From assembly GCA_002633005.1 (NCBI GenBank), contig NMRA01000035.1, positions 124,001 to 188,000 on the forward strand: 64,000 bases of DNA, read 5' to 3'. The position numbers and the translations under genes were made by a program. Each line of letters opens with the position of its first letter. Position 1 is the stretch's first letter. Below the pieces are notes generated by a model. It had not been told where the DNA came from. It did not search any database and worked only from the letters and a program-made list of their open reading frames with translations. Of this stretch, positions 1 to 64,000 are shown piece by piece. Origin of the DNA: Phoronis australis (Eukaryota; Animalia; Phoronida).

Positions 1-454
1 ATGACCTGACAGAGATGAAGGCAATGTGCACCCACATACATATATGTGGGTGAATATAAACTAAAGTTCACACTTCAACAAGCGTACTATGTCCCGGCTG
101 GAGCCAACAAACAATATTTTTGGGTGCTGAACTGTTTTAAATTTGCTTTATCTAAGTTTCAAATAGCAGAGTTTGGGACCCCTGAAAGTCTGCACATTCC
201 CGACTGCTCAATCTCGTCAAAATATAACTTGAACATGCCCAGTGTTAAGACCTCTGTGTCTGCACTGTAAATACCTTGGAGTTGATTAGTAGTAATTACA
301 AATCATTCGATAGTTTCAAGCCAGGTTGGAACAAAGCGGCACACACAGTACGGCAAATGTAACATAAATAACAAATGGAAAGGAAATGTGTGAACACGGT
401 GCTAACAAAACGGAACCCATATAAACATAATGCTAGATAACAGTGAGGACAAAC

Positions 455-487
455 CTTGGTAGTATCATTCACCAAACTGACTCCACT
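455..487 (-). CDS. ANK2: Ankyrin 33-nt microexon (SGVSLVNDTTK) between ANK repeats 6 and 7
   Basis: Minus strand reads tcccttgcag|AGT GGA GTC AGT TTG GTG AAT GAT ACT ACC AAG|gtttgt. It is phase 0/0 and in frame. LVNDTTK resembles vertebrate ANK2 MMVNRTTE, which follows ...DVQSK at the same position (recalled, not aligned by software). The donor is weak (gtttgt). Confidence 0.75.
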
Positions 488-2201
488 CTGCAAGGGATGG
501 CGGACGGACAGTGTTATAACAAGCAGCTACTAGTACTGGTGAGCAGTGACACCAATTAACTACACTTGTACACAATGCCAATTCTGTGTTATTGAATATA
601 GGGTCAACGCTGTTAGTATATGAGTTCTGTAGTCCACAAGTCCCGAGCTCTATAATTTAGACCCACAAAATTAGCGTAATGAATGCCATTTATTTGTCCC
701 CAGGCTCTGATCATTCAGTCCAAAAAGCTCAAACCCCACATGACCTTCGGAGCACATGACCTCGGAGCCTGAGCACAGGACCTCGCATTCATTGAACAAT
801 CAATAAACGTGAAACGTTAATTGCGTGTTCCTTGGGACTGTGAAAGCCTAAAATACACTGCACAACCTATGCGCACTAACACTACAATATGTAGCATAGG
901 CAAACGTCAAAGAAAGCCCTGTTGGCCAAAATAAACATTCAGTCCTCACCAGGCTTTTAGACTACAGGTGAGCTAAGCAACCCCAGTGCCCCCTGTTGAC
1001 ACCGTCTTGTAAACAAACGGTGTAGTGCCTCCAATATTCTGGTTAATTTCTGCTGGTACAGGCAGTTAATAGTTATTTCGGGGGGTTGAACATGCACAGA
1101 ATTAACGTGGCACAAGCTCAACCACTTTGACCCATGTGGGTAATGCTATAAGCGCTCGCCAGTATTGTTTTGGGACGTAACCTCCTCAACGAGTTAATGC
1201 ATTAGTGTTAAGTGTAATATGCGACTTCTATTTAAAAAAGTTATACAGGAGCTATCGGAAAAAACGTACTTCGTGATTTTAATCAAAATAACAAGAATTG
1301 GCATCAACAACCGCATTAAGATAAACATGATTTTATGCCGGAATGTTGCAAAATTCTCAAGGTCCTACGTCAAAATGAATTTTTGTTTGGAAATGTTCAG
1401 TTGCATCTCATGTGCAAATGGTCGTCACTCTGCTTTTGGTAGATGACGAGAGTATGAGCATTGATGCTGCAAGTATATCAGGTATATTAAATGTGCACGG
1501 CATTCTTAACATAGTGGGAAACCACTAGTGACATCTAGGGAGCACACCACCACCATGAACGTACATGAACACAGTTAACAGACAGTGCGTCGTCATGGTC
1601 TCACAAGTGCACTGTGCAGACATCACGCTCGACTACAGGAAGAGAACCCGGCAGTTTAAGTTAATTATGAAACCAATAACCGAAATTGGAAACTAACATG
1701 AAAGAGTAAGCCAGGAAGTTGTACTGGAAAATTAGATCAAATGTAAGTGTCAAACTTCAGGTTGGCTACCTCTAAGTTGACCCAGTGAACAACTAGGAAA
1801 TTCAGTTCGTTTGCACACTTAATCAGGTAAACTGGACTGCAGAACACTGTTTGGTAACACCAGATTTTTAGGCATAGTGGTGGTGGTGATAAAACAAAAT
1901 GCCCTCTATACAGGGGTGTCTGAACTACTGGCAGTTTGAATAACAGAGTGTTGATGTTTCTACAAGGATCAATTGATATAAAAGTTTTTGGGGAATTTAT
2001 TTTCTCAGCAACAAGTTTATATTAATCTCAGTATAGAAGCAGAAGACATACCAGGGAATGAACAATTGTTTCACATAAGAAATCCACAAAAGAAGGTGAC
2101 CGTCAAGTGTTTAGTTAGGTTTCTTCTCATTTTGGCCAACCAAGAACAAAACCACAGTTGAATTACTATAGACCTCTGATGTGATCGGTCGAGCCTCTCA
2201 C

Positions 2202-2387
2202 CTTTGACTGAAGATCAACATTGTGTTCATTTCTGAGCAGCAACGAGGCTGCGTTCACATCGTCTTTCTTGGCCGCGATGTGCAGTGCCGGGAGTTTGAC
2301 CTTGCCCTTGCTGTCTGCCTCCAGAAGCACTGCGACGACCTTGTCGCGACCTTGCTGCAGGGCGACAGCTAAGGGAGTAAATCCGTC
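2202..2387 (-). CDS. ANK2: Ankyrin exon, repeats 5-6 ([62 protein letters not shown])
   Basis: 186 nt, cag|GAC...AAG|gtgag, phase 0/0. The translation is the diagnostic canonical-ankyrin [28 protein letters not shown] segment. It is absent from the ORF track. Confidence 0.97.
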
Positions 2388-3471
2388 CTGGAAATAACGC
2401 CGTGTGCAGCTTTTACAACAAGTGAAATGATTTGCCGTTGTTCAATATTATGATTAAAATTGCTTTACATTTATCTTCAAAACCACTAGATTAAGGGATT
2501 TAACTTTTAACTAAAAATAAAAAATTAAATTTTCCTAATGTCAATTTGAATAAATTTACAAGTGCATGGAATCCCAAATACTTTTCATCATATTTATACC
2601 AAAGTTAAGCTCTTTTCGCAAACCACTTTTCATTGAGCTGACATTTCGAAAATGTTATGACTGACCACCAAATAAGCTCGCTGCACAAACACTATGTAGT
2701 CACACACTTGGACTGCCACCATGAAGCATCGGAAATCTTAGTATTTCAACCAATAACTACCAACATATCCAGAAAAACCATTGTATGAACTTAACTTCTT
2801 AATATATTTTCATGTAAGTTTAACCTATGAACAATCACAGTAAAATCCATATGTCCATGCATGTTTAGCATGATTGCTTGTTCTACATAAAAAGCCCATG
2901 GGCGAGAAGGTCTGTGAACTCGTTTCCACACAAATTGTTTGTTTAACATCTGGACAGGTGGTCAGTGGACCAGGGCAGTGATTAAAACCTTAGGCTGCAA
3001 AAATCACTCAAGGCCTTGGTAGTCGCATTACTATTTCTCCAGCCAATAGAGGTCTCTTGCTATTCATTAGAAAGTGGTAGTGAACCACACTTTTTATCAT
3101 ATGAAAGGATAGAGGCCTACAGAGGGCGTGACCTAAATAGACTGAGCTTTTCTAAAGATTGGACTCTTGCTTCACAAACAGCATCAAGTGAATTTCTTCA
3201 AGTTCGTCGCTGATATCAGCCGTGAAGGTCATTTTCTTAAAAATGGAAAATTGCGAACAAAACAACGAGATGTATGGAGTGGAAGATACCATAGCTCAAT
3301 CTGTATTTCGTAACGAAAGTGACTCTATACATAAAGGCAATATTAGAAAACAAATGGAAACACTATAATGGTTCTAAAGTGTCTTATTCATAATTGTCAT
3401 TTTTACATCAACCTAGACTATTGTGAAAAGTGATAATAGAAAATGTTGTCGCTGATGCATGGATTACTTAC

Positions 3472-3570
3472 ATTAGTTGCAATACTTGGGCTGGCTCCGT
3501 TACTCAGGAGAAACTTGACCACCTCTGCGTGGTTCTCCTGCGCAGCCATGTAGAGCGGGGTGAAACCAAT
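3472..3570 (-). CDS. ANK2: Ankyrin exon, repeat 4 ([33 protein letters not shown])
   Basis: 99 nt, cttcag|ATT...AAT|gtaagt. [13 protein letters not shown] is diagnostic of ankyrin repeat 4. Confidence 0.97.
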
Positions 3571-4598
3571 CTGAAGCAGACGACAATGAGCATTGGTGAA
3601 TCAGCAGTGCATCTATGGAGGTTCAGGGGGTTTAAACCCCTGTGGGGGTATGAACAAAAACGCGCCTCCAGTGTTAGTAAACCTCCCCTTGTCCAAAACA
3701 TCGTAGATCCAAAATCGGCTGTGTACACTGATTTCTCACGCCAAGCGGCCACATGAAATAGTTTTGCAGCTTCCAAGTTCAGTATTGACCATTTAATACC
3801 CTGCCTTCCTTAAATATTGAATAATAACCAATAAAACATGCAGCACAGGAACTGTCATATTGAGTTACCACAAGAACTGAATCCACACCACCAAATACCA
3901 TCCTAAGGGTACAAAAAGTATGTCACAGCTGCCAAATTACACAGTGTCAGGCACTAATTGTGGGTGCCAGTGTGAATTTGACAGCCTTGGACAAATAATA
4001 ATGCTGTATAAATAAAATCACGGTACTAATTCTAAGCGACAGTTGTTAATTGCTGAATATCAATTCAGAATTAAGAGCTTGTACAAGCTTCATATAACGG
4101 CATATTTTGTTCAACCCATTAAGTCCAGACCACCAGAGAGATTCTGCAGGCATGATGATTATATCCGAATTCAGCATTGTAAGCTGAGTCAGCTTACAAT
4201 GCTGAATTCCCACGTCCTTGATTCAACTCTCCTCTTTTGCGGAGGTGGAAAAATGCATTGTACAATTGACTTGGCACTCAAAAGGTACGCCATACGGCAG
4301 AGCCAGAGCCGAATCAGACATGTGAACAACAATTAATCATGTCTCAATCAGCTTTTCAAAATGTTTGTGTCTGCACTGCACTGCATCTGGCTACAGTAGA
4401 ACTTTATTGGGGACAGAATGACGAATGGAGAACTAAATACTACATTTGAACATGTGGTAAACACTACTAATCGAATGAGATTTTATATTGCACTGAAATA
4501 CTGTAATGTAATTGATTTTCAACATTCCAAAATGATAGCACGTAACTAGCTACAGGCAGATGTATATATATTCTTTCAAAACGCCACAGCTATTTTAC

Positions 4599-4796
4599 CT
4601 CAGACTGTATGTTGACTTTAGCTCCATGCTCAATGAGTATCCTGACAACTTCTTCCTTGCCAGCCAGGGATGCAATGTGCAGCGCCGTGTTACCTTTCTT
4701 AGTCTGAGCATCAACATTGGCGCCTCTTTTGAGCAGTTCTTGAACTACTGAGGTGTGGCCTTCCTTTGAAGCAAGGTGAAGAGCGTTGAGGCCATT
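4599..4796 (-). CDS. ANK2: Ankyrin exon, repeats 2-3 ([14 protein letters not shown]...[12 protein letters not shown]...NIQSE)
   Basis: 198 nt, tttcag|AAT...GAG|gtaaaa. It lies within ORF 4590..4805 and carries the canonical [14 protein letters not shown] and [14 protein letters not shown] motifs. Confidence 0.97.
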
Positions 4797-5177
4797 CTGA
4801 AACATAGATTCACCCTTATGTCAAGCAATTGATTTTAATGAAGAAAACAGTCTGCCAATCACCACTCGAGATACTCGGTTTAATAACATACACACTGGAC
4901 CCTTTCTGAAATCCAGCTCGCTATTTCAAATGAATTATTACAGAGATCAGTTCAGTAATTTACCTGAGAAAGGAGAAGCTCACCGGAAAAAAGTTCATAG
5001 AGAAAATGAAACGTAGCATAATGTATTCCTACTGTACTTTTCTCCTGACCCGCATTCAAGGTGTAAAACACGGTGTGTTACCCTCACAATCACGAAACAT
5101 CCATCAAATTAGGGCCTTCAGCTTTCAATTGAAATATTTAAGTGTCATTGTGTCAGACAGTATGCTGGTACAAACTA

Positions 5178-5468
5178 ATTTATATATTTATTTATTATTG
5201 TGATATTTAAAATGAGAATGGCCTCTTCAGTGATAGCACTGCTTTCCAAGAGGGCCCTCAACAAGAAAAACAGTAGTATAATACAATGAAGTAATAAAAC
5301 AACAATGAAATACGTAACAAAGATACAATTAAAACAGGTTGAGAATTAAGACAATAACTAAATGACAAATAATGGTAAAAATTTAACTAAGACAGATGAA
5401 ATAAATTAAGAGATGACTCTAGACAGTGAGAGTATTTACGACAATGAAAAAATGACATGATTAAGACA
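5178..5468 (-). mobile_element. Non-LTR retroelement 3' end (copy 1) with (AAAT)n tail
   Basis: Near-identical reverse complement of 30408-30705, including the core gcctcttcagtgatagcactgctttccaagagggccctcaacaagaaaaacagta. The TTTA-repeat tail is at the left end. Confidence 0.8.
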
Positions 5469-7586
5469 GGCAGGGTATAAAAGGTTAAGTAAATTACTAT
5501 TCTAAGTATTTCATTTACTACTTTCATTTTCCTCAATTCCAAGCAAAGCTCAAAAGACACAGTCAAGCTTTGCAATATTCTCTACACCCACCTACATATT
5601 GGCAACTGACTCTCCTTGCCATCTATATACTGATAAATCACAGACCCCAGTAAAAAATCTCAACACTTGAAAGTTAATAAGCCTCCTATTCCTAACAACA
5701 TTCCACACACAAGACTGTCTCATCACAAGCATGTACCAGCAGGGCTGGTAAGGTGTGTCCAATTAACATAATTGATTATTAATGATAAATGACAACCACG
5801 TTTATTAAAAGTTCCCTTAATTAATATGTTTAAAGATGTATTAACCTTGTTTTTTTAAGTCTAGACAGAGCAATAGCCGGTAATTTTTTGTTTTTACTTG
5901 TTTTTATGTTCCAGTATTCAGCACTCTGTCATGTTAACACAAATTAACTTAAAATGGTCCTTTCATCATCTGTAGACATGCAATAAACCGACATTGTGAC
6001 TGAACATTGTGACTGATTCATGCGCAAAATTACCAAGACATAACAACACATTACTCGTCACCAATCAGGAAATTGTTATTTCAAAGGCCTCAAAAAGGGG
6101 GTCTTCAAATGTTAACAAAACACACAAAAATAAGTCAGAACACTAACAGTTTAAACTCCAACAGCATCAGAATAATTTGCAGACACAACCTAAATGCCAT
6201 CGGAGAATATCTTCTCAAACATTAGTCATACTCATGCCCAGGCCGCCAGATGTTAAGCCAATAGGAATGGATATCATTGCATGCATGCTGGCGAGAAACA
6301 TAGCTCCGCACTAACCAACAAGAAACACATTTAGAATGGCAGCTGATAATGGTGTATTTTGGAAATTAGTAACATCACTATTTACCCTCCTGACTGGGTG
6401 GTGCACAATTACTAAATATCATGAACTGGTCGAGCAGCGTGGAAGTCTTAAAAAAGTTTTGCAACAAGGTCATACTGGCAATTTCAGAATTTGCAACACT
6501 GAGAAGTCTACGAATTGCCACCAAGGCTAAAAACATGGCCAATTAGAATTAGAAGCATATAGTTGACTAGGCCTTCACTTAGCTGGTACTACGGTACTTG
6601 TTATATTCATATGTGATGCATCACACGACAACTATATGCCTGATACCTTCAAATGAAATCCGCAGTTACAGAACTCCAACAAAAAATTATGGTTGGTAAA
6701 CAGATTTATAGGACGAAAGAAGGAATTGCAATCAAAATCTCATCAGAGTTGTACGGAGTGTGTCCAGACAATCAAGACTGCGTTAATTTCACAGAAAATG
6801 CGGTTTTATATCAAATCAGACCGACTTCCAAACTGATATCACACAGATGAAAAAAATCAGGACTAGAATTGTTCACAGTGTGCATTTAGAAACTATCACT
6901 TTTAACATTCACAGCCACTGTCTCACACCATGATTCCGTTGCCATGACAACTCAGACATGACTCACCACCTAGGTTAAAGGAAATGACCTCATTATGTTG
7001 CAGCTGCAGACAGATGCTAATCAAATGGTCAGCAGTTAATCACCAGAGGGTGTAGAGTTTGAAAAAAGCCCGGGTTTATTTCAAAACATACCGAAGCACA
7101 AATGTTCATTATTTCCATATAAACTGTAATTGCCAGACTCACCAGCATTTGCTAGGTATGCCAAATACTAGCTAATATGATCTTACTTAGACCCCCCAGT
7201 CAGATTATCTCCACATGTAATCAAATGCGGTATTTTCAGACCAAAAAAGCATGACATTATCTAATAATATCATTGCCAAGCAACCAATTCTGCTTTTGAT
7301 AACTTCTTCTGCTTCTGTAAATAGTCTCTTTGCAGTGTTATTTTTGAGCACTCACCAAATATCATCAGTTTGCATAACAAGCTGTTTAGCAGTTTTTGGT
7401 GAGCTGACTCATGGACGAGACATTCTCACCAACTGGTGACTGACACTATTACAGACTGTGAGAAAAATATTCTTAAGATAGGTGATAAATATATGAGTCA
7501 AGCTCGTTGCAGAGAAAAAAAGGCAGTGTGTCATGAACATATGGAAGCCTTTCTTGTAAGGAGGTCCTGACCACTGGTTCCTGGAC

Positions 7587-7699
7587 GGGGGGGGGGGGGG
7601 GGGGGGGGGGGNNNNNNNNNNNNNNNNNNNNNNNNNNNNNNNNNNNNNNNNNNNNNNNNNNNNNNNNNNNNNNNNNNNNNNNNNNNNNNNNNNNNNNNN
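7587..7699. other. Poly-G run adjoining an 88-N assembly gap
   Basis: G run at 7587-7611 and N at 7612-7699. The poly-Pro ORFs here are artefacts. Confidence 0.98.
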
Positions 7700-8467
7700 A
7701 ATATAGCAATAGTTCTTGTATCAATATCATTTATATTAAGCATTAATATAATATAATATAATATTGGCATTATACTCTTCCATTCCAATTGGCACATTAC
7801 CATACAAACTGATATAGCTATGTGGAGGCAACTGCACGACTGACAAGTATGACCATAGCCATCTACCTGCTAGAAATGAACACAGATTTGAGTCCACTAA
7901 TGTGACTCAAGGGCAGGCCACACTCAAAGGCAAGAAAAAAATGTCTCATTGAAAACAATGCTTATACCTAACTCCAATTCCTCAACGCTATCTAACATCA
8001 AGAAAATACTGTGTCATTATGAGTACTAAAGGTATTGTTCAGCTAAACAGCAAGATGTCAGTTTTGATTATTTGTGTTTTGAAAAATGGAACAACTGGAG
8101 CAAACATTCTTCAGTCCCTAAAAACTATTTCTAGGTTGGCACTAGACGAAAAAATGCTAGCGTTCCAGCCCCGGAGATGTGGTGTCTGTCTGCAAAGAGT
8201 GCTTGTAGCAAAAAATTGACGCACTGATAAACATAGACCATCTTCACCTGCACATCTGTGTGCCCTTTGAAGTATTCAGTCTGGCTGCAAAAGTGCTAGT
8301 GAAAAGGCCAGCAGTTTTGGAGCAACTCAAACAGTCAAAAAAACACCAGCAAAAGTGATTCAGTCATTCACATTTCTAGCATTTTCACCATATGGCATCA
8401 TCAAACTATTCTACAAGGACATACTAGTAGACTTTCATAAATGGAAAAATCTTGCTAAGGAAGGTAG

Positions 8468-8543
8468 TGTGATCACGTGTTTTTCTTGTAATACATGGCA
8501 ATATCTCACTAAGTCGAGCGTGTTCCTGAGTTTTCGCGAGATT
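8468..8543 (+). repeat. ~75-bp dispersed repeat (family B)
   Basis: gtgatcacgtg...aatacatggcaatatctcac...ttttcgcgagatt. Homologous to 12875-12950 and 14428-14500, and more weakly to 11367-11441 and 48855-48927. Confidence 0.75.
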
Positions 8544-8837
8544 TTCACCTCTACTATAGGCGCACTCTAACTGGATGCGCAATGGCAATCTCTATCCCCA
8601 TAAAAGCAAGGCTGATTTTGGCAACATTTGTACTTCTACTCTAGTGCCATGCTGTATATTTGGAACCAACTCGAATCTGATGCCCGCCAGAGTGAATCTA
8701 GTAATCGTTACATACGGGTACCTATGTGCGATAGTTGTCTCCGACTGGAACTCCAGTTTTGTGGTTAACCCTTTTATTATATATCTTATTTTTTGCTATA
8801 CCATTTTGTTAGTAAAACTGTTTCCAATTCAAACTTA

Positions 8838-9252
8838 AGTCCCATTTACACTGGAAACAACTGACATGGAGCAGCTGGCACGGAACAGTTGATCAGGAGC
8901 AAATAAGTGTGTAAACATGGCCGACACGGAGCAAGTGAACACCGGCAGTTATTTGTCATCAGTTAGAGAGGTAGAACAAGTTTCACTTGATCAGTGTCTC
9001 CAGTGTCAACTACACGTCTAAACACAAACCGGATCAAAGTGGCAGGGATTAACTTTTATTGTATTTGCGCAATAGCACGCATATTTTGTTTTGGGACGTT
9101 CATCATAGTTAATCTGAAGATACACAGACTGTCTAAGTGTAATTTACTTCCTCCGTGCTGATCCAGTTTCCGATAATGTTGTATAAATGCAACTGAAGTG
9201 GAGCAACTTGCGCCGTGTTCCTCGAGCAAAAACCGATCCAGTGTGCAATAGT
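8838..9252. mobile_element. Possible degenerate PIF/Harbinger-like non-autonomous element
   Basis: Starts taa|gtcccatttacactgga and ends tccagtgtgcaatag, with internal repeated cggagcaa/ggagca and gtaaac motifs. The TIRs are imperfect and no right TSD is visible. Confidence 0.35.
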
Positions 9253-12200
9253 TGGATGATAAAATAATTCAGTAGTCTGGTATCAAGCATTATCAAGCAA
9301 AAGGTCATAATGCAAAATCAATGAGTATGCACGAAGCCCTATAGGAATAATCAGCTACTAATTTGTCTGAAAACCTGCGAAATTTTTATTTGAGTTTGAA
9401 GGCTACAAGCTCTTTCACACTAACTTAACTGCGATAAGAGCGGAGTGTCGATGTCAACAGTGAAGTCAGTTGAACCGTTCATACCAGCTTCAGTAGTTTA
9501 AGGCATCGAAATAAATGGTAAGTGGCGCTGCGGTTGTAGAACTAATCGCCAGATAGCCCAGACGCATAAGGTCTCCTACGAGGTAGGCTGAGAAATCCAT
9601 TATTTCTGTCCAATGCGCGTTAAGATTTTTAATGTGACAACTTGAAAACATTTTCACATGACAATTGATATAAAACTTATTTCTAAAGCGACTGGTGTTT
9701 ATTTGAGCAAAATACTACCAAACATTAGCAACAACACTACCCTTGAATTGTTGATGATAACATTACCCCCCTGGCGATGACTTTGATGAGACCAAAGTAG
9801 ATTGCTAAATACCACATCACAACCTCGATGTTCCGTTGTTAAATCCATCTGTTTAGTGCAAATTAAGTTAAGTGACGCTGTTAACTTCGATCCAGGACCA
9901 AAGTAAGCCGTTCATACTGACAGCAACTCCTCAAAACATTGACGCGCCGACATTGATATAACAGAGCCTTATAGCAATCAAAATCAAAATTTCTATGTGA
10001 TATTGAACCTTTAAATTAATAACTACGGCTTTGTAACATTCCTACAGAACTGAAGACTAGAGATGAATCAAAACAATATAAACCCCTTGCATATTAGACG
10101 ACCAGAAAAGACATCCAGGTGACCTTTAACACCTACGAAATTCATTAATTGTATAACACCAGAACATTTAAATACCAGTATACTATCCAAACTGTACTTA
10201 ACACAGAAGGTCAACTTTGAGAAATCATTAGAAAGATCTGTAATGAGCCATTGATTTCACCTTCGACTTCAGGAATCCAGGGAAATTGTTTTAACAGCGC
10301 AGACTGAGGTATTAAAGGTGAACCGAGTAGAAAGAGCTAATGCATGACACAGATCAGCAGAATGGAAATCAATAAAATCCAACGGAAAGCAATTGGTTAA
10401 CATGCACATCTAAACTTTGGCATTCCTTAAGATATATCAGCCACACTGACTAACTCCAATATGTGAAACCGACGTTGGATTACATTTTGGTGTGCAGTCT
10501 CTCTGTCTCAGGGCCACCTACTAGAACTTTCATTTATGAAACATAAAGTTCCTAGTCGAAAATGTCAGCTGCCACGCACATTCATTTAACAAACCTTGCA
10601 AGAAACGAACAAAATTAACAATTTTGAAGAAATGTTGTTTTGTGAAAATTGACATTCCAAGAATACTCACAATAACTGAAATTTATCATGTAGTCATCTT
10701 CTCAAAATACTTTAGGAGGCAAATTCTTCGAAAGTTTTGAGAGAGTCAGCAATTCAATTGTCTGCTTTAATTTGTACCATATGTTAACTAAGACACAGTA
10801 AAACAAAATGAAAATTATGCATATAATGAAAATTATGTTTTTTCATCATAACTATTTAAAATCTTTCAAGCAAAAATGGCAGTCTGTTAGAACATTCTTT
10901 GCGTATCTGCACACAGTTTAAAGCACCACTTTACAGCACCCTGTTCTTCACACACTGTTGTTCAGAATGTAAACATTTGGCCATCCAAATTCACTTATGA
11001 AGCCTAATCCAATAGAAATGACTCCTGATTAGATGGGAGACAGAGCTGAAGGGCTCTTCAGTAAATCATTAGCAGTGAGTGAACAACAAGCAAATTATCT
11101 CCCTTTGTCTCTCAAGGCCATACCAGTCAGAAATCTGTTTTCTGTCCAGATGAAGTAGTTACACATTAGACAATGCTTTGGTTAGGTAACCCACAACACA
11201 AATTTGACACAGGAAGCTGTTGTAATTTTGAAATATCTCACAAGAATCACATCATACACCAAGATAAGGAGCAAATAAATTTTTGTCCCACTTTCCTTGA
11301 AGTCATATTGCTAACCTGTTACTACAGAACTGGCTCAGTAACGCTAGACCTAGCTAAAATCTAATCAAAATCACGTGTTCTGATTTAAAATACACCGTAA
11401 TGTCTCACGTAATCTCGTGAAGTCTTGCTTTTAGCGAGTTTCAGGAGTTACTGAATGGGAGGCAGGAATTTGCCTGCAGTCTGTAAGACCCAGGCTGGTT
11501 TTCCATGGTGCAAGGCTATCCTTAAATCACAAGATGGCAACTGCCCCACTTTTCTGTTAACTTTGGAAATCCGCCTGGCTCGAAATTTACAAATAGCTCA
11601 GAACGACAACCATTGAAAAAGATCACACAATTTAGGCATCTCTTCCACGCAGATCAAGAAATATCCAACACTCACATCCTTGGTGACAGGAACAAAACCT
11701 AATGCGGAAATATGCGTCTTTAAGCAGATAAAGCTGCTATGAAACCAACTTTCATCAAAAACCTATCTTTTGATCAAGACCACTCGCTGCTATGGAACTG
11801 GTGACAATTTCTTCCTCCCACAAATTAGAGTTAAGTTCTTGGCTTGGACAGTTCGTTACTGCTTGAGACCATACTCGACATTAGTAAGCTTGTCACGACA
11901 ATTCCTCATTATACATGCCACGCCAGATCTTCAGCAATAATGATCCATCAGTTCAATACAAGCCTAGAAACCTTCTCTTTTGAGAGAGTAATACGTACAG
12001 CACAAAGTGATCTAACCTAAATCAAATTTTTGATTCTTCGACAGAACAGAGGTTCATAGAAACTTGTATGGTAATGTCAAAAGAATAAAGTTGGTCTGCA
12101 AAATGATATTAAGCGAATCATAACACACTCCATCAGTTAAGACAAAGACATACAGTTCGCACACAGGTAAACTTAATAATGTATGTAGATTGAAGTCCTC

Positions 12201-12874
12201 AGCATTAGCTTCAAACAATTAAGCTTTTAAATTCAGCTGTTTTGCCCATGGCAAAGGCGACCTTAATTGCACTCAAGTGCATTGGTACTCAGGTCTTATT
12301 GTATCTTACAAGCACTCAAGATGGCACTTGATGGCAAGTAAGCAATCAACCTTCTTTTGTTAACTAGGCCCTGAAAACTAGTGAACCATCCATGTCCTCG
12401 TAGAATTAAATAGAAACTCCACCTTTCTAGTGCCAGTGCTTTTCTACAAACAAACAAAATGGAGTAACTTTCCCATAGTTATATATTCTGACAAAACTTT
12501 TTGATAAAAATGGTAGACTTCCACAATCTAGACATGGTGGCCAGTCGTAAGACAGAATGAACTTCGCTGTCCTCTAACTGGCCACAAAGCAACTGCCACA
12601 TTTTCTGCAAATCCTAAAGAACTTTCTTATTCTCCATAAACAGTGCTCATGATGAAACCAACGTACACTTCTATGCCACCTAGTACAAGTGACCTCACCC
12701 CTATGGCTACAGAATTAGAGAATCAAAAAATTATTATGGCCAAAAAGTGATGTAATTAACAGAATTATAGTCTGTGAGACCATTTGCTATAAGCACTCTA
12801 AGTGTCTCGTTTCAGAATTCAAACCTAGGTTGCATTCCGTAAGTTTACCTAGAACGTTCACCAGAAAAAAATAA

Positions 12875-12950
12875 TGTGATCACGTTCTTCGTTTGTAGTG
12901 TATGGTGATATCTCACAAACACTAGCGTGATCTTGCGTTTTCGCGAGATT
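12875..12950 (+). repeat. ~75-bp dispersed repeat (family B)
   Basis: tgtgatcacgtt...tatggtgatatctcac...ttttcgcgagatt. Confidence 0.75.
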
Positions 12951-13033
12951 CTTGCTTTACGGAATGCAGCCCAGGTGTGGTTGCTCAATAAGTCTTCCAC
13001 ATTTAGACCAGGGTCAGCGGTGAAACAACTTAC

Positions 13034-13135
13034 AGCATTGCTTGTGTTGATGTCTGTGCTTCCTTTCAAATACTCCAGCACCTTATCCAAGTTGCCCGCT
13101 CTGGCTGCTCGCAGGAAGCTGGCGTTACCATCCGT
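13034..13135 (-). CDS. ANK2: Ankyrin exon 2, repeat 1 ([34 protein letters not shown])
   Basis: 102 nt, ttttgcttgtag|ACG...GCT|gtaagt, with the canonical [15 protein letters not shown] motif. The symbol denotes the closest-looking family member; this is probably a co-ortholog of ANK1/2/3. Confidence 0.97.
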
Positions 13136-14427
13136 CTACAAGCAAAACAGACAGCTAAAACACATGGATAACCAAATATCATTGCAGTTGCTCGAAAAAC
13201 AAAGGTTTCTGGAGTAACAACGGTTTATGTCTTATCAAGCATTTCCAATAGTGCATCAAGAGTGCAAGGAATTGGAAAATTCAACTTAGGAACAAAGTCA
13301 AATGTGTGCAAAAATCATCATGAAAAGTTCAGTTAAGAGAAAAGCTTAGGAAATGCAGTGTATTGCAGGATATAGTCCACTGCTGCAAATGTAATTCATA
13401 TATCAGTCATGAGAGACAAGGGATATGTAATGCACAAGAAACTGCATCTACTATCAGTGCTGGCAAACACCAGCATTTGACATGTCACTAGAGAGGACCG
13501 CCATCACAGAGAGAAAAAGTTGGCATAATAATTTCATTGCGCAATTCTGTGAAAACCAAATTTTCCTGCTAACTACAGGCTGCTAACCCACCAACATAAA
13601 GAGAGAACAGTATATACTATGCAATAAACAGCTTTTTATAACTTTTTAAAACCATCAACAACCTTTAGTTTAAAAAAGAAAGAGGAAAGGTACAAGAAAT
13701 TCATGAAAACTTGACCACTTGAGATTTAAGTTGGCAATACTGCAGGAATACAAGTTAATGAGATATGTCAACATGACAGTATGAAACCTTGATGAGCAGG
13801 TAATTATATTTAAACTGCTCATTAGATCAATCAAGGCCAGTTACCATTATAACTGTACATAGTGTAAGAACAGAGCTCTTTTCTTCACCACATAAATACT
13901 AACACCTAGGACCAACAAAATGAAGCAAAACAATTAGATGGAACTTTGGCATGTTAGGAACATGCCAATGAAATTGTGTCTCAAATCTTCCATTGTGAAT
14001 ACAGGTTAACCTTTGACCTAGCCAAGTCTGTTACAAAGAGACCTCAGCACCATCCTAGGCTGCAGAAGTTACTTCACATCTTGTAAACCATAACACCATG
14101 ACTCATAGCTAGTGAAAAACAACTCAGATGGTGGGATAGGTTGGCTTCAGATGTTGGACACAGCAGACACAATCAATACAGCAATCTAATGACATGACCA
14201 GTCAGCTGATGTCAAGAAACACCACAGATATCCTAATCCAAAATCTTTTCAATAGAAAATAAATTACCACCAATTTAGCATTGGAATGTATCATACTTAC
14301 AAGTAAATGCAGAGTAAACATTTCAATAAACTCATAATATCCTGTCTTACTGTCTGCTTGACCAGCATAGATAACAATCCTCAGGGCCAGGTTACTAGTT
14401 TGGTAAAGCCTCACTAAGGAAGCTAGC

Positions 14428-14500
14428 ATGATCGCGTGTTTTGCTTGTAATACATGGTAATATCTCGCGAATTCCTGCGTATTCTTACATTTTCGCGAGA
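14428..14500 (+). repeat. ~75-bp dispersed repeat (family B)
   Basis: atgatcgcgtg...aatacatggtaatatctcgcg...ttttcgcgaga. Confidence 0.75.
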
Positions 14501-17500
14501 ACCTCCCACGCCTGATTAATCATACAACTTGTATGCTAACAATACATGAGGCAAGTGTTCGAGAATGCATACATCTCTCAAACCACAGTCTCCAGTGAAT
14601 TTCTGGACACATCAAAGACTTCATGGCACTATCACACATGGAAGTGAGCCCACTATTCATGTACCTGTTTAACATACTAGTCAAAAAACGAACAATAAGT
14701 ACGGCAAATGACCAAAATGACTGTTTAAATTGAAAAATAAATAATAGTTGTCTTAGAATTTTTGAAATCTGTGCATTGCAAGAGAAATTATAGTGTATAG
14801 ATTTGCTTAATCAGTGTGGCTGAGCCACGAGTATTTATTAACATTAATGAAAGGAGGGGTTGGTCACAGTCTGGCTTAGGCGTGCTTATAGCTTGGGCAG
14901 ACAAAAGGCCAAATGTTAGCGTAGGAATTGCTTCATGTCCTGCCAAACGTTTGTCCTCATCTTCAGCTATTAATATGATTTTTACAAAGATTACTGCTGG
15001 TCAAGTAATCTATTACTGATCATGCCTCATGCTTCAAATGCAACATCTGATTTTCATGAAATTATTAATGCGATCTATTTCAAGTCACTTAGTGTTTTGT
15101 TTTCTGCTTATATTGGGGCCAACAAAGAAGAGCAAAGTTATCAATAACTTGACTTGAGCACCATAGTGCACTTTCAAGTAACAGCTTGCAGAAGCCTGGT
15201 AACAGCTATTTTAAAAACATCTAACACAGAAGGGCACTTAGCCACGGAATTCCAAAACTCCTCACGACTGAGCGAAATAAACTGGCATTCTGATATTTGT
15301 GAAGTAGTGCCTTTTTGCATGTCAACTGAAGCACAGTATCAGTCAAAGAACTCTGGTTGACCGTGCCTGTTGGGTTTCTAAGTTTTATTTTACAAAGCAG
15401 CATAAGTCCTGTCTCTCAAGAATCATGAGATCTAACGTCTGACTTCAGCTGCATTTGCAAAACTGCACCCATTAGTCAATGAAAATGCACCGTGCAGTCT
15501 TTTGGAACTGATCTGGCTCCCCAGTTGAATGGAGGACAGACTCGACACAAACACTTGACCTTCCAGTCATCTAGCTTGTTTCTAGTAATCTATAGTACTA
15601 CTGGCACTGCACACCAAATGGCTTAATGGGCCACATCAACACCCATAGCAACTGAAGCCAATTACTGGCCAGACTGTTGGTGAAGAATTTGAGAACTGAA
15701 TGCTACAAAAACAGAGCACAGAGCTCGAAGGTCTACAAATTCTAGCTGACAAATTCGATAAATAAGCAGATGTCTTTATACTGCAAGACCAAAAGTGCTG
15801 CTTGCATGGGTAGAAAGACCTGAGTTCCCACACTGTCACTTTTCAGAGAAAGTTTTGAAGGCGAACAGCTGCTAACGAATACCATTTTGACAAGTGATAC
15901 TCAAGTGGCTTTCCTGTACATCCAAGATGTATTATTATTAGTTGGCGATAAAAAGAGCATCAATTATGGTCAAGCAAGATGGGTTGTTTGAAGAAAGAGC
16001 TAACATCATGAAAACACAGGGGAAAGTCGAGAGGTATTGCACGGTCACAAACACTCCTCCCATTTTAACAGACATTCTCGAATCATCGAAATAAGCGAAT
16101 CCAAAATTCTGTTTCACTACTTTAACGTTTCATACAATGTGGTGGAGATAAGTTCCACAGAAATATCCCAACCTATATCAACTGCATGTGAATTAATATC
16201 TTGATACCAGCTGTATCAGCAAACAGAGATGTATCATACTGAGCAGAGTGAACAAGCTTGCCAGATACCGCTGCTAAAACTGGGCTAAACGGTTTAATTG
16301 AGACCTGGTGTAGATAAACACTAGTCTTGTAGGGATCCACAGCCATATGGATATGATAAATGTGATTCACAAAATAGCAGAATGAGTAAGAGGGACACCA
16401 GGGTCAAGACAGCATTCTTTGTGGCATGATAAGGTTTAGGGAATTTGTCATAACGCCATCAACTATGAAGGCTGGCAAACGATGAATGATGTTCTGAAGA
16501 GTTTAGCTGTAAACTACAGCTTGTAACAACATTTTTCAAAAGATAGTTGTCAGTTTGGTTGAGATCCACAGGATATACACACATTTATAAATTATATGGC
16601 AGCTTTCAGACTTTTGAAAAACAGCAAAAAGTAATCATCCCCACTTCACTTGAGAACCATGTGGTCTTCAGGATATAAAAACTAAATTTTGATGTTTTAG
16701 ACAGACTTCATGAAGTGTAAAGGTTTCTGTAGTTTACACCCAAGGCACGGCAAGAAGTTCATCACAAAAGTTGTTTCCACCCCTTGCCCAAGTTAGTCAG
16801 CATTCATTGCTTTTGGCAGTGGAAACATCCACCTTTTACAGATTAATTCAACTGATTGTGAGGAAGTCCAACCAATAAGATTCAGCAGCCAACCAGAACA
16901 CGATCAAAAGCCTGCACTTGCCAGGATAACAAGCACAACTAATGAGGTCACACAGTTGATGGAAAAGACAGAAACATGAACAGTAAACAGGATCTTGTGA
17001 CCATGGTAACCGCAGCTTGATCTTACCAACAGAGTTGCTGGAGAAATTAGGACACTTGTTACTAATTGAGCCACACCAAAATAATCTATCACGGGTTGCT
17101 ACTGGGTGGCTACTTTCTGCTCTAACCACACAGCAAATTCAAATGTCCCTGAACACAGTAGTCAATATGCAGAACATCCCTTCATACATCATAACAAGTT
17201 CATTGTTGGTCTAATCTCTGTCAAGCAGATGTGATGTTGAGCAATAGAGAGTTATTGGTCACCAGGTTGTTCCTGGGAGATGTATTTTCATCAAGCCAGC
17301 AGACTAGAAACATCCTGTGTCGTTAATTATGTGGTGCATATGTATTCCCATAGACAGGACAGACTAGTTAAAGCTGCATATTGTCCGATTAGCTGGCTAA
17401 GAATCCGAAAATCGAATTAAGCCTTATAAAATTGGTCTGTTAACATTCCTTACAGAGACAAGATTCTAGTTTCTTTAACAATTAGAACATCAAAACCAAC

Positions 17501-18766
17501 AGCGACTTGAGAAAATTCTTCATTTAATCGCGATTGGCCAACCCAAAAATGGAGCGTGTATGCATTGCCTGCGATTCGACAACGTAATACAAGATTGGAC
17601 GACCGTGGAAAGTTTTTAAACCCCCAACATTGACAGCTAAACACGGACAATAATGCAGCTTTGTGCAGTTCACACTGCACAATGACAAACCACAGTAAAC
17701 TGCAGGGAGGAGGTTTGTGTACAGGTGTGAGCAGCGCCAGACATCCTCAGATGTCTGCTGCAAGCTAGTCTCATCTCTATTAATAGATAAAACAGTAATT
17801 AGACATCCAGCAAAACCACATACCCTGCACCAAGCTTCCAGGGCTATTGGAAAGGCATTGACGTTATGTCTTCGCAAATACGAACAACGATTGTCCAAAT
17901 TGTCATTTTCCACTTTCAAAGGCTTGAAATGCTCAAAATTTTGTCACGTGGCTGTTCATCACAGCTACGCAGCACAAACTATGAAAATGGTGAAGTGTTC
18001 TAATTATTTCCAGTTTATTAATGACAGACATTTTGATGAATTGAAAATCCAGGGTTTAGTTTTGAGCAACTTTAACTGTTTTTTTTTCAAGAAAATCATT
18101 TAAAGTCTTGTTTTATAGGCCCTCATGCAAAAGTGGAGAATCTAAAAAATAATTGGTAATAGCATACTGTAGAACAGAATATGAAGCAAAGAATCTGTAC
18201 ATTTCATATGAATTTGATCTGCCATTTCTGAAGTTGGCAAATTTGGACATTTTACCGTAATATTAATATTGCCCATTAACTTGCAATAGAAATGCTGCCA
18301 TACAATACGAGAAACTCTGTATCTTTCCTTCCAAAATGGCTTGGTACTCTTCATAAGCATCAAAGTCTTATGCTTAACACTATAGAATTTCAAACACGAA
18401 GTTGCTCAGATTGCCAATATAAACCAGCGAATAAACACATGAAAACGAGCAATACAGGAAAACTACCAAAGTATTCTAACACAATTCTTCAGGATTTACT
18501 AGCAGACAGAACACGTATGCCCATCCATCAGTGTTATGTCAGTTGGAAGATGAAAGAATTTCAGAAACTACCAGGCCTGCATAATTAATGCCTGTGAAAA
18601 GATTGCATGTTCTTGAGGCTGATGCTGTACATTAACCAGAAACCCCACACATCCGAGGTACATCAATCTCCTGAGTGCATCAGATCAATTCATAGTAGTG
18701 CCCAATAAATATGGAGCCCCAAGATGTCGTTGTGTTCATTACCAAAGAATGCATCAAGAGCTAACA

Positions 18767-18992
18767 CAGAGAGGTACAGGAGAGGGGCAGGGGTAGAAGG
18801 ACAGGGGATGGGGGTAAGTTGACAGAGGGAGAGGGAGAGAGATATAGGGATAGAGAAGGGGGCAGAGGTAGACGGCAGAGAGATAGAGATGGGCACGGAA
18901 AAAGGAGCACGGGGAGATGGGCACAGGAAGAGGGGCACGGGGAAATTGGCGAATGGAGATGGGCACAGAGAGAAGGGTGGTGGTTATGGAGG
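18767..18992 (+). repeat. Purine/G-rich low-complexity tract with a gagatgggcac subrepeat
   Basis: Many GGG/GGGG runs; gagatgggcac occurs three times. The tract generates the spurious Pro/Ser/Leu and Gly/Arg/Glu ORFs. Confidence 0.85.
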
Positions 18993-19528
18993 TTGTGTGG
19001 TTGTTTCATTCACCGGTCACTGAACCAACATGGCGAGCTGTTCATTATTCCTAAAGATTTTGATGACTCAATGGTGACTCCAAACTGACAAGCAATAATC
19101 CTGGTCAGCAGCCTAAATTCCTCAAGAGAGATTACCATCTTCATTCACATGGACCCATGTGCTTCTTTGTCTAGACAACAAATAAGCAATTAGGAAAATC
19201 CTAAGTTAATAATCTTAACAAAATCATGGCTTAAAAATAAACCAGATGTCAGAACAATCAAGACTCCAGGAAAGAATTGGAACAAAACGAGACCGTGAAC
19301 CAATGCAAGTACAGCAATTTCAGACAAAATTTATTTAAATGCAAAAAAGGTTGAAAAATGGAAATTCTTTTGAAACAGAAAGGTTTCCCTAGCTAACTCA
19401 AAGTTATTTTTGAGATTTGAGCAAAAGGTAATCAAAGACCATGATATCACAAAAACCATACTCATAGTATTAGTACAGGTTAGTCAATCAGAAACAATCA
19501 AGTCACAATTGGAATTGGCATCACTGAC

Positions 19529-19552
19529 CTTTCCCTTGAGCTTCTTAAACAT
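19529..19552 (-). CDS. Candidate alternative first coding exon (MFKKLKGK)
   Basis: acaggATG TTT AAG AAG CTC AAG GGA AAG|gtcagt, phase 0 with A at -3. The Lys-rich end is like known ankyrin first exons. Confidence 0.6.
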
Positions 19553-22500
19553 CCTGTAATTCCTTCAACAGTCACACCCTCACACAGACAGAACTGGCAG
19601 ATTTCGAAATGATGGCGAAATAAATCCAAAAAAGTGAAAATCTGCAAGTCAAAAATCTAGAGTCTCCATGAAGGCCCTGGAGACCAGGTTTTACTCTCAG
19701 TGCAAAATGGCTGTTTAGGGCGGGAGAAGTTCTTGGTTGAACAACACAGGACAGAAATATACCCACAACAGCGCGCTCTGTGTTGGTAAGTCTGTCTCTC
19801 ATTGGTGTACTATTTCAAAACAGCAGCTCAGGGCTGGTATTCCTTATTGGGAGAGCACAGGATGCCATGCTGTGATGATTGACAGATGGGGTGGAGGCAG
19901 CTGGAAACAATGCTGCCACCTAATGTTGCCAAGCGGAAGCACTGGCCAAGAATCAATTCAGCTCAGCAAAGGCGACACCGAACGTTATGCAAATCTGAAA
20001 ACTCAGCAATCCCATAAGAATCACAGCATACGATAAGACAGCCTGGCAGTACTAATTCCAGAGCTTCCTGGAAGTTGTTCTCACAAACTACTCATTCTAC
20101 GCCACATTATTTGACATTGAGATTCAATCAACAATGACAATTGACACTTGTACACCACAATGTAGATAAAATGGAGAACTATGCGCTGTCTCAGAACACA
20201 GAACTGTGATGACTGCCAACAACAGCGACTGTGTGGCTAGAAAATCAATGAAATCGTCTGGTAGATCGAATCAAGATTCCTGAGAGAGCAAACACGCAAT
20301 TCTGGCTAGAACACCTTAATATCATGAGTAAAAGCATGAGCAAGCTGTGTTTTGGTATGTCAGCCTATTAAGTTTTAATGGCAATTCCTATTAACTGGAT
20401 ACGTTTGAAAGTGTGGTAAACGTCAATAGGAAGCTGGCGAGATCAAATCTGGAAGTGAGCGCAGAGGTTGGATAATGAATGTAAAATAAATAGGGTGATT
20501 AATTTTACCGATTTAATGAAAGAAAAAATACAGGCAGTGGAAAGTGGTAAGTTTATTTAAAAGCTACCCAATGCTATTGCGTCATTTCTATGAGTAAACT
20601 AGACATAAATAGGCAAAAGTCAGTTCCGTTCTTCACGGATGAAATCATTTTGTTAAACAAGTTCTAGATGTAATTGTTGACTGGTTCACGGACAGAGACT
20701 CAATCTTTACAATAGCAAGTAACTGTTACATCTAATGAAACTTCTAAACAGGGCAGAATTTATAAATAGCTTTTCACTTGCCCATAAAAATGCTCAAATT
20801 TTAATGTAATGGGCTTGGGAGCCCATCTGACAATTTCAAAACCTAAAATTACAAAAATCAATAAAACTTTATTATTTTAGTAACAATGTCCATACAAGTC
20901 CAAAAACGTGGCATGTTATACTCCCACACACAGAAAGTCAGTTTACAAATTGCTTTCTGAACATCCTCATATGACCAGGCAAGTGCAGTCAGTGAGATGA
21001 TCAATATATCAACCTAACCAGTGAGTAACGCCACCTATCTACAGAACACTAAACCAAAAGTTACAGGCTGAAAGCAAAGACAGTGAAGATGATGTGATAC
21101 CACAGCAATGTCCATTTTGTCAGTGCTACTGGTACTATGTCACATCCAAAATAATTATAATGCAAAACTTTTTGTAGGTGTTCTGACACTTGAACATAAA
21201 CATCATATTTAATTATGGTCAAATCACCCCAATTTTCGGACACATGATAGACAAGCAAAATTTATTTTTATTTTTTTCATCAAAGAAAAGTAGAACCAAC
21301 TAAATCCATTATTCTCCAAATTCTATATCTTAGCTACCACCGGACATGTTTTGAGAAATAATTAGCATTCACAACAATGCTAGAAATCAGAAAAATTAAA
21401 AAAATCAGTTTCATTTGACATATTTTTTTTCAAAATTTGCAAGATTTTACTCAAAAACCTACAGCAACCACAGTTTTGTCACTGCACGTGAGTGAATACA
21501 GTTCTAAATATGGCACATCAACAACTATGACCATCTCGCTGAATTTAAAACTCCAAAAACATATCTGAGAAACGCCGAGCTCTTGATTACAAAATAATCA
21601 AACAACATTGTAATGTCATGTCTTGGGTTGGTGGCGGGGTGAATCTTATGGTTTCAATTTTCGTAATTATACATAGATGAGTGCGATATCAAATGCAAAA
21701 AAAACAGCTGAGGTACAAAAAATATTAGGATCAAATTAGTCATTAATATTTCACTACGGTAAAAACATTATTTTGTAACCTGCTATTATCCTTCAGTTTC
21801 CAACTGTCGATCTGTCAATTACCTTGCCACTGCACTGACACAGTTTGAGATTAATGTCTGAAGGCAATTAAGGCCCAGCTCCAATCAAATCAAACTAAAT
21901 TGCCAATATCCTTGGCTATTCTTCAATAATGCAGGCTAAAGTTCCTGACAAGATGTCATAATACGTAAATTAAGGCAAGACTCAAAGACAGACAAAAAAA
22001 GAAACTGCGGCCAAAAACAATGACAAATCAGATAATGTGTTTGCTTAAAGCAAAAATTGCCCACACAGCACAAGACAAAGACTACAATGCCATATGGTTT
22101 TGCAATCTAACTTTGCACAGTTTAAACCAATAGTTCTAAACAATGGGTGTGCAAAACAGCTCAAGAAAGAAGAAAAAGTCAAACCATTCTGCAGCATCCA
22201 AAGGTGTACCTGTAATCACAGAACAACAAGGACCAACCACTAGACAGGGTCACTTATTAATAAAAACTACAACAGATTTGATTATTTTTCAAATATTACC
22301 TAAAGTTTGTCCGTATTTTTAAAAGAAAATTGAAACTACCATAATGTAAGGCATGCAACTGTTCATAATAAGCTAAATCTTGGGAGTGGAAGTCACGTCT
22401 GTAGTGGAGTGCTCCAGCAGTGTGTAGCCTAACACCAAAAAGACACTTTTGGCAGCAACAAATACTAACAATTAAGAGTGATTTACAAATAGAAACAGTG

Positions 22501-25415
22501 ACTTAAGATGAAACACCAGGATGTCACATAATGATGTTGCAGTCTGGCCTCATAATTTTGAAGGTGCCAAGAGGTTTTAAATGAGTAGGACCAAGGTTAA
22601 ACTCCTTCAATCATGAACTGAAATAATGCATGATAGACAAACCCCAGGTGAACCTGAAGACCACTGGCAACAGACAGTTCACCACCAACAGGTTCTATAA
22701 ATAGACAACCTAGTGATTCCTGCCACATGATATCATGAACAAACAACTTTGAGTAGTAGATGTGTGTCTGAGGAGGATGCGGAAAAAATCGCTACAATCC
22801 ACCTATTTCCCTTTTTGAGTTCCCCAAAGAGCCTGTGTAAGCCAAAGAATGGCGCCCATTCATTAAGACTTTGGTATGGGATTATCTTCAGCTTAGTCTG
22901 CGTCCGGTATTAGCACTCAGAGACGATGATAGGAACAGCGACTTGCCGGGATGTGCTTTTGAACCCATTACAAATTTATTGAACTCCTATTTTGATAAAG
23001 CACGCAAATTCCAAACTTATGCCTTTAAAATCACTTACGATAACGACATCAATGTTAAAAATCCTGAACTGGATATCAAGTTTGCAGTGAAAATATAGCT
23101 GCAAAAAGCAATCAATAAACTCCACTAGGTATTAATCATCAATCAAATAAAGTCATGAAAGCTAACTAGTCATAAAAAATCCTAAGTGATCTCCACATCA
23201 TTGAGAGTTTTGCAAAAAGATGACGTAGCCCTTGGTTATGTGCAAAATCTAAAACAAGTTTACTGCCTCCTCAAGACAACCGAGAGGCACTCACTATAGG
23301 GACCAGATTTCGATGCAATCAGCACATTACTCAATATTTAATCCTGGCTTTCTTACCAAAAACTTACAATACAGTGTTCTCACCAGGTTTTTGAGACTCT
23401 GCACTCAAAATTTGACCCCAGGGCTCAATTTTCAATTATAATTATTATTTACATTGTCATATCAGTGAATTTTGACTACAGAGCTGTGCTTACATTTAGA
23501 AATGACAAAAACATGCTCAACAGTTCCTATGCAGTCACACCACATTTAACCTTGTGAAAACAGGAATACAGTAAGTTTCCTTCAATTCGAACAAACCTAA
23601 TGGCCAAAATTTTTCTCATTTTTTAAAAGTTCAATTTGTTGTCATGTTTGTTGATGAGAGTCGTACTTCATAGCATTTTCAAATAATTAAGTTATAGAGC
23701 TTGGAATGCTCAAAGAGGAAAATTTTCAAGGCGATGCATCATTCCACAAATAAACAGGCTTGTGTGATAGATTTTCTCTTTTTTGCAAAATTTAACTGAA
23801 ATAAACAATTTGCACGAATAAAGTCAAAAGAATGATAAAAAAGACATGAAAAAGAGAAAACTGGAAATCAAGTAAGAGGAAATTGAAGCCAAAAAAGAGA
23901 AAATCCTCTCACAAGAGGAAAATTCCAAGCCCTGAAGTTATCTTGTCTTTTTGTTTGAAATTTTCATTTAAATAAAATTTTACTGTTCTGCCATATTACA
24001 TTCTAATTTGAAGAAAGTTTACTGTAACTTAGGTGTGTAAGTGGAACTATTGATGGATTTATAGAGACTACAAATAAGAATAGACACAAATCAATGAGAG
24101 GTCTTTCAAGAAACTTCTCGGAGACTTATAGAATTATCTTCCTCCTTGAGGTGAAACAAAGGACAGACAGCAGTGACATTAACTTCATGGAAAAATCCCC
24201 AATCAATTATCCTGTGATTTAAATCATACTATACATGCATACAACTGAAGTCTTCATCCACATTCATCTTCTAAGGGTGACATTTTGATGTGTGCTAATT
24301 CTTTACTTATGTAGCTCACAATATGGCTGACAAATGAAATTATGTTTTGTCAAATGTATCCACAAAATCAGGATTAAAGGCAAATTTATTCTATTACTAC
24401 CATGGTTTGTAATGTGTAGGTCTCATAAAAACATGGAAATTTTTCCAATATTTGTAGTAAAGCAAAAATGACAATTTCAGCAATTGTTTGTGTGCGATAT
24501 TAGTGGAGTATTACGGTACACAGAAAAGTTGACTTGCACAGACTCTAGAACTATGTCGTCGCCATAGATACTCAAACAATGCAAAATGTCCAGGTTTCTG
24601 TCAGTTGTTGTTGAAGCTTCATAGTTTTCACCTCAAACTAAGTCCACCAGAGCGACAAGATTGTGACAGCTGGAATGCACAACAGCTTTTCCTCACAAAC
24701 TGCAGCAAGGACGACTAGGTAACATCTCATACCAAGACAGTCTAACATCCTGACAGTTAATAAGATGCACGAAACTCCAGAATAAAGGTAGTGTGATCTA
24801 CTGCTTTGCTTTAATGCATGGCAATATCTGGAGTAGACTTGAATGATCTTGCGTATTCACGAGTTAAAAAATGTGTCTCATAATATTCTTGATCCCAATA
24901 GGATTCTATTTCGGAGTTAAATGAGATTGGTCAACACCTAAAATTGCAATGGTGCATGTACACAATGCCTGTGATAATGGAAATAGACTGGTATCACATT
25001 AAGGAACATCATTAGACTGATTTTATGGCAGTAAAAGGCTTAAGGCAACTTCTGTTTTTGAGCCAGCTAAACGGGGTAAAATGCAGCTTTAAATAAAGGA
25101 ACTCTTTTCCCAGTTCACCAACAAAAATTGTTTATAGATTTTTTCCGACACATTCATTTATCAGTTTATGACAGTCGTTAAGTGTGATTAAGTCGTCGCG
25201 GTCAAATAAACTATAATTACATTTTTAATACATTAAAACACACCAATGAGCTTGGACACAGATTACTTTTCAGCTACAACCACGGGTGGTAATCCTCTAG
25301 GAACTTTGCTTCATATCAAGATGGATAGTCTTCACAAAACAGAAATAATCTTAGGATTGCATCACTCATCGTTGGCACAAAACTTCCCTTGACACTGACT
25401 GCACTTGCTTAACTG

Positions 25416-25549
25416 GGCCAACAGGCACAAGAAAATTGAACTGCAGTCACAGGCCAACAGGCACAAGAAAATTGAACTGCAGTCACAGGCCAACAGGCAC
25501 AAGAAAATTGAGCTGCAATCACAGGCCAACAGGCACAAGAAAATTGAGC
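25416..25549. repeat. 36-bp minisatellite, ~3.7 copies
   Basis: Unit ggccaacaggcacaagaaaattgaactgcagtcaca starts at 25416, 25452, 25488 and 25524. Confidence 0.95.
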
Positions 25550-26604
25550 CTTAATTATGCCTTATTTTGACTTGAATAATAATCATTGCATTCAGATTCT
25601 AACACAAGGACAATGCAGAGAAGGGCAATTCTTCCCTATTTCACACAAAGTAAAATACGTTTCAGCTATGTAGGAGGTGTGTGGAAATAATGGAAATGCA
25701 AGATTTTGCAGGTAAGGGGTCTGCAAAGTTAGAAGCCGGAAATTGCCTGTGTGCGAAATTTCGGATTTAGGTTCATTTCTAGACCGTAATAACTGTATGC
25801 AGTTCCCGCTGATACAATTGTTGACTTTCAGTGGTAAGGTGGCATAATTTGGACTGTTAAGCAGATCAGTGACTAATGTTAGCCTCGGCAAACTTTTATG
25901 CCAAAGAAACACGCATTCCAATGGTCTGCTGATGCCAGGACTTCTGCATGGCGTGAATTTGTTTACATCAGCATGAAAAGATGTGCTGGAGTCTTGTTTG
26001 TTGATTAACAACAAGGTTTGCAGCATGATTTGATGTCCAGGTCTCTCTTTTAGTTGCAGGAGGTTGGTGTGTGCTTGTGTCTTACAGGAGACAAATTAGT
26101 TGGACATGAGCAACAGGCTTAGCAGTGTCACATTCTATTGACATAGTGCAAAGAGTGGGAAGTATGATTTCTGAATACAAGAATCACGGCTGTTGCCTGT
26201 GTTACTGGTATACGGAATTTCAGAAATTCAGCGATTGTAAATTTCAGCGGTGTGCAAAATGGGAGGAACTTTCAACTGCCATTGAAGAGCATTATGTGAA
26301 AAAAGACGGACAATAAATTTGTTTCACAAATAATTTTGAGGGTGCAAAATGAGCGGAGGTTCAAAATAGTGGAAGAATTACTGTAACTGATCAAAACAAC
26401 AATGGTTGAGGTCAAACACATTCTGCATGAAAATTTATAGATCCAAATTGTGAATTTATGTGATTGGTTTGCAGTTAAGCCATTTAGACTAACCACAAAT
26501 CGTCAACAGCCACGGTTTTCTAAAAAAGATTCCTGCAGTAAAATGTTCAAACATATTTAACAACTAAGATAATTAATGATTCAGAACTTTTAACCCCATT
26601 TGTG

Positions 26605-26795
26605 TGTTACGGTAACAATTCTTCAGTTTAGGAAAAAATTCAGTAGACAGGTGACATCTCGTTTTGTCCAATTTCTCAACAAAAATAACTTTTCAGCTTT
26701 TAGCCATTGTCTATATGCCAAACAACATTAGGTAAAATTTTGAGCATTTGCAACAATGTGGTAAGCCTCTGAAAAATAGAAATACGGCAATTTTA
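26605..26795 (+). repeat. Dispersed repeat (family D)
   Basis: aatttctcaacaaaaataacttttcag, ccaaacaacatt and gtggtaagcctctgaa.atagaaata are shared with 57693-57885. A diverged inverted copy lies at ~33755-33920. Confidence 0.7.
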
Positions 26796-28588
26796 GTAAT
26801 TAATATTTTTGTCTTAAATTGAACAATTAGAAACATTGGATTGATATTCAGAATAGTTTCTCTTACACTGCAAAAACTGAAGAAACCAACTAAATAATAA
26901 TAAAATTGACATGTTCGATGTCACTTTTTCCACTCATGCTGGTTCCAGGCAAGTGGAAAAAAAACAAAAGGAAATAAAATTGGGCAATGCTTAACTGGAT
27001 TACCAGCCGCATTATAGTAGGGAAGGTTAGTCCAATGTTACATAAAACATGTAGCTTGTTAAGCAAAGCAGTTGACTAACTTCCCCGGGCTGAAGAGACT
27101 GAATCGATTGGACACAGCTTTGCCATCTTCACTTGATTAGAAAAATCGCATTATCTTTGAAGAAGCCACAGAATAACTTCTGCAGCTACTGACTATTTAG
27201 ACTCTTCAGATTCCAGTCAGAAGCTGTTTGAACAGAAAGAATATCGATAAGACAATCAAAGATGACTTAACACGCTCCGTATTCCAACGACCGTCTTAAT
27301 TACACCGCCTGATTTAGCCAATCAAACTGCGTGAGCTCGCAGGACTGGTGAAATGTGAATGGACTGCGACGAAATTCCAAGGGGAACATTGAGGGTCTAC
27401 AGACGACAGTACAGTACACGTCACAACTATTCACAGACAATGAAGTGGAATTCCCCGTCATGGCACCTGCACGGAAGTGAAAGTGTCAGAGTAGTCGTCC
27501 CATGTGACTGAGAATGAATCAAGAGGAATAAAAGAGGAAAGTTGGTGGATGATCAATTCCGTAATCAGAATTTCACTGTCGTTAAAGTTATTACCAGTCA
27601 TAGCTGTTGCTCACAAAATTAGCCGTAATTACAAAGAAATGGAAATTTGTCGTACTGTATTGTAACGCTGAGTTTTGTCAGTACATAGTTGCATTCAGTA
27701 CATGAACAAATTTTTCATTGCATGAAAAATAATAAACTATCTTTTCCTAGCCTCCCACATTGAGCTCAAGAAACACAACTGTCATAAATTTTTTCCAATT
27801 TAGGACACAGCATGGCAGATTCTTTTTGAAAAAGATAAGTTGCTCCAAATAAACGCTTTACCTTCAATGCCACAGTTGCCATCAAACAATTTTATTAAAA
27901 ATTGTGGACAATTATAATGATATCAAACTCTGGAAAACGAGAAAAGGTGAATTTTGACAATGATATGAAAAAAGTAAAAAGAAAAAAATGATTATTTTTG
28001 TCCGAAATTGGTAATATTCACTGTGACCATTTCCATGAATTTCCTGAATTTTTGTCTCAAACGCGTATTTACTTTTCCCCAAAATACAAGCCCCCATTCG
28101 TGCAGAGTTCTCCCCAACTGAGAAGAGTACACGCGTCAGAAATGCGAATGTGCCGGCATTGTGCAGCAGTTGACATTCTGTGTAGTACAAAAAGCACTAG
28201 CAGTTGTACTATTTTTAGGTGCAAATTTACCTGCCATGTTACCCATAGTACTTCAGACGATGTCATTTTTCCAAACAGGTCATAATTTTCACACAGCTCG
28301 CGGGCCAGTCAACCGTGTCATAAGTGTCATCAAACAGGACAACGCAGCACATTAAAGCAAGTTGTGGATAACGCTGCTGATGCATCCAAAGATACCAAAC
28401 CTTCATCCACAACATCCCTCACAAAGGATTCTGGATCAACTAGTATTCAAAAATTAACACAGAGGTACACTATCCCCCTTCATAAAAAATGTCAACGTCG
28501 TGCAGGGCCCTTAATTGTTTACCTGAGGAGAAGGTGCCTGTGCCTTCAGTAGGGAGTAAAAATTCTGGTCTTAAATGTGCTGGAAGGT

Positions 28589-28748
28589 CAGTGTTGTAGT
28601 GGTAAAATTAGAGGTAAGTAGGCGCCCAAAGCCCACCGTATCGCCTTGAGCATTGAACGTAACTTAATTAAAGTGTGTAAGCGTTACGTTCAAATGGCAA
28701 AAGGTGGTTGGCTGTGCCTACATGCGCCTATGCCTCACTACAGCATTG
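28589..28748. mobile_element. hAT-type MITE, 160 bp, with 8-bp TSD
   Basis: TIRs are cagtgttgtagtg / cactacagcattg. There is an exact 8-bp TSD tggaaggt at 28581-28588 and 28749-28756, plus internal inverted arms (ttgaacgtaac / gttacgttcaa). Confidence 0.85.
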
Positions 28749-28931
28749 TGGAAGGTGAACAAAAATGGGATGACCAACCACATGAACTGTAGCTGCAAAT
28801 ATGAGACCTAAGCCATTTATCACTTCTGCAACAAACAATGCTGAGAGATCAGCTAAACAAGACCAAACAGAATACCACTAACCTGAACACCAGGAACAAA
28901 CAACTCAAATTTTGTTTGCACGAATACTTAC

Positions 28932-28958
28932 TCGTTTAATTCGAATCAGCGTTGACAT
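28932..28958 (-). CDS. Candidate alternative first coding exon (MSTLIRIKR)
   Basis: gatcATG TCA ACG CTG ATT CGA ATT AAA CGA|gtaagt, phase 0 with A at -3. It is preceded by a repeat-containing UTR-like stretch and a GAGA tract ~370 nt upstream. Confidence 0.6.
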
Positions 28959-28993
28959 GATCAGAACTGAGAAATCAAAAGCACATCACTGAG

Positions 28994-29079
28994 TGCAGCA
29001 CCTCTGTGCAGCACAAAACTCTCTTCTCTCTCCCCTGTGCAGCACAAAACTCTTCTCTCGTCCCTGTGCAGCACAGCAC
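28994..29079. repeat. ~30-bp tandem repeat in the putative 5' UTR of the MSTLIRIKR exon
   Basis: ctgtgcagcaca occurs three times, separated by aaactc(tc)ttctctc spacers. Confidence 0.85.
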
Positions 29080-29324
29080 CCTGTCTTCTGACCACCACTG
29101 CCACTAGCACCAGTCTTGAGGGTTGATGAACCCAATCACATCAACAGACAGACCAACAAATGACCAGTCTTGTATCAACCCATGGCCCTGCGCTGATTAG
29201 CAACCTGCTGTAGGCTGAACAAGGATCATATTTACATTGGCTACATCACAAGGCTCCACTTTGTTTAGATGGCCTGCTCAATCAAAGGGATAGAATGACT
29301 ACCACTTGTATGCACAGAGATGTG

Positions 29325-29359
29325 CTCTCTCTCCCTCTCTCTCCCTCTCTCTCTCTCTC
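29325..29359. repeat. (CT)n/(GA)n microsatellite
   Basis: ctctctctccctctctctccctctctctctctctc. Confidence 0.9.
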
Positions 29360-30407
29360 AAGTCCCTCAGTCTCAGCAATTAACTCATATCCAGCTGCCC
29401 TTTCCTGGTTAAATTCTGTTCAGGATGAAGGAATTGCTCTAATGAGGCAGGTCCCTCCTCTAAGAAGCCACCACAATTAAACAAGAACACACTCCGTCAG
29501 CATCGTCCTCGCATAAGCAGCTTTCAACACTGTTGCTTGATAACTGAACACGTAATACCAGCGATTAATAATAATCACACTTCTTACACGCATCTCCTCT
29601 CAATGGTTCGTCTTAGCCTTACCGACAGCCGCGAGACCACATTGAGAAAGGCAAACCTCTCCAATTAACCGCGCTTGCTGATCAATAGACTAATAGGTAA
29701 TAGTTGTGAATTTCGTTATTAACTACATTTATTCCCCATCCAGATGATTGGATTTTCAATCAGTCTTCTACAAGTGAACGGTTGTCAATAACAATTGGTG
29801 AACAACTCTCTTCATTCTCACGACGTCTCCCTCCGGAATTATTGCGGAGCACTGAGGCCTCGGTACACGCACCACCTTTGCCAGTAACTACAAGGCTATC
29901 ACGTGAATGACCGCACACTCAATCAAATATCCTTAACACAAGTGCACGGATTAAAATGCATGAAAGCCAATAGTGTCTTGAAGTGACAGTCACCAATGTA
30001 ACTACATCAGTGTAAACACGAAATTGGATTAAATTGTAGAACCGCCATATTAGGTATATCCTGTCAATACCATTGTGAATCCAAACGAAAAAAGTAGTTT
30101 CAACTCTCTTTGCATTAAGACTTTAATTGTTCTTTACTTTTAAGTAATAATAATAATAATAATATCTAGCCATACCCTACAAACTATTTGAGTAGAAGTA
30201 CATTTATTGACCATTAGGAAAAGGAATTAATATTAAGGGTCTATGTTAATGTTTATCAACATGCTGGCACATGCAACACAAATGAAATTTGTAATGGAAT
30301 TTTATGCAAAAAAGAATTGCAAGAAATTAAAGTAGACGATTTGTGAACAGAATTGTTTTTCGGTTTTAATGCCATGCATTAAACGGCTTAATTCAATGTT
30401 GCCATCA

Positions 30408-30705
30408 TGTCTTAATCATGTCATTTTTTTCGTTGAGTCGTAAATACTCTCACTGTCTAGAGTCATCTCTAATATATTTCATCTGTCTTAGTTAATTTTT
30501 ACCATTATTTGTCATTTAGTTATTGTCTTAATTATCAACCTGTTTTAATTGTATCTTTGTTACGTATATTTCATTGTTGTTTTATTACTTCATTGTATTA
30601 TATTACTGTTTTTCTTGTTGAGGGCCCTCTTGGAAAGCAGTGCTATCACTGAAGAGGCCACCCTCATTTTAAATATCACAATAATAAATAAATAAATAAA
30701 TAAAT
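30408..30705 (+). mobile_element. Non-LTR retroelement 3' end (copy 2) with (AAAT)n tail
   Basis: Inverted copy of 5178-5468 ending in ataataaataaataaataaataaat. A microsatellite tail is typical of CR1/L2-type LINEs and their SINEs; the family was not determined. Confidence 0.8.
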
Positions 30706-32881
30706 ATGACGGTCTGAGATCTATTAAAGAAAAATCTGCACCTCAACAGACATCAGTGATTTCTAAATATGGACAAAAATCTGAGTTCCATTAGCATTGG
30801 ATGATCTTAGGACAACCCTCTGTGTCTCACAATTATCGTAATGATAGGAATAAAAAATCAACGGCGCTAATCCATGTGGCATAGAAATTGATAAGACAGG
30901 TCTAAGTGGTGTTTTGCCTGGAACACGATCAAAGCATCGATTTCCGTTATTTGTTATTCTACTTCCGTGAGAAGACCTCAGAATGGTTATACGGACAGTT
31001 TGTTAGTCGTGTTATGTGGCCATGATCCAACTACTTCGGTATTTTGTGCCTAGAGCCCCATTGAATGTTGCAGAAAATGTTCCTCAGAAAGCAATTGTAT
31101 GTAAGGAACTTCTTCGATAAATGACCACATCACAACCTCTTGCTATATGGCACATCATGGTTTACTCATCACGGTATTATGTAACACACAAAGTTATGTA
31201 GCGGGCAACCCAGCGCAGAGTAACATCATATACTCATAGGTAAAATGTAGTCATCTGGTCAGTACCTAGCTCGAAGAACAAAAAAATTGTGTTTTGCCAT
31301 CATGACACTGCGACTACCTTATATACCATGGTTTGGAACAAACGTCTGACCGAACAAGCTGAACTGATTTGCATTATAACATGATAAAATTCCAATGAAA
31401 ATTATTATATCAAATTTTCAACAATGCAAATACTCATCAAAATCTAGATAGATTCAACAACTAAATATACAGACTATACTATAATATTTCCTGCGTGCAG
31501 TGAACATTCATTCGCGACCATGAATCATTCAAATTCAATGTTACTGAGACACTGTTATGCTACGGCTAACCTAAGAAAATAACAAAAAAATCTAAATTTT
31601 CGCTGGCAAACCAACGTTTTAAAATTCAAAGAACTAGTGATGATTAGAAACAAGAAATGACTTCCTGTCAAAGACAGGAATCCAGTAATGCAGTTTGGTT
31701 CAAAAGTGCGTCGACATTGATCCACTGTTTCAGTCTCATTGATCACGTCTTCTCATATTATACTAACTATCACTCATGCAATAATACAATTACATCTTAT
31801 CGAAAAGTCTTATTGAGGCCATGTCATAGAGTTATGAATACCGTCCAATTTAGACCATGACATGTGAAAAACTTTGCAGTGAAGCAATGAGACATCAGTA
31901 GCCAAACATGATCATGAGAGCGAAATCCGAAGAAGGGTCGACTATCTCTCTGTAAATATTACATATAACTCATTGTGAACAAAACTACTACTGGCTCAGA
32001 TTAATCACCCATGGGAAGGTCATTGGTTTTTATGTATTGTGAATTGTGTCTGGATTTTTTTGTCATGTGCAAATAGGGGAGAGGGTGAATAAACATTTCA
32101 TTACTTGGGTACTAAATTCCTAACATGAATAAGTTAAGTCACCAAATATTTGCCATCCGTACTCAAATGTTCCCCGTAAGCTGTAAAAGTTACTCCAGAG
32201 ATTTTATGTCATAACAGTCTATCCAATGAGTGATTACGAAATTGAAATCAAAATTATTTTAGCTAATAATTCTACATTTGTAGATATCAGTCTGTACTGT
32301 GCTAGAGTACATAATGGTTTATGCATACGAGTTTTTAGTCTAAGTTTACTACACTTGACCAACCCTATAATCGTACTACAGACTTCACAGGAAATTTCAG
32401 CCTTAATGCAGGGGTCATCGAGTGCAAACTATGATTATGAAGTTATCCACCTAAGTCATAACGAACTCAAGCATAGAATAGACACTTACCTTCATTTTGC
32501 ACAAAAGAAAATAGAAAATTCCTAGAACAATTTCTGAGTTCTATTTTGAGTAAAAAAGCTAGACTACGGACCCTGCAATTCTCAACTGTTTATAACATTT
32601 TGGCATCAGTATTACCATTGGTAGTTATAACACATTTCCACACTTAACATTTTTCCCAACATAGGGACACTATAAAAGTCAATTACAAACAATCGAGGCT
32701 AATATCTGTCAAGATTTTCGCATAAGTTTATTTGCTCAACTTGACGCATAGTCACATCACATTCAGGCCCAAGCTCGGCCAATTGTGCAGACACCAGCAC
32801 AGATCAATCGAGTAAACACAGAGCTACTTCAAACATCACAGGTGTACCCGTACTCGCTTCACTTCATTGATGTTAACTTAC

Positions 32882-32902
32882 CGTAGTTGTAGTCGCTTTC
32901 AT
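32882..32902 (-). CDS. Candidate alternative first coding exon (MKATTTT)
   Basis: actgATG AAA GCG ACT ACA ACT ACG|gtaagt, with a strong donor and phase 0 but a weak Kozak context. Confidence 0.35.
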
Positions 32903-35399
32903 CAGTTGAAAGCGCTAGAGTTCCTCGAAAAAATCAGACATAGCCTTCATTGTTGGCTAAAGATATATTGATGATCACTGCTTACTGTGGTCACATGCTC
33001 CATTGGGAGAACTGGGACTCTGAGCACATTAAGGTGATTTACCCGTACGAAAGCGTTTTTGGCATTGCAAAAGTTCATTGTTTATGATGAATAACGAAAT
33101 TATGTCACCTAAGACAGCTTTACTTCCCAAAACAAAAAACAGGATTTGGAAAGATCCCCCACCCCAACCTTTGCACCAATATGTATGGTATTACGTTTTA
33201 GGGACAAAAACAAAAAAATGAACACACAGGACTTCAAAAACGTGGGTGTTAAGATATCAGTTTTTGATTTGGGAAGACCAAAATGATCATTTGAAAAAAG
33301 CATGTTTTAAGTAACGAGATATTGAGTTGACAGTCCTACAATATTTTTATTGAAACTGTCAAATAGAAAACAGTAATTGTTATCACAAGTGACAATTTCT
33401 TTCATAATTTTTCCTTTTTTAACCATAAATACATAATCTCTCAACCTTTATTGCACAGAACAGCTTTCGTGTTAATCAAACCCACAAATGATACCACACC
33501 CATCTCAGAAATTGTGGACACTGGGTAGATGGGGACATCTATTGGCAGTTTTGTGAACTCGCTTAAGTGCAGTGCAAACTTAAGAGACAATATATTTTCA
33601 GAAACCTCTTAGTTTCCATCATACATTATTAATGATTATGTCTGGTTAGAAGGATGCGTGTACCATAAGAAGCATGCAGGAAGACGCAATAAACATGTGC
33701 TAGACACAGACCCCCGGATACATGGTAATTATTTCGCATTCAAGTAATTGTCAAAATTGACATTTTTTCTATTTTTCAAAGGAAACTTAATAAATAAGCA
33801 AATTTTGTTTGTTGTCATCTACATAGTAGAAACCAAGCTGATCGCGCGCTAAAATTTTCTTAGTTTTATTTTTGTTGAAAGAAATTTGTCAAAATGAAAC
33901 TTCACTCGTTTGTCCTATTTACAAATTACAGAATTGAATTACTACACCAAACTGATAATTTTTTAAAATGACATGTAACTTGACAAATTTGCCACTTTTG
34001 AGAAAAATCGCAAGCTGTATAATTTCTAGATTAAAGTTCAATGAGCTGTAAATTTAACAGCTTGAATCAGTAGAGAACTATTTGAAGTGAATTCTAACAA
34101 TCATAGCTAATATATCAAAGTTAATTATGACTAAATTAAATTATTTGGTCATGAAAATCAAAGAAAATAGGACAAATCCGCACCAATTTGTGAATCAAGA
34201 TCAAGTCATGTACTTCTGCCATGTTATTCCTGGATTAAAAGGACATTTAAATATAAAGCACTGTCTGTCATTATTGGAAAGAATTAAGACAATTCCAATT
34301 GCTTTCTTTTCGCTCATGTTAGGACGTATCATGTCAGAATACCAAGTTTACTAACTCTGCAAGAAGTAAAATTATAATCAAATACAGATTCAGCCTTTAA
34401 TTTTGATTCTATAATTGCTCTAGACAGATTCAACCAGCCATCAATAGCTCAGAGCTGAGACACGTACAATACCAAAAAAGAGCATGCAAACAACAGAAAA
34501 TAGTTATTATTAGCTTTCCAATGCCAATGTCTCGTCATAATTTCCCAGTTGTGAATCGACTTATGGTAAAATGTCGATATCGAATCCCCAATGAAACCAG
34601 GATGACCTCAAAGACAGCAGTCATTACTGTGTGCTCATTATGAATGCAGCATAAACAGGGATGACTCATCCTCATGTACACAGCTACTAGTACATGTTTC
34701 TAAAGGGACACTAGGTGAGACGGTGAAGTTGCTTCGACAGAATTTGAAAACAACGTTAATTATAACATGGTTAACTTGTATCAACAGCAAAAGCAGCAGG
34801 AATAAGAAAGATATTATAGTGACAATCAAGATAAATATTTGGAGTATACCGTGATAAAAAGTTTCTACCCGAGTCTGACCATTATTTCGTTATAGCCAAG
34901 TTCAAAGGGACATGTTTTATTCTAAAACTAGTCACCGCTTTTAACAAAAAATTGGAACACTGAGCATAACTGATTTCATTGGTCCTCAGGACATGAATCT
35001 CTACTAGAAGTCAGCATTACTTTCACCCATCATAGATAAAGCTCTAAGTTACTGTAATCACCCAATTGGCTTGCAACTGGGGAACTCCAAAATAAAAACG
35101 CGAGTGGGTTTGTACTCGGATGGGCTTATATCAACGTTAGTGTAAAACTACCCATGGGCTTGAGCTGTACATCTGTGCATAAGCCCAAGGCGTGTATGAA
35201 ACGCAAGCCCTCATTTAAAGTAAGCGAGTTGGGCTTAAATGGGGAGAAGAAGAAGGGTTTACAACCCAATAGGTGGACATATACACTAGAATATGCCGAA
35301 AGGGGGGTATACTCGAGATGGGTACAATCTGTTGAATTTGACTTTTTATGCAATTAATTAGGTCAGATGACAATGATTTTAGTTAATTTAAAAAAAAGA

Positions 35400-35638
35400 A
35401 ATGGTACATTGAAAGCAATAACAACTTTGTGTAATTTTTTCACAAAAATCGTGAATGTCTTATGTTTATCAGCTCTTCATGTAAATGTGAAACATTTTAA
35501 TTCTTACATGCACTTTGAAGAATGCTACAAAAGTATGACGTTTGAAAGTTTCGTATGAATCCGATCAGCCATTTCTGGGACATGATGTTCCGAAGTTGGC
35601 CACATTTTGACAATTTTCTAGGGTCCCACAAAGCCTTA
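35400..35638 (+). mobile_element. Old AT-rich non-autonomous element (family C)
   Basis: gaaagtttcgtatgaatccgatcagccatttctgggacatgatgttccgaag...ttttctagggtccc matches 50730-50812. The left boundary is approximate. Confidence 0.6.
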
Positions 35639-35657
35639 AACAACAGGTATCACTCAC

Positions 35658-35666
35658 CATAGACAT
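35658..35666 (-). CDS. Candidate alternative first coding exon (MSM)
   Basis: gcagacATG TCT ATG|gtgagt, with a strong donor, phase 0 and a purine at -3. Confidence 0.45.
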
Positions 35667-36825
35667 GTCTGCTTTCTCAGCTGCTTCACTTATGGACAGA
35701 GGACAGCGATCTCGACAGAATCACAGGATGAAATGAAAGCCAGGCTAAAGCCGTCAAGCGCTATAAATGGTTAGTAATATATTGATTGCCGCGCTGTAAT
35801 GCTTTGGAAAAACACATGCGATCACACTTGTCAATACCATCACATTTCTGATAAGGTTACGGTAAAAATTCTTGAATTAAGAGTCTTTTCTATTCGGAAT
35901 ACTGAAAAGTGCTCCAGACTGTAACTTTTCATAATTCGTCACTCGAGGGCATTTTCCATACGAAGGCATTGACATGATATTACGACAGACAACCTTCATC
36001 TATATTTTTCATACGGTAATCAAAATTTTAAACGAGACCTTCGTGTTTTTGGATGCATGAATATGTAGGTTGACAGGATAGTGAATTATTTCCAAGTAGA
36101 TCAGTACTACCAGGAATTATTTGTCTCAACACAAGTGATGGAATGTGCAATTTATGCAGCATATGTCAGCTAGGAATACACGAGGGAACAGCACAAGCAA
36201 CCCTCGGGGTGTAAATTTAGAGACGGCCAACTGGAGGTTTATTGGAGCTTTGTACCAATCAATAACCAACTGGCAAAGCATGCATGGCCATTTGAGCATG
36301 CAAATTAGACAAGGTCTGCCTGCTACAAATATACTGGAGGAAGGGCATGCAGCAAAGTAGGTTGCAGGAAAGGATATATTGCTTGCCATGGTATGTACGT
36401 GCGCAAAAATGAAAAGATTATAACTCGAGTATTGACAAAGTGACAAATGAAAAAATAAAGAAGAAATGGTTCTACAACAGAAGTCTCAGGCCGCAGTTTA
36501 AAGACCCAAGTAGCAAAGTGTCAAGGCAAAGTGGTGAAGTTCAAACCAGCATAAAACGGAGACTCTTTGTGGTGAAGCGATCAATAAACTCCATTTTGTC
36601 AGTGGTTTTACAGTGTGCAATTAGGAAAGTTAATGTGCCATATTAAAAACAAAAACAGAATGTTTCACCGCCAGACACAAACCATAATATGGTTTTTCAA
36701 AGATGACTGCATACAGCTCCAAAGATAAATTACAGAACAAATGCATGACCATTATCAAAATTCATCAACTTTATAAAATTACTAAAAAGTAACTTGACCA
36801 TGATAGTCCCCTTTTTACATTGGTT

Positions 36826-36826
<1 letters not shown>

Positions 36827-36868
<42 letters not shown>

Positions 36869-36880
36869 TCATTTATTTTA
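36827..36880 (-). repeat. (AATC)n microsatellite, probable retroelement tail
   Basis: About 10 AATC units preceded on the minus strand by AATAAA. Confidence 0.8.
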
Positions 36881-37556
36881 GTGACATGTAGCAATTTCTA
36901 CACAGCCACAACTTGGGCTTGTAAGTGATCATTTCCAAAGAGAACGTACAAAAGTTATTACAACACACAGATGTTGACAGTTAATATAAAAATCTTATTC
37001 CCAACATATTTTGCACTATAGTGGTGCTAATTAAAGGGGAATTTTGATGCAAATGTACAATTAAGGTCACCTTAAAGTGCAGACATCTCGACGTATATTC
37101 ATTCACACTTAGCAAATATTGATTTTTCATTAAAAACGTTATCAGTTCAAAAGTGCTTAGAAAATAGGAGACAATTAACTTAATGGCCTGTAAAGTGTTC
37201 TAAAGTACACACATGGATGAACAAAACAAGCCAATTTTTCATACACCCTGAGTAAATAGCTACACGGTGATGAAAATTCATGTATCATTGATACAATTTT
37301 TCATAACAATACCATATATTTAATGACTATGCTACATCACAACTAGTGAGAGGCACTGTGTTATAACTGACAACTGGGTACCTTGTTTTCAATAGAATTT
37401 CAAAAAACAATTGCAGGCAGTCTGCTACATGTTGTAACACATGTGCGCAGGCCACACATATGGCCCCATTGCACTGATCAGCTGGAAATATTTTTGTGCT
37501 TTATTGATATATAGTTAAAACCGAGCCGAGGAGCTAGAAACCTGACTCAAGGTCTA

Positions 37557-37632
37557 GCAGTGTGACCCAGCGGGACTCGAACCCACGACCTCGAGTAAAG
37601 AAGGCGGACACCATCACACTAGGTCACACTGC
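37557..37632 (-). mobile_element. tRNA-derived SINE head / tRNA pseudogene
   Basis: Minus strand reads gcagtgtgacctagtgtg...gaggtcgtgggttcgagtcccgctgggtcacactgc. It has a B box GGTTCGAGTCC, an A-box-like tgacctagtg and complementary ends; the D and anticodon arms are degenerate. Confidence 0.7.
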
Positions 37633-40600
37633 CTCCTCAACGGAATTTAGGACAATGGCGAATTTGGAGTTCACTATATTTCTCAAATTTCAGACAATGT
37701 GCTTACAATCAACAGAGTGGGCATTTTTTTCTGTGATTCTAGAATTTGGGACAAGCTCTGATCCTCCTTTCACTAAGTTCCAAATTGGAGGTTTTTTCCG
37801 TAGGCAAAGTTAACACTGGTTTACCACGGTAATACCATGAGTGGCGTGGCAGTGTAATACAACGTTTGGCCAAAAAAGAATGGACTTCTAACTCCCTGAT
37901 CTGTCTTCTTAAGGTTATGTATCTCCTTATTAACGAGTCTCTACATTTAACCAAGTATCTCCAAAACGCTAAAAATTAACCCATTAAAACTATATTTTTT
38001 TAAAGTAGACAGTAGCTAGAATTTTGTTGTTGACTTATTACAATTTGCCATTAATTGTGCTAAGGGGCCATGTCTTTTTGTACTGTAATTTAATCATATA
38101 TGTCCTATTTTTGATAGCCCCTGAAGCAAAAGTGAGGCATTTCAAAAACGATTCCAATCAGATTTTAATAAACAGGACATAAGTCATATTATCTAAAAGT
38201 TTCACATGAATAGAATAAGCCAGGTCTGATATATGAAGTACCGAATTTGAAAATTTCGTATGATCCTGCATAACCATAATGTCTGAATCCAAATCAGACG
38301 ACAGAATCCAAATCAGACGACAGATCTGCCTACTTACTGGGAGAAGCCAACTATTCAATGCCAAAATTTGTGGTTTGGCTCTGTTCAACAAGTGATAGGG
38401 CATCTTGCACTACATGCTCATTAATCGTAAGACAGCAAACAAGAAACCTTTGTGAACGCTCGTTTTATGCCTCTGATCTCTCTTCTGATCAGATTCCTAC
38501 CTCCTTGCCTTTGAACTAATAAAAATTCCACGTCTGAACTCGATATAAAACAATCTCAGACTTTTTATTTTAGTTTGAAGAGGCAGATTTCTGGGCCTCC
38601 AAAACCACAAGCAAATTCCATAAAATTCCATTTTGTAAGAGTTTTGATGATTATACCACTGGTGGGCTTTCCAGGGACCTCCTTGTTCCCGATTAAAACC
38701 ACAGAATCTATAAGAATCAAATGAAAACAGTCTCCAGTCATTATCATATTTTGGGGGTTTGTAAAAACATAAGGACCTTGGTAAACACAGTAATTACATA
38801 TTAAAATACCTCGGTTTGTTCAGATGATAATGCTCCATCACTACCACTCCAGTCCAGACTTTGGTCGTCAATTTCAGTCATTTGTGAGTGACCTAACGTT
38901 TAAGTCACACTCAACACTATACATGCAAGCTTAGTATGGTTTAAAAACTGGAGGTCAGTCCTGAAATGCAAGCCAGACCCAACCAAGCTAAAAGACATGA
39001 TTGATCAGTTACGATGCTAGTTTTATAATACATTTAGTTTCCATGGAAACAAAAACTGTATCAGAATCCTAATCTTGCTTTTTAAATCCCAAACGAAGCC
39101 GCTTAGTCAAATGAAATCCGACCAATACACCTGCCCAAATGATCTAGCTTGGTGTTTGGAATTTATAAATGTATCCCAAGACATTTTCACTTATCCCTCG
39201 GAGTAAATTACGCCTAACAGATGCAGAATTCTAAACGAGTTTTCTGGTTTGCGTTGTATTTTTAAATGACAGAGAGTTCCACACAAACAAATCAGAGAAT
39301 AGTAGCATTCAGGAACAGCAGCACACCTGCAATGTTTGCACAAAAATATGCAATAAAGTTTTAATGTAAACATTTCATAAAAACAAAATTAGCAGTACTG
39401 ACAGTGCTTAGTTATAACTAGTCACTTTCCTACAAATTCCAAAACTAGATGTTTTGTTGAGTTTCTGTCAGCGGGAAATTCTTGGACTGAAATAGCCATC
39501 GCAACTCCTCCCAAAATAGGTGGATTAAAGTGTGTAGTCACGCAACTCCCCATACCATGAAATTGCCAGAGGTTGTAACATGCAACAAACATATTCAATC
39601 TAGAGCGTGCATCAACAATGCCATCTGGCATATAAACCTTAGAACTTACAGTAACTCCGATGTCACCACCACAGAGGAGTCAATGGGAACAGTAAGAAGA
39701 GTTGCAATGGAGCTGCGATATACTGGAACTTCGCCAATGGGAAAGCAACAAAAGAGGGCAGGAATTATACAAACGAGTTGAAACAGAAAAGCAAGCTTGA
39801 AGGAATGGTCTATAAGTGACGTCCAACTAGCAGTTCAGCCCCCCCCCCCCCCTCCAACACACTACTTCCAGAAATGTTGATTTTCCTTTAGAACTAGCAC
39901 CAATACTTATGGACAATCCCTTGGGAACATATAGAGTGCCACAGACTTGGGCCGAAAAAACGTGTGACTAGAACATTATGAAATGAGGTGATCCACCTTA
40001 AAAATCTTCAGGCAATTTATGAACAGACATCCAATCACATCAATGGGTTTTGTTGGGAGATCAATTTGAGATGAGACAATTGTCTAGAATCAATAGAAAC
40101 AGACACAAACCAACTACCATATTTTTCCAGATTAACACCCATGTTCAGCTTAATGCGCAAACCCAAATCTTTTAAACTTTTGCGTTTGAACGCTCTCACT
40201 CCATTTTATGTCCACCCGAATTAATATGATAGACATTCTTGAAAGCACAAGCCTTGTGCAAATTTTAGCTTCCAAAACATTTCCAACTTTTCTTTGAGAA
40301 TCGAACACTCACAGTTTCAACAGTATTTTGCCTACTTCAGGCGCATAAATAGCCAAACTCCAATATTGTTTCAGTCGACTCTTAAACGCACGAGTCCGAC
40401 ATAGCTGCAACTCTCTTCTGAGCAAACACCCACCCCCAACTTCTCAAAAATTTGATTTCATAGTACAGCACTTATAAAGACTCATAGTGCTCAGTTGAAA
40501 CACATGGTGTGGTCCTCAAATAGCACCAAGCCAATTAAGACATTCAAAATTATGACTGTTTATTCATACATTTCATCACATTAGTATACACAGGCTTGTA

Positions 40601-43004
40601 GTTTTGCATGTTCAGTCTTGCGCTTCTATGATTTCCCCAGACCAAATCAAATGGAATGACGAACGTTATCATTTACCTTCATTCCACCTGCTACGATTTC
40701 TCAAGAACAACATACAGACCCAATGGCAAGAATAGAGTAGGCCATTCCAAGTGCATTTTTACTTAGGTCAGCTATCAAATCAGCCAAGAGAAATATCAGT
40801 TAAATTCAAAGTTATACCTTATGGTGAGTCTCACGTGCACTTGGACCACGGTGGAGTAGTTTTGGTGATATGCGCTGGAGGACGTTGTCTCCAATCACAA
40901 GATGGGCACTAGCCGAGGCGCAGAACGTCGCCATTTGTGTAGTGGCCAAGTCGACGCAGGCAACCACCACAAATGAGCACTAATGTTTCAAATGCTTGCT
41001 CAAGCATCAGTGACTTAACACACAGCCTAACCCAGGTTCTATATAATAATACTCCATTGATTTTTGCAGCTTAATTCTATAAAATATCAGCAAATATAGG
41101 TGTATTAGAGACAGCAGCTAAATTAGGTAAACAAAGACTCAGCAGTTTCCCAGCTTCACCATTGTGATAGAGCTTCAGGTTTCAATATTGATAAACACTG
41201 TCAATGATTCTTGTAGGCTCTCCATTAGTAGCTACCAGTAGCTGGCTGGTCGACACACCTGAACATCCAGAAAGTGTACCTCGTATCCGAATCCCTGAGC
41301 ACGAAAATTGACAGCAGTGATGACACAAATTGCCGACAGTGCGAGCCTCTGCGTCAGTGAATTGAATCTTTTAGCGCACTTTGCTACATATAAGAGCCAG
41401 CAATCTGCCAACAGGGCTTCAGACGGCTTTGAACCGAGATAACAACAGAGAAGCTCTCAAAGCCTGCAAGTGGGTTATTAGAATTTCCAATGTAGCAGGA
41501 ACGAGTTCTGCAATTAATGAGCTTAAGTTGTATTATCGCCGACATGATTAAGAAAAAGTGTCACATTCTAATCAACGTATTTTTCACTAATAATTCGTAG
41601 GCCTTTAATTAAAAATTGTTTTCCCAAAACAGAGGGTCAGGACTGACTGATATGCTTTCATAGAATTTTTCAAAATGCAAAATGCTTTCTAATTCATTTC
41701 AACAAGTCTTATTCTTAATAAAACTGCGAAAACAAAATGTTGGTAAACAAAACAAATGCAATAGCTATAGCAACAACTGACAGCTAAGTATTCCAATACC
41801 AAGTACAAACAACATAGACACTCTCATCAAAGTTTCAGGAAAACAGATAACTCAAAAAAATAACTGTTGAAATGAAAAAAGTAATGGTGATTACACCTAA
41901 CCATCAAGGGTTCACACAGGGAGTCATCTGAACACTCAATATCTTACCTGTACACACCTGAAGATGTTTTATAGTCAATAAAGTGAAAAGTCATGTTTTG
42001 CAATGACTTTCTCCGCTATTGAGGTTATTTTTAAATAGTAAAGGCCCTCTCCCAGACAGATTAACTTCATTGCTATTGAAGCTTTGCTGTTAAGCATAAC
42101 CGTTCCCATCAGCTTCGGAGTAAGCCAGAAAAAATTAAGCATTCCCAACGTAGCAAAGTGTTGACGCTGCCCCGTTAAATCCACCTGTTTACTTCGAAGT
42201 TAACTCGTACGCCGTTAACACGGATCTAAGGTCGAAGTTGAGTGTTCCCATTGACTGAAACTTTGGAGCTGGTGAAAAAGGCCTTTAACAGTGCTATGGC
42301 CAAAGACTGATATCTTAAATTACCTTACAAACATCAAGGCATTACTGTAGGTGTTTTTCTCATCAAAACATACATTGTGGGTGATCTGCTGCACAGGCAA
42401 GACTTTCAGATTGCAGTGTGTGAAAAAGCTGTGAAAATAGCGACCTAAATTCTTATGTTATTTCGAATAAATCAAAGCAGTATTTTTTCAGTATTTAGCA
42501 GCCAAAAATGAAAGTTGCACTTGAGCTCCAAAAATTGATCCATCAATATAGTTTACGATAGGAGTTCATTTCAGTTGCCAAGAAGAACATCAAAACCATG
42601 GTACTCGAGAAAACACCTCAAAGTTTTTTGGGGGTTGACAAACCCTTAAACTGAGAATTCGAAAATGTATTCCCTGTGACTTGAGTAGCAAGGTCATTCA
42701 ACAACAAATCCGGATCAGAGCAGAATGACTATAGAGTTTGAGGATTATTTGAATGCTTGAAACACATGAGCAATACATGCATACATTTACCCAAGTATTG
42801 CTCTTACTACCAGGCAATGGTAGAAAATGGCTCAGCATCAATGAACAGTAGATCCCTTTCGTTAAAATTACGAACCCCAATCACACGCTTTACCATTTCC
42901 TATCGCTAAAAGATCTCATCAATGAGATTCGGCAAAGCATTTGTTCTACCAAGCCCGTGTGGGCCTTTATTCCCTGATGCATCAGATATGTTTAACCATA
43001 TGTA

Positions 43005-43330
43005 GGACCCTTGGAAAATGGCTAAATTTGACAAACATTGGAACATCTTATTTCAGAAATGGCTGGTCATATTCAAATGAAACTTTCAGAATTCATATAC
43101 CATGCCTTGTGCTCCGTTCTCTAAAGCGCTGCTCGGAATTGTTTTTAAAATTTTCTACTTTTGCATGGATTTTTACACCTTTCATGCAATAAATCAAAAC
43201 TTGCATAAAATGAAAAGGAAATAATTTAGAAAACTGCAACAGAGCTTTTGAGATTTCACCTTCAACATTTATATTGAAATTTGGTCCTGTTATTAATACC
43301 ATTGTTTTCCTCATCAACATGTATCATTCT
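43005..43330 (-). mobile_element. Old AT-rich non-autonomous element (family C, inverted)
   Basis: ggacccttggaaaatg...ttggaacatcttatttcagaaatggctggtc...atgaaactttc is the reverse complement of the family C core. Confidence 0.6.
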
Positions 43331-43663
43331 TTTTTGCTAACTTTGACTAAAAAGACACGCTCACGTCACCCAAGTAATACGAGATATTTGACTAAATCAC
43401 TGTATAGACTAGTCCATAACATTCTACATGACCTCAAGTTTTTGTTTATTTTCAATATATTTATTTCCAAATGTATGTTTTGTCTCACCAATTTTAATAT
43501 CATATTGGCTATCAAAACAAATTTCACGGTTACAAAAGAAAAAAATGTTTACATACACTAGATCATAAAACATTACCGAATACCCGAATACCCGAATACC
43601 CGGTCCAAAATCCAGACTGGCACCATAAAACCCACCTCCCGAAACAACCACTGAAGCACTTAC

Positions 43664-43750
43664 TTCTTCTATGGTATCAGATGCTTTTTCCATGTGTCCG
43701 AAAAGTGAGATGACCACTCGGTCCCCCCTGCCTGGGCTTTTCGTCGACAT
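43664..43750 (-). CDS. Candidate alternative first coding exon (MSTKSPGRGDRVVISLFGHMEKASDTIEE)
   Basis: ggcaATG TCG...GAA GAA|gtaagt gives 29 open codons in phase 0, with a purine at -3 and locally higher GC. No homology evidence. Confidence 0.55.
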
Positions 43751-46700
43751 TGCCCGCTGTCTGAAAAGTTATTTTGCGAAAGTCTCCACTCCACTTAAAT
43801 CCTGCTCTGCACAACCGATGGGAACAGCTATAGCCCACTAACGTCTGGTGAATAAACTGGCGTCTAAGTTGCATAGCAGGAATGTTGAGGCTGCTTATGG
43901 AATTGGCCTAGATGATGATACAGTGGTGTTTTTGGGTCGAGGAAAAAATGATAATTACAGGGTCATTAACAGTCAGACTTGTTTACTCAGTGTCATGTAC
44001 AACAAATGAAATTACTACAGTAGAAACTGTACTCAGTATAACCTTGCCTACGTATTTAGGACATAATATGGTAGATATGAAATTTAATTTTTTCATAAAA
44101 GATGAGTAATGTCAAACCAATGCTTCAGTTCTGTACCATAGCAACCAAGAGGCGCTTTTTGTGGACATGCACAAACATTAGTGAAAAAAAATATGAATAA
44201 CTGCGATTATTTTTCTCAGAAATTCATAAGATGCTTCCATACAAAGATTATATGTGGTGTGAATACACTGTTTTAAATGCCACGCAGACATTTTTTCGTC
44301 GAAAATTGTAGTTAGAAGCCCTAGATCCACCAGAGTATAATGATGACCAAGTAATTCTTAATCATGCAGTTTCCTGTCACTATATTCTCATGTTAAGAGT
44401 ATATGAATCACTTCTGACAAGATCTGAAACAAGTAAGCGTTACGCATTTAAGTTACCAATATGAAGATGAACAAATTAAAGCCTACATCCCCTCCCAGCT
44501 GGATGAGTCCAAGCTGTGGACCAGTGCACAGATTTGCCTGCCCTCTATTTTCCACTCAACAAACTAGAACACATCAATAAAATTCATCAAGCAGAAAGAA
44601 TGCCTTATTTGGTAAAAAGCTAGCATCACAAATCCGCTTCAAGCATTCCAGCATCCATAATAAGGTTGATTGATGCAACTACGCTTAGCAACGTATTGGA
44701 ACGATCCTCAGCCTAAATAATGGGGGGTTCAAATAACCAATAAAATAGAACATAACTCATTAACTGCAGGTACCAGATACAAGAACAAGAGAAAAGTAAA
44801 TTACAACAGACTTATGTCAGCTTAATTACCCTCGCGTTCCCTAGGGGTAAAGGCTGAATTAGTTTTGAATTTAGACAGCAGATTTATTAAGAAATTGATA
44901 CAGACAAGTACATTTGCAGTGATGGCCGAGAGAGAAGATGCATTGTGAATGCTTTCATTGTATTAAAAACGACAAGAACAAGTGCATTTGCAAAAGAGAA
45001 ACTGGATACAAAATACTTAAGTTTGAATTGTATGAATGTCTGCTGTTGAATAGGCCTACCAGTTTGCTAAAAAGCAAACCTGTTCATCTGGGTCAAAAAG
45101 AGAGTATTGAGGTTAAAGAAACACATGTGACCTTTTGGATGATAACACCATTCATAAGTTTCGGGTTTCATAGCCCTTCTTTAAGAAGACTTGGAGACCA
45201 CAGTAATAAATTTATGAATATCCTAGCATCATTTCAGAGGTCAAAAATTGTCTTTCCAAACAAATTTGCATTGGATTAACCGACTTCCGGAAAAGCATAC
45301 ACAATATTTGATTGATTAATTAAGGTAAAGAAGGTTCTCAAGATTTACGTGACTTTCTCCATCAACACACATGAGGTTTTTTCTGCATCAGACACTACAA
45401 ACTCTATAGAGAGGCCATCGTCTCACAAACATGGTATGAATATCGATTGACAGTGAAATTATATTCCCTCGGGAAGAACACTACATCATTACGATGACCG
45501 TGACAGCAGTGAAAATATTTCGCAGCTAAGGACAGTTACTAATGGCAACATTTGCCGAAGTGTGTGTGTGTTCAAGACCTCATTTCATGAAATCACATGG
45601 TCAATACTTTTGAAACATGAGTCACGACTGCTGATAAAGTCAGAGGGAAATTAAGGTCAACACATTTAGATGACAAGTAGACAATATGCTAATTTACTAA
45701 TGTATTGCTTTTTTACAAATTATCATTCGAATACAAGGTTGCAACTTCAAAAAAACACGTTAACTGTGTCTCAAATGCTATAAACATTATCAAGATATCT
45801 AATTCGTTAGATCAGGGGCAACATTTGCACGAGTACTTGAACTGCCACCTAGGGGTACACGAGAGAATGTCAAGTTTGGCATGACGACTGGTTGTAAAGC
45901 ATTGGGGTTGTTGGATGGAGATGCACCATGAGGAGTCTGGCTTGAATGCAACATTTTTAACTCATTACGTGGAGATCAAGTCTGTGACGGACACCACTAA
46001 AGGTTTGGCACAAGCAGTGTCTGTTCAAATCAATCTTTCACAAATGTTTTAAGGTCATGTAGGACCTTACTGATAAGTCTGGGTATTCAGCCTCATTACA
46101 AAACTATAGATTTTAACTCAGTAAAAGATATCTTTTTGAAAGAAGAAAGGCTGAAGAATTTGACTTTGGTCTTTTTCCAAATGTCTAATTACGTGGGTCA
46201 CGTGACCATGTATTTTTAGTAAAATTTAGCAAACAAGGAATGTGCGTTGATAGCAAACAACGGAATCAATACCATGATCAAATTGTATTTGATGTGAATG
46301 TTCAAGATGAGAGCTCAAAAATGCTACCAGTTTTCTAAAATACCGGTTTACTTTCGTCTTATGCAAAAATGAAAATCATAAAAGTTCTACTTTTAATAGT
46401 CTCTCGGGCAAAAGTGGAGAACTTTATAAACATTTCCCACCAGCATTTTGGAAAACCTACATAAAGCATTATATATAAAAGTTTCATGCCAATTCAATAC
46501 CATACAATGTTTTGAAGTTAATCACATTTGGGCATTTTTCTAGCATGCTACATAACAACTGGAAATTGCAAGCTGAAATTCTAATTTGATAAAATTATGT
46601 CAATTCCTCTATCAAACCCAGGTAATATATAAGAATGCAAACTTCGGCATTCGGCATGCTAAAATATTCAATAATTTCAAAACCAAGTCTTCCTTGCGCG

Positions 46701-49700
46701 CTGTCGTATCGCACACTACTCCACAGGAGAAATGTCCCATTAAATATTCATTTTCCCTGATGTATTTTATAATCTATAACATGGTATGTCCATTATCAAA
46801 TGTACACAGAAGTCACTCAATGGCTCCATTTCATGATCTTTAGACCAGCATAGTATTTGTGTTCACTCAACACCACCAGGTGGTGCAGTGGTGAAGCCAA
46901 CTACTTTAACATCAATTTTTGTTTATATACCGAGTTCATTTTTACCCTACGGTGACTTTTTGACATTCTGGGCAATCAATGTAAACGCAAAATTACACTA
47001 CGCGTATAATTTATGTGAAGCAATTCGAAAGCTTTAAGCTAAACATTTTTAGAGCCGAGATAAAAGTCTATGGAAAAAAGACGTCTCACAGTTAATGATC
47101 TTCTAATATTGACACCAATCTGACATTTTGACTACGCCGTATGCAACACTAAAGTCCTTTCAAGGTTTGACTTTGCATTGAACATCCAGCCATATGCGAG
47201 GAAAAAAAATCAATACACGGGTATTTTTGAATTTGTATCAAGGCATTTTCTGCACACACAATGGACTATGTGACTTAAAACATTCGGTTACAATCGGCTG
47301 TGCCACTTACGAAATAAAACCAATTAAGTCAAACAGTTAGTGCTCAGGCATTAATGGTATGTCACCAAATAATTAAATAATACGACCAGGCCTAATAACA
47401 AAACATGAATATTGGTATTTTGGCCATAGAAGGATTAGAAATAAACAAGGTACAACAAAATAACAAAATAAATCTCCCATCTCTATTTCTGACCAGAGCT
47501 GCAACCAACCTCCAATATGTTGATAAAAATGAACAAAAATGATGTGTAATAAAAACTGAACACAAGGAGCAGTTTGCTCTTCCTTTTGCCAACCTATGTG
47601 TTTATGTATCCAGAAGACTATTTTCTTACACAGCGCTTACGGTGTATGCATTTTACCCATCACCGCCAGCATTAGGTCAACTTATCAAAACAGTTTTTAT
47701 AATCGTAAAGATTGAACTGGCCTGTTTGACAAAACTGTTTTCCAAAACTTATTGTATTTGTGACAGTTTAGTTTCAGTTGCATTATCAGGGCAAAAGCAA
47801 CGTGGAGCATTGACATGCACTCACAGTGTGCATCAGCAATGGCAAACAGGTGGCACTAAAGAGTTTAGTATGGCAGACACAATGACAATTTGTCACTAGG
47901 GTGCACCACCGTCGACAGATCTATCCAAAAATCGGTACCACTAATTCTTTCCTCAATAGGAACATACACGTCAAATTCATGAAGATCCATCGAAGATGCA
48001 AAGAAAACTGAAATTGCCAAAAGGAGGCACTACAGTAGAACAGACTGAAACTAATTCTTTCACAATGTCTCACACAAATGTCATGAAAATCTGTCACTGG
48101 ACCTCAAAAATACTGAGGTGTACCTTAAATTAACTAAAATTGCCACGAGGACATACAGCAGTACACTGGTCTGTCCAAAATTCATTATCATAATTCATCA
48201 GCTCCATAAATTTCATGGAAGTTTACCAAGGGAATTAAGAGGTACAACAACAGACATTGGAAAGTGGACAACTGACAAAAATTGTGTCAATATTCATCCA
48301 CATGATGTATATGTGGGCGCATAAAAATTAGATGGGTTGGACAAGTCAATAATGGCCAAAACATCTGTAAAATTAAAGATAGAGCCCTAACCAATGCTTG
48401 AGATCAAACTGGCAATCTGCAATTCTTTCAGACAGATCTCTCTGTTCAAACAATTTGATAGGCTGGAATTCCAACAGATGTACACTGTAATCAATATTGC
48501 AAACAGTTATATAAGATAACAATACAAACCTTGTCTTGGGGCAATTCTGGTTACACACAAAGCATATGTTACTTGTCTGATTAGTTTGGATATGCAGCCT
48601 AACAGCTACACAATTGACTAGAGTTCCTTCATATGGGGTTACTCCTCAATCTTGAGATGTCTACCCTGAGATACAGCCAACTTCTCAACTTTAAATGAAC
48701 AGTAAGGCAGTCAATTTCCGGCCGACACCAGTATCCTAAAATCTCACCAATTTTGGTCCAAAAAATTCAAAAAAAATTTTTTGTTTGTTTTTGAAAGGCC
48801 GTGAATGCCCGCAATATATCAAAACGCCACTTATCTTGGTCGAGTTCAGTACCCAAAATCATATGCTCACATCCAAAATGCACGGCACTATCTTGCGTAA
48901 TCTCGCAGTCTCCCTTTTTAGCAAGGTTCGGTAGAATTACTGAACACTACCCTTCAATGAAAAATAGAAAACAAACCACAGTATAAAGTCCTTGAGTTTT
49001 AGACTTTACCAAATTTGAACATACCACATACCCAAGGTCAACTAAGCATACCCAAGGCACACTTATCAAAAAGAGACACACTTATGACTTTAAGGTTAGG
49101 GTACCCAGCCAAAAAAACGGTAAATAGGGAGATGGGGTTGTGCTAACATTCTAGATTATTTACAATGAGGATTATTCCAGTGCTTGGCCCCCACAGCAAT
49201 CAACAGCCACTTATAACAGTTGTATGAATTGAAAGTTTGGCCAACAACTATTTATGTGTATGCACTAGGTAAACTATAGGCTGCTGTGCTTTAGATGTGT
49301 GAATACACTTTATTGCTTGTCCTTGTAGCTGTTGTTTGGTTGTGAATAGTTGATGTATTTAAACAGACTGATTTATGGGTTTGATACAAGTCCTCTCTTT
49401 GGAAAATTTCAATTCAAACTACCTTGGCCACAGTGCACACCCTCTGCTAGTCATGAGCTAGGCTGTATTCCAGAACTGGCTAAACATATCAGTAATCAAA
49501 AATGTTGTACATTTTATTCTCTTTTCATTCCTATGTAATTTGTTTCTTTATAATCTTGAAACAAAAACAGTCACCCATTGTATGCCGATATTGACATACT
49601 AATGTTTTAGACATACACAATCTTTACAGCTGCTAAAGCAAGTGTTCATTTATTTACTCATTTACTAAAAGCATTGACTTATTTCTATTCTCATGTTGTT

Positions 49701-50379
49701 GAACAAGGGGTTAGCTTACAGGTCAATACACAAACACTCCACACTGAACTGCCTCATCTAGAAAACTTAATTTGATGCCACATTCCAAACAGGTGCTCAT
49801 TATCAGAAATTATGGCAGGGTAATAAAAAGGTGCCCTTTTATCTGTCACACTTTACTCATACCATCCAGTCAATCTGACCTATTTTTCGTGTAATCAACT
49901 CCCACTGTAGCCTACACTAAATCTAATCAACAAGAGTAACTTGCCCCTTTCATAATCGGTTCACTTTGCTTTGAAAATTTCCTTTAAGGCTTAAAAAGCT
50001 TTGTCTAAGCACAACTTCATACATGGTAGTTTTATAAGGCCAATCAGAGTGTGTGGACATGACGTTTAGAGCTGACAAGTCGAACAAAAAGTCGTACATG
50101 ACAATTGAGAGTGTAGACAGTGGCCCAAATAGCCTATGAACCTGTGTAGACTAGGGTTTAGTCACGTCCAACATTGTTATGATAATGCTCAAAGGGAACA
50201 GTGCAGATTTTTCTGCAGAAGTACAACTACTTCAAAATACATCTGAGTTTAAGGTTACACTAGACAACACTGTGCATTTTGCCCAATATATACAATCCTA
50301 TAAAATTCAATTCAGTGGAAGTACATATTTTCTGACATTACAAAGCCTGCAGAATTTTATTTTTGACTTGCCTGAACAT

Positions 50380-50812
50380 GTCCTTTAGTAAAATTTTGTG
50401 AAAAAGAAAGTTACAATGGTAGTGAAAGATTGGTATCAATAACACGACCAAATTCCATTTGATAAATGCTCGTGATGAAATTTCGGAAAAAAACGTCTTA
50501 GTTTTCAAAGTTTTCATTTCGTTTTTGTTTTAAGCAACTTTTGAGTTTTCTCAATAAAATCCCAGAAGTCCTATTTTGATAGCCCCTCCCATAAACGTGG
50601 AACATGTTAAAAAAAATACTCACGGAAGTCCTATTTTTATATGACCCCTCGCATAAAGGCTGAACATGTTAAAAACAATACCTAACACCATGTTGGAGAA
50701 CAGTACATAAAGTACAACATCTGAAACTTCAAAGTTTCATAAGAACGAGATCAGCCACTTCGGAGATATGATGTTCCGAACGAGGTGAAATTTGGACATT
50801 TTCCTCGGACCC
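50380..50812 (+). mobile_element. Old AT-rich non-autonomous element (family C)
   Basis: Shares aaagtttcat..gatcagcca.tt..gatgttccgaa..ttggacattttc..ggaccc with ~35400-35630 (+), ~43005-43330 (-), ~18110-18258 (+) and ~46380-46545 (+). It has an internal ~58-bp duplication at ~50566-50681. Boundaries are approximate. Confidence 0.6.
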
Positions 50813-53800
50813 TGTTTATTAGGACACTGACCTAATAAACAGGGTCACAACTCCTGCAATACTATTTGTAACACCTGGGGCAAACCAGCTTACAAACTAC
50901 AAGTCAATGATAATCACATCATTTAATGGCTCATGTATGAATTGTCTGCTGATAATGAGCTTCAATACAAGCTGGGATTCCTAGAGTTTGTGTGTAAACA
51001 AGTAAATTGAATAGGATGGCTATAAATAAAGCTTGACTGAGCTTTATCTAGATTTTGTAACTACCCTGACTGAAGAGACAAACTAAAGCAGGAATGTCTA
51101 ATTCCTTTACTGGTTTGAATGTCATGGCTGAAGGTCACACACCAGTTTAGGTCAAGACAGCTTTTACTGAAGAAAGAATTCAGTCAGAATTTGAGAAACT
51201 CATCTAAATTTGCCAATATCGTCAAACAATAATGAAAACTTATACAGACATCGCTTTCAATGCTTAAAAGCTGATAAGAACTATATCTTCCAAGAATAAT
51301 ATTTGAAAAGGCATAAAACAAGAGTTTATCAACATCTTGTTAACCAAACATGTTCTCAACTAGACTGGATTTTAGCTCTTCTTAGAACTTACTAAACAAG
51401 TTCTCAGTAAAGAAAATATCAATCACCAGCAAACCAACAAGCTACTTCCAGATTGCGCATGACACTGAAATGAGAAACTCTTCATCACAAACAATTTGCA
51501 CTTGAAACTATACATTTTTGGCCTTGGAACATAAGTAATACTACTCATTGCGCAGGCAAACAACAGTCAGGAATAAAATGTTGCAGCAGAACTCTCAGGG
51601 CTCTCAAAAGTGGCTGGCGGCCACGTGGTTTGGCTTGTGACATGATCTAACCAATACCTGACCAGCCTGTACTGCCAACATGGCGGCAAGTCATTACTGC
51701 AGTAAATGAAGATTCACCTACCACACAAATTATGAAATGCAGGAGCACAATATCGATTGTTGAGGAAAACTGATCACAAGAATGCGCAGAGGACAACTTG
51801 GGTCACACTGTTCCACTACTCAACATGTCCAGGAGTTTTAGTACTGAATCAAATAATGGGCATCGGAGAATTGACAATGACAAGAAATCCCACTCACGAA
51901 TTACAGTAGTTTGTAAAAGACTATTTATTGTACAGCAGTGCAAGAACTGACAAACCGAAAAACAACTTTCATGACTTAGAATAATGTCGATTTTCAAGAT
52001 AATAAATTCCTCAGCTCCAAATAGTTAAAAATAGAATATTTCAATATTCAGATGCATAACATTCATTTGAGGATGTCAAATCTGTTTAAAGATCGGTAGA
52101 GTTAAAGTTTCATAAAAATTGAGGTTGAAAAATAACAGTATTCTACTAGACAACTTCATGTAAAATGCTGACACTCCAAAATAATTGGCTCTCACAAGCT
52201 TTTTGTAATGTGTGAGATGCTCGGATACGGAATCCATGAAGTTGCGCGAATTTGCCAGACATTGTAACCAGATAACTGCGTTTAACTGAATTACTGATCG
52301 CAGCAGTCAAAATTTCCTATCCTCGAGAGTTAAATTAAATGAAAAATCAAAGCACAAGTAAAATTGAGTCTACAAAACACTGAAACAAATTACTTAGTTT
52401 TGAAGTAGAGAAAATCAAAGCCTCTCGGAAAATCATAATATCTTCGAATTGCCGTAACAGCTTTTCATCAACACTTGCTAAGGAGTAACATTTACTAGTA
52501 GAGTTAAACCACGTGTTACGATTCAATAGAAAGGGCATGAGGAGTCTAGGCACTTCAAAAGAATGAAATTTTCCATAAAAAATGCCATCTTTTTTTCAAA
52601 CTATCACTGATTTATTAAAGTCTGTTTTGAAAACAGAAAACTGAGCATTGGCAAAACTGTGAAGCTCACCATAGACGGACATGCGTAAGTAGGATTTTCG
52701 CATAACTTGGCCAAAGTTCAGCGGTTCTGTAGTATCGAGTTTTACTACGTAGCTCATGTGCTCATCCTTTCGGATAAATTGGATTTCCCAATACTTGGAC
52801 GAAATCTTGTGGTGTGGTTGGATCCAACTTAAGCGAATTTCACTCTAATTATAATATGCTGTAGGCTAACCTTGGAAACGGTAAATGTGTTCTCAAATTC
52901 TTGAAAAATGAAAGTAGGTCTAACACAGTTCAGAAAATCTAAGAAAAGTGATGATACGCCATAACCACCATGCCAGCATGCCTGATTTTATCTCCACGGC
53001 AACAATATAGTTAGACCTAGCTACAGCCTAGTGATTATCACAAGGATACCTGCCATGTGTAGACACAGAACAATTCCTATTGATCAGACTGTGGCTTTCC
53101 GATTAACTCGGGGAGATCTGCGAAACCAGAATAATTTATTGGGATTCTTTGACAAGACGGCAAATGTTGCACATGCTGACATACATGTACTCTTCAAAAA
53201 TACTACCAATTTCTTCATTTTACCCCAAGAAATAACTGTTACCAAATTCCAGAAACAAAAGTGAGGAGATTTAATTATTTCACAACATTAGATAAACTGA
53301 GGCATGGTAAAATGTCTGAAAACATACCTGCGTCAAATTTTGAAGGACATATGGTAACACCAATTTCACATAAAAATAGTTGCCAAAACTGACCCTTTTC
53401 ATATTTCAAAATCTTCTGACATTGTCCTGAATAATCAGTTCTTTAAAACATTGTGTGCTGGTTGCTACATAGTTTAGGACTTGAAAATTTATTTTGTGGT
53501 ACTTTTTAAAAAAATTAATAACTTCAATTTCACATTTCCTGCATATGTTTTATGTAACTTCTAGTGTGAACGGCTCTTAGAAGTACGTCCACACCACAAA
53601 CTACTCCGGAACACATTACTCCTGGAAGGAGTTACCATAAGGTTTATCAGAAGTGTGGGCACTATTTGCACTCAGGTGCAACTCAACCCATCTTATCAAG
53701 GTAGGGTAACATGCTTTGGGTAAACTTACGCCGGCACAAATCGCAGCGAGCGTTGCAAAAGTAGGTCAGCTCCAAAACATCACATTTCTGGTACTTTGAC

Positions 53801-56800
53801 TTCATAGGTAAACCGGACTGGTATTTTGCTCTTAAGAATGGTTCTTTTGAAAAATAAACTTTTGTAGCATAGAATGAGACCGTGACTGACTATGTCTGAG
53901 TCAATTTCAACAATGTGGCCGTCGTAAAGTGCTGCCGAAAACATCAATAGAATACAATGTCCAATGTGGCAACCATAACGTCGGCAATAACTACACAACA
54001 TCTCGAAATTGATCAGGTTTCCACATTCAAAAGAGTGCCTTACAGTTTTGATAATAAATTCCACAAAGCAAATAAGAGGTGAGTCTGGCCTAGCCTGAGC
54101 AGTAGGTGCTCAAGAGCTTCCACACATCTCTCAAACCTAAGCTACAACTCGTTCCAGTAGTAACTTGTTCTAGGGTAAGTCTGGGTGCAGACAGCCTTTA
54201 GTATGACCTAAAACTCAAAGCAGTCTGTTCCACTGAGCTTGAAAGAAAGGTATAAAAAGTTTCGTTAATGAAATTAACCTTTATGAAGTAATTTTGTCAG
54301 AGTAGGCAGATAAACATCTGGAAATGTTTGTTCACATTGAGCTTTGCTAGTATCACCATGCACCATGCACAAAATGATTCCGTTAGGAGATAAAAGCTTC
54401 ACCCATAGAAAATATACAACAATCTATGCTTTGGGATCTTTACCCACAACACAATAAAGCCTTTTCTCACAATAAAAATCTAACAAGAAATTTTGCAGTA
54501 TAAAGTGATATCAAATATCCAATAATTGCCTTCTATATGAACTGCATGTGATGAAGCCCTCCAAAGTAAGGTTCGCCGCACAGGCTCCCCTAGAGGGGGT
54601 CATGACGTTACTGTGTGTAGGGTACTGTATGCTTATCAGACTTGTTGTGTCTGCATTAGTTATCTGTACATTTCATTCAGTTGATATACAAAGGTCAGTC
54701 TACCCTGCACAAGGGTGCATCTTACACCCCTGTAATTACCTTGAGCCTTAAAGGGATTACATGCAAACAAGGCTGGAAACATGTGTTAATTTTCCACTAA
54801 CAGCTGAAACCATTCAACTACCCATCATACAGAAGGGACAGACTTTTCTGCAACAATCGTGTTACCTGTAGAAACTCCATTACCCCAGTAATAATATGAA
54901 GAGGTGGGGTTATTTGTTATTTGTTAATTTAAAGCCTAGTTGAACCTTTAGGCAGTAAATATAGGGTACACAACTGCTACAAGGCCATTGAACTCTAAGA
55001 AGCCAACCGATACCCTGTGAGCACTATCAATCTCTCAAAAGATGGGCACAAATTTTGCAAATATATACGAAGCTTGCAAATGCTTTGAACACTGTGCAGT
55101 TTGAAAGTGACCAAATGAATTTTCTACAGTCTTATGTCTTCATCATCTTCCTTAGAAACTTGTCAGGTACAGTAACCATTGCAATAACAGTGCTTGTTGA
55201 AATATGTTCCAGAGACTGTAAAAACTTGGTTGCAGTAAAAGATAAACAACAACCGGTTAAAATCCCAACTGCGCACAATATCCTACTAGGTGAAGTTTTA
55301 TGGTGAAATCAATGCCATGAAGTTAGTGACAATACTGTCTAGCCAACCTCGGAACAATAAACCAAGAATTATCTTTCGTCAGCGTGGGCGTTAAATAGAG
55401 TGTTTACTCCCAATTTAATCGGCTCCAAATACGTAGCTTGTCAATCATACTTCATGCTTCATTTGCAATAAAAAATAAAAAAACAGTATCAACAAAACGG
55501 AAGCCAACAAATTCAAAAAATGTATGCTGTTACCAGAATGTTCCAAAATTTGTTGTAACATGATATTTTATACTTAATATTACTGTCAAAGTCCTTTAAC
55601 AGCAAAAAGTGACTCATCGTAAGATGACAATCTGACAGAATTAATTTGAATACATCAATGTTATGCAAGAATGATGCAAAACTGGTGTTGACTCACCACA
55701 TTGCATCAAGTCCTTTCAATGTCATACTACAAGACAACTTGGTAAGCTATTTGATTTTTCATAATGAACCAATCAAGCGGAGCTAACACCAGGCCAGTCA
55801 TTCCTTGTCCAAATCCTTGTGTGGTAGCAAAAGGAATTACTGGTAGTAACTGTAAGAAGTTTAAGCATTGCCCAGGTTTGATATACCAAATACTCTCACA
55901 TACAATTCAATACAAATAAAGTAACAGCACTTTGAAAGACAAAGTAACGACGCATAAAAATGTCATTAAAATCTAGTTCAATAAGCATAGATTCACAATT
56001 ACCAGGTATGAGTCACTGCTAAATGAGATTCCGCAGTAATCCCGATGGATTTAGCTACTGAATGTGAGTTATTAGACACATCCCAGGGACACAGACAAAG
56101 GAAAACGCTAGCGCCAGTAGACTGTGATAAAATGTATTGGAATTATCTCTAGGGTAATCAACAGTAAGACAATGGGGACTGAAGTCGTACTCTTCTTTGA
56201 TTATTATGAAAGTGCTGAAAAGCAAATGTTTAGGAGAGCACAGTTTGCTTTAGCTATGATTCATAAGTAATGACTGAGGATATTTTATGCAGAAAAAACT
56301 AGATTATTGCCTGTGGTACACAAAGGGGAATTTGAGTGTTTTTCCTAATGACAGGGCATATTGTTAATGCTTTTCACATAACTTACAGTAACAACTTACA
56401 TTACTTTCAAGACTGCGAGAGGTTGACGTAGAACAAGGATGTTGTTACATAGAAAAATGTACATATTGTGCCTGCGTATTTGATATTATCTTTTTCCACT
56501 ACATAAAAAGTAACACGTGTATAGGTTGCCACACAGAGTCAGGTAGGTCCAATTCTACCCATGCTTATCAAGCTACTCGAAAAAGTCATACGCTAGTAGA
56601 TTAGAACAGGTAAATGCTGTCACACTATCGCCCTTCGAGCTGCCACTGATGAACAATGTTTTGACGTCATGCAATCATTAAGCAGATCCAGAGGGTGGTT
56701 TTATGCAACCTAGAGACGGACAGCAACCTGGAGGATACAATTACATGCCAATTAGCCATGAGAGCAACTGACATAGCAAATGACTTGGCTACATGTTTTG

Positions 56801-57692
56801 AGGTAAAGCTATGTAACCTTAAAGAATTTTGACTAAGTAACTGTCAGCGCATGAAAGGATTGCACTGAACAATCCCCAAAAATCATTAAATACCTCAGTA
56901 CAGGCCGGAGGACCAGTATTGAAGTACAATTGAGCAATCAATAATAGATACGGATTATCCACCATTAAAAATACACGATGGCTGGCAGTTCAATTATACC
57001 CAAGCCCGCAGCCGCACCAAACGCGAGTGAATAAGCCAGCAATGATTATACAAGGCAAACATACGTGTGGATGAAATATGTTTAACCAAAGCACCGAGTT
57101 TTAATTTAAAACATCCTAATTCAAGCATCAAACACAAACGACTGCCAAATTTGTTATTTATCCATCTATTACTCAAGGTAGGTGCACCTTTTTTACAAAG
57201 ACCATTAATTGTTGTTAAGATGACAAGTTTCTAGCTAATTCAAAATTTTCAGACACATCTTGCATATGCCTTTTTAACATGACCGCCTATTAGTCATATC
57301 ATTCAATAACCAATAACTAGGTCACAAAAAGGCGCCAACACCTTTTTAAGGTCAAAGGTCAGCCAGATAAGCTAGTCTGGACTAAACAAATACACACAGG
57401 GGGTAGATGACATGAAGGGGGTTGACACATGGCACTTGTTACTGATGATAGAAACTGGTAATTAGGACAGATTAAAGTATTTAGCAGTACCAGATATGAT
57501 AAGTTGTGGGTGTATACTTCTTGAACAAATTCACATAAGAAAAATCAGATTATATCAAAATATCCATTTGAGAATAAAAGTTAAGGGAATATTCATGAAT
57601 GGAAAAACAGTCAGTGTAACTTAGTTTCCTAGAATTTCACGTTCTGAAATATCTTAAGAGTGTACGACTTTAAATTCAATAAGTGGCGCTCG

Positions 57693-57885
57693 TACGGTAA
57701 AAACTCCTCAGTTTATTACACAATATAGGGGACAAGTGAAATTTCATTTTGTCAAATTTCTCAACAAAAATAACTTTTCAGAAAAATCTACTTTACTTTT
57801 AGCGTGCTTTGTACGCTTTTACCAAACAACATTTGGTAATATTTTGATCAACGTGGTAAGCCTCTGAATATAGAAATATGACAAT
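57693..57885 (+). repeat. Dispersed repeat (family D)
   Basis: Co-linear similarity with 26605-26795. Confidence 0.7.
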
Positions 57886-58782
57886 ATTTGCGAGTGCTTG
57901 TGACCTATATTGAAGAACTTTTACCTCAAGACAACGATAGAACCTATGCCTGCGTTCAGGCAGTCACGTGGGATGGTTAGCCCACATATTGATGAACTAC
58001 TTTCTACTTTCAATCTATTCAGATGATAAATACGAGGAACCGTTACTCATTAGCACCGCACGGTGAATATAAAGTCATATAAATGCACTTGTTGGCAGAC
58101 ATGAAATCTACCAATTTTTAATTGAAATGTAATCATTTTACACCATCTTGATCTAGACAAATTACGTGCTTAATTTCTAATACACTATAAGCATTTTTAT
58201 TAACCTGTCAGAGCTTTCAGGAAGTATGACCATAATCTGGTCATCGGTGCACACAGTTGGTGCATTAAAATTGACCCATGGTTGACATATCATGACCTGT
58301 TTTAAATAATGAATGACCTGTAATCAAATATCTCATTTGCATGCAATAACTCTTCTGGTGTCAAGCTTGACCTCCCCTGTACAGAAAACCTGACCATGAC
58401 AGGACAGTAGTACCCATAACAAGACACTTGGCCAGGTCAGGACATGTTGAGGAGACAGACCACTACTAAAATATACATTACATAGAGGTATTCACAATTC
58501 CACAGCCACATCCAATTTTTAGTCATTTAGGACATTTTTTTCTATAATAAAATTAATACCCAATTCCACAATCCCAGATTCATTTTTCCAATAAAGCCAA
58601 ATTAACTACACAAGGCTGTAACTTATTGCTTGCCAATGGTATATTTTGCTAAAGCCAAAATTAGCTCAGAAAGTAGAAAAACTACATTTTATAACATAAA
58701 GTTAAATTTCACCAGTTATAATTGCTAAAAGCAAGATTAAGGAGGAAGAGAAAAAGTTTTCATTGTGTCATAGCAAAGACAC

Positions 58783-59059
58783 TGTTGCAAACATTTTACC
58801 GTAAGTGTGGTCAGCACGGCTCTCTTGGCCACATCACGTGACCTAATGAATATAAATCTGAAAAGACCACAGTTCGAACCCTGAGGACCTTCTGCTAACC
58901 GTGTAGACGCTCCAGCAACTGAGCCATCGGGACACGAGCGTTTGCATGATTAGCAGAAGTCCTGGGTTTGTGTCCTGGTCGGGGGCAAACTTATATTCAT
59001 TAGGTCACATGATGTCACCAACAGATGGCGTGCTCACCCAACTTAAAATGTTTGCAACA
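58783..59059. mobile_element. Fold-back element with tRNA-derived (Pol III A/B box) arms
   Basis: 16-bp perfect terminal IR tgttgcaaacatttta / taaaatgtttgcaaca, and a 24/25 inner IR acatcacgtgacctaatgaatataa. The minus strand shows tggctcagttg (A box) and ggttcgaac (B box). Confidence 0.75.
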
Positions 59060-60338
59060 TATTTTCCACGCCACATTGAGATTAAGATATTCGTATAAGC
59101 AAAGACACTGTTCTTCATCTAGGCTAGTTAATGCTTGTAGAAAGAAAATCTTTGTACTCAAGCCAGACAATGATAGCTATTGTAATGTGAAAATGCACCT
59201 TATACTAATGGTTATTGATCTGTCAAGTATTGATTAGTGAGACTGGACAGAGATGAAAACAAGACCTTTACACATCAGTGCTCTCCACAGCCTATTTACA
59301 CCTGTCACAGCATCGAGTTTAAATTTTCTCATGGCAAGTTTGGCTTACTTGCATCAAGTTTGAAAACCTGTGCTACGAATTTAAACTTTTGAAAGATTAG
59401 ACACCTTTAGTACACTGTGACATTTTGGATTGTTGGCATCAATTCAATGCATTTATTCTATGACTTAACACAAAAAATCCTCACAGTAGGGACATGGACT
59501 GTCAAACTTTTTCCTTAATTGATAATTCCAGTTGAGTTTGAATTTTGTGTTGCAGAGAACTCTCCACACCATCGCAGGGCTGAATATGATCGAAACCAGA
59601 GTCAAAATTTATATTGAACAAATGGACAAAAACTAAGTACCCATTTGTGACTTCATGATTTATTTTCATACTGATCATGATACAAGATAAAGAGTCAGTT
59701 GTTCACCGGCAAAACCAATTAGTGTCTCTGAGATGCAAGTAATTAGTCGAAAAGGACAGACATCTATGCAGTAATGGATTTTAGAAAGTGTAAAAACATA
59801 TGCCTTGAGTTGACTAGAACCGTGATTTCACATGAGTTTAAATAACGTCATCACTTCTCTAAACAGACAAAAGTTGTTAGGGTAAAAACAATAATTTCGA
59901 CGAATTTTTTAATTTAAATAATAGGTAATGCGTATACACTAATACGGCATAAGGCTGCAAACAACAGCGAGGGAACAACTTTAACTCTGTGAATGTCATA
60001 GTGAACTAAAAAAATCTTTCGAAACCAAGCAAGCTTATTCTTTACCAGTGGTGTGTCAAAATACCAAGTATGTAAATCACCTGCTCCCATGGTGTATTTT
60101 GGAAAACATTAGCAGCAAAACCACATATTACCAGATTACCGCCAATACCGACACAGGTAACTTGTTTTTTCACCTGTCAGGTCAATGAGCAGTCGGCCAT
60201 TTTGGATTTTGTTTACTACACATAAATTTATTTCAATGTTACTTTACAAAATAAAGGAGATGTGTCATGCAAAGACAACTCACAGAACGCTTGAACGGTC
60301 TCCTGAAATTTTCTCAGTAAATCATGCAACGAACATAC

Positions 60339-60404
60339 CTTTTTAGCAGGTGGTTGGCTTGGGGAACCGGCTTCTGCAGCCGGTTTTTCGTCATCGACCG
60401 TCAT
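60339..60404 (-). CDS. ANK2: Ankyrin distal first coding exon (MTVDDEKPAAEAGSPSQPPAKK)
   Basis: gcgcaATGA...AAA AAG|gtatgt, phase 0, so it joins exon 2 in frame. The low-complexity N-terminus ends in KK like vertebrate ANK2/ANK3 first exons. It lies at the edge of the most CpG-rich stretch in the window. Confidence 0.85.
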
Positions 60405-61300
60405 TGCGCCAAAAGATCAACTATTGTTGTCACCAGAATGTCATGAAATTTTCGAAATGAAAAAATCACGTCGACGGCGGAGATGACCTTCCGAAAATCA
60501 AAATTGCAAACGTTGCGATCGAAAGTGTCAAGTCGTCGAATACTTGGGATTCGATCTCGGTGAATCCTTGGCTTCCTGTCCACCGGTATCAGGTGGGCAA
60601 GTCTATTTTGTAATTTGATAGGGACGTCAAGTCATCTGTCGACAACAAAAGAATATTCAATTTAAGTGTTGGTTGAAATCGCGCAAACAAAGCATTAACA
60701 ATGAATTATTTTCCGAGAATTCTGAATTTTGATTCAATATTTAAAAATTCTTTTAATCGTGAATTCTTTGAACAATAAAATCCTAGTTGCGCCACCTAAT
60801 GTTAACGATGTTAACTTGTTCTCAGACATGGTTCGTCGATTCCGCGCTGGTTCTCTGCGCGCCGCTAGGTGGTCAGTAGCCAGCACGTGCTGGCTAGGCA
60901 CGTAGGGAACCAGCGAGGGTTCGTAGAGCGCTACGCCCAATGAAGCACGTTAGGTCCGTCCACGTACTAGGCCGGAAACTGTTGCACTCACAAACATTCG
61001 GGACCACGTAGAAGTGTCGTTGAAAACAATTTCAATTCTTCAATCTTTTAGGTGTACTCCATATGTTTGAAAAGGTATTTAGTTACCTCATTGGAAAATA
61101 GTTCAAAATATTTGGACACATCGTGAATAATACGCTTACAAGGAAGTCACGCATTTCTAAAGATATGCGGAAATTTTCACCGCTCGTCCTTCTGTGCGGC
61201 TTGTAGGGCCTACGAGGATCAAAGAGAGCGCGGCGCCCGGGAATTAGGTACAATTGTAATGACCGCATTGCACGATGCGAGAAAGACACATTTAAATGTA
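60405..61300 (-). promoter_or_regulatory. CpG-enriched 5' UTR/promoter region of the ankyrin gene
   Basis: Visibly high CpG density relative to the introns (e.g. ttccgcgctgg, gcgcgccgc, gcgcggcgcccgg), directly upstream of the distal ATG. It contains an E-box palindrome and a CCAAT at ~60937. Confidence 0.65.
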
Positions 61301-64000
61301 ATTATCCGAACATAAACTGTAGACATCTCTGACTGTACCCAATGGCGAATTTTCAAAATGCGTTAACCACTAATTTTCGTTATAAACGAACACCACAGCG
61401 GTATTCAGCTGAAAAAAACAACCAAGTACGGTTTTTGATTTTTAAAAATCGATGAACTAATAATCTAAAAACTACAATCATTAGGTACGATTGAAGATAA
61501 ACTACCGCGCGTATTGATATACTCGGCGGATATACAAACGTTGACCAGAGTTAACAATATCACATGGATTCATATTTTAATATTCTTTCAATCTCGTTTA
61601 ACCAGATTTTTGACCAGGAAAAATTGTTGTGCCCACTTTTCATTTTTTATTACTGACAAAGAGTTAGATTATTTATATATTCAGCGCCACCGAAATTGTC
61701 CACAGATTCCAAATCTTCAGTTTGGTTATCACCATATTTGCACTTTTGTATATATATTGTATTATTTGAGTTCTAAGATAAAAATCAAACTTTAATGACA
61801 CCTGAAATGTTTAGTGTACCTGTAATGTGGTAAGTTTAGGGATGGGCTCACAATGAACTTAACTAATTAAGTTTAACTGGCGATCAAAAGCTACCACTGT
61901 TTTGGTACTTTAAGTTCAAAACTTAGATGAAAAGTTATCAACCCGTTCCCGGTAAGAAAAAAGACAAGTGGGCAGTAGCATTAAAAATTAAATAAAGAAA
62001 ACCAATATGAAACACATAGTTCCTTTGGGAAGTGGTCCTTTATGAAGATAAACACAAGTTAACCTTTTTAGTCATTTTGTAATATTTATAATGTACCAAG
62101 TTAAAACTACTCTCCAAAGTTGCAGGCTATATCTCTGCAAATGTTAGAGGAAACCAAATTGGGGGTACTAACAACAACCATTGTTGAGACAGTAATGCTA
62201 GCAATTACCTTTCCCCTTCATTAGCTCAGATCTACTTCAATACAAAGGGCGTGCTGAATAAGCATCGGAAAAGTTGTCTGGGGCTTAGGGAATCAGAGCG
62301 GTCACCAATGTAAGCGAGAAATTCTCCACGTGAAATGTTTATTTTGTTTCAGCTGTTCAACAACCCAATGGCGAAATATAATTTCATAATGTAGTTATCC
62401 GGCTTTGATCCATGATAATTATTTGAAGGCTAACGACACAGGACAGTCTACAAGGCGGAAATATTATTTCGCAGACTACAAGTTGTCTGAATACGTGATC
62501 TATGACTATTCGAAGACTATAGCCATTCAGTTTATCAGAAATACACAAGTATGCAAAATTACTAGGTACACTTGTGGAATAACAACACAGTTTACAGCAT
62601 TAATATAGAGAAACGCATTTGCTATCAAAGAAATGCGACACGTTTGTAGACACATATTGAAAAGTCAAGTATAGTGTTATAGACTTACCCAAAACTAGCC
62701 AGTTAATTAAATCGGCATGTGGCGACATCTCACGGTAGCAATAGGGTTGCTTTTTATCAAACGTCTATATTTTTTCTCGACTAACCACATCCCACGACAG
62801 CTGACTTCTCGTAATAGGGATTCTTTTTATCTAAATTGCCAAAGCTTTTATAATTTTCTTGTTATTCCCACCATGTCACGTAACCCTGAACTCCTAATGC
62901 CGGAGACTGTCTATTTTTGCGTCGAAGTGGAACTTTCTTTTTGCCTTCGTGCTGCTGAAAGTCCTGTTGGGTTCTATAAACGTCATTCTTTATTGAAATA
63001 ACTAGAGAAATTTTTAAAGAAATCATTTTCACACTCTCGTTCTACTTATTTGTTCTCGAATATGTTTTACGCGGATATCTTGTTCGGCGCACTTGATGAC
63101 CCCAAGATATGCTGTGTGGTTTCGTGAACAACTTCTTAGTAATTATTCGAATGTGCCTAAAATGTCGTTTCTTTCCTGCATCACAACTATTTGGACAAAA
63201 AACGTCAGCCCACATAGGTTGCTTTGGTTTCAGTTCCAGTTCAATGTTTGAAGGAAATGCCGCACGAGCACTATACAAATATGTTAGTTTTAGCTCTCTG
63301 GTGCTCAAATCCGTTCAATTTAGAGCATAAGATGTTGGACAGGTGAATTTTTGTCACTGTCGTAAATGTTATGCGGTACCAGAATAATGTTTTGCCATAT
63401 CAAAGTTTCTTACAATATCTATTACCACTGAGACAATATTTTAAAAAATTGTTGGAATTCTCGGCAATGTTAGAAGCCCTCTATCATGGAAAAGTGCAAT
63501 TTTGGGAATCGTTTTCCGAAATTGCTGAGATTTTATCTTAAATATCATTTACTTAATGGTATTTGGTTTGTCTCGGAAATAATTTTTCACTCTTAACGTA
63601 CGTTAGTGAAGTCAACGGTGTTTTTGATGGTGAATCCAGGCATATATACGGCAAAATTTTTGCTTGGTTGAGTGTCGTTAAATCTTAACATTGCGAACTC
63701 TTGGCACGTGCCATAAAAATGTCACTCCACTTCGCTCCACATCTCGGATAAAACGGCACGGAATGGTCTCGACTCGCGAATAGACCATAACTCTACTGAG
63801 CTGTAGAATCTCAGCCTGGAACCTCGGCCCGCCGAAAAACTGTTTAGCGTTGATTAGTTATTTCCTTTTTCTCTGCGCACCTTTCAGAACATGAAGCTTG
63901 TTATACCAAAAAGTGTCATTTAAGTTCTGTACTAATTCAAAATAGAAAGGTTTGCCTGTCGACCGGCGAGTCGCTAAAACTATGACATGGATTGGTTTTA

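What the first reader, a model, noticed from the sequence alone, without database searches (positions are those of the whole stretch)
19529..60404. Candidate array of alternative first exons giving ankyrin interchangeable N-termini
Seen: the 47-kb intron upstream of exon 2 contains a series of short minus-strand ATG-to-donor units, all phase 0 and so in frame with exon 2. They are MTVDDEKPAAEAGSPSQPPAKK (60339-60404), MSTKSPGRGDRVVISLFGHMEKASDTIEE (43664-43750), MSM (35658-35666), MKATTTT (32882-32902), MSTLIRIKR (28932-28958) and MFKKLKGK (19529-19552). Known: vertebrate ANK1/2/3 use several tissue-specific promoters and first exons that splice in phase 0 to this same exon. Inference: this invertebrate locus has its own 'variable first exon + constant core' system of perhaps 4-6 promoters. 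Caveat: in 47 kb several such units arise by chance, so individual members are unproven.
Basis: partly seen in the sequence, partly recalled or inferred. Interest (0 to 1): 0.75.

Follow-up and report, generated by a model that had tools for sequence, protein, structure and literature searches.

The report
Ankyrin with three spliced front ends
This invertebrate's ankyrin gene splices three different short front-end exons onto the same protein core, likely from separate promoters as in mouse and fly ankyrins, while the other three proposed starts have no RNA support here, so it is a new example of a known design.

Summary
All six ATG-to-donor units are at the stated coordinates and in phase 0, but their number is at chance level: 19 such units against 15.9 ± 4.3 in simulated sequence and 15 on the opposite strand. 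RNA data support 3 of 6. Exon 2 (13135-13034) is joined to 60339 (13 reads in two runs, one perhaps from another exon), to 19529 (11 reads in three runs) and to 43664 (one contig from another study). Nothing was listed for 35658, 32882 or 28932, but 24 junction reads cannot exclude minor or tissue-restricted use. The 60339 and 19529 exons have in-frame stops just upstream of their ATGs, so each supplies its own N-terminus; 43664 could instead be an in-frame cassette. Separate promoters are inferred, not shown. The layout is known: mouse Ank3 has five phase-0 first exons on a 102-nt repeat-1 exon (PMC4449188), and the Drosophila grimshawi Ank2 locus has three. The scan earlier noted an alternative first exon in vertebrate ankyrin-2 on other DNA. 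Verdict: real, partly overcounted, a new member of a known kind.

The parts
60339..60404 (-). Distal 5' coding exon A (MTVDDEKPAAEAGSPSQPPAKK), donor AAG|GTATGT, in-frame stop 4 codons upstream of the ATG; the 5' end of the exon is not mapped
   Evidence: Loose ends at exon 2 match it at 30 of 30 letters: 9 reads in X1 (agreement 0.92), 4 in X3
43664..43750 (-). Middle exon B (MSTKSPGRGDRVVISLFGHMEKASDTIEE), donor GAA|GTAAGT; either an alternative first exon or a 93-nt in-frame cassette starting at 43756
   Evidence: One X4 contig carries 45 nt beyond exon 2; 29 of its 30 printed letters match 43664-43693; cassette option; not listed in X1-X3
19529..19552 (-). Proximal 5' coding exon C (MFKKLKGK), donor AAG|GTCAGT, in-frame stop 4 codons upstream; the transcribed leader reaches about 19700 or further and ends before 19900
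   Evidence: Joint 13135-19529 with 4+6+1 reads, sense strand; depth in bins 19401-19900 and none in 19901-20400
13034..13135 (-). Constant exon 2, 102 nt, ankyrin repeat 1; common acceptor of A, B and C
   Evidence: same length as mouse Ank3 exon 2b (PMC4449188 Table 2) and fly Ank2 exon 2
4599..4796 (-). Exon 3, ankyrin repeats 2-3
   Evidence: Loose ends before 13034 read into it in X1, X2 and X4; boundaries; Pfam Ank (on nearly the same stretch)
3472..3570 (-). Exon 4, ankyrin repeat 4
   Evidence: tblastn and splice sites; Pfam Ank
2202..2387 (-). Exon 5, repeats 5-6; the gene continues beyond the window
   Evidence: 186 nt like mouse Ank3 exon 6
35658..35666 (-). Candidate MSM|GTGAGT: unsupported
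   Evidence: Tested only through loose ends at exon 2, none listed; a repeat copy begins 16 nt after the donor
32882..32902 (-). Candidate MKATTTT|GTAAGT: unsupported
   Evidence: No joint listed; its bin is nearly empty in X1 and X2, and the X3 depth there looks like a repeat at 32410
28932..28958 (-). Candidate MSTLIRIKR|GTAAGT: unsupported, but with a GC-raised, GA-repeat upstream region
   Evidence: No joint listed and no sense depth in 29009-29675; context
60001..62000 (-). CpG-rich stretch (observed/expected about 1.2, against 0.1-0.8 in the intron), the likely main promoter region
   Evidence: promoter role inferred

Best explanation
This canonical ankyrin gene splices three different short upstream exons (60339, 43664, 19529) in frame onto one constant repeat-1 exon, and these are likely alternative first exons transcribed from separate promoters. 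Shown: the three splice junctions; a start codon with an upstream in-frame stop in exons A and C, so these two give different N-termini. Inferred: A belongs to a CpG-rich general promoter and C (probably also B) to CpG-poor internal promoters used in some tissues or stages; whichever promoter fires, its first donor joins the 13135 acceptor, and the phase-0 intron lets any exon of whole codons stay in frame. The main effect is likely control of where and when ankyrin is made, with the 8-29 residue leaders mostly passengers. The other three candidates are likely chance motifs, though one may be a rare exon.
For: Joints and loose ends. Only B allows an open in-frame cassette among AG sites within 330 nt of the donor. 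C's leader passes the AG at about 19641 and no loose end or joint is listed at its upstream edge. CpG rises only around A. A:C read ratios are 9:4, at most 2:6, and 4:1 in X1-X3; Fisher p 0.003-0.08 depending on assumptions, post hoc. Same layout with measured tissue differences in mouse Ank3 (PMC4449188) and three phase-0 ATG exons before the 102-nt exon in fly Ank2.
Against: No transcription start was mapped. An acceptor-like site lies at 60635 upstream of A, so A may follow a non-coding exon. Depth over C's leader is only 1-6 reads, so an upstream junction could be missed. B rests on one contig, 45 nt long on that side, and has an in-frame acceptor option. The A/C difference between runs is weak, and the tissues are unknown. 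No related genome was found to test conservation. One of nine X1 loose ends probably comes from yet another exon (agreement 0.92).
Confidence: 0.72

Rival explanations
1. One promoter with alternative splicing: a shared non-coding first exon near 60.8-61 kb is spliced to A or C as mutually exclusive second exons.
For: Acceptor-like AG with a pyrimidine tract at 60635, and weaker ones at 19710 and 19869; only the distal region is CpG-rich.
Against: No loose end or joint is listed at the upstream edge of exon C in three runs; mouse homologues are described as first exons (PMC4449188), and fly Ank2 is said to have start sites downstream of its first intron (PMC10186683 passage).
Confidence: 0.12
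2. A and C are alternative first exons, but B is an internal 93-nt cassette (acceptor at 43756) included between A and exon 2, lengthening A's N-terminus by 31 residues. This can hold together with the best explanation for A and C.
For: The only open in-frame cassette among the three supported units; mouse Ank3 has such an exon, 2a of 39 nt after 1a; B's upstream region is not CpG-rich.
Against: The better acceptor-like site (after TTTTC) lies 4 nt further upstream and gives 97 nt, out of frame; B's ATG has a purine at -3 and a stop 6 codons upstream.
Confidence: 0.3
3. The full reading of the first stage: five or six of the units are real first exons, the rest active in tissues or stages not sampled.
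For: 3 of 6 picks were real; 24 junction reads miss a 10% exon 8% of the time and a 5% exon 29% of the time; 35658 and 32882 have strong donors; one X1 read may come from another exon; mouse Ank3 has five.
Confidence: 0.12
4. B and C are splicing or transcription noise from cryptic promoters in a long intron.
For: The array count is at chance; no conservation was shown; B is seen once.
Against: C carries 11 of 24 listed junction reads, in 3 of 3 raw-read runs, and is the major form in X2; B is the form assembled in X4; both keep the frame.
Confidence: 0.05

Closest known systems
Mouse Ank3 / human ANK3 first exons 1a-1e (PMC4449188, passages and Table 2; PMC9356056 and PMC3492013, passages)
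   Same: Several short first exons with whole-codon coding parts (57, 63, 114, 36, 24 nt) splice to a 102-nt exon for ankyrin repeat 1; the repeat 5-6 exon is also 186 nt.
   Different: Five exons over about 409 kb with measured tissue bias, against three shown over 47 kb here with no tissue data; no detectable peptide similarity to the vertebrate leaders held; repeats 2-3 are one exon here and two in mouse.
Drosophila Ank2 5' region (D. grimshawi locus L081; isoform models P0031 and P0229)
   Same: Three ATG-to-donor units, all phase 0, within 6.7 kb upstream of the same 102-nt exon; two of them start annotated isoforms.
   Different: Far more compact; the basic unit is the middle one in the fly and the proximal one here; no significant sequence match. 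The fly junctions come from annotation and sequence, not from reads laid here.
Locust, termite and midge ankyrin isoform models (P0047/P0206, P0251/P0032, P0044/P0218)
   Same: Two N-termini per species switch at exactly this residue, one of them short and basic.
   Different: Automatic gene models; their genomic exons were not examined.
Clustered protocadherin and UGT1 'variable first exon + constant core' loci (recalled)
   Same: Promoter choice puts different first exons on constant exons.
   Different: There the variable exons are large paralogues that encode the specificity domain; here they are tiny and unrelated to one another.

Membership tests
Canonical ankyrin (ANK1/2/3, Ank2, unc-44) | N-terminal ankyrin repeats orthologous to repeats 1-6 | tested here: met
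   83% identity over 195 columns to Owenia ankyrin; all 120 listed hits of exon 3 carry ankyrin-repeat plus PF00791/PF17809 annotations; Pfam Ank on 3 of 4 exons, none on exon 2 alone
Canonical ankyrin (ANK1/2/3, Ank2, unc-44) | 24 repeats followed by ZU5-ZU5-UPA and a death domain (PMC5135030) | not testable with these tools
   The gene leaves the window after exon 5 and no genome is held
Ank3-type alternative first-exon array | More than one upstream exon spliced directly to the repeat-1 exon | tested here: met
   60339, 43664 and 19529
Ank3-type alternative first-exon array | Phase-0 junction onto a 102-nt repeat-1 exon | tested here: met
Ank3-type alternative first-exon array | Each exon brings its own start codon | tested here: inconclusive
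   Met for A and C (upstream in-frame stops, no open cassette); open for B
Ank3-type alternative first-exon array | Each exon has its own transcription start and promoter | tested here: inconclusive
Ank3-type alternative first-exon array | Tissue- or stage-biased use | tested here: inconclusive
   Ratios differ between X1-X3, Fisher p 0.003-0.08, small counts, tissues unknown
Ank3-type alternative first-exon array | Exons conserved in related species | not testable with these tools
   No close relative found
Protocadherin/UGT1-type variable-exon cluster (definition recalled) | Variable exons are tandem paralogues that encode a domain | tested here: not met
   No similarity between the units or their flanks; 8-29 codons each

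The most novel reading that the evidence does not exclude
A multi-promoter array in front of ankyrin repeat 1 is ancestral to bilaterians, and the short basic leader of exon C (MFKKLKGK here; similar short basic starts in L008, locust, termite, fly, midge, horseshoe crab and earthworm) is one ancient exon class that gives a cell-type-specific ankyrin an added membrane-binding tip.
Probability: 0.15. Interest if true: 0.5.

Novelty: new member of a known kind. Interest (0 to 1): 0.27.

Why it matters
It corrects the 5' annotation of a core cytoskeletal gene and extends the multi-first-exon layout known from vertebrate ankyrin-G and fly Ank2 to a third lineage, probably a lophotrochozoan. A 2012 review says that the function of the unique 5' exons of ANK3 is not understood (PMC3492013, passage). 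If the layout is ancestral, invertebrates offer a simpler place to test whether the promoters or the peptides matter. A specialist would not be surprised by the finding itself.

Tried and rejected
No genome is held for the window. No RNA holder was listed by index; four runs with the same species label were used. Reads were laid only on 13001-33000 and 12901-20400, so A, B and 35658 were tested only through their junction with exon 2. Search with exon A plus intron read-through: 20 candidates, none at E<=10, proteins over 2000 aa not searched. Search with exon B among 50% representatives: 2 hits, both tandem-repeat proteins, rejected. The closest long-contig exon-2 relative came without DNA. 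The 80 kept metagenome loci (of 266 confirmed) and L081 matched the window only in exons among the 60 best blastn rows. The Atlas gave generic ankyrin clusters. The 24-row tree did not place the organism. A coral origin, which I first guessed, was dropped: the four cnidarian ankyrins in PMC5135030 S2 differ in repeats 1 and 5-6, where the window has the bilaterian form. Homology of exon C's peptide to other short basic leaders is not significant (best score 13 among 65 N-termini, P=0.21; the other five units P 0.32-0.99), and the order of units differs in the fly. A transposon origin of the units is not supported: only a 16-nt match upstream of B, E 0.03. No Rfam family at gathering thresholds. 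No fold or complex job was run.

Full report
Observation. Exons 3-5 follow at 4796-4599, 3570-3472 and 2387-2202. The protein is a canonical ankyrin, 83% identical over 195 columns to the Owenia protein. It has the bilaterian form of repeats 1 and 5-6, not that of the four cnidarian ankyrins in the S2 table of PMC5135030 (rows read by eye). The tree did not resolve the phylum; unchecked notes on this genome suggest a mollusc.

Chance. The intron holds 19 phase-0 ATG-to-donor units under the donor set that covers all six picks, against 15.9 ± 4.3 in 100 Markov simulations and 15 on the plus strand. A donor matrix with recalled values shows an excess at one of four thresholds only (11 against 4), and its top three units have no listed RNA support. 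Sequence alone cannot pick members.

RNA. Three raw-read RNA runs from one study and one contig set from another study carry the same species label; 18-19% of each raw run was read. On 13001-33000 the only listed joint touching exon 2 is 13135-19529, with GT-AG ends on the minus strand and 4, 6 and 1 reads. On 12901-20400 at 95% likeness the same joint appears. Loose ends at exon 2 read the 60339 unit: 9 reads in X1 (agreement 0.92) and 4 in X3 (agreement 1), a 30 of 30 match with next best 19. The X4 contig runs from exon 3 through exon 2 into 45 letters, of which the 30 printed match the 43664 unit at 29 and end at its donor. So 3 of 6 units are spliced to exon 2. Nothing was listed for 28932 or 32882 (laid directly) or for 35658 (tested only at the acceptor). 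Listing needs 3 reads, a consensus hides minorities, and 24 junction reads miss a 10% exon 8% of the time. The 0.92 agreement fits one read from another exon.

First exons or not. A (60339) and C (19529) have in-frame stops 4 codons before their ATG and no open in-frame cassette, so each starts its own protein. C's coverage runs on past 19650, to about 19700 or further, and is absent from 19901 on, with no upstream joint or loose end listed, at a depth of 1-6 (the reach estimate mixes two likeness settings). CpG is enriched around A (about 1.2) and low upstream of B (0.47) and C (0.28). B (43664) could be a first exon or a 93-nt in-frame cassette from an AG at 43757. An acceptor-like site at 60635 means A may follow a non-coding exon. 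A:C use is 9:4, at most 2:6, and 4:1 in X1-X3; Fisher p is 0.003-0.08, post hoc, with tissues unknown.

Mechanism. Most likely, alternative promoters each splice their first donor to the shared acceptor, and the phase-0 intron just before repeat 1 lets any whole-codon exon supply the start. The junctions and the starts of A and C are shown; promoters, tissue bias and the minor role of the peptides are inferred.

Comparison. Mouse Ank3 has five first exons whose coding lengths are all multiples of three, on a 102-nt repeat-1 exon, with tissue-biased use (PMC4449188: passages and the first part of section 16 with Table 2). Human ANK3 is reviewed likewise (PMC9356056 and PMC3492013, passages). 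Database models of ANK2 and ANK3 show many N-termini switching at this residue; ANK1 promoters I know only from recall. In D. grimshawi Ank2 (L081), three ATG units at 5445, 6726 and 10001 end in phase-0 donors upstream of the same 102-nt exon, and a fly paper mentions start sites downstream of the first intron (PMC10186683, passage). Locust, termite and midge models switch N-termini at the same point; the Cimex, Anoplophora and nematode cluster members read showed no such switch, apart from a longer upstream start in Necator models. Nine literature searches listed no paper on ankyrin first exons in a mollusc or annelid; most subscription journals are not in the library.

The bolder reading. 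Exon C's peptide resembles short basic starts in L008, locust, termite, fly and midge and in the horseshoe crab and earthworm rows of PMC5135030 S2. A shuffle test over 65 N-termini gave P=0.21, and the order of units differs in the fly, so homology of single exons is only a lead. Conservation in close relatives could not be tested.

Verdict. A real alternative 5' exon system with three demonstrated members, two of them independent starts. It is a new member of a known kind; interest 0.27.

Noticed in passing
window 60877-60896: Perfect 20-bp palindrome centred on a CACGTG (E-box-like) motif in the CpG-rich region about 470 nt upstream of exon A's ATG.
   Followed up: no
   Followed up: partly
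window 43684: The X4 contig differs from the window at one letter in exon B, which would change Ala to Pro; an allele or a close relative.
   Followed up: no
window 13040-13048 (-): Exon 2 has Ser in the DINTSNA motif where vertebrate ankyrin-B/G have Cys; that this Cys is the palmitoylated site of ankyrin-G is recalled.
   Followed up: no
window 60444 and 19669 (-): Short upstream ATGs lie in the presumed leaders of exons A and C.
   Followed up: no
window 23700-24350, 26340-26800, 28589-28735, 30430-30650: Highly transcribed dispersed-repeat fragments in the intron, 90-95% like many reads on both strands; families not identified.
   Followed up: no
window 7587-7699: Assembly gap of 88 N next to a 25-nt G run inside intron 2.
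   Followed up: no
L081 5445-5996: The old fly annotation calls the distal Ank2 5' exon a separate 183-aa gene; it has a phase-0 donor at 5961, and similar starts lead ankyrin models in other insects.
   Followed up: partly
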